From a virus, in IMG/VR virus record IMGVR_UViG_3300044641_001047, positions 1 to 64,000 of that record: a stretch of DNA of 64,000 nt; one strand, 5' to 3'. A program made the translations under genes and the position numbers. Below are positions 1-64,000 of the stretch, in pieces. Each line of letters starts with the position of its first letter. Position 1 is the first letter of the stretch. The notes under the pieces are model-generated. The model had not been told where the DNA came from, did no database searches, and saw only the letters and a program-made list of their open reading frames with translations.

Positions 1-62
1 GTTGTGAACATTTAAAGGGTCAAGTCATGGAACTTGATTGGACTAAAATTTATATTGACTAA
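1..62 (+). CDS. 3' end of an upstream gene (partial), probably the AAA/Sak4-like ATPase of the crAss replication block
   Basis: Frame from base 3 reads CEHLKGQVMELDWTKIYID-stop (TAA 60-62), resembling the C-terminus of crAss-like AAA ATPases that precede ssb/primase. Only ~19 codons are visible. Confidence 0.45.
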   Translation, partial: CEHLKGQVMELDWTKIYID

Positions 63-76
63 ACACATTAAATCAA

Positions 77-427
77 ATGGCAATTGAAGCTACCGTTGCA
101 CAAGATGTTGCAACACAACCAACCACAGTAATTACTGTATCATCAGTTCTTGGAGATTTGAATAACGGCCTAGACAGAGCCGCTATTGCTAAGAAGTATA
201 ACTTATCAGCAGCAGAAGTTGCAGAGGTATTCAAGCACCCAAAGCTCAAAGGTCTACGTGCTCGTCGTAAGATTACACGTATCTCTATTGTAGATGACAC
301 AGTAGAAAATCCAGTAACAATCCCAACCATTCAACCAGTTACAGAAGGTAACCAGTTGGAGGTGGTTACAAATCCTAACCAACTCGACCTGCTTGATTTG
401 ATTGTTGATGCAGAAGCAGAGATGTGA
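77..427 (+). CDS. Hypothetical protein with HTH-like segment (possible DNA-binding protein)
   Basis: 116 aa with A-rich start context. DRAAIAKKYNLSAAEVAEVF looks like a helix-turn-helix, followed by a basic patch. Confidence 0.6.
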   Translation: MAIEATVAQDVATQPTTVITVSSVLGDLNNGLDRAAIAKKYNLSAAEVAEVFKHPKLKGLRARRKITRISIVDDTVENPVTIPTIQPVTEGNQLEVVTNPNQLDLLDLIVDAEAEM

Positions 428-478
428 AGGGAAAGGGACATAGTTTATAAAATGTTTTACCGTTAAAAATTATTAAAA

Positions 479-1243
479 ATGGCTATTCAATCGAATAATT
501 CAGAAGAAGTTGTAGCAGGTGGTGGTATAACCCTATATACAGGTATTGCCCCAGTATCAGTAGTTGCAGTTAATCCTAGCTTAGATGAGCTCTCAGATCT
601 AGGTATTAATCTCAGAAACGAACCAGAGTATAAGGTGACTCTTAACGAAGAGGACTATAATAAGCTAGTATTCTGGCTTAAGTCTGACGTTCCTGGTCTA
701 TCTTTTACTACAAGATTTGAGATCCTCATGCAGTCTAAGCATCGTGCATCTAAGGATGGAAGCAAGTTCATGTGGGCTAACAACATTGGTCAGACTACAT
801 GGAGTGCAGACGTTCCTGCCTATGACTGGTGGAAGAATAAAGATAAAACCAGAAAAGCTTATGTTGGTGAGGATACTTTGATTAACTTTGCTAAAGCTTG
901 GGCTAACGTGGCTAATGGTGGAGAGGTATCATTTGATACTATCGATGCTATTGCTCAGGGAGATGTAAGAGAGTTGCAAGAGTATGTTAAGGTACTCAGT
1001 GCTAACAAATTACGTGTCCTTGTAGGTGTTAAAGATGGCAAGTATCAAGCTGTCTATAACCGTCACTTCGGTCGTCTCAAGCCAATGAGAGATGACATGT
1101 TTATCAAGGCCTTGAATGAGGACTATGGTTCCTTCAATGCTGAGTATAACAAGGATCTCAAACTACAGGTTTATTCCCCAACTATGATTGTGGCTGACCC
1201 TGTAACTGCAGCAGCTGAATCAGCTGATGCTTGGGATGTATAA
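479..1243 (+). CDS. Putative single-stranded DNA-binding / annealing protein
   Basis: 254 aa, directly upstream of primase. Acidic-aromatic C-terminal tail (AESADAWDV) is typical of phage SSBs. Followed by a terminator. Confidence 0.6.
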   Translation: MAIQSNNSEEVVAGGGITLYTGIAPVSVVAVNPSLDELSDLGINLRNEPEYKVTLNEEDYNKLVFWLKSDVPGLSFTTRFEILMQSKHRASKDGSKFMWANNIGQTTWSADVPAYDWWKNKDKTRKAYVGEDTLINFAKAWANVANGGEVSFDTIDAIAQGDVRELQEYVKVLSANKLRVLVGVKDGKYQAVYNRHFGRLKPMRDDMFIKALNEDYGSFNAEYNKDLKLQVYSPTMIVADPVTAAAESADAWDV

Positions 1244-1293
1244 TGTGTTTGTGTTTGTTTATTGTGTATATTGTTATTGTTTTGATTAAGAGA

Positions 1294-1330
1294 GAAGATA
1301 GGGGGCTAACGAGCCCCCTTCTTTATTTTT
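1294..1330 (+). terminator. Rho-independent terminator after ssb-like gene
   Basis: GGGGGCT-AACG-AGCCCCC hairpin (1301-1318) followed by TTCTTTATTTTT. Confidence 0.85.
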
Positions 1331-1333
1331 GTA
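1324..1333 (+). promoter_or_regulatory. Bacteroidota-type -7 promoter element upstream of primase
   Basis: TATTTTTGTA, 3 nt before ATG 1337. Matches TAnnTTTG and overlaps the terminator T-tract. Confidence 0.5.
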
Positions 1334-1336
1334 ACT

Positions 1337-2320
1337 ATGATTCAGATAAGGAACAGCGATGCTTACTTGGATAAGGACTCTGTTCTCTGTAAGATTTCAG
1401 AGTACGACATCTTTAAGTTCTATTGTCACAACTTTAAGAAGAACGGTGACAAGTTTTGTAGTGAACTCAGACAAGATAGATCCCCAACTTGCTCGATAAT
1501 CCAGTACAATGGTAAGCTATTGTATAAGGACTTCGGTAATGGGGAGAGCCATGATTGTTTTAGTTACGTGCAACGTAAGTATAATCTGACATTTATAGAA
1601 GCACTTAAGGTAATAGATGCTGACTTTGGGCTAGGACTCCACATGGGGACTGTGACTAAGGCTGAGATGGCTATTACCTATGGGGATCAAGTTATTGAGG
1701 AAAGAAAGCCCACGGTGCTTACTAAACGTAGTAGAAGGTGGACTGAAGAAGATGTTAAATTCTGGGGTAAGTTTGGGATAGACTTAGAGTTATTGACTAA
1801 ATTTGCTGTAGAGCCGATCGATTACTTTTGGATCAATGAGGTTCGGTATAGCTGCCACACTCTGGCTTATGCATATAATATCAACGGGAGATATAAGATC
1901 TACAGACCGTTGGAAACAGAGGGTAAGTGGTTCAGTAATACTACTAAAAATGATATCCAAGGCTATGGCCAATTGAAAGACAGTGGAGACATTGTCTTTC
2001 TTGCTTCATCACTAAAGGATGTTATGACCTTGAATGCTCTGGGATTCGAGGGAGTAGCAATGCAGAGTGAGATGCAGATGCCTAGTCAGAAGTTTATTGA
2101 TCATCTCAAGACGAGATTTGACTTAGTGGTTGTGCTGTATGATAATGACTTCAATTCTGATACAAATCCAGGCCAGACTATGGCTAATAAGATTTGCAAT
2201 TCGTATCAGTTAATCAACGTCATCATCCCAGCTCATTATAAATCTAAGGATATATCAGATCTTGTTAGAGATCATGGAAAAGATTGTGCAAAAAGAATAA
2301 TTAACATTCAACTACCGTAA
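1337..2320 (+). CDS. DNA primase (DnaG-like, N-terminal zinc-binding-like domain plus TOPRIM)
   Basis: FCSELRQDRSPTCSI..LYKDFG N-terminal domain; TOPRIM-like SSLKDVM and VLYDND motifs; C-terminal KDISD. Confidence 0.85.
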   Translation: MIQIRNSDAYLDKDSVLCKISEYDIFKFYCHNFKKNGDKFCSELRQDRSPTCSIIQYNGKLLYKDFGNGESHDCFSYVQRKYNLTFIEALKVIDADFGLGLHMGTVTKAEMAITYGDQVIEERKPTVLTKRSRRWTEEDVKFWGKFGIDLELLTKFAVEPIDYFWINEVRYSCHTLAYAYNINGRYKIYRPLETEGKWFSNTTKNDIQGYGQLKDSGDIVFLASSLKDVMTLNALGFEGVAMQSEMQMPSQKFIDHLKTRFDLVVVLYDNDFNSDTNPGQTMANKICNSYQLINVIIPAHYKSKDISDLVRDHGKDCAKRIINIQLP

Positions 2321-2548
2321 ATGACTGATTCTAAATACTATACAGACCCAGAGACTAGGGAGAAGATTGACACTATACTAAAAAATTGTGCAAATCTGTT
2401 CAGTAACCTAGGTACTTACACTACTTTTGATGTACAAGACATCAGAATTGCAAAACAACTAGAACGAAAATGGCTAAACGAAATACAAGAACTAGATCCA
2501 ATACTGTTCGAAAAGCTGGTCCCAAGAAAGGAAGCCGCGGAAAAATAA
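2321..2548 (+). CDS. Hypothetical protein
   Basis: 75-aa ORF starting immediately after the primase stop (TAA-ATG). Confidence 0.55.
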   Translation: MTDSKYYTDPETREKIDTILKNCANLFSNLGTYTTFDVQDIRIAKQLERKWLNEIQELDPILFEKLVPRKEAAEK

Positions 2549-2964
2549 AGGCTACTCAAAAGGTAGTAGACGGCATACAGTTTAAGTCAATGTTGGAGGT
2601 GTTTACGTATCGTAAGCTATTAGAGTTTGAGTTAAGATTCGAGTACGAACAAAAGAAGTTCGTCATTATGCAAGGGTTTGAGTATCCTGAGTGTTCTTGG
2701 GAGACTAAGCCTAGTGGGGACTATGAGGATAAGGGCCATGGAAAGGTTCGAGATATCACATATACCCCAGACTTTATTGGGTATGATGCAAAGGGGAAGA
2801 TTAAGTGGGTCATTGAGTGTAAAGGATTTGCCAACGATAGATTCCCCAATACATGGAAACTATTCAAGCAGACTCTAATACGAGAAGGAACACCAGTCCC
2901 CTTGTATCTCCCTAAAAATCAGAAGCAGGTCTTGGAGTCAATCGAAAAGATACTAGCTTTATAA
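2470..2964 (+). CDS. PD-(D/E)XK endonuclease, T7 endonuclease I / Holliday junction resolvase-like
   Basis: DGIQFKSMLE, FEYE, ITYTPDF and IECKG motifs. Confidence 0.85.
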   Translation: MAKRNTRTRSNTVRKAGPKKGSRGKIKATQKVVDGIQFKSMLEVFTYRKLLEFELRFEYEQKKFVIMQGFEYPECSWETKPSGDYEDKGHGKVRDITYTPDFIGYDAKGKIKWVIECKGFANDRFPNTWKLFKQTLIREGTPVPLYLPKNQKQVLESIEKILAL

Positions 2965-2982
2965 TCAACTATTTAACTAACT

Positions 2983-3015
2983 AAAGGTCTGGAGAAATCT
3001 GGGCCTTTTTTATTT
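2983..3015 (+). terminator. Rho-independent terminator
   Basis: AAAGGTCTGGA-GAAA-TCTGGGCCTTT hairpin with GNRA loop, followed by a T-run. Confidence 0.8.
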
Positions 3016-3022
3016 TATCCTA

Positions 3023-5809
3023 ATGAGTATAAAAACTATTGAAGACAACTACATTGGGATGGATAAGGGTGTGGCTAAGAGGATTAACAAGGGAGCTGAG
3101 AAGCTCGTCTTTGATATCCTACAGGCTACTCAGTATTCCACCCCTATCCCTTCAACCGTCAGAGAGCTGGTAACAAATGCCTGCGATGCTCAACGAGAGA
3201 AGGAGATTGCTATTGAGATTCTTACTGGGGTTAAACAAGCATCAGACTACTACATAACCAGAGATGGGGAGCAGTATTCTGATTCTAACTTTGACCCTAG
3301 CTACTATTCTATCTCTAACCTTGATATTGTACGTAATCATATCGAGATAACTTATCAGCACAATGATGGCATTGGCTATTGTGATAAGCTATCTATCAAA
3401 GACTATGGTGTAGGTATCGGGGCTAAAAGATTAGAAGGTATCCTTGAGCTAGGCTATTCTACTAAACGTAACACAAGTCAGAACTTCGGTGCTTTTGGCT
3501 TGGGTGCTAAGGTAGCACTGTCAACTGGTGTAGACTTCTATACTATTGAGACGGTGTACAATGGTAAAAGATTCAAGGCTAATTGTTTTAACTATAAGAC
3601 TGACTTCATCATCCCGAAGTTCAATCTTACGACAGGCCAGATTAACCCATCAATTACTTTGTCTGATGGATCTACAGTATATTATGAGGATACTACTGAT
3701 CTTAACTGGACTGAGGTAAGCTTTGGTGTTAAGTCCCACAACTCAGCTAGATTCAATGAGGCTATAGAAGAGCAGCTCAACTATCTTGACAATGTTCGTT
3801 TCTATGTAGAAATGAATGGTCACAAGATGGAACAGAAGATTAAGAGTGAGATCATCTATAACTCTAAGAACCTAATTGTCTCTACTAATAACTATTTGAG
3901 AAAACCTCATATCGTTATTGTAAAGGAAGAGGGAGCTGAGACTGGGATTAACTATGGCTATGTAGACTTTAGAGAGTTAGAGATGCAGGATCTGTATGGT
4001 CCTGTAGGCTTGAAGTGTCCAATTAAACAGTCCTACATTGATGAGGAAGGGCAAGAAGTAATCATTCAGGATGGTGTCGAGGTAACTCCATCACGAGAGA
4101 AGGTTATCTGGAGTGATTCGACTAAGGCTTTTATTCAGAAGCTTATCGATGCAGCTGCAGATGAGGTAACCGAACTCGTGGAGAAAGAGTTATTAGAGAC
4201 AGACTTCCTTAAATGGTTAGATACTTGCAGACAAATCATTGGTGGTAAGACAGGAAGTAAATATTCAGATGATCCAAGTGAAAGAACCCTTGCAATATTA
4301 TCAAACATCATTGATACTAAGTCGATCAAGCCTAAGTATTCTCCTAATCCGACTATTAAATTTACTAGCATTCCATCAACTCTTAATGGTTTTAGCTTAA
4401 AAATTCATAATAAGAAGATTAATAGAACTAGTAAGTCTACTGGATTAGTTACGGAGTTTGAGTATACCTCAGATAAGATAGACCACTGGGAACAGATCGG
4501 GGATAGGAAAGTATTCTATCGTACAGGTAATGCTAATAAGTACAAGGACTTCTACTTATATCAGAATTATGGTCCATTTGTAACTATTAAGAGGACTAGT
4601 CTTAGTTACTTACAGGATCATATGGATAGTCCTGGTATACCTGATACAGATATAGCTCATTACCAAGCAGAGTATACTAGGAAGAAGTCTAATCAAGATT
4701 TGATAGAGCCGTTGATCAAAGCATCAGAACTTTATGAGAGTTATGATGACATTGTTCTTCCTGATGATATCAAAGCTCAATTTGATGGGGCTGAAGCTAG
4801 TGCTTCAATTGTTAGTACTGGAGATCTAACTCCAGAGGAAAGACGTAAGCTTAACTCTCAGATTGTAGGTTATACTCTTCGTCCTGATAACAGTAGAAAT
4901 GCTGGTAATTCTTACAAGGATTTCATATGGGATAAGGTAGAGCCAACTCTCAACACAGTAATCAAGAGTCAAATTCCGACTTACTATGGTACTGACGAAG
5001 ATGCTGAGAAGTTGAAGATGGCTGCTGCTATTCTTAGTAAGTTTAATCCTGCTTTCACTAAGATATACAATCATAATTCGTGGTTACCTTATGGTGAGTA
5101 TAATGACACTGTATATTACTTTGATGTCTTACCTAGTAGATTCTTAAGGAATATCCCTACTCTAAAGGTTCCATTTGATAGTCTTAAGGAGCATACTCAG
5201 ATTCTAAAACTTAGTGAAGCTAATACTAAACATGTAAGAGATCTGGATAATTACAAACACATCGATGAGTTCTTTAGAACTGTAGATGCTGAGGGTAATT
5301 ATACTTGTCACCCAGCTGTTAATATGCTTGCTAATTATTACTGGGCTGATCAGTTCCCAATCTGGCAGAGCTTTACTTCATTCGATGAGTGCTTTCAACT
5401 TGACTTTATAGATGAGAGGTATAATAAGATTCATTCTTATCTTCTAGACATCTATAAGAAGTTTGACTCTATTGTATTTACAAAGACTAATCCTGAAGAT
5501 TTGCTTGTAGATCTAAAGAGTGACCTTACTAATCTTACTGCTTTTGAATTGTTTTCTGCAGCTGACATATCTGATGATATGAGGGCTGAGTTATCTGCTA
5601 AGTTCTTTGTGTTGTCTGATATCCCAGGAGTAAAAGTCTTGGATCATAAATTTATGGAGGTTATGAGATTTGCTGATGAGTTCACTAAGGACACCAGAGA
5701 TCTTCTTCCACATTTAAGTTTCTATGGCAAACCTCATACACACGAGCAGATAAAAATCTATCTGAAAACCTTACAGGTATTGGAAATTCCTATCCCTGAG
5801 CTCAATTAA
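3023..5809 (+). CDS. rIIA: RIIA-like protein (N-terminal GHKL/Hsp90-type ATPase domain)
   Basis: YSTPIPSTVRELVTNACDA, IKDYGVGI, YSTKRNT..GAFGLGAK GHKL motifs and TPSREKVIW. 928 aa, adjacent to an rIIB-like gene. Confidence 0.85.
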   Translation: MSIKTIEDNYIGMDKGVAKRINKGAEKLVFDILQATQYSTPIPSTVRELVTNACDAQREKEIAIEILTGVKQASDYYITRDGEQYSDSNFDPSYYSISNLDIVRNHIEITYQHNDGIGYCDKLSIKDYGVGIGAKRLEGILELGYSTKRNTSQNFGAFGLGAKVALSTGVDFYTIETVYNGKRFKANCFNYKTDFIIPKFNLTTGQINPSITLSDGSTVYYEDTTDLNWTEVSFGVKSHNSARFNEAIEEQLNYLDNVRFYVEMNGHKMEQKIKSEIIYNSKNLIVSTNNYLRKPHIVIVKEEGAETGINYGYVDFRELEMQDLYGPVGLKCPIKQSYIDEEGQEVIIQDGVEVTPSREKVIWSDSTKAFIQKLIDAAADEVTELVEKELLETDFLKWLDTCRQIIGGKTGSKYSDDPSERTLAILSNIIDTKSIKPKYSPNPTIKFTSIPSTLNGFSLKIHNKKINRTSKSTGLVTEFEYTSDKIDHWEQIGDRKVFYRTGNANKYKDFYLYQNYGPFVTIKRTSLSYLQDHMDSPGIPDTDIAHYQAEYTRKKSNQDLIEPLIKASELYESYDDIVLPDDIKAQFDGAEASASIVSTGDLTPEERRKLNSQIVGYTLRPDNSRNAGNSYKDFIWDKVEPTLNTVIKSQIPTYYGTDEDAEKLKMAAAILSKFNPAFTKIYNHNSWLPYGEYNDTVYYFDVLPSRFLRNIPTLKVPFDSLKEHTQILKLSEANTKHVRDLDNYKHIDEFFRTVDAEGNYTCHPAVNMLANYYWADQFPIWQSFTSFDECFQLDFIDERYNKIHSYLLDIYKKFDSIVFTKTNPEDLLVDLKSDLTNLTAFELFSAADISDDMRAELSAKFFVLSDIPGVKVLDHKFMEVMRFADEFTKDTRDLLPHLSFYGKPHTHEQIKIYLKTLQVLEIPIPELN

Positions 5810-5838
5810 TTTCGTATCTTTATAGTAAATAATTAAAC

Positions 5839-7008
5839 ATGATTTATATCAATGTAATTGACGACAGGATCTGCGGATCCTATGGAGACACTCCGTTCTC
5901 TGTTCAGTATAGCCCTGAACTGTATGAGAAACTGAGTAAACTTTCTGAACTTGCTAATGATGCTACCACATTTGAGGAGTATCAAAAGTTTCTTGATGAG
6001 TTCGGACTGAACACCCAGGAGGATTATGCCACTCTTATCATGGATAAGTGTGACTTTATCTTCGTAAACAAAGCTACTGGGGAGTTCTTTCTAGAACATG
6101 GAGGAACTGTGTCTACTATTCCAATGCCTGAGGCTTTGGTAGAAAGAATCTATGAGTCCATTGACAGAGGGATTGATTTTACCCCACTAGTTAAGATGTG
6201 GACTAGATGGCTTCGTAACCCTATCCTCAGAAAGAAGATGAAGGATGGAAGAGGTAAGGAATTCTCTGAGAGATTCTTCAACTTTGTAAATCTTAAGTAT
6301 GTACACCCTGTACTATTTAAGAAGTATACAGAGGAGATGGGCTTCTCTGATGAGAAGGCTATCGATGCTGCTACTATGTATCAGATGAAGATTACTAAAG
6401 AGGGTCTCTTGAATGGTTACAAAGTATCCAGAGAGATTCTACATAAGTACAACCCTGAGACTGGGCAAGTTGAAGATCGTTACAAGAGAACTTTTAATGT
6501 AGATACTGGTGAGATTGTATCAGAAGGATTGCCAGATCTAGTTGAGGAGAGATTGTTCGAGCCAGCAGTTATGGGGAGTGGTGGAGATGCATTCTATTGT
6601 GAAGGAGGAAATGGTTATGGAGCTCCAGGCCACTTCATCAAGGTAGGTTGTGTACATCGTCTCGATTCTTGGGATAAAGTAAACACTAATGATCATCTAT
6701 CTTGTGTTCCAGGTTTGCACATCGGAGGGTTGAAGTATATCTCTGGATACTGCGGTGAGATTCACAACGTGTTTGTTGACCCAATGCACATCGGTGCTAT
6801 TCCTGATGATGAGACTGGTGCTATTCGATGTTTACAGTATTTCGTTCATTCATCTCTTGTAGGTGTTAATGGTGCTATCTATCACTCTTCTACTTATGCA
6901 GCTATGACAGATGCTGAGTGGGATAAGATGAGAGAAGAAGCTGTTGCTCTATCTATGGAGCAGGTAAAGAAACTTCAAGCAGAACAGGATGAACTAAATT
7001 CATTATAA
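5839..7008 (+). CDS. rIIB: RIIB-like protein
   Basis: PLVKMWTRWLRNP, ITKEGLLNGYK, CVPGLHIG..Y and VDPMHIGAIP are rIIB-family motifs. Follows rIIA. Confidence 0.82.
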   Translation: MIYINVIDDRICGSYGDTPFSVQYSPELYEKLSKLSELANDATTFEEYQKFLDEFGLNTQEDYATLIMDKCDFIFVNKATGEFFLEHGGTVSTIPMPEALVERIYESIDRGIDFTPLVKMWTRWLRNPILRKKMKDGRGKEFSERFFNFVNLKYVHPVLFKKYTEEMGFSDEKAIDAATMYQMKITKEGLLNGYKVSREILHKYNPETGQVEDRYKRTFNVDTGEIVSEGLPDLVEERLFEPAVMGSGGDAFYCEGGNGYGAPGHFIKVGCVHRLDSWDKVNTNDHLSCVPGLHIGGLKYISGYCGEIHNVFVDPMHIGAIPDDETGAIRCLQYFVHSSLVGVNGAIYHSSTYAAMTDAEWDKMREEAVALSMEQVKKLQAEQDELNSL

Positions 7009-7011
7009 GCT

Positions 7012-7827
7012 ATGATCGACCGTATAGACACAGAAGGACAAGAGAGTACGATTTGTCTAATTGACGGGGATAGCTTATTATATTACGAGATGGATAAGCC
7101 TACTCTGGAGGAAGGTCTGAAAGGACTGGACTCCAGAGTAGAGACTATCCTGACTAATTGTAATGCTAATGCTTACGTTGGTTTTCTAACAGGGAAGAGT
7201 GGATATAGATATCAAGTCTCCCCAACATATAAAGCTAACCGTAAGCATCGTCCCAAACCAATTATCTTCTATGCACTCAGAGAGTACTTGAAGCAGAGGT
7301 ATACATTCAAAGAGTTCGAAGGATTAGAAGCTGATGATCTCGTTGCTTACTATGGAGTAAACAACAATGATTGGAAAGTTGTAATCTGTTCTCCCGATAA
7401 GGATGTACTGCATCAGTGCATAGGCAAGCATTTTAATTATCAGAAAGTAGAGTTTGTGACAACTAGTGAAACAGATGCCGAGAAATTTTTATGGAAACAA
7501 GTCTTAATGGGGGATAGCACGGATAACATCCAAGGCATCCCAGGTGTAGGAATCAAGACGGCAGAGAATTGGCTGAAGGATCGTGAGAAAGAAATCGAAG
7601 GGTTTGTGTTGAGAAAATATGTAGAAAAGTTCGGTGTAGTTGAAGGCTTGGAACAGTTCTTCATTAACTTTCGACTGGTGTATCTCCTTAAGACTAAGGA
7701 CGACATACTACGAGAAGTTAAACTGGAACTACCTGAATTACAGTCTTTAATATGTATTAACTCTAAACCTGAAGAGAATGAGCCAACAGAATCAGCCCCT
7801 GAATCTCCCTCCTGGGAAACCTGGTAA
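7012..7827 (+). CDS. 5'-3' exonuclease / flap endonuclease (T7 gp6, PolA 5'-nuclease family)
   Basis: LIDGDSLLY, YKANR, LEADD, SPDKD and GDSTDNIQGIPGVGIKTA (H3TH) motifs. Confidence 0.92.
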   Translation: MIDRIDTEGQESTICLIDGDSLLYYEMDKPTLEEGLKGLDSRVETILTNCNANAYVGFLTGKSGYRYQVSPTYKANRKHRPKPIIFYALREYLKQRYTFKEFEGLEADDLVAYYGVNNNDWKVVICSPDKDVLHQCIGKHFNYQKVEFVTTSETDAEKFLWKQVLMGDSTDNIQGIPGVGIKTAENWLKDREKEIEGFVLRKYVEKFGVVEGLEQFFINFRLVYLLKTKDDILREVKLELPELQSLICINSKPEENEPTESAPESPSWETW

Positions 7828-8614
7828 ATCCTTTCTAACCATTGTCAATGCTAGAACAGTAAGACTGTCTGGTGATATAAAACAATTCAAGCCAATCTAT
7901 AATGACTCTGATGAGATCATTAAGCTAGAGGGAACAGAGTTGGATTACTATATCGGACAGGTTATTAGACCCAAGGTAAAAACTCCTTACAAGATTAATG
8001 TAATTCAGAAACTGACTGCAGGAGGAGATCCAAAGAATCCTGCACAAGGCTATGACTTATCTATTGCTAAGACAAACTTGTCCTCAATCTTTGCTGCTCC
8101 TTTATTAGGAGGTAACAGAGAGTTATTCTTGTGGGATAAGTATTTCATTAATGCTTTTGTAGAAACACCAGATGAGAAGAACATCATTGCAATGCTGTAC
8201 AGATTCTCAGGGGATGTTTTGTTCTTGAAGTTCGAAGCTGCACTATGTGCATTCAGAACATTTAAGTACAAGATTGATACTGACTCGAGTCATGTACTAT
8301 TTGTGTTTGAAGTTCCAGAGACATCACAAAGTGCCTATGAACACTTGATGAATAGTGAGTATTCTAAGATTGATGACTTCTTGAAGTTAAAGATTCTAGA
8401 TTACCACGGGTTTAATATGGATGGTCAGACTGCTAGAGTTCTATTCAAGTCTCAGATTCTAAAAGCTGAGCTTGAGGAGAAGCTAGACTGTACTATCCCT
8501 GCAGAGAATGAGCTGCACTCAGCACTTGATATGGTCCAAGAAAGATTTGATCCACAGTATTATTACACACCAAAATCAATTGTAGAAAGAAAGTCTAATG
8601 TCAAAAGTACTTGA
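7778..8614 (+). CDS. Conserved hypothetical phage protein
   Basis: 278-aa ORF overlapping both neighbours. No motif recognised. Confidence 0.65.
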   Translation: MSQQNQPLNLPPGKPGKSFLTIVNARTVRLSGDIKQFKPIYNDSDEIIKLEGTELDYYIGQVIRPKVKTPYKINVIQKLTAGGDPKNPAQGYDLSIAKTNLSSIFAAPLLGGNRELFLWDKYFINAFVETPDEKNIIAMLYRFSGDVLFLKFEAALCAFRTFKYKIDTDSSHVLFVFEVPETSQSAYEHLMNSEYSKIDDFLKLKILDYHGFNMDGQTARVLFKSQILKAELEEKLDCTIPAENELHSALDMVQERFDPQYYYTPKSIVERKSNVKST

Positions 8615-9359
8615 ACAATTAGGGGATTGGGCTCCAGTATACATGCAGGTTACTGAAGAGCTCGGTCTTGAATACGAAGTGCTCAAGTCAACTTTAAAAG
8701 CAGAAAGAGCCTCTAGGACTGTTTACCCAAGCAGTCCAGAGGTTCTTCGAGCTTTTGAGCTGACACAACTCAAAGATTTAAAAGCAGTCATCATTGGCCA
8801 AGATCCGTATCACAATGGAGCTGCAACAGGTCTAGCCTTCGGGGTTAGAGAAGGGTTTAAGATTAACCCAAGTCTTAGAGTTATTTATAAAGAGCTATGT
8901 TTGGAACACGGAGAAGAAGAACTACCTAACTTTGATTTCAGCTTAGAGAGCTGGGCCAAACAAGGTGTACTACTTCTCAATACAACATTAACTGTGGTAA
9001 AGGGTCATCCTAACTCTCATGAAAGTCTGTGGAGAGGCTTTGTAGATAAGATGGTAGGTAAGATGATCCAAGAAAAAGACAATGTTGTATTTCTCTTATG
9101 GGGTAAATATGCACAGAACAGATTCGATTCTTTAGTTAAATCTACGAATATGTACTATGGTAAATCCCATGTTGTAATTACTGCCCCACATCCTGCAGCT
9201 GAGGTATACGGAAGTATGAAAGCTGGATTTGTTGGGAGTAATTGTTTTATGAAAGCTAATGATAACCTTTCTTATCCTATTGATTGGGTAGGCTCATATG
9301 AACCTGAGCATCAACTGCCTCAAGATACATGGGATGGGGGACAAATACAAGAACCGTAA
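8598..9359 (+). CDS. ung: Uracil-DNA glycosylase (family 1)
   Basis: GQDPYH, GLAF, PSLR, WAKQGVLLLN, FLLWG and HPAA motifs. Confidence 0.95.
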   Translation: MSKVLEQLGDWAPVYMQVTEELGLEYEVLKSTLKAERASRTVYPSSPEVLRAFELTQLKDLKAVIIGQDPYHNGAATGLAFGVREGFKINPSLRVIYKELCLEHGEEELPNFDFSLESWAKQGVLLLNTTLTVVKGHPNSHESLWRGFVDKMVGKMIQEKDNVVFLLWGKYAQNRFDSLVKSTNMYYGKSHVVITAPHPAAEVYGSMKAGFVGSNCFMKANDNLSYPIDWVGSYEPEHQLPQDTWDGGQIQEP

Positions 9360-9574
9360 TGTCAAAGCAAACAGCAGTGGAGTGGTTAGAACTCGAATTA
9401 AAAAAACTACCTTTTGTAGATGTAGTTGAAGTCTTTCAAAAAGCCAAAGCAATGGAGAAGGAGCAGATTAATGAAGCCTTCTCTGATGGATTTCATTGTG
9501 GGTATGAAGGCATAGAAGATACAGAAGATTATTATTCTGAAAACTACGGAAATAAGCATGAATCAACCAAGTAA
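9359..9574 (+). CDS. Small hypothetical protein (KQTAVEWL-type family seen in Bacteroidota phages)
   Basis: Likely start is ATG 9359, overlapping the ung stop (TAATG). Reads MSKQTAVEWL...AKAMEKEQI. Confidence 0.65.
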   Translation: MSKQTAVEWLELELKKLPFVDVVEVFQKAKAMEKEQINEAFSDGFHCGYEGIEDTEDYYSENYGNKHESTK

Positions 9575-9770
9575 CTTATTAGCATCAGTAATCATGGATC
9601 TGAAGATCCGTGAAGAAAGAGGATTAGCAACATACGGTACAACTATGGATAGGAAGGACCTATCTAAACAAGAGTGGCTGCAACATGCCTATGAAGAAGC
9701 TCTTGATTTAGTTCTGTACCTTAAGAAGCTGATGGAGGAGAATGATAAGCTCAAAATAAAAGAGCAATAG
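9558..9770 (+). CDS. Small all-alpha MazG-like nucleotide pyrophosphohydrolase family protein
   Basis: GLATYGTTMDR..WLQHAYEEALDLVLYL (EExxD helix). Ends in TAG. Confidence 0.55.
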   Translation: MNQPSNLLASVIMDLKIREERGLATYGTTMDRKDLSKQEWLQHAYEEALDLVLYLKKLMEENDKLKIKEQ

Positions 9771-9771
9771 G

Positions 9772-9793
9772 AAAGGGGCGAAAGCCCCTTTTT
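9772..9793. terminator. Bidirectional terminator between the convergent replication and virion modules
   Basis: AAAGGGGC-GAAA-GCCCCTTTTT, located between convergent stops at 9770 and 9802. Confidence 0.9.
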
Positions 9794-9801
9794 ATAGCCC
9801 A

Positions 9802-12800
9802 TTACATTGGAGCTCCTGTAAAGAATTTCAGTGCTTCCTCTGGAGTCTGTGACTGTTCGATACCTCTTAAGATTGGTATAAGTTTTTCAGTCATAGCTGC
9901 AGTTTTAGAATCTCCTCTAACATGAACACCAGACTTTCTTTGATAATAAATATCTTTTTCTATCCCATCTAATTCGTACCCGAATAATTCTCCTGTCCTG
10001 TAAGGCAGTTCTCTTACCACAAGTTGCTTTAACAATTTAGCAGCATCTACAATTGGACGTAGAGTTGCACTTGGAGACATGATGAATCTATACATATCAG
10101 GTATTCCAATTACTGGGATAAACTGCCCTAATTCTGCATTCATTCTCAAAGCTTGATAAGCAAGGAATGGAGTTACATATTCATCATCATCGTCATCTTT
10201 GAGAGAGCTGACAAGTAAACTTCCAATTGCCATAGTTGCAAGCCACATACTAAGTTCTGTTGCAGTTTGTTTTACATTAGCTTTCTCCATCGGAGTCATA
10301 GCCTTGAACACAGACCCGAATTTAAATCCTCCTTGTACTACTTCGTTTATATATCTGCCAAAGCTTATATACATACCTTCAGAGATTGTATCGGTCTCAA
10401 GATCTAAGTGTAGCTGATCTCCGTATCCAAATCTCTTTCTAAGACCAGGTTGGAAGTATCGTCTGAACAGCAAAGCCATCTTACCATACCATCTTCTGTT
10501 TGCCATTGGGTCATCAAACTTAGTCTTGATCTGGTTAGTTCTTTTGTACATCCCCGATACAAGGTTGATGTAGTTTATCTTCTTAAAGTTTGCAACTTTA
10601 GGGTCTATTCTCCATTTACCTTTTTCATCTTGAATATAAACTTCGTATAGATTAGCAGGCTTGCCCTCTTCATTTAAAATAACATTGCCTGCTTTATCTT
10701 TAAGTTTACCTCTGTACGAGTCGGCTAGTGCTAGTCCTCTAGTTACAGCAGTTTCGTGTTCTGCTGCACTTTGCAAGAAGAACAAAGAGCTCTTATCTAT
10801 AGCTTTAACAATTCTATTTCCAGTTCTCTTATCTCTAAAGTCTTCTAGGCTATCTTGAAGGAGATCAAAGTCATCTATAAATCTGGCAAGCTTCGAAGTC
10901 TTTTTAAATTTACCAGCATCAGTTACAGACTCTCCACTAAAAAGTGCTTTTGTATATGTACTCTTTGCCCAGAATAAGTTTGACTTATTTACAAATCTTC
11001 CTGAGATTGCCTCTTCTATAATTTTTTCATTATCGATAAAGTATTGGTTGGCTGCTTGAAGAGCATTCAGTGCCAAAGCATTCATAGCTGTGAAACTTAC
11101 TATCTTGTTAGATAGTTTATTTACACTAATTGTTTTTCCAAATATGTTTAACTCTTGCTTAAGCTCTTCTTCACCAAAGAATATTCTATCTATAAATTCT
11201 GTAAGATGTTTGAAGTTATTAGACTGCTCATCTAGTCTTCTACTTTGACGAGACAGCCCAAGTTTATTAGCAGCATGGCTGGCAAATGGAATGTTATTGG
11301 CTGTTACGTCAAGTACTTCTCTACGTTCAATGATATCTCTCATCACGATTACAGAGCCAGCAATTTCTGACTTTCTTTTAAACATATTTGCCATTCCAGC
11401 AAATGTTATTATCGTGCTCCCGATATCGTGGCTAACATACTTAGCATCTGTTGGGGTCGTAAAGTTGATAGGTATGATTTTATTTCTCTGCTCTTTGTTA
11501 GCATTTATAGATGCCCCATATGCATCATCAGTCTCAAGAAACGTAAACCCTCTAGTTGTGTAGTCCTTAAGAGAAGAGAATACATTGTAGTTATCTTGCT
11601 GAAGTCTTTCAAATCCTTCTGATTCTACAGACGGCACTGCATAAGATATAGTATCCCAATCATTTTTAATTTGATTATTAGGACCTAGGTATTTCTGCAT
11701 TCTAGTGTAAACCTCAATAAGCTTATCATAGTAAGCTTTAGTTGCTGGATTACCATTCTGTATTGCCTCATACTTTGGGTTAAGATACTTATCATTAGGG
11801 CGTACAACTGTTCCCTTGAACTGATCATTCAATTTGTCATACATAGCATTAGCTTGAGACCTAAGTTCTATAAGTCTAGCTTCTGCAATAGCATGCTTAT
11901 CTGCATCTGGTTCTCTCCCTGAAATATAGTGCTTTTGTACAAGAGCTTTTACCTCTTCAATTTTCTTCCCTATCTTATCAAACTCTTTCTTACCTTCTTC
12001 TGTTAATCTTGTATTGGTCTTATACCAACTAGCTACATCTCTGTAGTATGCTGCTCCCTTTGCTGACCTTTTCCATTTGAGATACTCATCTCTGTCTACG
12101 TTCTTTGGCTTACCGTGCTTTTCAGCAAGGCTCTTCTTCATAGCATAGAGCTCAGAGTTAAACTTAGTCACATCGTACTTCTGTACAAGTGTTAAGATCT
12201 CCATTGGCTTTCGTCTTCCTGACTCAGGATCAAGAACGTAGTAAGTATGTGTCTCAAGTATGTCAGAGTTAAACTCTACTGGGTTGATTCCAGTTCCTTT
12301 AACTGCAGCAAATGCTTCGTAGGATGGAGCTAGCTCATCAACAATTTCTCTTACATCGTCAGATGCTTGGTACAGTTTGCTTTTAACCATAGATCCAAAC
12401 AGCTGAATAGATATCTGAGAAGAGTACATTATAGGATCCATGTACACTGAGTATCCACTCTTATCTGTCTGTGCATCTCTTAGCTCACTGATCAAAGTCT
12501 CTCTACCAACTATCTTATTTTTAATCTGCTCTGTATTAAGTTTAACAACAGCAGCTTTAAATTCTTCTTTGGTTAATTTTTTATCTTCAAGTTGCTTTTT
12601 TAACCTCTTATACCTATCATCTTTTCTTAGATTAAATGTCCGTTGATTGTCGGTCATGTTCTGAACAAGATCTTTAATCTCCTCGTTTATTCCATCTGTC
12701 ATGTAGTCAAGTAGAAGGTCAACTTGGAGGGGAATGGCTTCGTCTATATAAAATTTTTGCTGACGCTCTAGTTTATTTATAGATTCTAAAAGCTTCTTTT

Positions 12801-14364
12801 CTACTACTGATAATGCAGAGTTAGACTTATTGCTTTTAGCAAGCTCTTCTTGCTTACTTATAATAATGTTCTTTAGTCTCCCTATAACACTATCTTCAGC
12901 AAATGTCCCAGCTGTTAGATCTTTAATATTATTCCCAAGATTAAATAACTGATTAGATAATGCATGTTTTTCTGCTTCCTCTAATTTATCGTACTTGCCA
13001 TCAAATCTTTTTATTTTATCTACGATCTCTTGGTTCTTAGCTGTTACACGGCCTACATAGTTTACAAATCCTGCAAAAGCTTCTATCCTATTGAGGGTTG
13101 TATATTTGTTTTTAGATTGTTCATCTTTAAACTTATAACGTAACTCTTTGAATTTCTCAAGCTGAGCCTTTAGTTCTATAACATCCTCATCACTCTTGAA
13201 AGGATTAGACTCAAGTTTATCTAGCTGTTGTTGTAAAGTTTCACTTGTTACTTCAAGGAAGTCATTAAACTCCCTCATCTTTTTATCGAGTTCTCTACTT
13301 TGCTGAGTTTCCTTTGAAAGCTCCCCTACAAGTTCTTCTTTAGATAATCTACGACTAAGAAGTTTGGTAACCAGCTGATCTACTGCAGAGTCTGATATCC
13401 CGAATATCTCTTTAATTCTTCTGATCAGTTTGTTAACAGCTGTCTGCAATTTGTTACTAGGCTTAGCAACTCTTTTAGCCCCTTCTCTTCCCAACATAGT
13501 TATAAGAGTTTCTTTTGCCGCAGCCTCATCTGTAAATCCATAGACTTCTTTAACCTCTTCAAACAATGCAGACTTTTTTGCAATCTCCATTGCTTGTTTA
13601 ACCAATGGGTTGTCTACCCCAAGAAGGTCTATAAGTATATGACTGAACTCGTGTATGTGAGTATCAGCTGTCATCTTCAGAGGGTTAAGAACTACCTTAG
13701 CAGTATTCTGATCTACTCTGCTAACCTCTCCCTTACTGTCTATATCGGTGCTAAACTCTACCTCGACAGTCATACCTACCTCAGCAAATGTTTCTTTAAG
13801 ATGCTGTAGCTGTTCCTCAAGGTTTGGAATGTCTTCAAATGGAGCATCACTCTTAAGAGCCTTAGATTTATCAATAGGTTTTTGCTCAAACAATGCCAGC
13901 TGCTTCCCTTCTCTAAGAGATTTAATCTGAGAGAGTATAATATTCTCATCCTTAGTAGGAATAACAGCTTGCCTTGAAACAGATATAGCTCCTTCATAAT
14001 AAGACGGATTAATAGACAGTTTTGCTGAATACCCCCCTAATTTAGTATGTCTTATAGAATCAGGGATAAGAAAATTTTGAGACATCGATTTAAGTGAATT
14101 CCCAAAATGCAGTAGTACTGTATTGTTTATTCTCTCAACTATGGTTCCTTTTCCATTTGGGTGCCCTTTATATATAATGCTTCCGTCATTATCGTATTTA
14201 AAGTGTTGTGGGAATCCATCTACCAAAGCATCTTTGATAATTCTGTTTGCCTTATCTAAAGGAACAGATGAGTCTAAGCTCTCAATTGCACTGAAAACTT
14301 TTTCATATGCTGGAGATGGCTCTGGATATTGACTTAAATATGTTTCGTAAACTTTACAGCCCAT
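9802..14364 (-). CDS. Giant virion-ejected protein (third of the vRNAP trio) with zincin-like HExxH domain
   Basis: 1520 aa, helical/charged. HIHEFSH motif (HEFSH at 13639-13653), hydrophobic segment near the C-terminus. Directly downstream of vRNAP. Confidence 0.75.
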   Translation of the reverse strand: MGCKVYETYLSQYPEPSPAYEKVFSAIESLDSSVPLDKANRIIKDALVDGFPQHFKYDNDGSIIYKGHPNGKGTIVERINNTVLLHFGNSLKSMSQNFLIPDSIRHTKLGGYSAKLSINPSYYEGAISVSRQAVIPTKDENIILSQIKSLREGKQLALFEQKPIDKSKALKSDAPFEDIPNLEEQLQHLKETFAEVGMTVEVEFSTDIDSKGEVSRVDQNTAKVVLNPLKMTADTHIHEFSHILIDLLGVDNPLVKQAMEIAKKSALFEEVKEVYGFTDEAAAKETLITMLGREGAKRVAKPSNKLQTAVNKLIRRIKEIFGISDSAVDQLVTKLLSRRLSKEELVGELSKETQQSRELDKKMREFNDFLEVTSETLQQQLDKLESNPFKSDEDVIELKAQLEKFKELRYKFKDEQSKNKYTTLNRIEAFAGFVNYVGRVTAKNQEIVDKIKRFDGKYDKLEEAEKHALSNQLFNLGNNIKDLTAGTFAEDSVIGRLKNIIISKQEELAKSNKSNSALSVVEKKLLESINKLERQQKFYIDEAIPLQVDLLLDYMTDGINEEIKDLVQNMTDNQRTFNLRKDDRYKRLKKQLEDKKLTKEEFKAAVVKLNTEQIKNKIVGRETLISELRDAQTDKSGYSVYMDPIMYSSQISIQLFGSMVKSKLYQASDDVREIVDELAPSYEAFAAVKGTGINPVEFNSDILETHTYYVLDPESGRRKPMEILTLVQKYDVTKFNSELYAMKKSLAEKHGKPKNVDRDEYLKWKRSAKGAAYYRDVASWYKTNTRLTEEGKKEFDKIGKKIEEVKALVQKHYISGREPDADKHAIAEARLIELRSQANAMYDKLNDQFKGTVVRPNDKYLNPKYEAIQNGNPATKAYYDKLIEVYTRMQKYLGPNNQIKNDWDTISYAVPSVESEGFERLQQDNYNVFSSLKDYTTRGFTFLETDDAYGASINANKEQRNKIIPINFTTPTDAKYVSHDIGSTIITFAGMANMFKRKSEIAGSVIVMRDIIERREVLDVTANNIPFASHAANKLGLSRQSRRLDEQSNNFKHLTEFIDRIFFGEEELKQELNIFGKTISVNKLSNKIVSFTAMNALALNALQAANQYFIDNEKIIEEAISGRFVNKSNLFWAKSTYTKALFSGESVTDAGKFKKTSKLARFIDDFDLLQDSLEDFRDKRTGNRIVKAIDKSSLFFLQSAAEHETAVTRGLALADSYRGKLKDKAGNVILNEEGKPANLYEVYIQDEKGKWRIDPKVANFKKINYINLVSGMYKRTNQIKTKFDDPMANRRWYGKMALLFRRYFQPGLRKRFGYGDQLHLDLETDTISEGMYISFGRYINEVVQGGFKFGSVFKAMTPMEKANVKQTATELSMWLATMAIGSLLVSSLKDDDDDEYVTPFLAYQALRMNAELGQFIPVIGIPDMYRFIMSPSATLRPIVDAAKLLKQLVVRELPYRTGELFGYELDGIEKDIYYQRKSGVHVRGDSKTAAMTEKLIPILRGIEQSQTPEEALKFFTGAPM

Positions 14365-14374
14365 GTTATTTATT

Positions 14375-17300
14375 TTAAAGCATACATATTTGGGTGATGT
14401 CCCCTTTTTTCTCTTCGTCCATTGTGTTATCTAAGAAGACATCTAACTTCTCTATTACAGAATCTATTGGCTTACTTTTTCCTACAACTCTTGGGTAAAG
14501 AGTAGCTCCCCCAACAAGGTGTTTTTTTTCGTTAGTAGTTTTACCTAACACCATATACTTTCCTATTTTTCCATCTTTTGATATACTACCAAGAATATAA
14601 ACATCAGAGTCTGTTTTAGTTCTAACTACAAGAGCTGAAGGAATAGATGAGTATTCTTCTAAATTGATATCAATTTCTTTATCAGGCTTTCCTACTTCAT
14701 CAAAGTTTTTACGTTGTAAAAGGTTACTTCCACCAGGTCTCATCTCCCCAAATATTCTTAGGAATCTAAGCATATCCTCCCCCTCAAAGTACCTACCATT
14801 AGCCATTTTCATTGCCTGCTCATGAAGATAATCAGAAATGCTTATAGGTTCTAGATCTTCAGCGGTTCTATCCATAGGTTGGGTAAGGAATCTTGGGGGT
14901 AACAAGTCTGCAAAGTTAAATGGAGTTTGCTTAAATCCATTGGCAATAAGTGTATGCATTGCTAATTTATTACCTAAAGTCTTGATATCTTCAACTCCTT
15001 TCTTACGTTCAGCTATTTCTTTTTCTGTTGCCCCCTTTCTAAGTCTTGGTAAAAACTTCTCAGGTCTGTACAACATATCAGTAAGGTCATTGATGATTCT
15101 ATCCTTCTCATTTACTGTATACTGTTGCTGAGCATCAAACTGCAAGCTTCTAAAAGTCTTACTATTCTTGTTATCAGGATCTTCAGTAATCTTTACAAAG
15201 AACTCATTACCTGCAAGCTTAGGGTATTTCTTTAAAATCATGGACATCTGCTTAAGCAGTGTTGACTTGTTTTTACTTGTACGATAGTTCTCATCACTAT
15301 ACCCTTTACCAAAAAATGCTTTGAGTGGAGAGTCCTGCCTTGTAAGAATTGTGAATATTATTGCAGAGTTTATATCTCTGTGCTGATCACTTGTAAATGT
15401 ATTAGTAGGTGGAGCTGCTATCTTTCTCAAAGTATTCTTAAATCCTATGAACTCAGATGATAATGTCATTGGGAACAGTATTGATGCTACCCCTAATGTT
15501 TCAGATATCATTTTATAGTAGCCTCTCTGTAATCCATATGGAGAATCTTCATCAAGAACTTGTTCGATTATACTCTCTGACATATTTCTTCCGTATAGAG
15601 CTATAGGGGCATTGTCTACAAATCCATCTTTAGGGTTTGCAAACTTTTCCATTCTCTCCATATAGGCCTGCATAGCTTCTACTCTATTCAAACCATCCAT
15701 GCTATCAGGAGTAATGACCTTAAACATTTCTACAATCTGTCTTCCTCCAGAGTACATCTTCATAAAGTTTCTTAAAGCTACTGCAGGGGGTAGAGTAAAA
15801 TTCATTATATCCTCTCTAGACATTGCAGTAGTCCTTTCAATTCTTTTATAATTATTTGCTATCTCAGTCTCTGGGTTTATACCGTGTAGAGCAGCAGCTT
15901 GACGATACCCATTGTTAACCATTGCAAGGTTATTGTTGTACTTATCAGACATTATGTTTACAAAATCTCTGATGATAGGCTGGTTAAGGAAGAAGTGCAT
16001 TAACTCTGTATCACCGTAGAAATTAATCCATAGAACTTCTACAGGGAAAGTAACTTCATTATCATTGATGATGTAGTGGAATGGATTCTTAGAAGCATCC
16101 ACGGCAGCATTAAGATATCGAGAGATAATTTTATCTGTAAATTCCAAGTGATCGTATGCTGCAAATGGGTTATCTACTTGAGTAAGAAACTTAGTATTTA
16201 TTTTCTCTCCTGCTATCTTAACAGCAAATGAGTCAAATAGATTTATGTCTAAGTGTTGAGCTACATTCCTTCCTGCAAGAGCATTAGACCACTTACCTCT
16301 CAGCTTGTTACCAAGAAGGTTTCTAACAGCACTGTTGGTATGGTACATACCCCCTGTAAACATTGGGATATCTTCAAGGTCAGGCATTTTTTCAAGGATA
16401 CTGTCTTTGATATTACCAAGTGCAGCTGTGTCCAAAGGGCTAAGAGTTTCAGAGAAGTGAATAGGGCTACTGAGTACAGCCTCCATTGTATCAATGAAGA
16501 TATTATTAAGCTGCTTCTCATTTAGTTTTGTAACCAATTCAGGATTGCTGGCAAGTTCTGCATAATTAGCAGATTCTTTAACCATAACCCCATCCTTCAT
16601 GCTAACCTCAGGGAAAAGCAAAAACATTTTATCGACGTCAAAGTCAGATCCCATAAGCTTAACAAGCTGTGGTGGGACTACAATTGCTTTAGCATAATTA
16701 TCAGGTAGGACAGCTTTAATCTTTAGAATAACCATAGATGCCTTATCCTGGTTGGGGATACGATAACCAATAATTCTTCTAAGCTCTTCTGGGATGTTAT
16801 CTAAATTGATCTCCCCTTCAGGTAAGTTAAACTTTCTAAGTACATCAGCTCTTATCATTATCTCTGCATGTGCCAATCTGACTCCATACTTTGTATTGTT
16901 TGGATCATCTTCAATCTCCAAGAACTTAAGGGTTTCATTAGTCTCAAACCCACCAAGAGCTGCAGTCTGCACAGCCTCTGTCCCAGATAGCCTTTGCTTA
17001 AATACATTGTTGTTGTATATGCTAAGCAAAGCTGATTGAAACTTTTTACCAAATACAGGGTAGTCAAGTGGAATTGCAAATCTTGGGATAAGAGTATCAG
17101 GATCTATAGTGATATCAAGAGCATCTAGATAGTTCTGGCTCATATCTCTTTCGATAGCCTGCTTCTCAAGAATGGTACGTATATTTTTAAGCAGTTCTAG
17201 CTTAGCATTTATAAAATCTTCTGAGCTCTTAAGGTGACTGATATTAACCTTACCCTTAACCTTATGCCCTTCTACAAGATTAGCAATTGCTTTACGGAAT

Positions 17301-20300
17301 TTATCTAATCCAATCTCCTTATCTACACTTTCCATATCCCGTCGAATCTTCTCTTCGATGGCATTGTGGTAGATTTGAGTCATTACATCTCCGACAACTT
17401 CTACAGAACCTTCTAGACCTGAGTTATAGTAATAGAGTCCAGCAGGATCTACGTTAGCAATAGAGTTTTTCTTAGCCTGTCTGTTAAAGATTACATCACT
17501 TGTACCTTTAGGATCAGGTATTATCTGTGGGAATCTTAGTTTAGAAGAGTCTTGTTTAATGATTACAACGTCTTCCATCATACCAGGTCTGTACCTTTCT
17601 ACCTCTTGTCCATTCTCATAAACAATCTCAGTATTCTTTGACAGATTGTAAGGCTCAGTCTTTAAACTCTTCTTAGTACTGAATGCATTAAATACATGGA
17701 CAGGCTGCAGATCATTTCTTCCTGCATAAGCCCCAGACAACTCCATACGTTGTCTTACATCATCCATGATTGGGAAGCTTCTTGTATAATCTTCTACAAG
17801 TGGGAAGTAGGCATTCTTCTGAATCTCTGTCAGAAGTACTCCACCTACACTTTTAACATCTTCATAGTAAGGCTTAAGAGGTTTAATGATTACAGGATCT
17901 CCAGCTTTCATTCCTTTAGGGACAAAGTTTTCTTGATATACAATACCTCCAATACTTCCTCTTTTCTTATATGCTCTGAATGCTTCTATCTCATTTTCTC
18001 CCCACTCTCCTAATCCTTCAGCTATGTATCGATACATATCAATACTGATAATAGCCAGACCATCGGTATCTTCAAAGGTGCCAGGGTTATAGCCTAGCAT
18101 GAATGCTATGTCATCATCTGTATATGGGTCTCCAGTCTTAGGGTTAATTATAGATTTAAGTTTTCCCATAGTACGAGATACATACGATTTTGAAAACTCT
18201 TCTATTGCTTTAGTTATATTACCCCTTGGGTCAAGGAATGTAGATTCATTGAATTCTGGGATCATACCATACTCTTCAACTCCGTCAGCTGGTTTTACTC
18301 CGAGTGTACCTCTGATAGCAGTCAATGTACCTGGAGTTCCAAGTAGTCGTTGACGTTTAGTAAAGGCATCTAGAGAAGCAAAAGCAGCTCTGTTACCACG
18401 AGTAAGCTTTATAATTTCTGCAGTCCCTACATCCTCATGAATAATAAACTCTTTTAGAAGACCTTTTATTGTAAGGACTTTCTTCATCACAGCAGTATCT
18501 TCTTTACTCAGTCCTTCCAAAGCTTCTGCTTCATCAGCTTCCTTTAACTTTGAAAACCTTTTAGCTTCTTTAAGATCTACATCCCCATATCTTCCAGACT
18601 GTATAATCTTTTTTGCCATTACTTCTGCAGCTTGATCGTAGAATAGAGTAAGATTTGAAATCATCTGTGACATTAAATTCTCAAACTGCTTTAAATCTCC
18701 AGTAGGAGTTTCACCAGCTTTTTTAACTTTAATGTAATCTTCTACATAGTCAGACATTTTCATCTGAACCCCATTAGATTTAATCATATAGTCCTGGACA
18801 ATCCTTTCACCAGTCTTACTATTAATTCCATCTAATTGCATGTACTTACCTGACCCGTCTATACCAAGCATTTTACCTGTATGATAATCAATAGCTTTAG
18901 TAGCATTTGGATCATCAATAGTCCTTTGAGCTTGTCTGATTCTCAATAGGTCTTGAAGAATCATATCTCTAAATACCAGAGAATTAGTCTTATAGTCTAG
19001 TTTAGTGTTACCATGGCCTCTAAGTCTAGGCATAAGCATAAACTCTAGATCCTCACGGTCTGCTTGAGTTGGAATAGCACAATAGAAATAATCTTCTTTT
19101 CCATTATTTATAAAGTGATACAGCCTTGTAAATATGTGGTCAATAGTATTGAAGTTTCCATATGCTTCTCCCTCTGCCTCATCAGCTCTTTTGATTACGT
19201 CTGCACTTACAGTACGTAGATCACTGAGATATTGAGGGTTTAGGATCATATGTCTATAGATCATACTATATCCATCCGTACCACTTTTATGATCATGAAT
19301 GTGAAATGGGTCAGTCTTTTGCAACTTAAGTGCATTCTCCCCATTCTTCTCTACATCGGTTTTAATATTAATAATTATGTCGTCAACAGGAGTTCTATGT
19401 TGAATAGGCCATATAGCCTTCCCTTCTCCATTAACGTGGCTCTCTGCAGAGTTAGACATAAACAGTGGGGCCAAGCTTCCTAGGAACTTTACACCAGATT
19501 TCTCTGTATCAAAGAATGGTGTTATATCCTTTTTAGTGTCTCCAAAAAGAGGAACCCCTTTAGAGTCTGTCTCAACTTCAACAAAAGAACTAATTATCGA
19601 GTAAAGACCAGAGTTTTCTACGATATAATCGAAGAGGCCTTTACCATTTAATTTTTCAAGACCCTTTTTCTTCTGCCTTACATACATACCTGCACTCATA
19701 AGACTCTGCAGGTTGTCAATTGTCTCATCTATATTGTAGTCATTCCCAAAGTTAATTCCTAAATTCCATAAAGTGTTAGCTAAAGCTATCACTGCTACTG
19801 ATGGCTCCCCTTCTTTACTAGGAAGAAAGTCTTTGTCCTGACTTGATCTCTTCTTACGAATCTCTGAAAGAGTTTTAAATGACTCTTTTACTGCTTCAAG
19901 TTTACTTTTATTTACAGTAAATGTAGATTTATCTTCTCCCTGTTCATTTTCTTCTACATTTTTATTGTATAGGGCTCTACTTTCAGAGTTTTCAATTGCC
20001 TGCCCATCTACTTGTATTGCATTATTTCTCCATTTTCTTACAGCTTTCTGCTCTGTAGTAGTAACATTAGAGTCAAAGATTTTACTCTTCTTCCCCATAA
20101 TTACAATATGTGTCTTATTTACTGTAGTAGCAAAGTTGCTGAACAGTGCAGACTTCTCCTTAGGACTCATTCTTCTTATGCCACGAGCAATAGATTTATA
20201 GTCATCTCTATGCAGGGCAAAGTTTTCAAGCTTTATCATCATTTCCTCAAACGTCCCTGTATCTGACCACAGTTCTAATAGCTGCTTGTATACAAAATTA

Positions 20301-21823
20301 GGATCATGGTATTTAGGACGATTGCTAAATATTGCATTCTTCTTTTCTGTTGTGATAACTTTCCCACCAGACTGCACTGTCTCTGTAATAGGGAAACGAC
20401 GTAGCATTATCTTGACAGCTTGAGATAATCTTTCTTTGTGAGGTCTCTCAATTCTTTGCTGATTATGCAAGTGCTCTTGAGCTTCTTTGGCATCCAGCTC
20501 TCTAATTTCATCGTCCCCTTCTTCAATGTCTACAAGGGTGACTTTTCCACTTTTGATTATATAGCCATAGTTTCTGAGGTTTCTTTCAACCTCATCTCTC
20601 CATGCTCTGGTTATTACGTTGCCTGTCTTAGCCTCATACTTACCCCTCCAGTTATCAATAACTTTGTAGATATACTCTCGAATCTGTCTTTGGTTCTTTG
20701 CAGCAGCCAGATCTTCTTCTGACATACCTTCTACAATTGGAGGGAAGTTGTTTAACTTAAGTCCAAACTTAGCTTTGTGCTCTTTAAAAACTTTAGCAGC
20801 CTCATCCATCTTATCTTTGAACTCAGGCCTCTTAGTATTCTCATAAGCAATTCTGTACTTATTGTATTCTTTTTCTAAAGTAAGTGCCTCTCTGAGTGGA
20901 GTGATATCTTTTCCCTTAGCTTCTCTTCCATCCTTGTATCTATAAAGATGGCTAAGCAATCCATGTACAATAGTTCCAGCAGTTTTATTATCCCCAAGTA
21001 TGAGATTGATATCTGGGTTCTTCCAGTTTTGAATATCCTGAACCACCATATCAGAGATACCTTCTATGATCTCCTCTACAACTTCAGATGGCATTCCCTG
21101 TACGTGCATTTCAGGACTAATGTCACTCTTCATAAGCTCAGGGTTACGAAGAATCTTTCTCCCCAAAAGGTCGTAGTTGGTTTTGCTATTTCTAAGAAGA
21201 GAGTAAGTCTGCTTAAGAGTTACATTATCTGTAAGCATAGCTTTTATGAAATCAAATAGGTCACTAAACCACTGCTTAATCTTCTGTGGAATAGTCTTAC
21301 TGCTTTCTCCCTCTGTAAGCATGTGCATTCTGAATCCTTCAGCCATCTTCTCCTCGAGTACAAGGTTGTAGGCTTCTTCATCAGATATATCGGGGAACTG
21401 ATTCTTTCTAGCTGTTACTTCTTCATCGGTTGGCTTACCAAATTCTCTCGATGTCTCAGCATATAGGAGAGATCTCTGAGCATCAGACAGCATTGTACGG
21501 AACATCAAGTGATATCCCTCGTGGAACTCAGCACCAACCTCTGCAGCCTTCCATACATTAATTGCCCCGTTGGTTACGTGGCCATGCACAATTCTGTTAC
21601 CAATTTGCTTTATGTAGTCGTAATAAAATATTTTATCCTCACCAAAGGTGTTTTTAACCCATGCAGTAGCTTTTTCTCTTCCTATACTTTCTGGAGTTTG
21701 GCCATAAAATTCAAGGGGCACTTCTCCGTTATATATACTCCATAGAGTATACGGATTTTCTACACCAGATTCTACCAGCTCTTTCCATTCAGGAAGACTT
21801 TCAATAGGACAAGATATACCCAT
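14375..21823 (-). CDS. Virion RNA polymerase (crAss-type single-chain two-barrel RNAP) with N-terminal zincin-like domain
   Basis: 2482 aa. Catalytic GSDFDVDK (DFDVD at 16631-16645) preceded by GYRIPNQ; TDG and KPLKP motifs; N-terminal FHEGYH (HEGYH at 21509-21523). Comparable to phi14:2 gp66 (DFDID). Confidence 0.92.
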   Translation of the reverse strand: MGISCPIESLPEWKELVESGVENPYTLWSIYNGEVPLEFYGQTPESIGREKATAWVKNTFGEDKIFYYDYIKQIGNRIVHGHVTNGAINVWKAAEVGAEFHEGYHLMFRTMLSDAQRSLLYAETSREFGKPTDEEVTARKNQFPDISDEEAYNLVLEEKMAEGFRMHMLTEGESSKTIPQKIKQWFSDLFDFIKAMLTDNVTLKQTYSLLRNSKTNYDLLGRKILRNPELMKSDISPEMHVQGMPSEVVEEIIEGISDMVVQDIQNWKNPDINLILGDNKTAGTIVHGLLSHLYRYKDGREAKGKDITPLREALTLEKEYNKYRIAYENTKRPEFKDKMDEAAKVFKEHKAKFGLKLNNFPPIVEGMSEEDLAAAKNQRQIREYIYKVIDNWRGKYEAKTGNVITRAWRDEVERNLRNYGYIIKSGKVTLVDIEEGDDEIRELDAKEAQEHLHNQQRIERPHKERLSQAVKIMLRRFPITETVQSGGKVITTEKKNAIFSNRPKYHDPNFVYKQLLELWSDTGTFEEMMIKLENFALHRDDYKSIARGIRRMSPKEKSALFSNFATTVNKTHIVIMGKKSKIFDSNVTTTEQKAVRKWRNNAIQVDGQAIENSESRALYNKNVEENEQGEDKSTFTVNKSKLEAVKESFKTLSEIRKKRSSQDKDFLPSKEGEPSVAVIALANTLWNLGINFGNDYNIDETIDNLQSLMSAGMYVRQKKKGLEKLNGKGLFDYIVENSGLYSIISSFVEVETDSKGVPLFGDTKKDITPFFDTEKSGVKFLGSLAPLFMSNSAESHVNGEGKAIWPIQHRTPVDDIIINIKTDVEKNGENALKLQKTDPFHIHDHKSGTDGYSMIYRHMILNPQYLSDLRTVSADVIKRADEAEGEAYGNFNTIDHIFTRLYHFINNGKEDYFYCAIPTQADREDLEFMLMPRLRGHGNTKLDYKTNSLVFRDMILQDLLRIRQAQRTIDDPNATKAIDYHTGKMLGIDGSGKYMQLDGINSKTGERIVQDYMIKSNGVQMKMSDYVEDYIKVKKAGETPTGDLKQFENLMSQMISNLTLFYDQAAEVMAKKIIQSGRYGDVDLKEAKRFSKLKEADEAEALEGLSKEDTAVMKKVLTIKGLLKEFIIHEDVGTAEIIKLTRGNRAAFASLDAFTKRQRLLGTPGTLTAIRGTLGVKPADGVEEYGMIPEFNESTFLDPRGNITKAIEEFSKSYVSRTMGKLKSIINPKTGDPYTDDDIAFMLGYNPGTFEDTDGLAIISIDMYRYIAEGLGEWGENEIEAFRAYKKRGSIGGIVYQENFVPKGMKAGDPVIIKPLKPYYEDVKSVGGVLLTEIQKNAYFPLVEDYTRSFPIMDDVRQRMELSGAYAGRNDLQPVHVFNAFSTKKSLKTEPYNLSKNTEIVYENGQEVERYRPGMMEDVVIIKQDSSKLRFPQIIPDPKGTSDVIFNRQAKKNSIANVDPAGLYYYNSGLEGSVEVVGDVMTQIYHNAIEEKIRRDMESVDKEIGLDKFRKAIANLVEGHKVKGKVNISHLKSSEDFINAKLELLKNIRTILEKQAIERDMSQNYLDALDITIDPDTLIPRFAIPLDYPVFGKKFQSALLSIYNNNVFKQRLSGTEAVQTAALGGFETNETLKFLEIEDDPNNTKYGVRLAHAEIMIRADVLRKFNLPEGEINLDNIPEELRRIIGYRIPNQDKASMVILKIKAVLPDNYAKAIVVPPQLVKLMGSDFDVDKMFLLFPEVSMKDGVMVKESANYAELASNPELVTKLNEKQLNNIFIDTMEAVLSSPIHFSETLSPLDTAALGNIKDSILEKMPDLEDIPMFTGGMYHTNSAVRNLLGNKLRGKWSNALAGRNVAQHLDINLFDSFAVKIAGEKINTKFLTQVDNPFAAYDHLEFTDKIISRYLNAAVDASKNPFHYIINDNEVTFPVEVLWINFYGDTELMHFFLNQPIIRDFVNIMSDKYNNNLAMVNNGYRQAAALHGINPETEIANNYKRIERTTAMSREDIMNFTLPPAVALRNFMKMYSGGRQIVEMFKVITPDSMDGLNRVEAMQAYMERMEKFANPKDGFVDNAPIALYGRNMSESIIEQVLDEDSPYGLQRGYYKMISETLGVASILFPMTLSSEFIGFKNTLRKIAAPPTNTFTSDQHRDINSAIIFTILTRQDSPLKAFFGKGYSDENYRTSKNKSTLLKQMSMILKKYPKLAGNEFFVKITEDPDNKNSKTFRSLQFDAQQQYTVNEKDRIINDLTDMLYRPEKFLPRLRKGATEKEIAERKKGVEDIKTLGNKLAMHTLIANGFKQTPFNFADLLPPRFLTQPMDRTAEDLEPISISDYLHEQAMKMANGRYFEGEDMLRFLRIFGEMRPGGSNLLQRKNFDEVGKPDKEIDINLEEYSSIPSALVVRTKTDSDVYILGSISKDGKIGKYMVLGKTTNEKKHLVGGATLYPRVVGKSKPIDSVIEKLDVFLDNTMDEEKKGDITQICML

Positions 21824-21825
21824 GT

Positions 21826-24800
21826 TTATTTTTTCTTTTTATTACAAAGTTTATTTACAACTTCCTCTTGTATTTTTTTAGCTTCTTTTTCATTAATATC
21901 TATATCCAACATTTGTTTTACAAAAAATACAAAAGAGGCATTGTCCATAGCACCCATTTGAATTATTTGAGCTTTTAATTGAGCAGCACCATCACCCGAT
22001 GGGCCATTTGAAGCTTTTGCAGATATTATAGATTTTGCAATATTATCCTTAGTAATCTCACCTCCGTCCTCAGTTGAAGTATCTTCATCCTCATCTTCAT
22101 CTTCTTCAACTTCTCTTACCTTCTTAGTAATATTCTTTACAGGACTCTTCTTTTTAGAGTGGTTGGCAATAGCTGGATCGGAGCTTTTCTTAGCCTCTTT
22201 GTAGGCAAAGCTTACTTTTTTGTCTAGTACGTCTCCAAAATTAAGATTCAAAGTAAACTTCTTTTCTACAAAGTTACTAACTTTTAAGATAGTTCCATCA
22301 TCATCATACCTTAAAGGTATAAGTAAGGTACTTCCTTTTCTAACCATTGTAGATACATTGTTCTGTTTAGCATGCCCGTTGAACATATAAGCATAAACAC
22401 TTAGCTGTGCACCATGCTGGTCTCTCTTTGATCTACCATACTTAGTCTCCTCGTAGTTTTCAAGTCCAGAAGCTGTAAGAGTTTTTATATCATATATACG
22501 GTACTCCCCTTTTCTATCCTTAGTAAGAATGTCAAAGGTTCCAGCTATGTTTGGGTAGTTAGGATCAGTGTTGTATACAACCATCTCTACAGCAATTACT
22601 GTTTCTCCTCTTCCCCTTAGCATGCTTTGGATAGCTTTAGCTTGAGTTATAAGGTCGAGATAAGCTACTGAGGACACACCAGCTGGTTTAGTAGCAGGCT
22701 TACCCATAAGTAGGTTTTCAACTAAAGAGTGTACTAACTTACCAGCAGATGATGAGGCTTTCTGAGTTTCAGCAGATCCAGTAAATGGTTCTGATGTCAT
22801 CTTGGATGCCCTTTCGTATTCCTCCCCATTGATAATGTAATGAGTTTCCTCCCCTGTCACGGGATCTTTTTTCATTTCTTCACGGTGTTGATTCTTCTTT
22901 ATATCAGTAAGAATCTCTACCATAGGATCCCCTTTCTCCTCTTCTACCTCAGCAATAGTTCCACTAAGTCCTTGGCTTTTAATCTTTTTGCCAACAACTA
23001 CTTTTTCGTCATCTTCTTCTGTCTCTACAGTTTTAGTTCTTCTACGATTGATAGCCTTTTCCAGAGAGCTTGAATTGCTATCAGTATCTTCTTGTTCTTC
23101 TTCCTCTTCCTCCTCTATTCTCTTAGCTACTTCTCCAATTTCGTCATCATCTAGCAAAGCATTAGTAGAGTCAACTTGGTTGTCCTCCTCATCCATATCG
23201 GATTCGTTTGTATAATCCTCCTGCTCTTTAACTAAAGGTTCTTGTTTGGTAATCTTAGCTTTAGTTACTGTTCTAGAAGTTGTTGGCTTTTCATTTTCTG
23301 CAGCCTGTGCCTTGAATCCTTTTTCATCTGTAATCTCCCCAAAGTTCATCACCACATCAAAGTATGGGGAGAATGTTTTAGGGTTAAGATACACATCAGA
23401 GCTAAGTATACCTGAGTGTCCCTGATCTTTTTCCATATCAGAGATTTCATCAGGGTGAGTTAAATAGTCTAAGTAAGAAGCATATACTAAGCCAGTTACT
23501 TTACTTTCGTATTCGGGGTTTTCAGTTAGAAGGTTAATATCTACTTGATACCTTCTCTTCATTATAGCCTCTTTAAATGCAGAAGCTATTGATCCCATAT
23601 GAGCAGTCCAGTCACTTCTTCCTTCTATTGGTTCAAAGTTTAGACCTCCTTCTTCACCTCTTACTGCTTCTACAAATTGGAATTTAACAAAGCTATCAGG
23701 TTCAGTTAAAGCTAGAGCTAATTGGTCAGAGCTAATAGTAATATAAGTTTCTGCAGAAGGTAGCCAGAAGGTATAGCCTCTTGGAGCTTCTGGGTCAGAC
23801 TTCTCACCATATACTTGTTCAAAAATTAGGTTCCTATTTGCATCATCAATAGCAGCTTCTGCAACTTCGTTGAAACCTACAATCTCTGCTACATCTCCAG
23901 CTCTATCATCTGTAATAGCTTCTACTACTGCATTGTATCCAACCTCAGTCATTTTCTTGGTAGTAGCCCTTATATAAGACAGATCTCCATTTGGGGTACG
24001 AACCAAGATTGCCACTTTACCTAAGTCAGCAGTTGACAATCGTGACAGCAAGTCACCTGGGATTGTTTCATCCTCTTTAAGAACATCCCCTCGGTTTGTC
24101 ACCTCCCACTTTGGTTCTTTTTTGTAGGTTCTAGCAACAAGCAATGTAGGGGTATAAAGTATATTCCCATCTTCATCTACTGGGACAGGATCAAAGAAGA
24201 ATACATTGCCATCCTCAGTCGCTGCATTAGCAATGTTCTGAGAGTCTACATATTTATTAGTAAGAATGGTTGTAGGAATTTTGCCGTTATCCCAAAGATT
24301 GTAGATAGTCTCCCTATCCATAGATCTGCTAGGATTAGAAGGGTTATAACCTTCAAGCAATCCAACTCTTTTAAATCCATCTTTTGTTCTAACTGCTACA
24401 AATATTGGAATGTTTTTCCAGTATTCTGACTCAGATACATTTGGATTATTTTTTACAAATTTCTGCCACCACTCAGTTTCTGGATTAACTTCAAATCGTA
24501 CTTCTGCACCATTTTCTACTATGTCAGAATCAGTCAATAGCTCAGGGAAAATTTGAATTGGAACCCATTTACCATTTTTTAATTCAAACTGTTGTCTTCC
24601 ATCTTTGCCATTAGTTCCATAGTAAGAACTATTAGGAATCGGAGTACCATCCTCGTCAACAAGAATATTATCATAACCGTTAGCATACTCATGTTGGGTT
24701 TTAATTACTGCGATGCTACTCTGGTTCTCTGAATTTTTAACTTCTTCATGAACCGTTTTCTTTCTAAATTGAATGTTACCCTCATCCTCTTCTGGATCTG

Positions 24801-27800
24801 AATCATCAGGCGTCTCTTCTTCTTCCGTTTCAAAACTTTTTGAATTGAATATATCTTGTGTTTCTCCAGTTTCTATGAATACTGGGTTGTCAATTATTTC
24901 AGGGAGTAATGGTGCTACTTCATTTACGTCCACTGTTTCGCCTTCAGGTACTTGAACAGCTCCTTGATTCGTTGTTCCAGATCCTTGTTCTTGAGCAAGT
25001 TGCGAAGCTCTTTGGGAGTCTTGTACATCTTTGCTAGCTTGACTTGATTTTCTATATTCATACTCTTCGGTTAACTTGTTTTTATGACTCTGTTGAATTT
25101 CTCTTTCAGCTCTTGCAACTTCTAAATCTTTTGTAAGCTTTTCAATCTTTTCTCCGTTTACAGGAGAAGCCATTCCTAGTTTTATACTTGCATCTAATGC
25201 TGCAATTTGCTGCTCAAGCCCTATAATAGTTTCGTTTGCAAGATCGATTAAAAGTTCAGCTTCCCCAATTTTATTTTTAATTTCATTCTCAGCTTCCTCA
25301 GACATTTGACCACCTTGATCTTCCGTAGGTTCACTAACAGGAGACAACTGTGTTCTTTTAAAGTAATCTTTAGTTATGGCTTGGAATGCTTTAAGAGTTG
25401 TAGAATACATTGCTCTTGCTCTCTGCACATCTGGATCTTGGTTCATTTCGGCCATGGTCTTACCCTGCCTCATGAACTTCTCCTTAGCCATATTATAAAC
25501 AGAAAGGATGTCAAGAAGATGAGTTCTATGACTATCCATCAACTTCTGTAAAGCTTTATCAGTTATAACATTAGGATCGTACTTAGCCTTACTTCTTAAT
25601 GCCTCAGATAAATTTTGCAATGCATTAAGTCTAGATTGAATCTGCTTTCTAAGTTCTACTTCACTAAGTCCTAAGCTTTCTATAGTTCCTTGAGACTGAT
25701 AAGCCATCAGGATTATCTCTGCAAGTTCTTTTGCAACAGTATCTTTAAACTCAACTGTTTGGTTTTGCTCATTGTGCAGTACTACTTGAGATACTATAAT
25801 AGAACCTGTAAGAGCACTAGCGGGTTTATATTCTGTTATACCCTCTGTCTTAATATCTTCTAGCATCTGTGGATAAGATGCAGCATGCCTATCTATTGTC
25901 TCATCGGATACATTTGCTCTGTTAACTCCTGCTGCGATATCTGCTTTTATTCTTTGTTTAGCTAATTCAGCATTTAAAGGCATTAACTTATACTGAATAT
26001 TAGCACCAGGTATTGCTTTTTTAACAGCCTCTATAAACGGTCTTCTTTTTTCTTTAGTTAAATTGGTGGTATCAAATACCACCTGTTTACCATTCTTCAC
26101 AGCTTCTACTGCTCTTTTAGCAGCTTCAATGTAAATTTCTTTATCTTTAGATTTATCATTTATATCTCCTGTAAACTCAGCTCTCATATCATCAGGAGAA
26201 ATAACTACTAAATTTTCTTGAGGTAAACTTTTTATAAAAGTAGATTTCCCACTTCCAGAAGTTCCTATAGGTAAAATAATATCAGCTTTAGTAGTCGTAG
26301 AGGTGCTGCTTGTTTTAGGTTTAGAAGAAGTAATCTTTTTACCTAATTGTTGTTCTACATGCTTTCCAATTATGTCAACAAATTCATTTGCTAACTGATT
26401 AGTAAGTGCAGCATATCTTTTTTCTACAGCTACAGTTCTTCTATCAGCAGAAGATATATCAGTAGTATTTATTTTACTTAACTCTCCTGCTAAAGGTCTT
26501 AATGCATCTAGTCTTTTTTTATCCTCTTCACTAAGAAAATCAAACTCATTAAGATTTAAGTCTGCTAATACAATTAAATTATCAGCAACTTTTCCCATTG
26601 AAGCTTTAAAAGCATTTAATCTACCTTTAGGCCTAGCTCCTTCATAAAAATCAGATGGCAATACTACTTTAGCATTTCCATAGCCATCTAATCTTTCATT
26701 AAGTCCTTCTATAGGTGTTTTTGTGTTATCATCTGCAGCAGGAGTTTCAGACTGCATGTCCCATTCATAGCCATACCTAATAGCATCTACTGGGTTTTCA
26801 TTAAGGTTCTGATATACTGTCCCGTTAACTCTTATTGTTCTTCCATCGGTACTAAGTAATGCAAAGCTATTTTCATAAACCTTCCCACTTAAATCTGGAT
26901 CTGCTTTCTCATCAGCTTCTTCAGAGAATCCTTTCTTAAGTGCATCTTCTGCTTCTTTCTTAGCAGCTGCTTCAGCAGGAGTTAACTCTCCTTCTTTTAT
27001 ATCTTTCTGCTCAAGACTTTCATTTTTCTTAGCTTCAAGAACAGCAAGTAGTGCTGCAGCTTTAGCAGGAGATTCTTCTTCAATACTTTCAATATCTGCA
27101 ACTAACTCTTCAAGAACCTCCAGTGGGATGTCTTGATAGTCTTTCATGTACTTATCCTCTATAGCCTTAAGCTCTTTATATTTCTTTCTAACCTTAGCTT
27201 TCATTTCAGGACTAAGGTTTTCATGATCTATAAGTTCATCAAGTTCTCTAGTAGAATCTGCATTGTCAACAATTGAGTCAGCTTCTTTATTTGACTTTGC
27301 TACTTTAGCTCGTTGCTCAGCAGCTTGTTTAGCAGCTAGAACAATTTCTCTTTTTTCTGGAGATTTTATCAGCTCGTCAAATGCAGTAGATGCAAGTTCT
27401 CTTGTATATATTCCTGTAATAAAGTCAGCAAGAGCCTTATCAAAGTCCATCTTCTGCAGCTTATCTAAGGTTTCAGATTCTTCTACTGCTGTCCTAAGAG
27501 CTCCAGTTAAACTTTCATTCTCTTTAATATTCTTCTTCTTTGCAGCCTCTTCCGTGGTTGGGTCAGGCTTTGGTTCCCCTTCTTTCTTCTCTTGCTCCTC
27601 TACATCACTAACACTTACGTCAACCAAAGATTTAGGGAGAACTAGATTACCCTGTGCATCTGCTGTTATTTGGTTTCTTTTTATTAGAGTTACAAGTTTA
27701 TTTCTGTCAAAATTTTTAAGAGCTGGAGATAGAGATACTAGTTTTTCATATGCATCGTTAATCTCCTCATCTCTAGTCTCCATACTAATCATGTTAGTAA

Positions 27801-29766
27801 GGAGTATATTTTTAAGTCTTTGATTGTATAGATCTTGGGCAGCTTTTTGAATTTTCTGCTCTTTGTTCATGGTTAGTTTAGCAAGTCCAGATTGATTAGG
27901 GCTCATAAATTGAATAATGTTATCCAATCTTTTCCCCATATCTGAATACTTCTTCATCTCTCCTTTCCACTCTTCTACAATCCCTGACTGAGTTTTACCT
28001 CCTGATTGCTCCAGTAATGGCTTAGACTTATCATAGCCATTTAAATCCATGAAGTCAGCTTCAGGCATTTTGGCCATGTCATCTAGTTTCTCATAAGCTA
28101 GATCTATAGCATCGAGATTATCAAACATGATTGCATGCTGAGCCATGAAGTTTTTACGTAGCTCGTTTGCAAGCTTGTAGTTACCAAGATCAGTAGCAGC
28201 TTTTAGAGCAGCAGAGAATTGTGCTAATTCCTTTTTCTGCTCAAAGCTCTTTCTCATGTTTAAGAAAGTCTCAGAGTTTGTAATGGCCAACAGCTTTTCT
28301 GTATTAGCTTTAACCATTGCTCTTTGTTTAGCAGCTGTTCCAAATGATGTGCTGGTTGCACCCATACCTCCACCAATAAGAGCACCTAGCAGCATGCTCT
28401 CTATTCCATCTGCAGTTCCAAAGGTTTTAGATAGCCCTCTTACTGCAGCTCCTGTCATATCTTCTACCCCAGAATCAAATTTATTCTTGTAGTAATCTAT
28501 TGCAGTCTCTCCAATCATGAACTGAGCACCTTCTTGGAAAGCCTCTGTTAAAGAATTCTCATAGATAGGGGCTGTATATTTTTGAGCTCTATTTAAAAAT
28601 CTTCCAACTCCCGTTGTTGGAAGAGATACTATTCTTTTACCTGCTTGGTCTAAAACAGTTTCTGCTGTAGCTCTTTCCCCAATTTTAACTCCTCTTGCAG
28701 CATTGCCAAACATTAAAAGATTGCTAGTCATAAGAACAGGCATATTCCACCCAAAAGTAAAGTTCTCTACAGCTCTAGCTTCTTCATTTATCCTCTCTCT
28801 ATCACTAGCAGGCATATCCTCTAATGACATTCCTGGGTTATTCTCAAGCCACTCAGACTCTCTTTCCTGAATAAATTGTTTAGACTTTTCTCTAGCTTCT
28901 ACAGAAGACTCAGCAAGAGACATCATGGCCCCTACTTCTAGAGTTTTAGCAGCATTTAAGGTTCTAGCTATATTCCCATATTTAGCAATATCAGCGGTAA
29001 GTTTTGTACCAGTAGCTATCATTTTAGAGGCAGCATATATATTCTTCATAGCCTCCCCTGTAGACACAAGTTTACCTACTTGTCCTGCTCTTCCTGCTGC
29101 AGCCATAGCTTTACCAGCTAAATTAACACCTCTTCCTAATAGCCCAGCTCCACCACTCATCCATGCAGTTGCTAATGATCCTAGTGAATATCCTAATCCA
29201 TTGGCAAATTTATCTGTCCAAAAGTTAGCACTTCCTAAGTTATCCAGCATGCTACGGTCTGGATCTAACTCTGCTTTAGTGTAGTAGTGTGGAAGGTTTT
29301 CACTCATCCATTCATTTGCACTATCTACACTTCTTCCTACAGGATTATTTGCATATGTACCTCCAGCAAGCATAGAGCCTATTCCCCCGATAATACCTAT
29401 GGTATTTTCTGCTACTGCCCCTACTATAGTGGCCCCCATTTTAAGAGCACCGTATCCTAACTTTTGACCAATGCCTTGGTTCTCTGCTCGAATCTCATTC
29501 CAGTCTGCATATGGACTAAGAGGGACTTTATAGCTAGCATAGTTAGCTATTGGATCAGTATAGACATTTGTAAGATCTATAGATCGTGCTTGTAAGTCTA
29601 GACCAGAAAGTTCGTATGGAGATTCCTTAGCCTTAGGGGCAAGTGGTTCACCTACAAATTCTGAGAAGCTACTTAGAGCATCTTTTGGCTTAGATAATTC
29701 TTTTACTGGTAGTCCAGTAAACTTACTAAAACTTTCTAATGGTGCACTTTCTGTTGGTTCTGCCAT
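21826..29766 (-). CDS. Giant virion-ejected multidomain protein: N-terminal membrane-like helices, internal P-loop kinase domain, C-terminal PD-(D/E)XK nuclease domain
   Basis: 2646 aa. Gly/Ala hydrophobic helices in the first ~480 aa; GTSGSGKST/SPDDMR/VFDTTN kinase motifs; GKLVH..AGTFD..YDIKT..QLSVY nuclease motifs; acidic linkers. Confidence 0.8.
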   Translation of the reverse strand: MAEPTESAPLESFSKFTGLPVKELSKPKDALSSFSEFVGEPLAPKAKESPYELSGLDLQARSIDLTNVYTDPIANYASYKVPLSPYADWNEIRAENQGIGQKLGYGALKMGATIVGAVAENTIGIIGGIGSMLAGGTYANNPVGRSVDSANEWMSENLPHYYTKAELDPDRSMLDNLGSANFWTDKFANGLGYSLGSLATAWMSGGAGLLGRGVNLAGKAMAAAGRAGQVGKLVSTGEAMKNIYAASKMIATGTKLTADIAKYGNIARTLNAAKTLEVGAMMSLAESSVEAREKSKQFIQERESEWLENNPGMSLEDMPASDRERINEEARAVENFTFGWNMPVLMTSNLLMFGNAARGVKIGERATAETVLDQAGKRIVSLPTTGVGRFLNRAQKYTAPIYENSLTEAFQEGAQFMIGETAIDYYKNKFDSGVEDMTGAAVRGLSKTFGTADGIESMLLGALIGGGMGATSTSFGTAAKQRAMVKANTEKLLAITNSETFLNMRKSFEQKKELAQFSAALKAATDLGNYKLANELRKNFMAQHAIMFDNLDAIDLAYEKLDDMAKMPEADFMDLNGYDKSKPLLEQSGGKTQSGIVEEWKGEMKKYSDMGKRLDNIIQFMSPNQSGLAKLTMNKEQKIQKAAQDLYNQRLKNILLTNMISMETRDEEINDAYEKLVSLSPALKNFDRNKLVTLIKRNQITADAQGNLVLPKSLVDVSVSDVEEQEKKEGEPKPDPTTEEAAKKKNIKENESLTGALRTAVEESETLDKLQKMDFDKALADFITGIYTRELASTAFDELIKSPEKREIVLAAKQAAEQRAKVAKSNKEADSIVDNADSTRELDELIDHENLSPEMKAKVRKKYKELKAIEDKYMKDYQDIPLEVLEELVADIESIEEESPAKAAALLAVLEAKKNESLEQKDIKEGELTPAEAAAKKEAEDALKKGFSEEADEKADPDLSGKVYENSFALLSTDGRTIRVNGTVYQNLNENPVDAIRYGYEWDMQSETPAADDNTKTPIEGLNERLDGYGNAKVVLPSDFYEGARPKGRLNAFKASMGKVADNLIVLADLNLNEFDFLSEEDKKRLDALRPLAGELSKINTTDISSADRRTVAVEKRYAALTNQLANEFVDIIGKHVEQQLGKKITSSKPKTSSTSTTTKADIILPIGTSGSGKSTFIKSLPQENLVVISPDDMRAEFTGDINDKSKDKEIYIEAAKRAVEAVKNGKQVVFDTTNLTKEKRRPFIEAVKKAIPGANIQYKLMPLNAELAKQRIKADIAAGVNRANVSDETIDRHAASYPQMLEDIKTEGITEYKPASALTGSIIVSQVVLHNEQNQTVEFKDTVAKELAEIILMAYQSQGTIESLGLSEVELRKQIQSRLNALQNLSEALRSKAKYDPNVITDKALQKLMDSHRTHLLDILSVYNMAKEKFMRQGKTMAEMNQDPDVQRARAMYSTTLKAFQAITKDYFKRTQLSPVSEPTEDQGGQMSEEAENEIKNKIGEAELLIDLANETIIGLEQQIAALDASIKLGMASPVNGEKIEKLTKDLEVARAEREIQQSHKNKLTEEYEYRKSSQASKDVQDSQRASQLAQEQGSGTTNQGAVQVPEGETVDVNEVAPLLPEIIDNPVFIETGETQDIFNSKSFETEEEETPDDSDPEEDEGNIQFRKKTVHEEVKNSENQSSIAVIKTQHEYANGYDNILVDEDGTPIPNSSYYGTNGKDGRQQFELKNGKWVPIQIFPELLTDSDIVENGAEVRFEVNPETEWWQKFVKNNPNVSESEYWKNIPIFVAVRTKDGFKRVGLLEGYNPSNPSRSMDRETIYNLWDNGKIPTTILTNKYVDSQNIANAATEDGNVFFFDPVPVDEDGNILYTPTLLVARTYKKEPKWEVTNRGDVLKEDETIPGDLLSRLSTADLGKVAILVRTPNGDLSYIRATTKKMTEVGYNAVVEAITDDRAGDVAEIVGFNEVAEAAIDDANRNLIFEQVYGEKSDPEAPRGYTFWLPSAETYITISSDQLALALTEPDSFVKFQFVEAVRGEEGGLNFEPIEGRSDWTAHMGSIASAFKEAIMKRRYQVDINLLTENPEYESKVTGLVYASYLDYLTHPDEISDMEKDQGHSGILSSDVYLNPKTFSPYFDVVMNFGEITDEKGFKAQAAENEKPTTSRTVTKAKITKQEPLVKEQEDYTNESDMDEEDNQVDSTNALLDDDEIGEVAKRIEEEEEEEQEDTDSNSSSLEKAINRRRTKTVETEEDDEKVVVGKKIKSQGLSGTIAEVEEEKGDPMVEILTDIKKNQHREEMKKDPVTGEETHYIINGEEYERASKMTSEPFTGSAETQKASSSAGKLVHSLVENLLMGKPATKPAGVSSVAYLDLITQAKAIQSMLRGRGETVIAVEMVVYNTDPNYPNIAGTFDILTKDRKGEYRIYDIKTLTASGLENYEETKYGRSKRDQHGAQLSVYAYMFNGHAKQNNVSTMVRKGSTLLIPLRYDDDGTILKVSNFVEKKFTLNLNFGDVLDKKVSFAYKEAKKSSDPAIANHSKKKSPVKNITKKVREVEEDEDEDEDTSTEDGGEITKDNIAKSIISAKASNGPSGDGAAQLKAQIIQMGAMDNASFVFFVKQMLDIDINEKEAKKIQEEVVNKLCNKKKK

Positions 29767-29767
29767 G

Positions 29768-32059
29768 TTAAAACTTTATTTTTCCTGTTCCTACTATTTG
29801 CTGTACATCTGGATCGTCGATTGCTCTAAACATTGTACTTGGGTTTCCATTTGCACTTTGGAATATAGGAGCACCTAAGTCATCAGAGAAACTTATTGTT
29901 GGATTATTATCTCCAACACTTCTAATAGTTAGTTTTCCAGGTACCTCTCTTGTATAAGTTTGATTCGTAAGCCTGTCTACTTCAGATTTTTCTATATAGA
30001 TATCTCTAGTGTAAATTTTAGGATTATTTACATTCCCACCTCTTGGGGCTTCCATTTGAACTACACTAGCAAGTATAACAGTTGGGTCACTAAGCTTTCT
30101 TAAAATTGGCAAGTTAGCAGTTAAGTAAGCCCCATCTACGTGTACTGTCTTGAATTTATTAACAGCATCTGGATTTTTAGTTTCTAGGATCATTTCCCAC
30201 GTATTGGTATTTGGATCCCATCCGTAATCTTTAACTACGAATCCATCTAGTATAGCAGGATTTGTTATCTTTTGTCCTGCAGATACGTCGTAAGCAGTAG
30301 GAATTGCTACAGCACTTATTGACTTTCCTAGTAAAAAGTCATCTAGAGCTTTTGTAATGGCTATATTTTCCTGGGCATTACCAGTTTGAATTGTTCCATA
30401 GTTGAATACAGAAGATGTTTTAATCTCTGCAAACTTTGCATCAATTTTATCTTTATATACAGATTTAAATTTGTCTACAACTACTTCCGAAGTATTTAGT
30501 TGTTCACCTATAGTTGCATCATAGTTATAGGTTCCTGTACCATATAAGTGAGCTTCAAGTGCTGTAGCACCGTATTTACTATTAAATATTTTCTCGAAGT
30601 CTTTATAATCTTGATCGTCTTTATTATCAAAGGTCGTTAAAATTCTCTGGTATATTTCACCTGGAGATGCCCCTTGCATTTGATCTTTAAATATACTTAC
30701 AATTTTAGGATCTTGTTTTTCCAAATCATCCATAGAAATAGAAGAGCCAGAGGCTTCATTTATTAAGTATTTCTGGTGATTTATCTTTGCAGTATTTGCT
30801 CTTTTTTCGGCAAGCAAGTTTTCTTTTTGTTTTTGAGATAGATTACTTCCTGGACCTACTTCTATGTCGATGTCCCTATTTCTAGCTTCTAGAGAGGAAA
30901 TGGTTTGCATTTTTTCACTAAGTGTTGCCCCACCTACCATATTTGCTGTTACCTCAGAATTTTTATAGATTGGTACATTGTTCTTAGCTGCCTCCATAGC
31001 TTCTTTTCTACGTTCCATGTAAATAGGATCATACTCGTATATAGTACTAGACTTAGTATTTTTATATGCATACTGCATTGCTAAATCCCTTGTAGGATTA
31101 ATTATCTCCTGTTCTATTTTGGATTTTACGTAATTATAAGATGTAGTAGGATCTTTAGCTGCTTCTGTGGCACTGTTTATCTCAGACTGCATTATATTTA
31201 TAGCCTTTTGATACTGTGCTTTTTCAGAAGCAGACATCGTTTTAGAAGCCATCTCTTTCTTATAACCTTCTATTATTTTACCATACTGGTCAATTGTAGC
31301 CTGTATGGTTTGTGGCATAGCTCCTGATTTTTGAATATCATATGTCCTCATATCAGCTTTTTGCTGAACGGCCATTTTAACATCAGGATCAGCCATTACA
31401 TAGTCAAAAGCTTTTTGAACCTCTTCTGGGGTAACCTGTTCAACTCCGTATTCGTTAGTTACTGTATACTTTCCGTCAGGTCCTACCGAAAGTTTGTTAC
31501 TTTTATTGTCGTACTTATCTGGTTTTATAATAGCTAAAGCTTTTGTTAGCTTATCCATTACATCTACATCATTGTAGATGGTAGGGGCAGAAAACATTGA
31601 ACCCTCTTTTACTCTTCCAGTATTAGGATCCATCTCGAATCCTTTATAGTCTCTGGTTATATATGAACCAGATCTAGCATAGGTTTCAGCATCAATGCTT
31701 TTCTTATCATACCTATCTTGTAGATCCTTTAGAGCAGCTTGATATCTATCGTAGTTTTCTTTTATAGGGGCATACTTTTTACTAAAATCTTTTGCTGCTC
31801 TGTGTACAGCAAACCCAAGATTCTCATAGTCACCTCTCTCTGATAGAGATGTTAGAGTTTTATCTATCTCACCCTGCAGTTCTTTTTTTCTATTAACATC
31901 ATTCTCAAATGGCAAAGCAGCCTGCATTTGATCTACTGCCAAGGCTAACTCATCATTTGCTTTAAAATTATCTAGATACCTATTACGTAGTATTTCAGAG
32001 ATCTTTACAGATTGAGGATCTACATAAGTACTGACATACTCACCAAACTGATACGGCAT
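29768..32059 (-). CDS. Putative internal virion (cargo/ejection) protein
   Basis: 763 aa, helical, no Cys seen. Lies between cargo protein 1 and the giant trio, as in other crAss-like phages. Confidence 0.65.
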   Translation of the reverse strand: MPYQFGEYVSTYVDPQSVKISEILRNRYLDNFKANDELALAVDQMQAALPFENDVNRKKELQGEIDKTLTSLSERGDYENLGFAVHRAAKDFSKKYAPIKENYDRYQAALKDLQDRYDKKSIDAETYARSGSYITRDYKGFEMDPNTGRVKEGSMFSAPTIYNDVDVMDKLTKALAIIKPDKYDNKSNKLSVGPDGKYTVTNEYGVEQVTPEEVQKAFDYVMADPDVKMAVQQKADMRTYDIQKSGAMPQTIQATIDQYGKIIEGYKKEMASKTMSASEKAQYQKAINIMQSEINSATEAAKDPTTSYNYVKSKIEQEIINPTRDLAMQYAYKNTKSSTIYEYDPIYMERRKEAMEAAKNNVPIYKNSEVTANMVGGATLSEKMQTISSLEARNRDIDIEVGPGSNLSQKQKENLLAEKRANTAKINHQKYLINEASGSSISMDDLEKQDPKIVSIFKDQMQGASPGEIYQRILTTFDNKDDQDYKDFEKIFNSKYGATALEAHLYGTGTYNYDATIGEQLNTSEVVVDKFKSVYKDKIDAKFAEIKTSSVFNYGTIQTGNAQENIAITKALDDFLLGKSISAVAIPTAYDVSAGQKITNPAILDGFVVKDYGWDPNTNTWEMILETKNPDAVNKFKTVHVDGAYLTANLPILRKLSDPTVILASVVQMEAPRGGNVNNPKIYTRDIYIEKSEVDRLTNQTYTREVPGKLTIRSVGDNNPTISFSDDLGAPIFQSANGNPSTMFRAIDDPDVQQIVGTGKIKF

Positions 32060-32064
32060 AGCTT

Positions 32065-35064
32065 TTAGATATTAAATGTTTTTTTACCCTTTGATAATTG
32101 GCCGAGACGACTTGTATATTTTCTAGCTCCCCCCATCTTTTGAGTATTCTTATCCTCTTCTTCTTTTTTACCAAACATGCTTTGATTAACAGTATTAGAA
32201 GCAATCTTTTTCAATTTATCATCACTCATACCATAGTAAGGAGAGTCTTTTCTTTTAGATTCTCTTTTAAGATTCTCGTAAACAGTCCTACGATTGTATG
32301 ATCCTGTTTCATCAAGTGCATCAGCAAGACGTTCTTGAGCTCTATAGGATCTCTCATCTTTAACAATACCAGCAATACGGCCTGCTGCTTTATCTAAAGC
32401 ACCAAGAATCTCTTCCCTCTTATATCTCTTCTCATCAATCTTCAATTTAGCTTCTTGAATACCAGCTTCAAGATTAGCTTTATTAACTGCAAGTCTATTT
32501 TCTACATTAGCCATGTTAGCTCTTTGGGCCATAGCTGCATTAGTTGTAGATGCCTCTTGTCCAAGCTTTGCTTCTTCTGCAGCAAGTTGCTTATTAGCTT
32601 CTTGCTCTTGATTAGCAATTGTAAGCATCTGAGTATTTTGTGCTGTATTAGCAGCCATCATAGCAGCTATACCTCCAGGACCTGCATTGGTATTTTGAAT
32701 TGCATTTTTAATTGCTACAGTATTTCTTTCTGCTGCAGCTCTTTCAGCATTCATATTAACTCTAGGAAGAATGGCACCTCTAACACTACCAGCTCCAACA
32801 TTTCCTCCACCTACCATTCTAGGGAGATTACCTTCGGTCTTATATTTATTAAATAATGCATATCCTACAGGAACTAATTGTCCAAGACCTGCAAGTAAAG
32901 AACCGTTAATTCCTCTTCTAGTATCTGCTACTTGTAAATCAGTAGTTTTTTCAGATTTTGGTAAGCCTGTATCTTTAGTTAAGTCTATTTCAGCTTTTTT
33001 AATAGGCTCGTCTAATCCTCCTTTTGTTGGTATATCTTTTAGATTTGCTACATAAAGTCTAGATGTAGCAGTCTGCTCACCAAATTTACCATCTTCTTTA
33101 AGTTTTTCCCCACTTCTAACTCGGCTATTATATTCTTTTTGGAAGTTTAGAACTTGATCTTTATTAGAAGGATCAAAGTTTGAAAAGTCAAACCAAGGAT
33201 TAGCAGCCTTCATATCTGCATATTGTGCCTCAGTAACATTTCCGTAGAATTTAGCACCTTCATGTTGACCACTAGGAACTCCCTGCATAGATGTACTTGT
33301 ACCATATTCACCTGCTGCAAGAGGTCGTGTTCCTTCTGGGAATCCTGCAGTTTGGTATGTTTTAACCATACCACTATTAGTAGTACGTTTGCCAGGAGCA
33401 GCAGACTGTTGATCACGTGGAGCCATAGCATTAGCTTTATTAACATCTCTAAGTGTTACATTAGCTGCATCCATGTTAGATTGGGCCATAGCTGATTGTT
33501 CTGGTCCAGCCATTTTGTAATGGTGAATACCACCATAAGCTGCTATTTGCTCAGGGCCTCTATCTGGTTCTTTCTTGCTAGCTACAGCTTCTTGCATTTT
33601 AGCAAGTCTTTGGATGTCTGCCTGACTGCCACCAGATTTTAGAATCTCTTTATGTCTTTTAGCAAATGACTTACCACCAAGTTTAAGGTAAGATGAGAAG
33701 AAGTAATCATTAGGCTTACCACCATTCATCATTACCTGATCCATAGTCTCTCCACCTTCTACTTCAGTTTTAGGATCAATCATTATTCCTCCTTGAGAGT
33801 GTTTTCTTCCAACAAACTCTACTGCATCAGAACCTTTGATAGGGACAATTTGTCCCCCTGGAACTTTTCTAGCTCCACCAGTTTCTCCATAGAAAGAACT
33901 AGTAGGCTGCATGTTCATATTAGTTGAAGTATTGTACCCAAAGCCAGTTTGCATTCCCATAAGTCTAGATCCAGTAAATGCTTGATTATATCTTTGGGCT
34001 AAGATATCTTTCTGCTTTGTAAGCTCTGCTTTTCTTTTTCTTTCAGCTTCTGCTCTTTCTGCTTCAAGTCTTCTTTGCTCTTCAGCGTATTCATCAGCAA
34101 TTCTTTTAGACTCTTTGTTTTCTTTTCTTGCCTTAATCAATCCACCTATTGCTCCTACTGCTCCACCAATTATTGCTCCTCCTACTGTTCCTATTGGACC
34201 ACCAGCACTACCGATTATAGATCCCAGTGCTGCTCCTCCTCCAACTCCCGCACCAGCAACTTTCATTGCTTCTCCTAGTGTATTTCTTCTCCCTTCTTTT
34301 CCAGTAAATGTAGTAGGGTCATTATCGTCTCCACTTTTTTCAACTAACATTCCCCCAATATTTAAACCTAGGCCAATACCTGCAGTTGCTAATCCAGTTC
34401 CTATGCTAGCTCCTGTACCAGCTACATTTGCACCTGTACTAGCGGCAGTTGAACCTGCTGTATTAGTTAGTCCAGGTACAATTACATTTCCAACATCATC
34501 CACAAGTTGGGTAGCCGCTGCACTTGCCATTCCAGAACCACTTGCTGCAGCTGTTGATAAAGCAGGAGTAGCTGCATTAATAGCTGTAGGGGCTGCTGAA
34601 CTTACTCCACTAGCTATTGCAGAGGTGGCTCCAGTAGTTAGTGCATTAGTAGCAGTTTTTGTAGCAGCTTCCTCTGCAGCTTTTTGTGCAGCTTTTTGTT
34701 TAAAGTAGCTTGTAGTTAACTCTAGTCCTGAGGTTAGCCCAGATGAAAGAGAGGAATTAACTTCTTGTTGATTAGCAAGTTTTGTCTCAGCTTTAACTTG
34801 ATCTAAAGCTGCTTTTTCACTTGCTTCTCTTGCTTTTCTATCTGCATCTACTTTAATTTGTTCAGCAGCTGCAAAGTCCCCTAAGGATATAGCTTCTTTA
34901 TAAGCTCTGTCAGCCTCTTGTGCAGATTGCTCAGAGAAAGTACCACTTATATAGTAAGGATTGGCTACTTGTTGATAGGTTGAAGAGTTAGCTCCAGCGA
35001 ACTGATACTTCTTAACTAATTGTTTAGTAGCTGGTTTAGATTTAGTTATGGTTTTTCTAGCCAT
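32065..35064 (-). CDS. Cargo protein 1-like ejection protein with glycine-zipper transmembrane helices and possible peptidoglycan-binding remnant
   Basis: 999 aa, immediately after the muzzle gene. Contains GAGVGGGAALGSIIG..GAIIGGAVGAIGG, G.KHSQGGI...EVEGGET, and FQKEYN...EDGKFGEQT. Confidence 0.72.
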   Translation of the reverse strand: MARKTITKSKPATKQLVKKYQFAGANSSTYQQVANPYYISGTFSEQSAQEADRAYKEAISLGDFAAAEQIKVDADRKAREASEKAALDQVKAETKLANQQEVNSSLSSGLTSGLELTTSYFKQKAAQKAAEEAATKTATNALTTGATSAIASGVSSAAPTAINAATPALSTAAASGSGMASAAATQLVDDVGNVIVPGLTNTAGSTAASTGANVAGTGASIGTGLATAGIGLGLNIGGMLVEKSGDDNDPTTFTGKEGRRNTLGEAMKVAGAGVGGGAALGSIIGSAGGPIGTVGGAIIGGAVGAIGGLIKARKENKESKRIADEYAEEQRRLEAERAEAERKRKAELTKQKDILAQRYNQAFTGSRLMGMQTGFGYNTSTNMNMQPTSSFYGETGGARKVPGGQIVPIKGSDAVEFVGRKHSQGGIMIDPKTEVEGGETMDQVMMNGGKPNDYFFSSYLKLGGKSFAKRHKEILKSGGSQADIQRLAKMQEAVASKKEPDRGPEQIAAYGGIHHYKMAGPEQSAMAQSNMDAANVTLRDVNKANAMAPRDQQSAAPGKRTTNSGMVKTYQTAGFPEGTRPLAAGEYGTSTSMQGVPSGQHEGAKFYGNVTEAQYADMKAANPWFDFSNFDPSNKDQVLNFQKEYNSRVRSGEKLKEDGKFGEQTATSRLYVANLKDIPTKGGLDEPIKKAEIDLTKDTGLPKSEKTTDLQVADTRRGINGSLLAGLGQLVPVGYALFNKYKTEGNLPRMVGGGNVGAGSVRGAILPRVNMNAERAAAERNTVAIKNAIQNTNAGPGGIAAMMAANTAQNTQMLTIANQEQEANKQLAAEEAKLGQEASTTNAAMAQRANMANVENRLAVNKANLEAGIQEAKLKIDEKRYKREEILGALDKAAGRIAGIVKDERSYRAQERLADALDETGSYNRRTVYENLKRESKRKDSPYYGMSDDKLKKIASNTVNQSMFGKKEEEDKNTQKMGGARKYTSRLGQLSKGKKTFNI

Positions 35065-35075
35065 TTCGTTAAAGG

Positions 35076-38000
35076 TTATCTAGGTGATACTCTCAGGGCA
35101 GCCGTCACAGTATACAAATTTATCAAATTTTTCGATAAGTTGTTAGCTATTAAACGAATTCCTAAAAATTTATCTACGAACTTTCTTTGTTCGTACCAAG
35201 GTTTATTAGAGTCTATATAATTTGAGTTTATAATTCCTTCAGATAGGAACATAGGTTCAGTTGCAATTGGAGCAGAAGTACTTGTGTAAGGAGTTCCTTG
35301 TACGTTAATCTGTCCTACAGCTAATCCACTGTTACTTACTATTTTAGAAAGGTCCCTGAATGCATTCACATTCCAAGTGTTATCTGTCTTCCTGATATTA
35401 TTCAAATAAACAAAGTCTATCTCTCCAGATATCTGAGTAGTATTGTATACATAGAAGCTTGTGAATCCAGGGCTGAATTGTTGTTCTACAGGAAGAGATG
35501 TGTTAAACTTAGTAAACACATCAGCCGTATACTTAAATCCTGAGTATACAGCATTTACTGGAGCTGTAAAGATACAGTCTATTTCAAAGTTGTAGACTGT
35601 ACCATAAAATCTTCCAGGGTTACTTATATCACTATGTTCATATATACTTGAGGTAAGTCCACCAGGGCTAAGTACTGTACTAAAGCTATACATGTATTTA
35701 GAGTTATAGCCATACAATAGAGGTATATAAGAGTGTCTACTAGCCCATACTGATAGGCTATTAGAGAACGATATTGTCCATCCACCTCTTTCAAAGTATA
35801 GTCCTACCTCTAATGGAATCAATACTCCTCCTGGTAAATTAAAAGTAGCCTTGCCCCTTGAGTATGTTATTGACCCTTGAGTAAACTCATCTATAAATAG
35901 TTGAGTAGGTACAAGTTCTCTTTTAGTAATAAGAGTACGTTTAAACAGAGGATCATAACTAACAAGAAATCCAAAGTCTCCCGTAGGAGCATCGGTAGGT
36001 ATTCCTGCATAATCTGGATCCCATCCATAAGCTTCTAAAGCAAATGGAATGTTCTCCCTAGCCCAAGCATTTATTCCTAGCTGAGTTAAGTCAATAACTT
36101 CATCTTTGACTAAGAAGATTTTACGAGACTTTCTAGCTACAAAGATATACCCATCCTTGGTTACCAATGATCCCATCTTGTTGTATAGGCCGTTGTAACC
36201 TTCTATACTCTGTATGAATTCATCAGGTTCTTGAGCAAACAAGTCTCCAGATCCAATGTAAGCCTGAGTAGCATCCCCAAGTTCAATGTTCTGTTTACCC
36301 TTAGTTCTAAATAAGCTTCTCTCAGTGTGGATGTAAAGGAGAGCTTTTAAGTTGAAGATGTTGGTGATAGGCCCTTTGTTAACTGCAAAGTCTTTGTATT
36401 GAATACCAAGGAAGTATCTATAGGTATCATTAAAGTTACCATCTTGAGTGGCAGATCTAATTACTCTATTAGGGTAAGCAATAGTAACAGTAGTTTCTTT
36501 TGGGAATGCTATTGGTACTCTAATGTCTTGAAGAGCTGAGTAATGATCTTCATACAAGATATTGTCCATTTTAGTTAAGTCTCCGAGAGGGCTTCTATAC
36601 AATACGTCAGCTGCTACATATTTATCGAAGAACATACTGTTTATTTCACTGACTCCTAGTTCAGGATCTCCTGCATGTCGGTAGTTAATGTTATCATCAG
36701 ATTCTACCATATATTGGTAAACTGTAGTGAAGACTTCGAATCCTGATGTACTCCAGTTGTTGTTGTTAAAAATAGAGTTTTTTCTAGCTCCATTAAATTC
36801 ATTTCCAGCTCCTTCTATGACAGAGGGAGTAGCAGTAGAATCAGGAGCTCCTCCCCACCAAAGTACATTGTAATCTACTGCAGTTTGATCGTAGATGTTG
36901 TTTAGATAGCTAGGAGTTTTACCAGTATTCATATCTAGAGGGATATCCCCCCATAGATATGCCATATAGGTTCTTAGATTTATCAAAGTTGAATTCGATG
37001 TTGCTTGGTAAACAGCTTCATTATTTACCCCTTTTTTAAATCTTCCTAGACCATAGAGGTTAGATGTGGTTCTATAGCTATATCTGCAGATATAGGTATC
37101 TCCTCCAAGGATATCTCCAGATTCTGAAGAAGACGATGCATCTCCATAATAATAGTTGCCATCAGCATCTATTCCAGTTGTTATATCTGCAGTTGAGAGA
37201 CTTTTATAGTAACCAGTCCAAACCAGCTGCTGCTTATCAAATGGTTCGAATACATCAGTTTTATTTGAACACAGATTGATTAAATAGGTATTAGGTCTAG
37301 CTTTAGGATTGTTATTTGCGTTTCCTGGAGCATTTGAAACAGCTCCACCTACAACCTGATAATGGTACTGGCCAGCTGGGGGAATAGTAGATAGTACTAG
37401 ATATCCATCATGATCATTTTGACTAAGATTATAAGTATTTAGTACTGTGGCACTAAATGTTGGTCCATCTACTGAATTAACGGTATGTCCTGGAATTATA
37501 TTATTAATATTCCCAGGAGGGTTACTCCATTGAATATCTAACACAAACTGGCCATATGCACTAGCTAGTCTTCCTACTATATTTGCTATAACACTTGAAC
37601 CAGAAGATATAGGAGGAGTTTGAATATTAAATGGTTGTCTAAGACTGCTGTGCCCAGACATCATTACTTTAAGAAATTCATTTTCTACAAAGTACCAATA
37701 CCCATCACCTGTGTTAGTACTACTAACACTACTACTCCATACATTTCCTCTTCTAAAGTTTATATCATGACCGCCAACTAATGTATAAGATGAGCTTGCA
37801 ATAGTATTATCAAGTACATCACCACTACTTATGTTAAATTGTGGATATATTCTTAGACTCCAAATTAAGTTACTTAATCCTACATAGCTCCACTCGTTAG
37901 TTATATATCCCCCTAGCATCGGAAGACCTGAAGCCAAGCTAATAGCTATACAGCTTTCCCCAAATGAATTGTATAAATATGTGGCACCTTTAAATCCAGT

Positions 38001-40943
38001 AGCTGTAGTTGATTTTAAAATACTTAGACCATTAACATAGGTAGCCCCATCTTGCTCAATCATTAATACAGTCTGAGTATTAGATAAAAGAGAAGATTGG
38101 GAGGCTGCTAAGCTAGGATATTGGTTTATATCCCCTATATATCTTTCTGCACCTGAACCTGGTTCTGTCCACAGTATTCCTCTGTCTACTTGATTACCAG
38201 TAGAGTCATTAAAAGCTCCTGGGGTGTAATATCTAGCTGCTATAAAGACATTTCCCCAAAGAAGTTTAGGACCTGGGTTGTCAAAGTAATCACTTTCAGG
38301 GTTATCTATATTAAAATCGAACATGTTGCCTAGGTCTTCATGTATCCAAGCAAATGTGTCTTCTCCTATCCCAGATCTAAATGCCCTGTAATATTGATTA
38401 CGAGTATCACTGTTAGTAGCATCTGGAGTGTGAAATCTTAGTGCTCCTTTATACCCACCTCTCCAGCTCTCCATTAAACATATGTATTGTATGTCAATGT
38501 GAGTAGCAGTAGCAATTGTAGGACGTTTTCTTAAAAGATTGAAATCATGGAACTTAAATACAGGGTTGCCTATATAGTTCATTTGAGGAGTATCGTCATC
38601 AAAATTCCTCATCTCAGAAGTATACCCATATATTCGTAGAGTATCAGGGACTTGTGTCCATAAACTATCTGATATTGCTAATCCTCCATACTTAAGGTGT
38701 CCGTCTAGTGACCATATATTAAAGAATGGTCCAGTCCTTGCATTTTTAGTTGAGTTTGATAAGTTAGAGGCTAAGTGTGAGGTTGCAGGGTGTGCCCCAC
38801 TTTGACCAATGATTGTTTTATTACCTTGAGTTCTCTTAGCGTAGTAAACCTTATAACCTTGAACCTGGTTAAGTATAAACTTTGGAATTTTTAAATTCGT
38901 AAGTTTAATTCCAAGTATTCTAACCTGATCATTAAATACCCTATATCCATCTGCATTAGATAAGTAATTAGGATCATCTAATGGAATATCTCCAAAGTAA
39001 GTATCTCTAACCATATGGCTATATGCACTATTGTGGTTAGAAGGCATTTTATGATGCCTAATATTGCTATTAATTAGTGATGACAGATAAACAGATTGCC
39101 CAGAAGCATCTACTCCCCATACTTCAAAGTTTTTGTTATCTGGATAGAATTCATTTAAGTTTTGCCAATATCCCATGTTAGAAACAGTAGGCACTGTCCC
39201 CATGTAACTTGTATCAAAGTATTGGTATACTCTAGAGTTAGGATCGTAGCTTTTTATTTCTCCTGTTTTTATGCCTAATCCTATAGCTCCTAAATTAAAT
39301 CCTACCCCTGTTTCAAAAGTTGTCCAATCATCTTCAAATGCATCTACTTTATCCCTCCCAGGAATATGATAAGCAAATGATTCACTTCCATCTTTTAAAA
39401 TAAACGAAATATAAAATGCATAGACTTCTCCTCTTCTGTATCCTTTTTTCTTAAATAAGTTATTAGGATCTCTATATCCTGCAGACTTACCTTGTTGAAT
39501 AGGCATAATAACACTAGTTACATAAGCTTCTGATACCCCATCTAATGCTTGAAATTGAGTATGCCTTATATTAGTTGTTAACTCTCCCATTGGTCCAACA
39601 ATTGCACCATTTACTGTACTACTTAATGAATTCCAAGTAGTCGGAGAGCTGCCAGGATAACTAGATGCATCAGGATAAACTAACTGAGAGTAACCCTCAT
39701 TTAAGGTGTAGATATCATATCTTCTAGGATCAAATGGGCTTACTAATTCTACTACAGGTTCTATCTTAATATTATTAGCAAATCTCTGATATCCTAAATC
39801 TGGACGACTAGTGAGATTAGCAGCATATAACATATTATCTAATTGGGTAATTGACTTAGCAGTTAAGAATCTAACTTTATCAATTACTGCCTCTCTAATA
39901 TCAGATGCTGCGACTTTCTCTAGGCCACTGTATACAACATTTACTGTGCTCCCTGTGATATTTACATTTTCTAACTTATAGACAAATTGAGATTTACCAC
40001 TATATTGAACTACGTAAGGTACTAAATACTTGTATTCTTGATTGATATTAGTCAATCTCCACTGAATTGACTTATCAGTTTGTGTTCCGTTAGGGGCTCC
40101 AGTTATTGTCTCTCTAGGAAAGCTATCATCATTAGCTGGGACAATGTAAACTGGGTTAGATACAGTAAGTACATTGGTCTCTGTCCTATCATCATCAGCA
40201 TATCCTACCCCTAGATAGTATGCTCCTGTAATTACCCCTCCACCTTTTAATATAACAATATCGTCAAATTCTGGTATTCTCCCAGAATCCATAAATAGAT
40301 TCAAAAACTCTACTCTACTAAAATTACCATATAAGTTAGTTGGATCTAATGTTGTAACTAAAGATGCTTCTTGTTTAGTTATATTAAATACTCGTGGAGG
40401 ATTATATTCAGATACATATTCTATGCTAGTAGCAGGATCAGCAATAAATGTATACTTATTGTCTGTAAAGTATATAATCTCCTCTTGAGTTGGAGACTCT
40501 CTTAATTCAGCTGTAACTGGATGATTAACATCAAAGTTTAAGTGACCTAAGGGGTTTATGGTACCTGGAGATGTAGATACAACATTAGTTGTATAGTAAA
40601 GTATTGTAGCTAATCTTGTAGCTACGTTCACTTTATGAATTGTAGATACTGTTACTACTATACCACCAATAGTGGTAAATTCCCCAGCTCCAAATATTAT
40701 GAAGTTGTCATCTAGCAATGCTATTTGTCCAACAGCATTTATTGGTACACTTGTAAAAGCTCCACCAAATGTTGGGACAGTTACATTAAGTGTTCCTACA
40801 GAAATAGTTCCATACTCATTGGCTACATTAAGCTTTAAATCGTCTACAATAAGATTGAGGGCATCTCTGTAAGTGCCATCTACCTGGTCCATACGACCAG
40901 TATCTTTTAACATACCTTTTAAAGGCTTAAATGAATCTGCCAT
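35076..40943 (-). CDS. Tail muzzle / stabilization protein (P22 gp10 / tail tubular B-like)
   Basis: 1955 aa, beta-rich. N-terminal KGMLKD...YRDALN, YRRGEVYAFYI, GGDTYI and C-terminal WTISFS...WASRHSY. Follows the tail tube gene. Confidence 0.8.
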   Translation of the reverse strand: MADSFKPLKGMLKDTGRMDQVDGTYRDALNLIVDDLKLNVANEYGTISVGTLNVTVPTFGGAFTSVPINAVGQIALLDDNFIIFGAGEFTTIGGIVVTVSTIHKVNVATRLATILYYTTNVVSTSPGTINPLGHLNFDVNHPVTAELRESPTQEEIIYFTDNKYTFIADPATSIEYVSEYNPPRVFNITKQEASLVTTLDPTNLYGNFSRVEFLNLFMDSGRIPEFDDIVILKGGGVITGAYYLGVGYADDDRTETNVLTVSNPVYIVPANDDSFPRETITGAPNGTQTDKSIQWRLTNINQEYKYLVPYVVQYSGKSQFVYKLENVNITGSTVNVVYSGLEKVAASDIREAVIDKVRFLTAKSITQLDNMLYAANLTSRPDLGYQRFANNIKIEPVVELVSPFDPRRYDIYTLNEGYSQLVYPDASSYPGSSPTTWNSLSSTVNGAIVGPMGELTTNIRHTQFQALDGVSEAYVTSVIMPIQQGKSAGYRDPNNLFKKKGYRRGEVYAFYISFILKDGSESFAYHIPGRDKVDAFEDDWTTFETGVGFNLGAIGLGIKTGEIKSYDPNSRVYQYFDTSYMGTVPTVSNMGYWQNLNEFYPDNKNFEVWGVDASGQSVYLSSLINSNIRHHKMPSNHNSAYSHMVRDTYFGDIPLDDPNYLSNADGYRVFNDQVRILGIKLTNLKIPKFILNQVQGYKVYYAKRTQGNKTIIGQSGAHPATSHLASNLSNSTKNARTGPFFNIWSLDGHLKYGGLAISDSLWTQVPDTLRIYGYTSEMRNFDDDTPQMNYIGNPVFKFHDFNLLRKRPTIATATHIDIQYICLMESWRGGYKGALRFHTPDATNSDTRNQYYRAFRSGIGEDTFAWIHEDLGNMFDFNIDNPESDYFDNPGPKLLWGNVFIAARYYTPGAFNDSTGNQVDRGILWTEPGSGAERYIGDINQYPSLAASQSSLLSNTQTVLMIEQDGATYVNGLSILKSTTATGFKGATYLYNSFGESCIAISLASGLPMLGGYITNEWSYVGLSNLIWSLRIYPQFNISSGDVLDNTIASSSYTLVGGHDINFRRGNVWSSSVSSTNTGDGYWYFVENEFLKVMMSGHSSLRQPFNIQTPPISSGSSVIANIVGRLASAYGQFVLDIQWSNPPGNINNIIPGHTVNSVDGPTFSATVLNTYNLSQNDHDGYLVLSTIPPAGQYHYQVVGGAVSNAPGNANNNPKARPNTYLINLCSNKTDVFEPFDKQQLVWTGYYKSLSTADITTGIDADGNYYYGDASSSSESGDILGGDTYICRYSYRTTSNLYGLGRFKKGVNNEAVYQATSNSTLINLRTYMAYLWGDIPLDMNTGKTPSYLNNIYDQTAVDYNVLWWGGAPDSTATPSVIEGAGNEFNGARKNSIFNNNNWSTSGFEVFTTVYQYMVESDDNINYRHAGDPELGVSEINSMFFDKYVAADVLYRSPLGDLTKMDNILYEDHYSALQDIRVPIAFPKETTVTIAYPNRVIRSATQDGNFNDTYRYFLGIQYKDFAVNKGPITNIFNLKALLYIHTERSLFRTKGKQNIELGDATQAYIGSGDLFAQEPDEFIQSIEGYNGLYNKMGSLVTKDGYIFVARKSRKIFLVKDEVIDLTQLGINAWARENIPFALEAYGWDPDYAGIPTDAPTGDFGFLVSYDPLFKRTLITKRELVPTQLFIDEFTQGSITYSRGKATFNLPGGVLIPLEVGLYFERGGWTISFSNSLSVWASRHSYIPLLYGYNSKYMYSFSTVLSPGGLTSSIYEHSDISNPGRFYGTVYNFEIDCIFTAPVNAVYSGFKYTADVFTKFNTSLPVEQQFSPGFTSFYVYNTTQISGEIDFVYLNNIRKTDNTWNVNAFRDLSKIVSNSGLAVGQINVQGTPYTSTSAPIATEPMFLSEGIINSNYIDSNKPWYEQRKFVDKFLGIRLIANNLSKNLINLYTVTAALRVSPR

Positions 40944-40945
40944 AT

Positions 40946-41842
40946 TTATAGAATTCCGTAGTTAGTATATCTTCCTCTATCTAAAGTCTCTCTAGTTCCA
41001 AGGTTTTCAAAGAAGTTAGCATGTCTGTTGAGGTTAGGAACAAGACGAACCCACTGGTTCATGAATGATTCGTACTTATCAATGCTTGGGAAGTTAGATT
41101 GGTTTCTAGCTTGTGAGCAGTAGAACTTCCACTTGTTATCAGCAAAGTCATACCCGATACCGTTCATAGATGGGGTATATCCTCCAAGCAACATCTGCTT
41201 GTATACATACCAGAATAAAGCTTCTTTAAAGCTTACATTATCTGGGATCATTGGGTAGCAGTCTTCATCAATTGGGAATGCAGTGTAGCTTAAGCATACA
41301 GCTCCGTCTTGGAATGAAGTCTTAATGTAATCCCCATCGATGGTATAGTTAGGCTTAACTACACCGTATAGGTTCTTACAATCTTCACATTCTAAACTGT
41401 TAGAGAATGTGGTAGTTCCATATTGCAATGGAGTAAGTGGTTGACCTGTATTCATGTACAGGTTCTCAAGCACAACTATCCTAGAGTTTAACTCTCTAAG
41501 TTGATAGTTATATGCAATCTTATCGTTTGGGTCAGATACGATTTGAGCATTTAAAGTCTTTACTTGATCTAATAGTTCAGTAAGCTCTACAGATATAGAA
41601 GGGTTAACAGAGTTGTTAACTGCTACTTGCTGTACATAGTAGAGGTCCATTGGGAGTAGAGCCTTAAAGTTCTTAATAGGCAAAACACAGCCCTTTTGAC
41701 TGAGCTGTGGTGCAGAGCCTATATGCTCTAATGCTTCCCCCATCCATTCTACTGCATCATCAATCCAGTTATCTCCAGGAGGTTTTAAGTCCCTCATAAC
41801 TTTTCTGATAATGACCTTACTTGATATTAGTTTGTACAGCAT
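40946..41842 (-). CDS. Tail tubular / ring protein (P22 gp4-like head-tail adaptor)
   Basis: 298 aa. EWMGEALEHIG, YIKTSF..G.VCLSY.AFPIDEDCYPMIPD..SFKEALFWY. Position between IHF-like and muzzle genes. Confidence 0.78.
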   Translation of the reverse strand: MLYKLISSKVIIRKVMRDLKPPGDNWIDDAVEWMGEALEHIGSAPQLSQKGCVLPIKNFKALLPMDLYYVQQVAVNNSVNPSISVELTELLDQVKTLNAQIVSDPNDKIAYNYQLRELNSRIVVLENLYMNTGQPLTPLQYGTTTFSNSLECEDCKNLYGVVKPNYTIDGDYIKTSFQDGAVCLSYTAFPIDEDCYPMIPDNVSFKEALFWYVYKQMLLGGYTPSMNGIGYDFADNKWKFYCSQARNQSNFPSIDKYESFMNQWVRLVPNLNRHANFFENLGTRETLDRGRYTNYGIL

Positions 41843-41845
41843 CTT

Positions 41846-42352
41846 TTAATGTTTATGAAACCCAGGTACGTATTTCTTAAACCGTAAGTAGGCTAGGTCA
41901 TCAGTGTGTAAAAGGGCAGTAAGCTTTTCCTTATTGCCCTTCACACCTCTAGTAGCATCAAACCTATATGCGGTTTTATTTTTAATCTTAGCACGGCTCT
42001 TGGTCCAGTGGAACTTACAGTAGAATTTATCTGTATAGTAAATGTGCCACTTTTCCCCTTCCCCTGTTCGGCTATCATAAAGCTCTACACCTTTGTCAAG
42101 TAGTTCCTTCTTGTATTTCGTAGTCTCTCCCCAGTCAATCTGTGGTTTTCTTGGGTCCCTTTCTACTCTTCTAACTGATACTGTACCTAGGTTATTCTGC
42201 AAATTGAATTCGTATCCGTTAAGTAACTCATTAAATATTGCAATGTTAAACTCAGAACATATGTCAGAAAATACTCGGTAATCTATCTTGTCTTCAGTGT
42301 TTTCGTCGTAGTCTTTAAATATAGCTCTAATTGTATGTGATTTGGTTTGCAT
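41846..42352 (-). CDS. IHF/HU-like protein of the crAss tail module
   Basis: LLNGYEFNLQNNLGTVSVRR HU-like arm, IDWGET motif; conserved position before the tail tube gene. Confidence 0.7.
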   Translation of the reverse strand: MQTKSHTIRAIFKDYDENTEDKIDYRVFSDICSEFNIAIFNELLNGYEFNLQNNLGTVSVRRVERDPRKPQIDWGETTKYKKELLDKGVELYDSRTGEGEKWHIYYTDKFYCKFHWTKSRAKIKNKTAYRFDATRGVKGNKEKLTALLHTDDLAYLRFKKYVPGFHKH

Positions 42353-42357
42353 AAGTA

Positions 42358-42930
42358 TTAATCAAAGCATATCTCTCCTCTGTTGCATTTACCAATGTTC
42401 TTTCTAGCTTTTTTGGTACGTTTAACATTAGGCCCTGTATCACGAGTTCCTGATGAACCCTTCTTCGGTTTCTTTGGACCCATAGCCTCCATCATATCCA
42501 TACCAGCATCGTTAGCACTAGTAGAATCAGACATGCCACCAAGACCTTTTTTGCCTGCAGCAGCCATTTCTTGAAACTTAGATTTGCCATACTTTTTTCT
42601 TCCTATAGAAGCAGCAATAGCTTTAGCAGAATCTTCCGATTTACCTTTACCTTTAAGTTTGCTAACCATAGCAGCAAATCTTCCACCACCACCTGGCTCC
42701 ATAGACTTGCCACCAGACTTCTTCATATCTACACCTCTACCTTTCAATACGTCTGCTTTGGTTACTTTACCATCACCAGTAAGGTCAGGGAATCCACCTG
42801 CTTTATACTTCATTCCACCATAGCCTTTTTTCATCAGCTTGTTTCCAAAAGTAATTTCTTTTGACTCCTCCATGAAGGAGCTTTTCTTTTTAGAGGACTT
42901 CTTGCCTCCCTTTTTATACATTGGTACCAT
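42358..42930 (-). CDS. Lys/Gly-rich basic protein with EF-hand/dockerin-like loop; candidate internal DNA-associated protein
   Basis: 190 aa. FPDLTGDGKVTKADVL loop, GGGRFAAM...AASIGRKKYG, multiple KxGG motifs. Confidence 0.65.
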   Translation of the reverse strand: MVPMYKKGGKKSSKKKSSFMEESKEITFGNKLMKKGYGGMKYKAGGFPDLTGDGKVTKADVLKGRGVDMKKSGGKSMEPGGGGRFAAMVSKLKGKGKSEDSAKAIAASIGRKKYGKSKFQEMAAAGKKGLGGMSDSTSANDAGMDMMEAMGPKKPKKGSSGTRDTGPNVKRTKKARKNIGKCNRGEICFD

Positions 42931-42941
42931 CTTATTCTTTA

Positions 42942-43181
42942 TTAACAGTTTTTACCACCCATTCTTTTCTTAGACTTACCTCCGAACTTAAGTTCCTTGG
43001 ATTCCTCTAGAAAATTATACATTGATTTACCACCAGTCTTTTTAGAGGAGGCTTTAATTTTCTTTTCTTGTTTAAGCATCTCTTTAGTTGGTTCTTTACC
43101 AGAGCCTTTGTTTGCCCTGATATTATCCCATAGACCTCTTTGACTAGTAGAGCCATCAGCTCTTTTAAGCATTTTCTTCAT
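42942..43181 (-). CDS. Small basic hypothetical protein
   Basis: 79 aa, GLWDNIRANKGSGKEPTKEM, Lys-rich with GG motifs. Confidence 0.65.
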   Translation of the reverse strand: MKKMLKRADGSTSQRGLWDNIRANKGSGKEPTKEMLKQEKKIKASSKKTGGKSMYNFLEESKELKFGGKSKKRMGGKNC

Positions 43182-43395
43182 TTTCTGTAAGTTTTTTATC
43201 GTACATGGCTCTCTGCTTTCTTGCAGTCAAAGCACGTTCTATGTTAAACCAAATAAGGGTAATACCCCCTACTATTCCTAATCCCCAGGTTATAGCATTG
43301 GACATCATTGCTACAGTCCATCCAGCCCATACAGCATTAAGTCCGATCCATTCAAGTTGGTGAGTCATATTGTCATCAAATTCTAAGTTTCTCAT
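43165..43395 (-). CDS. Small membrane protein, possible holin
   Basis: 76 aa with hydrophobic segments (WIGLNAVWAGWTVAMM, ITWGLGIVGGITLIWF) and a charged C-terminus. Confidence 0.5.
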   Translation of the reverse strand: MRNLEFDDNMTHQLEWIGLNAVWAGWTVAMMSNAITWGLGIVGGITLIWFNIERALTARKQRAMYDKKLTENEENA

Positions 43396-43398
43396 TGT

Positions 43399-43665
43399 TT
43401 ACCAGTTTGAGCAGCTCCCACATCTCCAGACACGAAGAGCTTTGTTTATTCTTGAATTTGGGTCGTTTGCAGTTTTGCTTGATGTCAGCTTAGACTTCAT
43501 CCCACACATCCTGTTACAGAATGAGTTACGTCGTTTTCCACCCTTAGGTTGTGGGGCCCCTAGTTTAGATCCAGGGTTAGCGGCACGGTAAGAAGCTCTG
43601 CCTTTTGCATTTAATCCTCCTTTTGGATTCTTACCTTCTGATCGTTGCCAAGCTGGTGATGCCAT
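43399..43665 (-). CDS. Conserved small basic phage protein (DUF6321-like)
   Basis: PAWQRSEGKNPKGGLNAKGRASY...RRNSFCNRM.GM...DPNSRINKALRVWRC. Confidence 0.75.
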   Translation of the reverse strand: MASPAWQRSEGKNPKGGLNAKGRASYRAANPGSKLGAPQPKGGKRRNSFCNRMCGMKSKLTSSKTANDPNSRINKALRVWRCGSCSNW

Positions 43666-43668
43666 CGT

Positions 43669-43678
43669 TACAAAGTTA
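43669..43678 (-). promoter_or_regulatory. Bacteroidota-type -7 promoter element
   Basis: Minus strand reads TAACTTTGTA-ACG-ATG (start 43665). Confidence 0.6.
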
Positions 43679-43686
43679 ATTTAAAA

Positions 43687-44409
43687 CTACTGAGGTTGGT
43701 TATCGTAGTTAGAATTTTGTTGAGCTGTTTGTGGAGCCTGAGGAGTTAAGTCCTGAGTTCTATCTGCAGTGGTATCTGTAAATGTACCAGCAAGTAATCT
43801 TAGTTCTCCAGCCATCATGCCTTGGGTAATGGCTTGTACCATGTCCATCGGCATAGGAAAGGGAGTGTCATCAGTATAACAAGGCAAACCATTACAATCA
43901 CTAAATTTAGCAACTTCCTCTGGATTTTCGAATATACCTCTGACATTGACATAGTCTGCACCTTTATTATTTAGAATGTATAAGTAATCTTCAATCATGT
44001 AAGCCTTCATGTTCTTCCCAGTGAATTTATCAGCTGAGATATAAGCTACTTCAAAAGGCTTAATCATCTGCACCCTTGCAGTTCCTGTGATATCTCCTAC
44101 GTAGGTAATAGCTTCTTCGAAGTTAAACCTTACAGTTCTAGGGATAGGCTTAACACTTCTCCAGGCTGGGCAGTCTATATTAATGTTACAACACTTAGAT
44201 AAGTCAACTCTCTCAAGTTGCACACATCTTAAATCTTGCTCTAAATGCCTTGTTACCAGTCCATTTCTGGCATAGTCTCTACGAATGAATACAGCACGGT
44301 AGTGCTTAATATTAAACTTAATCTGATCGAGAGAGACGTTATCATCGTTTGAGGACCTACCCCCTCGAAAGGCATTTAGAAGGTTATATGCAATCTCATC
44401 TAAGGTCAT
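43687..44409 (-). CDS. Tail ring / structural protein
   Basis: 240 aa. MTLDEIAYNLL..RGG..S.D, Cys-containing CVQLERVD..KCC, VRGIFENP, FPMPMDMV. Crassvirales ring-protein pattern. Confidence 0.7.
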   Translation of the reverse strand: MTLDEIAYNLLNAFRGGRSSNDDNVSLDQIKFNIKHYRAVFIRRDYARNGLVTRHLEQDLRCVQLERVDLSKCCNINIDCPAWRSVKPIPRTVRFNFEEAITYVGDITGTARVQMIKPFEVAYISADKFTGKNMKAYMIEDYLYILNNKGADYVNVRGIFENPEEVAKFSDCNGLPCYTDDTPFPMPMDMVQAITQGMMAGELRLLAGTFTDTTADRTQDLTPQAPQTAQQNSNYDNQPQ

Positions 44410-44420
44410 CTATGAATGTT

Positions 44421-44720
44421 TTAATTACTTATTTTATTAGTCATTTCTTCCTTAGCTTTCACCAGGTCGATACATTTTTCGTATTCTTCGTTCTGTTCAA
44501 AATAACTTATCATAAGGTCTGCAACATTCAAAAAGTCCTCGAGCCTGCTAGGGTTAAATGGAAATATAACCACAAGCTTCTCGGCAGTTAATTCAGCTAA
44601 TGTTCTTTTAGCTGTGATTAACTTGTATCCATTGTTGTAACAAGCATCTATTGATGCTACTTTATCGAAGAACTCTTCCATATCCTGGTCGAATTCTTCG
44701 TCGTATTCATCTTGACTCAT
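44421..44720 (-). CDS. Hypothetical protein
   Basis: 99 aa, acidic; YFEQNEEYEKC helical motif. Confidence 0.6.
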   Translation of the reverse strand: MSQDEYDEEFDQDMEEFFDKVASIDACYNNGYKLITAKRTLAELTAEKLVVIFPFNPSRLEDFLNVADLMISYFEQNEEYEKCIDLVKAKEEMTNKISN

Positions 44721-45868
44721 TTTACAATAGTTTGTAGATAACCCTCCAGCCCATTAGTTTTACTCCAGATATAAGCCTGGCCTGTTCTAAGAGCTGAGTA
44801 TCCCATTGTTCTGTGCCAGTCATCATTAGCACAGATGGAGGGGATAAATCTTACTTTAATTCCACGGTATTCATTAACCATTTCCTTGTGTAAGTGCCCA
44901 CAGTGCACCTCTCTAACTGAGCATCTGGCAAACATCTCTGGTTGCTCAGTTGCCATAATCAGTGGCATTTCACTTGGCTTCTCCTTATCCCCGTGAGTAT
45001 ACATTATCATGTTTACCCCGTACTCTACATACTTCCTACTTTCCATGCTGTTATCTACAACGACATTTTTATCGTTACGATACCATCCTTTGATGACATC
45101 CCCAGCATAGAACATTCTTTCAAAATCGTGATTCCCTGATATAACTACTACATGAACTGGAGCTTTAGTCTTTAGAAAGTCTATAGCTTTAGTCATCAAG
45201 TTGCAATATCCCTGGAAGCTTTCTCTCCATCCTATTGCATCATGCTGAAAAGTTCCTTTGGTTGTAGTCAACCTCAGTCCTTCAGAATTCATTCCGTCAT
45301 TCCCGATAGGAAGAATGAATTTCTCAATATTCAATCCTTTTGCTTTATCTACTAAGTTGTAGACTGTGCTCATGAATTGTTCTTCAACTGCCTGCATGGA
45401 TAGCTCCGTTAGCTTACCATAGTGTATATCAGGAAGAGAAATCTCGTAGGCTACTCCTTCATCTCCTGCTTGGAATGGGGCTGACTGCTTGTATACAGTT
45501 GGACTAAATATAGCAGCAAACTCCTCAATCTCCATCTTTATCTCAGCCATTGAGATTTTATCACCCTTTGTAACTACAGAGAACCGTTGTTCTCCTCCCA
45601 TTGTTTGCCAGAATTTAACAGATGATACATCATCTCTGTTAATTCCGTTTTCTAACAGATAGCTTTCAAACTCAGTTATTACACTGTCGTTTTCGTTAGA
45701 GTTATCAGTGAGGCCAAGTCTAGCTTGCTTAAGCAGTTTCTTAGCCTCCCTGATTGCCTCTAATGCTATCTTTTCTTCAACATCGAACGTGGTAGATACT
45801 CTGCTAGGGCCACTTTTAAGGTAACCTGGTTTTAGCTTTAGTATGTCTACCAGTTCTTTTAAACTCAT
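44717..45868 (-). CDS. Calcineurin-like metallophosphoesterase
   Basis: DIHYG, GND, GNHD, HGD and GHLH motifs in canonical order. Confidence 0.88.
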   Translation of the reverse strand: MSLKELVDILKLKPGYLKSGPSRVSTTFDVEEKIALEAIREAKKLLKQARLGLTDNSNENDSVITEFESYLLENGINRDDVSSVKFWQTMGGEQRFSVVTKGDKISMAEIKMEIEEFAAIFSPTVYKQSAPFQAGDEGVAYEISLPDIHYGKLTELSMQAVEEQFMSTVYNLVDKAKGLNIEKFILPIGNDGMNSEGLRLTTTKGTFQHDAIGWRESFQGYCNLMTKAIDFLKTKAPVHVVVISGNHDFERMFYAGDVIKGWYRNDKNVVVDNSMESRKYVEYGVNMIMYTHGDKEKPSEMPLIMATEQPEMFARCSVREVHCGHLHKEMVNEYRGIKVRFIPSICANDDWHRTMGYSALRTGQAYIWSKTNGLEGYLQTIVK

Positions 45869-46293
45869 TAATGTACGATTTTGATTAGAGCTTCTAACTG
45901 CTCAGCTGATAAATCTTCTGGCAGATGAGCTTCGTTAACCATTTTCAATTCCAAAGTAGCAGTCTCATCTAGCTTTGAATTAACTAGTTCCATCTGCTTC
46001 TTTCTTTCTTCAATTACCTCTGAATGCTCTTCTTCAAATTTCTTCAAGCCTTCTCCGTCCTCAGCTTGAATGTACTTTTGAGCTTCCAAAGAGAGTAACA
46101 TAAATGCTTCTGAGGGTTTAGCTTGCTCTTCAATTGGATCTAAATGAGCTTTGATAACCTCAGAGTTTTTAACTACTGCCTTAGCATAAGCTACTCCTTT
46201 AGTTGATCTTGTCTCATTCAGAGTTTTAAAGATGTTCAAAAACTCTCTGTTCGTCGCTGTTACGTGTACTCCGTACTTCTCTGTCTGGTTCAT
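45868..46293 (-). CDS. Hypothetical helical protein (possible tail fibre assembly chaperone)
   Basis: 141 aa, charged and helical, downstream of fibre genes. Confidence 0.55.
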   Translation of the reverse strand: MNQTEKYGVHVTATNREFLNIFKTLNETRSTKGVAYAKAVVKNSEVIKAHLDPIEEQAKPSEAFMLLSLEAQKYIQAEDGEGLKKFEEEHSEVIEERKKQMELVNSKLDETATLELKMVNEAHLPEDLSAEQLEALIKIVH

Positions 46294-46320
46294 TTATATT
46301 TGGTTTTAAAAAATTTGCAA

Positions 46321-46758
46321 TTATTGGTTATATATCTCTGCAGTTAGTTTATATCTTGCCGAGCTATTAGCAGGCGGTACTACTGCTGCTGTCATTAAAT
46401 ATTCAACTTCTACTTTTTTTATTATAAAAAATGCTCTGTTACCTCCAGTAATAGCTAAATAATCTGTAGCCGCTGTTCTTACTAATGTTCCTAGTGCCTC
46501 GTCTATATCGGTTGTAAATTTGCCGTCAGTTACACCCACTAACAGAAATCCAACTATTTCTTTCATTGAAACACCACTAGCACCTGTATAAACAGATGCT
46601 CCAGCCGCAGCAAATTCTTGAGGAGTTTTTATTAAAAAATTTGACCCAGTAGAAGAAATTATCATTCCACATACACTTGGGAAATCTCCTTGATCTATAG
46701 AATTAGTATTAGTAACTATGTTACTTAGTAAATTATCGGTTGTTGAATTATAAGCCAT
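46321..46758 (-). CDS. Hypothetical protein, probably tail-associated
   Basis: 145 aa, beta-rich, directly after the tail fibre gene. Confidence 0.55.
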   Translation of the reverse strand: MAYNSTTDNLLSNIVTNTNSIDQGDFPSVCGMIISSTGSNFLIKTPQEFAAAGASVYTGASGVSMKEIVGFLLVGVTDGKFTTDIDEALGTLVRTAATDYLAITGGNRAFFIIKKVEVEYLMTAAVVPPANSSARYKLTAEIYNQ

Positions 46759-46776
46759 TATTTTAAATTTTAAAGT

Positions 46777-48060
46777 TTATTCTGCTGTGGCGTATACTCT
46801 AATCCAAGCATCTACACCGTTAATTTTAACTTTGATAGCTCCAGTCTTAGCAGCAGCTGATGCTGTAGAACTAGAGAGTGAGTTAGCACTAGCTGCTCCA
46901 CTAGTTCCGACAAAGTTAATGAAAGATTCGTCTGTGTCAAGTTGCTCAATTACGGCTACGGGAATATTAGCAGTAGTACCATCTTGTTTAGCATGTAAAG
47001 GACTTGAAGGTGCATCTGTATTAATACCTACACGTCTGCTTGCCCCTTTAAGAGTCATAATTTTTTGAGCAACTGCTGATGAATCGTATCCCCAGAAAGT
47101 ATAATCTCCTGATGAACCTGTACCATCATGGTTACCTACATAAAATTCTACTTCTCCACCTGCATTAGCTCCTTGAGAGTTACCAGCTTTAATATACAAT
47201 GCTCCACCTTTGTTAGATGCGTTAGCAGTTCCACCTTGTACGTACAATGGAGCAGGAGCACCGCTAGATGTTAGCAACATTCCAATTACCTGGGCAGAGT
47301 TACCATTTAAAAATATATTGCTAGATACGTTTAAATCTCCTGAGAAGAATGGAGTTGGGCTACCGCTACCAATAAATGTTTGACCATTAGTATTTACTTT
47401 AATACCTCTATTACCACTATCTCCATTTAACCATCCAAATCCATAGATGTTGTATGTAGATGCATTCAAAGCATTTGCTAGAGTAGCTATAGTAGCAGCA
47501 ATTGTTATTGTTCCAGATCCGTTAGTAATAGTGATATTAGAACCAGCTGTTAAGTTAGCCATTACTGGAGCTAGACCAGTTCTTCCTATTATAATTTGAC
47601 CGTTAGTTCCAAATGCCAAAGATGTTAGAGCCCCTAAGCTATTAGCATATAAGAAGGTGTTAGTTCCTAGAGTACTTACTCCAGTACCTCCATTAGCAAT
47701 TGGTAGAACTCCTGTAACATCAGAAGTTAGATTAGCTGTAGTTAAGAAACCAGCCGTACTATTATCACAGTTAGCAAGATCTATATTAGCCTCATTAACC
47801 TGAAGAGTGATGTTATTACTAGCTGTAGCAACAGTTAGAATATTATTTAGAGATTTAATCCCTTTGAAGTTAAGTGTGTTTTTGCTAGTAATGTTTACAA
47901 ACAAAGACTCACTGCTAGTTCCAAGTGTGTTGACAATTGGGAATAGATCTTGAAGCAAGAACTTATTATTAGCAGGGGTAGATGCATTTGCTGTTAACAA
48001 GTAGTCATTAGCAGTTACACTTGTTTTGGCTAAGGCTGTTAGGCTGGTTATAGTTGCCAT
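46777..48060 (-). CDS. Tail fibre / spike protein
   Basis: 427 aa, Thr/Gly/Asn/Ala-rich. LPIANGGTG, LTAGSNITITNGSGTITIAA and VGINTDAP motifs; C-terminal IKVKINGVDAWIRVY. Confidence 0.75.
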   Translation of the reverse strand: MATITSLTALAKTSVTANDYLLTANASTPANNKFLLQDLFPIVNTLGTSSESLFVNITSKNTLNFKGIKSLNNILTVATASNNITLQVNEANIDLANCDNSTAGFLTTANLTSDVTGVLPIANGGTGVSTLGTNTFLYANSLGALTSLAFGTNGQIIIGRTGLAPVMANLTAGSNITITNGSGTITIAATIATLANALNASTYNIYGFGWLNGDSGNRGIKVNTNGQTFIGSGSPTPFFSGDLNVSSNIFLNGNSAQVIGMLLTSSGAPAPLYVQGGTANASNKGGALYIKAGNSQGANAGGEVEFYVGNHDGTGSSGDYTFWGYDSSAVAQKIMTLKGASRRVGINTDAPSSPLHAKQDGTTANIPVAVIEQLDTDESFINFVGTSGAASANSLSSSTASAAAKTGAIKVKINGVDAWIRVYATAE

Positions 48061-48062
48061 TT

Positions 48063-49589
48063 TTATATAGTAATTTTTTGATTAAACTCAGTGGTTATAT
48101 CTATTCCTGTCTCACTCTTTAAGTCTGATGTTGCAATATCCAATCCTACACCTCCTGTAGAACCACTAGTTGATCCAGATGATCCAGTTGTGCTGCTAGT
48201 AATTGATGTAGATGCTGAACAGTCTGCACAGAATCTATTTGCAAAGTTTATAAAAGTCTCTAAGTAAGTTGTAGTACTTTCTGCATCTTGAACTAAGCAG
48301 ATATCATATCCAGTATAAGTTGTAGAAAATGCAGAGTCTAGAAGTATTGTACTTTGGCTAGTTCCAGAGTCAAATGTTACATCTATCATTTTTCTAGAAG
48401 CAAGTACCACTGAAGTAGATGGGTTTACTACTTGAAGATTAAATGTTTCAAATGGAGTGTAATCCCCATTAATAGTTAATGGATTGGCAGTGTTTATAGT
48501 TAAGCCACTAACACTACACGGGATAGGCTCGTAAGTAGCTGTTACCACATCCTTTCTATCGTAAATGCAATCCAGGGCTCTGTCTTTATCTTTTTGAGCT
48601 AATAGCTCTGTGATAAGTTTAAGTTTAGTGAGCTCTCTATAGTCACAGTTAACTCCCCCAATAACTTTATTGTAGAATGTAGTTCCTTTTTCTGCTAAGC
48701 AGTTTTGATATTGAGAAAGCTTAGTATTGTAATCTACCCCGTTAAGTGTAAGTGGAACTTCAGCTATTTCTGAGTATGGGATTACAACAATTGGATCTCC
48801 CCCAACAGCTGTACGATATGCACATACATTATCAATGAATCTACCTTTACCTCCAGATGTGGAACCGTAGCATTGGTTTGGATCATACATCTCTATTTTA
48901 AGAGTAGTATTTCCTTCACAGGTAAGCTCTACTTCTAAGTTTTGTAAAGCCGCTCCAGTGTCATCTAGTAGATGCGTATAAACTTTTGTACCAGCATATA
49001 TTTTTAAATATGCTTGAGAAATTTGAAATGGGGTGCAATAGCCTGCTCTTGTACTTGTAGCATAGTCAAGACTTATTACAAAGGTATCTCCTACAGTTAA
49101 TACATTTGTTTGAGTTATGGAGCTTAAAAGAGCAGTATTAAATTTTACTGATCCTCCGTAGTCTCCAGCCCATGCCCCATTTGCAACAGTCCAACCTGTA
49201 GGATCTGAGTCAAAAGTCCCGTTACTATTAAGACAAGTTAAAGAAGGCCCTTGATCAATTGCAACATCTATAGCAAAAGATGTAAATGCTCTTCCAACTT
49301 CTACCCACCCAGTTGTAGGTGGGCATATATTATTGGCTGTCCCAGTATCTACAGAGTAAGCCTCTTTAATTCCTGAGTTATTTAGTACAACCCATTGAGA
49401 GCCTGTATAAGTGATAGTATATGTATCTCTCCCTACAGCAAAGACGTAGTCATATCCTGTTAAAGAGTTTACATTAACTACTGCAGTAGCAGAGACTGTT
49501 ATTAATTCACCAGTAGAAACTAATTTAACAGTTACTTCTACTCCATTGCATGGAATATTATCTTGTATACAATCTAAACAAATTGGCAT
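48063..49589 (-). CDS. Tail hub / fibre-attachment protein with inserted beta-sandwich (CBM-like) domains
   Basis: 508 aa, Cys-rich. NGTFDSDPTGW...IDNV CBM-like segment; C-terminal LKSETGIDITTE. Confidence 0.55.
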   Translation of the reverse strand: MPICLDCIQDNIPCNGVEVTVKLVSTGELITVSATAVVNVNSLTGYDYVFAVGRDTYTITYTGSQWVVLNNSGIKEAYSVDTGTANNICPPTTGWVEVGRAFTSFAIDVAIDQGPSLTCLNSNGTFDSDPTGWTVANGAWAGDYGGSVKFNTALLSSITQTNVLTVGDTFVISLDYATSTRAGYCTPFQISQAYLKIYAGTKVYTHLLDDTGAALQNLEVELTCEGNTTLKIEMYDPNQCYGSTSGGKGRFIDNVCAYRTAVGGDPIVVIPYSEIAEVPLTLNGVDYNTKLSQYQNCLAEKGTTFYNKVIGGVNCDYRELTKLKLITELLAQKDKDRALDCIYDRKDVVTATYEPIPCSVSGLTINTANPLTINGDYTPFETFNLQVVNPSTSVVLASRKMIDVTFDSGTSQSTILLDSAFSTTYTGYDICLVQDAESTTTYLETFINFANRFCADCSASTSITSSTTGSSGSTSGSTGGVGLDIATSDLKSETGIDITTEFNQKITI

Positions 49590-49598
49590 GTTTATATA

Positions 49599-50084
49599 TT
49601 AGCAACCACATGCACAGGTCTCTATGCAGAAGTCTTTTGCTTTATTGTATTTGTTAATAGCGTCAGTTATATTAGTAGCTGAGTAAGTAGCATGTTGTGC
49701 TGACTTAATCAACAGATCAATCTTCTCGGCCTTTCTTAGGTCTTCATCACATCTATCACAGTGACAGTGACAGTCAATGGCAGATTGAACTAGAGCTGCA
49801 ATGCAGCAGTAAATTTCACAAGCTCCTACTGAATAGCTTGTAGGATTAGAACTATCTACGGTATCTGTAATGCTAATTACCCCATTAAACAACTCTCCAG
49901 CTGTCTCGTTATCTAGAATCCAGGTGTAGGCTCCTCCAGTTGTGGATACAGTACCTGAATCTTTTGTAGTTTCAGTTATAAAGTTGTAGTATACAAGCTT
50001 AGCAGTTGCTGCAGCTCCAGAGATTACAACAGTTAGCTTTTTACAATCAGGGGAGATAGTTATTGAGTCTATTACTGTAGCCAT
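49599..50084 (-). CDS. Cys-rich tail hub-like protein
   Basis: Likely start is MATVIDS at 50084 (161 aa), because the upstream ATG lies inside a terminator hairpin. Contains CEIYCC, DCHCHCDRC and terminal CIETCACGC. Confidence 0.65.
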   Translation of the reverse strand: MATVIDSITISPDCKKLTVVISGAAATAKLVYYNFITETTKDSGTVSTTGGAYTWILDNETAGELFNGVISITDTVDSSNPTSYSVGACEIYCCIAALVQSAIDCHCHCDRCDEDLRKAEKIDLLIKSAQHATYSATNITDAINKYNKAKDFCIETCACGC

Positions 50085-50107
50085 TAGATAGTTTTTGTAA
50101 AGATAGT

Positions 50108-50137
50108 AAAAAGCAGGGGATTGCTCCCCCACTTTTT
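50108..50137 (-). terminator. Rho-independent terminator after the auxiliary capsid gene
   Basis: Minus strand AAAAAGTGGGGGA-GCAA-TCCCCTGCTTTTT. Confidence 0.8.
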
Positions 50138-50153
50138 AATGATTAATTTTAGA

Positions 50154-51167
50154 TTAGAACAATCTTTCAACTGCAGCAGTGCCCCAGTCTGAAGTGTCGC
50201 TATTCAAGAACACCAAGTCAGCCTTAGTAGATCCTTCTGCAGCTACTTTGCTGTAGATCTTAATAGTGTTCAATTCACCTGCACGGGCAATACCTGTGTC
50301 AGCTGGGTGATTGTGTACGTACTGAATTTGAACAACTTCGTAAGTATTTCCACTAACTGCAAACTCAGGGAATGCAAATGGGAAGTACATACGGTTGAAG
50401 TTTCCGTAACGAGCACGTTGTGATTTCTCGTCAGACAAAACCTGCCAGTAGTTACCAGCTCCATCATTGTAACCAGTCATAGTTGGTGCAGCCAAAGTAC
50501 CAGACTTGTCGCTGTAAGCAAGAGTGATATCAAATACAACTCCAGCATGACGAGCAGTCAATACCATGTCAGTACCATTATCAGTGGTAGTAAACAAAGA
50601 ATTCAAAGTAGGATTAGCTGCAATTTTAGCAATAATCTGATCGTACAAAGTAGCCTCTGTTCCACCATGTTCAGAACTACCAACTTCAATGTTGAAGATC
50701 ATACGACCTGCAGAGAAGTTACCGAGCAATGGAAATTCTTTACCACCACCAGACAAATCTAATGCAGTACCATTTTGATAGTAGTTAGCATAAGCAGTTG
50801 GAGCAGTACGAAGTGCAATACGTACCATTACATCTTTGGTAGATGTCGGAGCTCCTACATTAATAGCTGCTGAATGTCTAACTGATGCAGCGTAGATATC
50901 ATACTTAATTCTCTTTATATCTTTGATATCGATAATAGGAGAAGCAATAGGATTTCCAGAAGGCATAGTTTGCACAATTTGGATAGGACCAACTGCTGCT
51001 GTCAAAGAAGTTGTCAGGTATGCTCCAGTAGCAAGATCCCACACACCAACTTTAGAAGCAGACGCTGCTGCATTAACTGAAAAAGTAGAGCCTGTGATCA
51101 AGCTTCCGTTGGTAGTATCGCTAATGTCGTTAGCTACAAATACCTGATTTAAATTAGAAGGTGCCAT
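50154..51167 (-). CDS. Auxiliary capsid protein (abundant structural protein)
   Basis: 337 aa, Ala/Thr/Gly-rich, MCP-like codon usage, own terminator. Synteny matches the crAss auxiliary capsid gene. Confidence 0.65.
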   Translation of the reverse strand: MAPSNLNQVFVANDISDTTNGSLITGSTFSVNAAASASKVGVWDLATGAYLTTSLTAAVGPIQIVQTMPSGNPIASPIIDIKDIKRIKYDIYAASVRHSAAINVGAPTSTKDVMVRIALRTAPTAYANYYQNGTALDLSGGGKEFPLLGNFSAGRMIFNIEVGSSEHGGTEATLYDQIIAKIAANPTLNSLFTTTDNGTDMVLTARHAGVVFDITLAYSDKSGTLAAPTMTGYNDGAGNYWQVLSDEKSQRARYGNFNRMYFPFAFPEFAVSGNTYEVVQIQYVHNHPADTGIARAGELNTIKIYSKVAAEGSTKADLVFLNSDTSDWGTAAVERLF

Positions 51168-51202
51168 TTTTTATTAATTTAGGCGTTAAACATTGATTTT
51201 AG

Positions 51203-52372
51203 TTATTCACTTTCGAGGTTTTCCATCGATTGCGAGTTATACCTTTGGGATTCGATACCCTCCAGTATGCTTTTAATAGTCATTTCTACAATCTCCTGGT
51301 GAGTGTGCTCAGCAAGCTCACATCCAACCCCTGAAGTTATAGAGATGGCTTTTGGTTTTCTTATATAAACGATGAATACTTTAGGGACAATGAATGTATT
51401 GTCTGAGTAAACATCGATAAAGTTCTCTTTTACAGAATAAGGGATATAGTCGAAAGATGTTCTATTAAAGGGATCTTTCATGATAGTTGGGATGTCATCA
51501 CTTTGAGCAAACCAACATTGACTTATTCTTTCTAATGGTCTTGGGGCAGCTATACCTTTTATATCTCTTGTAGTTACCCCAAAAGTCTTTAAATTATCTT
51601 CTTCTCTATATGTCCATCCAGTACCTGATGGAGTTGTCCAGCTAGTTCTGATATATCCTCCAGTTAAGGGGTCTGGGTACATATCATTTAAAGTCCCAAT
51701 ATAGATGTGATTACTATCTACAGGGGGATCAAGTGCAGCTCCTGTATCATTTAAGGTTTCTACTACATTAGCATTATAAGATGGGAAGAAGTTATTTAAG
51801 TAGTTATTAGTCTTAATTAACTCATCTCTAGATATCTCCTGACCTGCTGGGGTATTCATCATACTTACCCACACTGATCCATCATAATAAGCTATGTCTG
51901 TAAGAACGTGTCCTGCAACTGGGGGAGTTAAATCTAACTTAACCCAACTGTAGTTATTCTTATTTAGGGCTATTGCATATGCTATATTCCCGTTACATAC
52001 GTAATTAACTTGAGCAGAAACAGATACAAGGAAAAGGTAATCCAAAGGTAGGGTTGCCCTTTCCACGTAAATGTTAGTATTGCTAGTATTATAAATGTAA
52101 GTACCTATTGCATCAGTGAGGAATCCTCCAGAAGAGATAGTACTAGAACTAGTAGTAACTACTAGATTTCTTAAGTCATCTATTCTCTTCTGAGATTGCT
52201 CAAAGCCCTTACCTTGTCTGTTAGATGATGGGTTATACCGTTGCTTAATGAATCTCATCATAGCAATGTTTAACTCAAAATCTATCTCTTGAGGTAAGAG
52301 TACGTCAGCCTGGAAGGATGCAATCTTTTGCACCCCCAGGTTGACAGCTATATGCATTTCGTTTACAGTCAT
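51203..52372 (-). CDS. Tail ring / head-tail connector protein
   Basis: MTVNEMH...EIDFELN.A...GFEQSQKRIDDLRNLV and YIRKP...CELAEHTHQEIVEM are conserved Crassvirales ring-protein motifs. Confidence 0.72.
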   Translation of the reverse strand: MTVNEMHIAVNLGVQKIASFQADVLLPQEIDFELNIAMMRFIKQRYNPSSNRQGKGFEQSQKRIDDLRNLVVTTSSSTISSGGFLTDAIGTYIYNTSNTNIYVERATLPLDYLFLVSVSAQVNYVCNGNIAYAIALNKNNYSWVKLDLTPPVAGHVLTDIAYYDGSVWVSMMNTPAGQEISRDELIKTNNYLNNFFPSYNANVVETLNDTGAALDPPVDSNHIYIGTLNDMYPDPLTGGYIRTSWTTPSGTGWTYREEDNLKTFGVTTRDIKGIAAPRPLERISQCWFAQSDDIPTIMKDPFNRTSFDYIPYSVKENFIDVYSDNTFIVPKVFIVYIRKPKAISITSGVGCELAEHTHQEIVEMTIKSILEGIESQRYNSQSMENLESE

Positions 52373-52379
52373 CTAGTAA

Positions 52380-53186
52380 TTAAGATACTTCTTTGAGCCT
52401 TGCTCTCATTGTATTTACTTGACCAGAGTTCTTCTTATTCTTGAAGTAAACAATTGCATCTTTCATATCTTCTCCGATTGTTTCGTCTTGGAAAATAACT
52501 TGATTTCCAATTCGACGGAGGATATCCTTTGCAACCATTTCTTCAATCTCTGCCTGAACTTCTAAGTTGTCGTCCATGCAGTATTTCAAGAATTTCTCTG
52601 GGTTACTTCCTTTGTAATCGTACAGGGTATTTTCGATTTCCATGTCTGAGAGTCTTTCTGGATCTCCGTCCACAAGTACTCTAAGCAACATTTTCATCTT
52701 CTCGACGTTGCCAGTGAGTTTAATAAACTCTTTGTCAGCATCTTTTCTAACCTGCACTTTAGCATTCTTCTTAAGAAGGTCTTTCTGTGGATCGTAGATA
52801 TAAAATCTTTTATTCGAATCCAGTTTCATTTCTTCTTCAGAAGTTGCCACATGTCTGTGCTTGAGGCACCACTTATAATAAATGTAATCCATTGCATTAA
52901 TTGGACTGCCATCATCATAAGTACCGATCTCAAGTTCTGCCCCTTCAAAAGGAACTTTAAGGCTAAGGCTAGCCCAGAAGTCTTTTGTTTTTGAAGGCCA
53001 ATCTTGATGACCAGCTGGTACATCAATAAAGTTTTTCAATAATTTTGCTTCTTCTTCTCCGTCAACTCCTTTGAGTGGGAGACGATCTACATACATAGAT
53101 CCAAGTTTAACTTTTGCTCCAGCTCTGATTTCCTTTGGAAGGTGATTCAGAACTTCTTTGCGTCTAATAATAACTTTACGTTCCAT
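52380..53186 (-). CDS. Conserved crAss-like protein encoded after MCP
   Basis: 268 aa. PINAMDYIYY, RFYIYDP and IGEDMKDAIVYFKNKKN motifs; synteny. Confidence 0.7.
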   Translation of the reverse strand: MERKVIIRRKEVLNHLPKEIRAGAKVKLGSMYVDRLPLKGVDGEEEAKLLKNFIDVPAGHQDWPSKTKDFWASLSLKVPFEGAELEIGTYDDGSPINAMDYIYYKWCLKHRHVATSEEEMKLDSNKRFYIYDPQKDLLKKNAKVQVRKDADKEFIKLTGNVEKMKMLLRVLVDGDPERLSDMEIENTLYDYKGSNPEKFLKYCMDDNLEVQAEIEEMVAKDILRRIGNQVIFQDETIGEDMKDAIVYFKNKKNSGQVNTMRARLKEVS

Positions 53187-53249
53187 AATTTTAGTTCTTT
53201 TTATTAGTTAAGCTTAGGAAAAGAATAACCTAAGGTTTTATATATTTTT

Positions 53250-53276
53250 AAAAGGGGGCTTTAACACCCCCTTTTT
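53250..53276 (-). terminator. Rho-independent terminator after the major capsid gene
   Basis: Minus strand AAAAGGGGG-TGTTAAAG-CCCCCTTTT. Confidence 0.8.
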
Positions 53277-53295
53277 ATTGCAAACCAAACACAAA

Positions 53296-54720
53296 TTACG
53301 ATGCAGTACATTGAAGGTCAAGGCTAGTATCGAAACGACGAAGTAGGATACCAGCAGTCTTCAACATATGAACAGAAGCACCGTCTATGTCACTTGCACG
53401 AGTGTCAGTTTCTGTGAATCCTTTTGGAACAACAGAACCTGCTACACACCAGCGCAGAAGTTCACGACCTTTCTTATTTACCATTTGCAGGTTGTTCTCA
53501 CCATCATAAGTAGACTGGTCAACAAAAGTCATACGGTAAGACTCAAGTGGAAGACCAGTTACTGGGTGCTTCTTAGAAGCTTGAGCCACAGGACCGTGAT
53601 CGAACAAAGGAGATTTAACTACATTAACTCTGTGACCATCTACGTGATCGTAGCTAGTGAAGTAACCAGTAATACCGAGGTTACGACCGCTACCAGTGAT
53701 GAACGTAGGTTGAGTGGTCTGGAGGTAAGTGTTTGCACCATAGTATGACTTAAGTGCTTTATCGAATTCACGAGCACCACCAATACCAGTGTACAAAGTA
53801 ACTTGCTTGTCAGTAGCATCAGTCATACCATAGAACAAGTCTCCGATAGTCTCCTCAAGTTTAGCTTGAGTAAGAGTAGAGTAAGTGTCTTTGTTGATGA
53901 TCTGCTCAAACAAACCAGGACCAGAGATTACAGGTTGACCGTTCTCATCGAGCATAGTGCTAACACCATTAGCATCGTGAGTCTTCTGGCCATACCAGTA
54001 GTACATTTCACACTCTTCTTTAAACTTAAGCATGTGACGGTACTCTTCGTAATCCATCCACAACTTAGTCTTAGAACCCTCTTTCAAAGGCAATTCGAAC
54101 TGAGCTACATAGTCTTTAGCATTTCCAGAGAAGTGGTAAGACTTACGTACAGTACCAATCTTAGAACGAACAAGACCTGGAGCAGTCCAGTTAGATGCAT
54201 TACCACGTGAGAAGTCAATACCCACGTTAGCATACAACATACCCCAAAGAGCACCTGGAGAAGCATCTGCAACAGATACTGAAGCAGTATCAGGAGATAC
54301 AATCTTCAAAGTGTATTTCCAACCAGCACCATCAGCTACTGGCTCGTTCATAATACGAGCAAGAACACCAGACTGAGATACCAAGGTGTAAGGGAAAATG
54401 AACCACTTATCAGGGAAGGTAAGGGTGAATGGGGCACCACCTGCACCAACTGCAGCACCAGGTGCAGCAGAGACAACAGGACGAACATTGATTTCGTGTG
54501 TTTTAACACGATACTCATACTCGAAACGGTCGATAGAACGAGTATTGCCGACACCTTCAGTCAAGAAGGAGAGTGGGAATTTCTTTTCTTCACGACCTGC
54601 CAAGTGAGTGATAATCGGAGACAACTCCGCTGGACGTTCCATAAGTGCATTTGCCAACGAGTTACTGTCGGTCATCTGCGAATCGTTATAGTACGTCTTA
54701 AGTACTTGCATTAATGACAT
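53296..54720 (-). CDS. Major capsid protein (HK97 fold, crAss type)
   Basis: 474 aa. TDSNSLANAL, GPGLFEQI, LYTGIGGAREF and PLFDHG..HPVTGLPLESYRM motifs. Follows scaffold, followed by a terminator. Confidence 0.9.
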   Translation of the reverse strand: MSLMQVLKTYYNDSQMTDSNSLANALMERPAELSPIITHLAGREEKKFPLSFLTEGVGNTRSIDRFEYEYRVKTHEINVRPVVSAAPGAAVGAGGAPFTLTFPDKWFIFPYTLVSQSGVLARIMNEPVADGAGWKYTLKIVSPDTASVSVADASPGALWGMLYANVGIDFSRGNASNWTAPGLVRSKIGTVRKSYHFSGNAKDYVAQFELPLKEGSKTKLWMDYEEYRHMLKFKEECEMYYWYGQKTHDANGVSTMLDENGQPVISGPGLFEQIINKDTYSTLTQAKLEETIGDLFYGMTDATDKQVTLYTGIGGAREFDKALKSYYGANTYLQTTQPTFITGSGRNLGITGYFTSYDHVDGHRVNVVKSPLFDHGPVAQASKKHPVTGLPLESYRMTFVDQSTYDGENNLQMVNKKGRELLRWCVAGSVVPKGFTETDTRASDIDGASVHMLKTAGILLRRFDTSLDLQCTAS

Positions 54721-54758
54721 GATTCTATAATTTTAAAAAGTTAATTGTTGTTTAAATC

Positions 54759-55907
54759 TTATTCAAACAGCTTCTTCATATCCAGTTGGTCTGGATCAAA
54801 TTTCTTTGCTTTGCCTTTTTCAATCTTTCCGTAGTTCTTAACTCTCTCTTCGTTACGTTGGATTTTATCTCTCAAGCTCTTTACACTTTCGGTCTTAGCC
54901 TTAGTAGTGATGATATCTTGAAGATTCATTCCTTTGTACATCAAGTAGTCAATAGCCAGTTTAACATCGAGCTCTGAATTAGCATAATCCATGTCTCTAC
55001 GTGTTCTGCCTGATTTATCTACAGGTGCGGAAATATAATCAAAGAACTTAGCTTTCTCTTTTTCAGGAATTCTGATTCCAGCAAACTCTTTACCTTGGTC
55101 AATTGTAGAGGCTACATTCTCCCAAAATTCTTGTTGCTGTTTTTCTTGCTCCTGTCTTTCACGTTTCTGTTGCTCTACTATCTGTTCTCTTTCTTTAGAC
55201 TGAATAGTAGCTAATTGTTTTTGAGCAACTATTGCTTTGTCATAGAGTTTACCAGAGTCCTCGTAGTCCTCGAGCATATCTTTAATGAACTCTTCATCGT
55301 GTCCTTTAGTTTTAAAGTATTCAGACACAAATGCTTTTTGAGTTCTTGCATCATTCTGATCGATCTCATATTGAGAGTAATCCAAATTTGGATTATAAGC
55401 TTGGAAGAACTTTTCAGAATCTCCACCTGCAAGTACAAAGTCAAGATGCTTTTGTACTAGTGGGAATTGCTGAAACAACTCATTAAGCTGATCCTCTGCA
55501 ATATTCTGAGCAATGTCTTTAGTAAATTCTACTAAACCTTCCTCAGTATCAGCATACGTATTTTCAATATCGTAACCCAGTGCCTTTGCAATGGATTCTG
55601 CTACAGACCCAGACTCTTCTGAATCTTCTTCATCAGATTCATCATCATCTTCTTGGTCTTCTCTAGCATACTTTTTTGATTGGAGTTCTTCATCGTCTTC
55701 GTCGTCTTCGTCTGTACGTTTTCTACTGGACTTGGACTCGGGTTCGGACTCGGACTCTGAATCGTCTGATTCTTCTTCTGATTCTTCTTCATTTTCAAGT
55801 TCGTCTTTTGTTGTTTCCTCTTTTTCATCAAGAGTGTTCAGACCATCACCAATAAAATCGTCGAAGGTGATGTCTGCAATGTTCAATTTTTGTTCTTTGG
55901 TTGCCAT
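54759..55907 (-). CDS. Capsid scaffolding protein (putative)
   Basis: 382 aa with a very acidic N-terminal region and coiled coil, immediately upstream of MCP. Confidence 0.72.
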   Translation of the reverse strand: MATKEQKLNIADITFDDFIGDGLNTLDEKEETTKDELENEEESEEESDDSESESEPESKSSRKRTDEDDEDDEELQSKKYAREDQEDDDESDEEDSEESGSVAESIAKALGYDIENTYADTEEGLVEFTKDIAQNIAEDQLNELFQQFPLVQKHLDFVLAGGDSEKFFQAYNPNLDYSQYEIDQNDARTQKAFVSEYFKTKGHDEEFIKDMLEDYEDSGKLYDKAIVAQKQLATIQSKEREQIVEQQKRERQEQEKQQQEFWENVASTIDQGKEFAGIRIPEKEKAKFFDYISAPVDKSGRTRRDMDYANSELDVKLAIDYLMYKGMNLQDIITTKAKTESVKSLRDKIQRNEERVKNYGKIEKGKAKKFDPDQLDMKKLFE

Positions 55908-55910
55908 ATT

Positions 55911-55920
55911 TACAAAGGTA
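55911..55920 (-). promoter_or_regulatory. Bacteroidota-type -7 promoter element for the scaffold-MCP operon
   Basis: Minus strand reads TACCTTTGTA-AAT-ATG (start 55907). Confidence 0.65.
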
Positions 55921-55950
55921 TTGGTTTACTTATAGTTAAAAAGTATAAAT

Positions 55951-58900
55951 TTATCTTTTATACTTAGCTTTATTGTATAGCACTCTGTTCTTTAATCCCC
56001 CCTTAATGTACCTCTTTCTAGAGTCCTCTGGGAGCCCAGATTTCCATTCGTACATAGCTGTTTCTTGTTTAGTTTGGTATGATCCACCCATCTGCTTTAC
56101 TGTATAGTTGTCTGCATCTTGATACTCACGTACTCCCCCATCTTTCTTTTTAATAGCCTCAAAAGAGTTATTAAGTTTCTCAACACCATATTGAGGTAGC
56201 ATTATATCATTTGTAGCTGGATCTATGTACGGAGGATTAGTTCCTAGATTTAAAGATGTTTTATTCTTACGTTGAATTCTATTCAAGTTTGAGTTTACGA
56301 ACTTCAACACGTCCTCTGTAGACTGTCCAGATTGAGATAAAAATCCAGCACTATTCATTGGTTTATAACCTAGAAATACAGGTTTAGATAAACCTTGTGT
56401 ACCAGCATTTTTAAATACAAAGTCCATTTGAGGTAGATATGAGTTATAACTTGTATTTGTAGAACCTGTTATAACCGAACCTACTGGAGCATCTTTAATA
56501 TGAGTTTCAATTTGATTCTTTACAAATGAAAGCATATCTTTTTTGTTACTAAAAGATCTAGCATCTAACGAAGGTACTGCCTTAATACTAGCATTACTTT
56601 CACGTTGTTTAAACAAACCTTTTGCACTTTTATATACATCCCTTAGAGATACGGGATCAAGTTGAATATCTGCAATATTTTGATCTATCCCATACCAACC
56701 ATAATCCACCAATCTTTCCAATCTTTCCATGTCTCGATCTGAAATTGTTCTTACAACTTGTGGATTATCAATGGTATTGTTTAGAGTAACATTTCTTCTA
56801 ATATATGCAGGAACACTATAATCAGGTCCACCCTCTACACTACTCCATCCAGTTCCAGTTATATCAATCTCTGGCGGAGGAGGGGGGAGCTCTTCATTCA
56901 TATTGATCATATCCTCAAAGTTTGCATCGTAGTCAGCTTCTGACATCCTCTGTGGTTGTATTTCAGATCTATTACTAAATCTACGTAGATCTATTCTCCG
57001 TGGATCTGGGCTAGATACTATATTTTCTATTTTTTCTGGCTCTGCCTGGTGTGGATGGTGAATTATTTCTTCTCTACTTACTCCAAAAATCTGACGAATC
57101 TCGTCATCTGTCAGTGATGATTTTGTTACAAATTGCTTAATAGCTTCTTCTTTATTAGCACTATTGTACGCTGTTAATGACATCCCTTCATCTATTTGCT
57201 TTAATCTTGAAAATTCTTCAGGGGTAAGAACATTAGTTAACTCAGCTTTTTTAGGAGATGCTGCAAAAATTCCTTGTTTATATTTTAAAAAATCATCTAA
57301 GCCTCTTATTCCTTTTTTGTAAGTCTTTTTTGTAGCATTTCCTATGCCCCCAAATATTTCATCTCCAGTAAGAAATAAAGGATCTGTACCAGCAGTCATT
57401 ACCCCGCTAGCAATGGAAGCTTCTGTAGGAGATGTACCTGCAAGATCACTACTTACAAAATAGGGAGAGGGTGTACGTCCTTTAACTGCATCTAGAAATT
57501 CTCCTTTCACTGCTCCTCTTACTAAGTTTCCAGGGTATTCAAAAGGAGCAGCTAAGTTTCCAAGAGTCTCAAGATTAAGGTCAAGATTAAGTTTTGGGGA
57601 ACTTGATGGTGTAGGTACTAAGTCTTTAAGGCCTGTAACAAATCTTGCTCCTACAGAAGGCTCAAATCTGTTAGCATACTCAGACTTTTTTATAAACTTT
57701 ATTTGCTCAGGAGTAAGATTTTCTGGATCTTCTTTTAGATATTGTTTAGCTAATGTATTATAGGCAAATTGATTTGCTCTTTTAATTACATTCTTTCTAT
57801 CATATCCTAGCTTATCATACCAATGTCTAAAGAACTTTTTATCTTTAGCAATATACTCATCCCGTAACTTATTCCTTTCTATTTCTTCAGCTGTCCAGTC
57901 AGGAGTTATAGTTACTTCTGGCTGACTGTATTGTGCCTCATATGTACCTTCCTCAGTCTCTGATTCAAAGAAAGGTTGGTCAGGATCTCTTCTTTTACTC
58001 CCAGTTTGATACTTACGTATTCCTCCAGAGTTAAATTTTATTTTTTTAGACACATATAAATCAGATGGAACTCCTTCAATAGGTCTCCACACTCCTGAAA
58101 GTTTTTCATCTTCTTTTGCATAGTGTGTAAACTTTCCCTCAGGCCCATATTCCTTTACACTGTAAGGAGACTTATCATAGACTTTTCGGTATTTAGGATT
58201 TAAATCTGATACTGTGTACTCACGAACAAGTTTATCTTTTGATTGGTCAGCTTTAGTTAAATCTACATCCTTATAAGCAATAGGTTTTAATTGCTCATAT
58301 ACTGGCTCCTCTGTCGGTTTTTTATATTTTTTTAAACTATAATCACTCCCACTTGCAGTTTTAAATCTGTAAACTCCTACTGATCTAGCATTTTTAGCAT
58401 CGAAGTTATAATACTGGTCTTCTACATCTTTTCTGCTAATATTTAATCCAAAACTCTTCCATTTTTTATAATCTTCATCTATAGCTTGGTCATTAGTAAG
58501 CTCTCTATATGGCGTCGAAGTATCTATTAGTGTCCCTAAGTCTGTTTTCTTTTCTTTTAATATTTTTTTAAGCCCTTTTGTTGTAAAATTATAAGTATCT
58601 AAACTATCATTATAAGCTCGATTAGCTTCTGCAAATTTTAAGGGATCGTTATAGATTTTTTGATGAAATCCTCCTTTCTGCATTCTAGCAGGAGATTCAA
58701 TTACTGTTCCTTCGTAAGGCCCAGTAGGAAGATTAGCTATCCCAGGAGGGACAGCTTTATAAGACTCTACTAAGTTACCTTGATTATCAATCTTATCTAT
58801 ATTGATAGGGACTTTCATCCCCATAGTATTAAAACTCTGCCCAGGTTGCACATTAGGGAAGGCCATAGATTGGTTAATTTGCCCTTGTTCGTGATACGGG

Positions 58901-59097
58901 CGTAATCCTTGCCCTTGTTCTTCTGGAGTTTGAGCAACTTGCATTTGAGGCTGCATAGCAGCTTGTTGTTGCTGATTTACAAACTCCCCAATTAAATCTC
59001 TACCTTGCTCGTAAGCAGTAAAAGCATCTAAGATACTACCAGGATATCCAGTAGATCTAGCTCTATCTAATAACTGTCTTCTGGTAGAGTTATCCAT
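55951..59097 (-). CDS. Large modular hypothetical protein in the head module; candidate packaged polyprotein
   Basis: 1048 aa, no Cys seen, segmented by xxxGG motifs, located between the Dps-like and scaffold genes. Confidence 0.7.
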   Translation of the reverse strand: MDNSTRRQLLDRARSTGYPGSILDAFTAYEQGRDLIGEFVNQQQQAAMQPQMQVAQTPEEQGQGLRPYHEQGQINQSMAFPNVQPGQSFNTMGMKVPINIDKIDNQGNLVESYKAVPPGIANLPTGPYEGTVIESPARMQKGGFHQKIYNDPLKFAEANRAYNDSLDTYNFTTKGLKKILKEKKTDLGTLIDTSTPYRELTNDQAIDEDYKKWKSFGLNISRKDVEDQYYNFDAKNARSVGVYRFKTASGSDYSLKKYKKPTEEPVYEQLKPIAYKDVDLTKADQSKDKLVREYTVSDLNPKYRKVYDKSPYSVKEYGPEGKFTHYAKEDEKLSGVWRPIEGVPSDLYVSKKIKFNSGGIRKYQTGSKRRDPDQPFFESETEEGTYEAQYSQPEVTITPDWTAEEIERNKLRDEYIAKDKKFFRHWYDKLGYDRKNVIKRANQFAYNTLAKQYLKEDPENLTPEQIKFIKKSEYANRFEPSVGARFVTGLKDLVPTPSSSPKLNLDLNLETLGNLAAPFEYPGNLVRGAVKGEFLDAVKGRTPSPYFVSSDLAGTSPTEASIASGVMTAGTDPLFLTGDEIFGGIGNATKKTYKKGIRGLDDFLKYKQGIFAASPKKAELTNVLTPEEFSRLKQIDEGMSLTAYNSANKEEAIKQFVTKSSLTDDEIRQIFGVSREEIIHHPHQAEPEKIENIVSSPDPRRIDLRRFSNRSEIQPQRMSEADYDANFEDMINMNEELPPPPPEIDITGTGWSSVEGGPDYSVPAYIRRNVTLNNTIDNPQVVRTISDRDMERLERLVDYGWYGIDQNIADIQLDPVSLRDVYKSAKGLFKQRESNASIKAVPSLDARSFSNKKDMLSFVKNQIETHIKDAPVGSVITGSTNTSYNSYLPQMDFVFKNAGTQGLSKPVFLGYKPMNSAGFLSQSGQSTEDVLKFVNSNLNRIQRKNKTSLNLGTNPPYIDPATNDIMLPQYGVEKLNNSFEAIKKKDGGVREYQDADNYTVKQMGGSYQTKQETAMYEWKSGLPEDSRKRYIKGGLKNRVLYNKAKYKR

Positions 59098-59504
59098 TAA
59101 GACAAGAATTTAAGTTTATATTTAGCAGAGTTAAGAGCAGACTTGATGTTATCTAAATCGTTAACTATCTCAGAGAACTCACATCCGTCTTGAACTCTAG
59201 TTATTTTAGTATGCAATTGATCAATATAATTAATTGCATCTTTTACTGACCTCATAGTTGGGGCAGATATATTATCTGGGTAATCTGGAATTGTACCAGT
59301 TGCTCCTTGATATCCTTCGGCTACTGCATCTGCAAGTCCTGGGAGTGCATCATAAAGTTCGTTAAGTGCTTTGTGTGCAGCATAAGAACCTGCCCCTGTT
59401 ACTGTTAGATGTAAAACGTGGAACTTAGTTGCAGCATCCATCAATTCTACGGCTAATGCTGGGATAGATTCTTTTTTAGATTTCATCTTTTCTATATAGC
59501 TCAT
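59097..59504 (-). CDS. Ferritin/Dps-like four-helix protein (DUF5856-like)
   Basis: FHVLHL....SYAAHKALNELYD....D.VAE.YQG and terminal KYKLKFL are Dps-like ferroxidase-type motifs. Confidence 0.8.
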   Translation of the reverse strand: MSYIEKMKSKKESIPALAVELMDAATKFHVLHLTVTGAGSYAAHKALNELYDALPGLADAVAEGYQGATGTIPDYPDNISAPTMRSVKDAINYIDQLHTKITRVQDGCEFSEIVNDLDNIKSALNSAKYKLKFLS

Positions 59505-61708
59505 TCTGCTAGATTTTGGTTAGCCTTCATTTCAATTTCTTTTTCTTTTAAGGCTAATTGTTGTTGTTTAATTTGAAAGTCCTGCATCATCTTTTCAAGA
59601 TTATTGCTAGTTGACTTATCTTGTGCTTCAGCTGCAATCAAAGCTTTCTCAATCTCTAGCTGTCTATCTTTTTCTTTATCTAAAGCTGCTTGCTGAACTT
59701 GTTGTTGTTGTAGCTGTAACTCTGCTTGCTGTTGTTGCTGTTGAGCTTGCTCTTGTGCCTTTCTCAATTCGTCAGCTTGCTTTTCAGCTTGCTTAATCTT
59801 ATCCTTAATTTGAGAGAAGCTATCACTTTCAAATATAGATATAACTGTTGACATAGGTACACCGTTCTGTACAGCTGCTTGTGCCAAGCCTTCAATCTTC
59901 TGTTTCTTCTCTGCATCTTTCCCTGCATCAGAAACAAATATTCCGTACTCTGCCTCCATGTGAGTTACTGGTTCTACATCAATCTCGTCCATACTGCCAT
60001 CAGGCATTACGTACATAGCCTTCTTTCCATTGAGCCAAGCCTCCTTTGAGTAATCCAAAAGTCCTTGGAGCTCTCTTCTTTCAAAGTTAGCAAATTTTCT
60101 AAAGATATCCTCTGTAATGTGAGAAGACTGCACAATGCTCTGCTGAGACGTAGCTTTTCCTTCATAAGAACTCATTTGGCCCTGTCTCTGCCTAGTCACT
60201 CCACTAACTTTCTCCCACTCGACCATAATAGACTCTAGCAAGGTAAGGTATTGAGATATCGTCTTAATAGACATATCTAATACTGACTGATGCTGAGGAG
60301 ATAACTGAATTCCTTCTTTGTTGTAATCTACCCAAGCTATACCTGTACCCTCTACAAAATACATGAACTTATCCATGTCCCAGTTCTTAGGGATCATGTT
60401 AATGTCGAACTGAGCAATGATATCTTTACTACGTGCAATAGCTAGTTCAAGACGGTATTTGTAAATATTGTAATTGAGCTGATAAGCTATTCCTAAGCTT
60501 ACCAAAGAAATACTCTGAGAGTTAATGTCAGAGTATTTTCTTCCATTGATTGGGAGTTTACATCTAGAAGGATTGTCTAAGCTGCTTCGTTGGTTCTTAT
60601 ATGGACGAACATTGATGAAGAATCTTCTATCAATTCTAGTTCCCTCCCATACTTCGTTTACCCACTCCCATTCCATCTTAGCATTAAGATCTTTGAGTTC
60701 TTGAGGTAATTTGTATCCCTCTTCTACGTCAAACATCTCAGTATTTCCTGTATTAGGATCGTCATAAGTCACAAATCCAATACGCTTCCTACTCTTCCAG
60801 TAAACCGTTATTATCTCAATTAACCTATTACGGTATATGTTGTCATCTGCTCCACTTGCTTCTGCTCTATACAAGAGATAAGCTTCAGCTGATGTATGTG
60901 TTGGAGATTCTAACTCAAGAACCTGCTCATCAGATAAGTATTCCCCAAATATGTCAATGATGGTAGATGCGTGAGAATATTTTCTAATGATGGCCCAGTC
61001 GGCATCTTCAACAAAATCGATGTCAGGATCTTTGTCATAGTCGATATCTAAAGGATTAACTACTTCGTAAAATACTTCATCTCTTCTTACCCCCTTATGT
61101 GAATATGTCTCCCCTGTAACCAGGAAGTGGAAGAACAGCTTTTGAAATTTATCATATACTTCATTGTAGTACATCATATAATTCAAGGCCGCCTGCCCCA
61201 TCACTGCTCTGTGGTCTACATAACTTCTTTCAAATTCCTCTGCTACTTGTTTTGGGAGAGGGGGCTCTTGCTGCTCTGGGAGTTCTACCTCTTGTTGTTT
61301 AGCTAGCTCAGCTAGGAACTTAGCCTTAAGGTTAGATAAGATTAAGTTCTTCAATGCCTCTTCTTTCATACTGATTGAATCAGCATTCTGCACAGTAACC
61401 GTGTACTCTAAAGGACGTTTAGACTTCTCCCCAAGCAACAGATCGATGATGGGCTTAATGATCGGGTAGTTACGGAGCTTTGATGGAAAGTGGCTTCTAG
61501 TTTTGCCATAGGGTTTAAGGACATAGTTGTAGTCCTCCTCGTCGATTACCCCGTTATAGTAATCATATAGAGATTTAAGGTAGCTGCGTCGTTCGCTAAT
61601 GCCAAACTTAGATAGGTTAATAAAGGCATTGACACAGTCTTCTTTCCACTTGTCATCTTTCTGAGAGAAGGGGATTCGTTGCTTGGGGATTGTAGCTTGT
61701 CCGAACAT
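59501..61708 (-). CDS. Portal protein
   Basis: 735 aa. YDYYNG, NYPIIKPIIDLLLGE, WEWVNEVWEG and SGVTRQRQG motifs; Gln-rich C-terminal barrel; follows TerL. Confidence 0.9.
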   Translation of the reverse strand: MFGQATIPKQRIPFSQKDDKWKEDCVNAFINLSKFGISERRSYLKSLYDYYNGVIDEEDYNYVLKPYGKTRSHFPSKLRNYPIIKPIIDLLLGEKSKRPLEYTVTVQNADSISMKEEALKNLILSNLKAKFLAELAKQQEVELPEQQEPPLPKQVAEEFERSYVDHRAVMGQAALNYMMYYNEVYDKFQKLFFHFLVTGETYSHKGVRRDEVFYEVVNPLDIDYDKDPDIDFVEDADWAIIRKYSHASTIIDIFGEYLSDEQVLELESPTHTSAEAYLLYRAEASGADDNIYRNRLIEIITVYWKSRKRIGFVTYDDPNTGNTEMFDVEEGYKLPQELKDLNAKMEWEWVNEVWEGTRIDRRFFINVRPYKNQRSSLDNPSRCKLPINGRKYSDINSQSISLVSLGIAYQLNYNIYKYRLELAIARSKDIIAQFDINMIPKNWDMDKFMYFVEGTGIAWVDYNKEGIQLSPQHQSVLDMSIKTISQYLTLLESIMVEWEKVSGVTRQRQGQMSSYEGKATSQQSIVQSSHITEDIFRKFANFERRELQGLLDYSKEAWLNGKKAMYVMPDGSMDEIDVEPVTHMEAEYGIFVSDAGKDAEKKQKIEGLAQAAVQNGVPMSTVISIFESDSFSQIKDKIKQAEKQADELRKAQEQAQQQQQQAELQLQQQQVQQAALDKEKDRQLEIEKALIAAEAQDKSTSNNLEKMMQDFQIKQQQLALKEKEIEMKANQNLAE

Positions 61709-61711
61709 TAA

Positions 61712-61721
61712 TACAAAAGTA
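61712..61721 (-). promoter_or_regulatory. Bacteroidota-type -7 promoter element for the portal operon
   Basis: Minus strand reads TACTTTTGTA-TTA-ATG (start 61708). Confidence 0.65.
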
Positions 61722-61794
61722 GGTTTGTTTTACAGCGGGTCTTTAAAATAAGTTGATTTGTGATGTTGTTTATTATATCACACTCTTACTTCTC

Positions 61795-63762
61795 TTATTT
61801 ATACATCTTATCAAACCAATCATTGCTAGAGTTATCAGTGTCATTAAAGCTTAACTCCTTGTTGTACAGTTCTCTAGTGTGGTACATCCCCACCATCAAA
61901 GCCATAACACGGTCAAAGTTACCTTTCCTATTAAACTTGATTAACTCTTGCAGCAATGCAAGGTCGTAAATCTTTTGCAAGTTAAGGGTAATATTGCCTT
62001 CTTCGTCAGCTCCCCTACCAGAAATTAACCAGTCTCTGATATAAAGTTCTCCCTGAGACTTTCTCTGCTCGGTCATGTGCATACCAAACTGACGTTTAAC
62101 ATTCTTACTTCGTAGTTCTTTCTTATCCAGCATTTCGAATTCCTCTTGCAGCAAGTGCATTTTACGAAATCTTTTGGCATAAGCTATTACTTCTCCTCGG
62201 TCATTTTCAAATCCTATCTTAGCATTGTAGTATTCTGCTAGCATAAATAGAGTTCTATTGTACTCATCCTGAGTCTGAGGACGGCCTACGTAAGATGCTA
62301 CGATTAAGTCATCTGGCTTAGACATGTTGTTGGGTACCTTAATAACATAAGCTGCTCCAAGAGAGCTCGAGCTTTCTGCCTTTCCCTGTGCATAGGGGTC
62401 ATGGCAAATAACGTAGAGATTCTTTGGGGTTACTTCTTCTACCTCTGTTTTAAATGGAGGTTCGTAGATTACTACAGCCCCAGTTAAGTCATCATCTTTT
62501 CTATGAGGGAATTTAGATATAGGACGTAGATTATTGTTAGGGGTGAAGTCAGCTTTCCCTTTAGAGTTGTAATACATCTCTCCTACTACCCCGATACTAT
62601 CCAGATTACCAGATATGACTTTGTTGTACTGTTCTTTCAGGGAGTTAACGTCAAATGTATTGGCTGTTACTTGAAGTGTTGCTTCTTGAGGAGTAAAAGG
62701 ATGTTCAGCTATATACTGATCGTAGGACTTAGGGTCATTCCCTTTCTTTTTCTTTTCTCTCTGCTCTTCTTCGTACTCAACTGCTTCGTTAACTAAGCTA
62801 TTCCCATTCTCGTCTATAAATCCATCTAGATTCTTGTAGATTGGAACGAAGTAACCACAGATTGTCCCCATAGCCCCAGCATCCCAGTCGTTCTCAAACC
62901 CTAAACAGTTGTAAGCATCAGGGTGATAGAACAATTCTTCTAATCCCTCGAATCCAGGGCCCTCTTCTCCACCAGTTCCAAAGGCAATCATAGTTCCCAG
63001 TGTCTTAGAACCCTGTCTCATTGTAGGCATAGCTACCTCCCAAGCTTTAAGTAAGCCTGAGAATGAACCTGATTCTTCAAAGAAGATTAATTCCCCTGCT
63101 TTACCACGTATCTTGTCTGGGTCATCCTTTAGAGATACCCCAATTATCTGTGATTTAAACCCTAGAGTTACGTCAGCTCCGTTTACATTCTTCTTATACC
63201 CTGATTGCTTGTGCATCTCACGGTCAATCAGACGTGGCTGTGTCCAAGCTGTGTTATCGTCTATGAAAGATATGATATCCCAAGCCTTAGACAGCATTCC
63301 ATCCCCAGTTAAGTACTGCTTATCCGATGCAAATACGAAGTTCTTACTATTCCGTAGGTGAAAGTAGTTCCTACATAGCATAGCTGCAGCTTTATAAGAG
63401 AATCCCTTACGTCTAGCCTTTAATACAACCATGTGTTTGTTCTCTCTTCTAGCCTTATCTACAGCATTAAAGTATTCAAAATCCCCATCATAAAAGGCTG
63501 GAAATGTCCTATCTCTCCTAGATATTATCTCCCCATCTGGCTGCTCTTCATCTATAATCCTGTCAATAGGACAGTAGTTAAGGTAGAAATAGTGGAATCC
63601 TGATATCTTAACCCCATTTACCTCATAGCCATGCATGCATCTAAACTGTTCCCTATCCCAATAGTCGTAGTATTGCTTAGTTCCAGGTAGGGCATCAGTA
63701 TAATGCCCATATTCGATATAGTGCTTAGCAACTTCTGAGAATAGATGGGTATCCTTTAACAT
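61795..63762 (-). CDS. terL: Terminase large subunit
   Basis: LKARRKGFSY (Walker A), IFFEESG (Walker B), FGTGG, nuclease CHDPY and GNFDRVMA. Confidence 0.93.
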   Translation of the reverse strand: MLKDTHLFSEVAKHYIEYGHYTDALPGTKQYYDYWDREQFRCMHGYEVNGVKISGFHYFYLNYCPIDRIIDEEQPDGEIISRRDRTFPAFYDGDFEYFNAVDKARRENKHMVVLKARRKGFSYKAAAMLCRNYFHLRNSKNFVFASDKQYLTGDGMLSKAWDIISFIDDNTAWTQPRLIDREMHKQSGYKKNVNGADVTLGFKSQIIGVSLKDDPDKIRGKAGELIFFEESGSFSGLLKAWEVAMPTMRQGSKTLGTMIAFGTGGEEGPGFEGLEELFYHPDAYNCLGFENDWDAGAMGTICGYFVPIYKNLDGFIDENGNSLVNEAVEYEEEQREKKKKGNDPKSYDQYIAEHPFTPQEATLQVTANTFDVNSLKEQYNKVISGNLDSIGVVGEMYYNSKGKADFTPNNNLRPISKFPHRKDDDLTGAVVIYEPPFKTEVEEVTPKNLYVICHDPYAQGKAESSSSLGAAYVIKVPNNMSKPDDLIVASYVGRPQTQDEYNRTLFMLAEYYNAKIGFENDRGEVIAYAKRFRKMHLLQEEFEMLDKKELRSKNVKRQFGMHMTEQRKSQGELYIRDWLISGRGADEEGNITLNLQKIYDLALLQELIKFNRKGNFDRVMALMVGMYHTRELYNKELSFNDTDNSSNDWFDKMYK

Positions 63763-64000
63763 TATTCACTGTATTTGTTAGTCTTAACCCCTGCTCTGTT
63801 AGGATTGTCCTTAGCCTGTTGCTTCTGTACCAGTTCTTCTAGTCTATCTAATCCTTCGATTACCTCTCCAATCTTAGATAGGTTAGCAACAAGGTCTTTT
63901 GCTTGGTAGAGAAGCTTCCCGTTCTCATCCATAGCTGTTAAGTCTATGTCTTTGAAGTACTTTTCTAGCTTGTTAACTGCAGACCTAGCAGACTTAAGTA
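63762..64000 (-). CDS. Partial ORF upstream of terL, putative terminase small subunit (5' end outside window)
   Basis: Open frame reads LKSARSAVNKLEKYFKDIDL...LDRLEELVQKQQ...NKYSE-stop. The TAA overlaps the terL ATG (TAATG). Confidence 0.6.
   Translation of the reverse strand, partial: LKSARSAVNKLEKYFKDIDLTAMDENGKLLYQAKDLVANLSKIGEVIEGLDRLEELVQKQQAKDNPNRAGVKTNKYSE

Follow-up and report, generated by a model that had tools for sequence, protein, structure and literature searches.

Three giant proteins encoded side by side by a crAss-like phage, here called A, B (the virion RNA polymerase, vRNAP) and C, are probably tied head to tail in the virion by cysteine-based covalent links, most likely disulfides, as judged from where their few cysteines are placed. 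The DNA analysed, below called the window, is a stretch of 64,000 nucleotides (positions 1 to 64,000 of the IMG/VR virus record IMGVR_UViG_3300044641_001047). An earlier reading made from the letters of the window, the sequence-only reading, proposed that the cysteines at facing protein ends belong together. Comparison with related phages strongly supports this, since the cysteines are found as pairs at the gene boundaries, move with these boundaries and are absent in fusions.

Cysteine Placement in the Window

All three genes lie on the minus strand. Protein A (2646 aa, 21826..29766) is the proposed first link of the chain, B (2482 aa, 14375..21823) the middle link, and C (1520 aa, 9802..14364) the last. 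The computed cysteine positions amount to five cysteines in 6648 residues. The sole cysteine of A is residue 2641, six from the C-terminus (KLCNKKKK, codon 21844..21846), as seen from both the cysteine count and the junction DNA, and the N-terminus is cysteine-free. B contains Cys5 (MGISCP, codon 21809..21811), the internal Cys915, and Cys2480 (QICML, codon 14384..14386), which ends a tail of variable length. In C the sole cysteine is residue 3 (MGCK, codon 14356..14358), and the C-terminus is cysteine-free. Four of the five cysteines thus sit 3-6 residues from termini that face each other, and the two outer termini have none.

The counts and codon coordinates given in the sequence-only reading were all reproduced exactly. 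It had further stated that the putative cargo proteins of 763, 999, and 1048 aa are without cysteine, whereas the external tail proteins are rich in it, and this is indeed what is found: the former have none, while one tail protein of 508 aa has 16 and another of 177 aa has 12. For the window alone, the probability that at least four of five randomly placed cysteines would fall in the 24 facing-terminal positions is 8e-10, but this figure is post hoc, and conservation is therefore taken as the real test.

Identity of the Proteins and Their Neighbours

B is a vRNAP of the DFDxD type, with the catalytic DFDVD motif at residues 1727-1731 (16631..16645, minus strand), of which D1727, D1729, and D1731 are invariant. 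The profile of its family (A1) matches PDB 6VR4, which is phi14:2 gp66, with an E-value of 1.5e-62, and tblastn matches it to the genes annotated as RNAP in crAss001 and crAssphage. As single sequences neither B nor C matched any PHROGs or Pfam family, phmmer with B against the PDB gave only noise, and a megablast against cultured phages found no match.

Protein A carries a P-loop kinase-like passenger domain (AAA_33 or polynucleotide-kinase-like) at residues ~1160-1300 (25867..26289, minus strand), with the Walker A sequence GTSGSGKS at 1168. The set of enzyme domains in A is variable. C is predicted to begin with an alpha/beta domain (residues 1-150, 13915..14364, minus strand; block pLDDT 75-97), and in the model Cys3 immediately precedes its first strand. 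This domain is followed by a low-confidence linker, with pLDDT <50 at residues 153-179, and by a zincin-like HEFSH motif at residues 238-242 (13639..13653, minus strand), which is conserved in the homologues as HEFxH. A Foldseek search of the PDB with the model of residues 1-250 of C gave weak matches to zincin-like proteases, nothing at E <= 0.001 and no chain of phage A4 (see below), and profile A3 searched against PDB sequences gave only weak oligopeptidase matches and again no A4 chain.

The window also encodes a crassvirus-type major capsid protein (Pfam Crass_capsid, E 1.5e-82, 53296-54720). This gene, together with the DFDxD vRNAP matching 6VR4, the zincin-bearing third protein and the gene order shared with phi14:2 (g067-g066-g065), crAss001 (gp47/gp50/gp49), and crAssphage (gp45-gp44), identifies the block by its sequence as a member of the RNAP-associated cargo block of Crassvirales. 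According to published work on this block, its proteins are carried in the virion, early genes are transcribed by the vRNAP, and fused forms occur, which have been described as "likely cleaved." Mass spectrometry has detected gp47, gp49, and gp50 in crAss001 virions, and according to annotation notes packaging of the phi14:2 trio is known by the same method. By homology, A, B, and C would be packaged in the virion of the window phage.

Two putative cargo genes encoding the cysteine-free proteins of 763 and 999 aa are found upstream (29768..35064, minus strand) and are outside the proposed chain; the homologues of the 763-aa protein in related loci are all without cysteine. Just past the stop codon of C the sequence reads GGGGCTTTCGCCCC, a GC-rich hairpin with a run of T after it (9775..9788, minus strand), which is likely to be a terminator closing the block.

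Conservation of the Terminal Cysteines

The survey comprised 71 distinct related loci with 89 gene junctions and 353,118 residues. The first ATG was taken as gene start, and the N-terminal cysteine positions depend on this choice, which is supported by the tight gene spacing. Both cysteines are present at 87 of the 89 junctions, at positions -1 to -5 of the C-terminal partner and 3 to 6 of the N-terminal partner. Of 247 cysteines in total, 183 are located within 10 residues of a terminus, and these are found at facing termini only. The 64 internal cysteines correspond to 0.018% of the residues. The enrichment at facing ends that the sequence-only reading had proposed to look for is thus found across the related loci.

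The individual proteins give the same picture. Across 27 aligned vRNAP homologues, with identities down to 22%, Cys5 and Cys2480 do not vary, like the catalytic aspartates, so the lack of conservation on which the earlier proposal was to fall is not observed. Among the homologues of A (P0156-P0186) the only cysteine is found at -1 to -4 in 30 of 31. About 40 of 44 homologues of C have a cysteine within positions 3-5 and a C-terminus without any, and in an alignment of 34 homologues Cys3 is the sole invariant column among the first 250 residues. No conserved His, Cys, Asp, or Glu is found beside the terminal cysteines, which are the only (nearly) invariant residues near the ends.

The apparent exceptions are accounted for. 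Frameshifts are present in L066 and L019, and the final pieces there have the endings ..KKCK and ..KKKEC. Of the two junctions that deviate, one is the extra junction in L056, which is with a cysteine-free upstream cargo gene, and at the other, in L071, the cysteine is present, but at -16. Tails longer than the rule suggests are thus seen in L071 and also in crAss001 gp50, where the cysteine is at -9.

The rule holds in all three reference phages. In phi14:2 the trio has four cysteines in 5398 residues: Cys1797, the last residue of g067, Cys3 and Cys2179 of g066, and Cys3 of g065. The corresponding residues in crAss001 are Cys2339 (-3) of gp47, Cys5 and Cys2404 of gp50, and Cys5 of gp49, and in crAssphage Cys1956 (-2) of gp45 and Cys3 of gp44. 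The gene encoding gp47 in crAss001 is found on the strand opposite gp50 and gp49, yet the C-terminal cysteine is kept. Both TGT and TGC are used as cysteine codons, and the flanking residues, the intergenic spacing and the frame all vary.

Cysteine Pairs Follow Gene Fission and Fusion

The three coding regions are not always separate genes, and the cysteines follow the gene structure. When the block is split as A|B|C, the first protein has its cysteine at the C-terminus only, the second at both ends, and the third at the N-terminus only. The AB|C and A|BC architectures have one cysteine pair only, while the fully fused ORFs (5005-5555 aa, and one of >6415 aa) have no cysteine at all, and neither does P0058, which is a B-C fusion. 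In L024, L033, and L043, where the A/B boundary has moved, the pair is found at the new boundary. The pair is present if the genes are split and absent if they are fused in 55 of 55 loci for A|B and in 64 of 64 loci for B|C. On a tree of the vRNAP core, which was obtained by a quick LG+G4 search and has some long branches, this corresponds to at least eight state changes for A|B and at least five for B|C, and the independent contrasts are concordant in all cases (7/7 and 5/5, together 12/12). The two-gene architectures AB+C and A+BC further fix the pairing as A to B and B to C, in gene order.

In L042 and L067 the partners are not adjacent, owing to inserted genes. The insert between A and B in L042 is an ORF of 294 aa, which has its own cysteines at residue 3 and at -2.

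When fused proteins are compared with split relatives using BLAST, three stretches are left unaligned: the end of A (80 residues or more, ranging from ~80 to >1000 between pairs), the beginning of B (30-210 residues) and that of C (150-190 residues). This could also reflect nothing more than rapid divergence of the termini. For the N-terminal domain of C, fused B-C proteins have no counterpart that can be aligned; however, an HMM of this domain matches only within the close unfused clade, and its absence from the fused proteins is therefore suggestive rather than decisive.

Related Observations in Other Phages

The sequence-only reading knew of no earlier description of such a mechanism. This holds only in part, since a bond of exactly this geometry has been published for the cyanopodophage A4 (Anabaena phage A-4L), where a disulfide between gp27 Cys1715 and gp26 Cys5 was resolved by cryo-EM in the pre-ejectosome (PNAS 2025, PMC12002296). 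The C-terminal helix of gp27 is docked in a cleft of gp26, and in the authors' account the bond serves to stabilise this one structure and is not put forward as a general rule (PMC12002296). As in the window, consecutive genes encode ejection proteins that are internal to the capsid and otherwise poor in cysteine, with a C-terminal cysteine facing an N-terminal one. Cys1715 is the sole cysteine among the 1717 residues of gp27, three residues from the C-terminus, Cys5 is the sole cysteine of gp26, and the neighbour gp29 has none. Unlike in the window, there is a single link between two proteins of a pentameric ring, and no RNA polymerase is involved. Neither gp26 nor gp27 shows similarity to A, B, C or the 71 related blocks (blastp E >0.03), and the precedent is thus one of analogy.

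Suppression of cysteine in ejected proteins is known from N4-like phages, and has been explained by the exit from the virion and the crossing of the envelope (PMC11445570). The ejection operon of these Schitoviridae (N4 gp50, DEV gp71-gp73; PMC11445570) resembles the window in that a giant vRNAP and its companions are nearly free of cysteine. The N4-like vRNAP is, however, one polypeptide with no cysteine and belongs to a different polymerase fold family, and no terminal pairs are reported. In the window, by contrast, cysteine is purged except at the facing ends, where it is kept.

The published accounts of the Crassvirales cargo block that were consulted mention neither terminal cysteines nor a link between the proteins. 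The literature searched contained no paper describing the terminal-cysteine pattern in Crassvirales, and no description of a multi-link chain that includes the vRNAP and is conserved across crAss-like phages. The structural atlas of crAss001 does not resolve the cargo proteins, and suggests that their exit order is likely to be set by packing and interactions (PMC10172136).

Other Readings of the Terminal Cysteines

The facing cysteines might be true partners and still be bridged by a shared metal ion, such as a zinc, iron or copper clasp, instead of a disulfide. The co-variation with gene structure shows pairing and says nothing of the chemistry, and a clasp could form already at the site of protein synthesis, the reducing cytoplasm. 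Each terminus provides only a single cysteine, however, with no conserved His, Cys, Asp, or Glu alongside, and the only structure available of such a pair, that of A4, shows a disulfide. The metal-bridged form is therefore considered improbable.

It may also be asked whether the cysteines act singly, attaching each protein to the portal, to inner capsid proteins or to other cargo, or carrying a modification, with no bond between neighbours. Other disulfide-bonded proteins do exist in crAss001 virions, namely a gp57 dimer located at the portal vertex and proteins of the tail hub and ring, and direct contact between A and B or B and C is a prediction from sequence. But a cysteine on one side of a gene break always comes and goes together with its counterpart on the other side, and the start of the first protein and the end of the last never carry one. 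No other internal cargo protein offers a cysteine for bonding, and independent roles give no reason for this strict asymmetry, making such roles unlikely.

Joining of neighbouring genes in translation, by frameshifting or stop-codon readthrough, with the cysteine codons as by-products of a nucleotide signal, is very improbable. An A-run does directly precede the stop of A (AAG AAA AAA TAA AC ATG), where a -1 slip would enter the vRNAP frame. A cause at the nucleotide level is nevertheless excluded by the opposite orientation of the crAss001 gp47 gene, which largely refutes this reading. In addition, the spacing varies from -4 to >25 nt with no preferred frame, both cysteine codons are used within unconserved flanking sequence, and in L042 and L067 other genes part the partners.

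Chance is next to negligible: cysteine suppression is known, with 0.00075% cysteine in the N4-like gp71 homologues (PMC11445570), and the few cysteines left could in principle lie at the ends by accident, but the conservation statistics, with most cysteines at facing termini and invariant columns in distant homologues, refute this, and the window-alone probability also speaks against it.

A split intein or other protein trans-splicing was also considered, and was rejected as no Pfam domain is present at either junction and the 0-5 flanking residues are too few for an intein fragment. Lipidation of the terminal cysteines was considered and set aside.

A Model for the Proposed Chain

The reading preferred here is thus a chain of three proteins. 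In this model Cys2641 of A would pair with Cys5 of B, and Cys2480 of B with Cys3 of C, and that the links are disulfides is suggested by the analogy with phage A4. The result would be one thread of ~6650 residues, equivalent to the single polyprotein of 5000-6400 aa found in some relatives. When the initiator methionine is removed, the N-terminal overhang past the cysteine is only 1-4 residues. With the partner cysteine 0-5 residues from the C-terminus and the other at residue 3-6 of the N-terminus, the joint would be almost as slim as a peptide bond. Such a chain may ensure that the proteins are packaged together at a fixed 1:1:1 stoichiometry and pass through the tail in a set order, and the reducing cytoplasm of the host would then release them from one another. 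Wrong pairings might be prevented by the nearly complete loss of internal cysteines.

The bacterial cytoplasm does not normally allow disulfides to form, and the habitat of many crAss-like phages is the anaerobic gut. A search of the 76.5-kb record for thioredoxin families found none; the search for Erv1/Alr in the same record gave no match, but its control matched no control genome either, so this negative is empty. Complex prediction with the C-terminal 150 residues of B and the N-terminal 250 of C, using alignments of 34 rows, gave a score of 0.27 against a mark of 0.32, which counts neither for nor against binding.

More tentatively, the cysteine-tipped ends may be a modular means of joining proteins that is in general use among crAss-like phages, a redox-cleavable stand-in for the peptide bond by which giant ejected polyproteins could be split, re-fused and extended with new cargo modules without losing their order. 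The train would be threaded through the tail and unclipped in the host cytoplasm. This doubtful extension fits the junctions that shift between lineages, the variable enzyme domains of A, and the 294-aa insert with its own cysteine pair in L042.

Significance for crAss-Like Phages

The crAss-like phages are the most abundant viruses of the human gut. The chain hypothesis addresses how these phages store and deliver their protein cargo of ~700 kDa, to which the polymerase that starts the infection belongs, and the cysteine pair at the protein boundaries makes it a concrete hypothesis that can be tested in the cultured phages phi14:2 and crAss001. If true, it would explain why the genes can be freely fused and split and why internal cysteines are purged. 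It would also explain how stoichiometry and order could be fixed, and how release could proceed with no protease involved. The single bond described in cyanophage A4 would then turn into a wider principle for the ejection proteins of podoviruses.

Organization and cysteine content of the cargo block

The phage record is 76.5 kb long and estimated to be 92% complete; in the part covered by the window a crassvirus-type major capsid gene is found at 53296-54720. A tightly packed minus-strand block is closed by three giant genes, A (21826-29766, 2646 aa), B (14375-21823, 2482 aa), and C (9802-14364, 1520 aa). Gaps of 2 and 10 nt lie between them, and gene C is followed at 9775-9788 by a GC hairpin and T run. 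Judged by its sequence, B is the virion RNA polymerase (vRNAP): it contains DFDVD at residues 1727-1731, a profile from 27 B homologues matches the structure of phi14:2 gp66 (6VR4) with an E-value of 1.5e-62, and B also matches the annotated RNAP genes of crAss001 and crAssphage. C carries a zincin motif (HEFSH, residues 238-242), as does phi14:2 gp65, while A contains a P-loop kinase-like domain (AAA_33/polynucleotide-kinase-like) at approximately residues 1160-1300 (25867-26289, minus strand).

Together the three proteins comprise 6648 residues, of which five are cysteines: A-2641, B-5, B-915, B-2480, and C-3. None lies at an outer end (N-terminus of A, C-terminus of C), and the proteins of 763, 999, and 1048 aa lack cysteine altogether. 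All the counts and codon coordinates of the sequence-only reading were correct when recounted, and its description of tail proteins as cysteine-rich and cargo as cysteine-free is borne out in the window. The tail region (48063-50132, minus strand) encodes a 508-aa protein with 16 cysteines, starting with MPICLDCI, and a 177-aa protein with 12, ending in IETCACGC. The tail hubs and rings of crAss001 are known to be stabilized by disulfides, and these two proteins stand in marked contrast to the cysteine-free internal cargo. The 1048-aa protein (55951-59097, minus strand) has a sub-threshold match to Pfam DUF192 at residues 51-137 (E-value 1.6e-4; 22.2 bits against a cut-off of 27).

Conservation of the terminal cysteines

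Comparing cysteine positions at the facing termini of homologues, as the sequence-only reading had proposed, showed the terminal cysteines to be conserved in the A, B, and C families. Among 111 B homologues, nearly all complete ones have cysteine at residue 3-8 and at position -1 to -5, with 0-2 internal cysteines, and Cys5 and Cys2480 are invariant alignment columns, as are the three catalytic aspartates. In C homologues a cysteine is found at residue 3-5 and the C-terminus is free of it; in A homologues the only cysteine is at -1 to -4, the N-terminus likewise being free. The poly-lysine tail following the terminal cysteine of A in the window is found in no other A homologue examined.

In phi14:2, g067 ends in Cys1797, the vRNAP g066 has only Cys3 and Cys2179, and g065 has only Cys3, so that all four cysteines in the 5398 residues of the trio are at facing ends. 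The preprint on this phage reports the three proteins in virions and a polyprotein fusion, "likely cleaved", in some phages; neither "cysteine" nor "disulfide" occurs in its text. crAss001 has Cys2339 in gp47, Cys5, Cys1334, and Cys2404 in gp50, and Cys5 in gp49. These proteins were detected in virions but were structurally not resolvable, and the crAss001 atlas describes disulfides in other parts of the particle without mentioning the termini of these three (PMC10172136). crAssphage has Cys1956 (-2) in gp45, while its fused gp44 has Cys3 and a C-terminus without cysteine.

Retrieval of 78 loci around vRNAP relatives and scanning of their ORFs gave 71 distinct loci with 89 junctions of consecutive large genes. 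At 87 of these, a cysteine at most five residues from the upstream C-terminus is matched by a downstream protein with cysteine at residue 3-6. One exception is a boundary with a cysteine-free upstream cargo gene; in the other (locus L071) the upstream cysteine is at -16. Internal cysteines make up 64 of 353,118 residues (0.018%) in the related loci. Two apparent rule-breakers, L066 and L019, turned out to be assemblies with frameshifts, and their final fragments carry KKCK and KKKEC at the end. In L044 (3238-7691) two ORFs of 968 and 521 aa with a 19-nt overlap make up the C homologue, and the break between them lacks cysteine. A frameshift in the assembly is the probable cause; a genuine break would be a counter-example to the rule. 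No description of such a rule in Crassvirales was found in the literature searched.

Co-variation with gene fusion and fission

The block occurs as three genes (A|B|C), as two (AB|C or A|BC), or as one (ABC), the latter as single ORFs of 5005, 5555, and in one case >6415 aa. Cysteine is completely absent from fully fused proteins, and two-gene forms carry a single pair, located at their sole break; the partners must thus follow gene order, the C-terminus of A with the N-terminus of B and the C-terminus of B with the N-terminus of C. Where the A/B break is displaced (L024, L033, and L043), the pair is found at the new break. Split loci have the terminal cysteines and fused loci lack them, in 55/55 cases for A|B and 64/64 for B|C. 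In a vRNAP-core tree the state changes at least eight (A|B) and five (B|C) times, counts that are approximate because the tree comes from a quick LG+G4 search and has some long branches; the phylogenetically independent contrasts are concordant in 7/7 and 5/5 cases.

Alternative explanations

The best-supported reading is that A, B, and C would be joined covalently head-to-tail through their facing cysteines, and the alternatives fall well below it. Translational fusion of neighboring genes could in principle occur in the window, where a -1 slip on the run of A bases immediately preceding the stop of gene A at the A/B junction (21823-21846; AAG AAA AAA TAA AC ATG) would enter the B frame, but nothing similar is conserved in relatives. 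A nucleotide-level cause is excluded, since the A protein of crAss001, gp47 (sole cysteine at -3), is encoded on the opposite strand to gp50 and gp49 and still displays the pattern, both TGT and TGC are used, flanking residues, spacing, and frame vary among loci, and inserted genes separate the partners in L042 and L067. A metal clasp between the facing cysteines, or an independent role for each of them, likewise ranks far behind. Chance, at approximately 8e-10 for the window (a post hoc figure), is contradicted by cysteines that stay invariant in B down to 22% identity; this conservation, and not the window probability, is the decisive test.

Anatomy of the junctions

The last ~40 residues of B form a tail that varies in length and in many homologues is acidic; it finishes with a hydrophobic residue, the cysteine, and 0-4 further residues. 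Residues 1-250 of C, modeled with AlphaFold2 (mean pLDDT 77.6), show a confident alpha/beta domain at residues 1-150 (13915-14364, minus strand), with Cys3 just ahead of the first strand, then a low-confidence linker (pLDDT under 50 at 153-179) and the start of the zincin domain. The alpha/beta domain has no significant match in the PDB. In the fused clade that aligns (L034, P0058, and P0076), homology to C starts only at C residue ~146-190, and the match to the B tail profile ends ~10 residues before the profile does; fused A-B junctions are flanked by similar gaps. The alpha/beta domain, which fused B-C proteins either lack or do not align with, is a candidate docking module for the B tail. 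The gaps fit a module no longer needed after the chain has become covalent, but would look the same if sequences near termini simply evolve fast.

Two ORFs lie between the A and B genes of L042 (8270-9804), one encoding 222 aa with four cysteines. Read from stop to stop, the other spans 294 aa; translated from its ATG, it begins with MSC (Cys3), ends in ENCL (cysteine at -2), and looks, from these ends, like an extra cysteine-tipped chain link. L067 has a 169-aa ORF between junction partners.

A putative head-to-tail chain

The closest precedent for the terminal pairs is cyanopodophage A4, where cryo-EM showed the C-terminal helix of gp27 docked into gp26 with a Cys1715-Cys5 disulfide (PMC12002296). 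In the genome of this phage (A-4L) these are the sole cysteines of the 1717- and 1114-aa products of consecutive genes. No sequence or fold similarity to the crAss proteins was found. Suppression of cysteine in ejected proteins is already documented for N4-like phages (PMC11445570).

Disulfides would be the most likely link. The site and timing of oxidation, and the existence of such bonds in the anaerobic gut, are difficulties for a covalent chain; neither a thioredoxin gene nor an Erv1-like gene was found in the 76.5-kb record, the Erv1 search also matching no control genome. A slim cysteine joint would be suited to passage through the tail, and reduction in the host cytoplasm would release the proteins. 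The enzymatic payload seems to vary between relatives, going by domain matches: in homologues of the giant proteins (P0132 and P0175-P0200), precomputed Pfam matches put PDDEXK nuclease, NADAR, zeta-toxin-like kinase, NUDIX, 2OG-Fe(II) oxygenase, or LysM domains in place of the kinase-like one. Such a chain may serve packaging, stoichiometry, and ordered ejection, and it would make the split genes functionally equivalent to a fused polyprotein.
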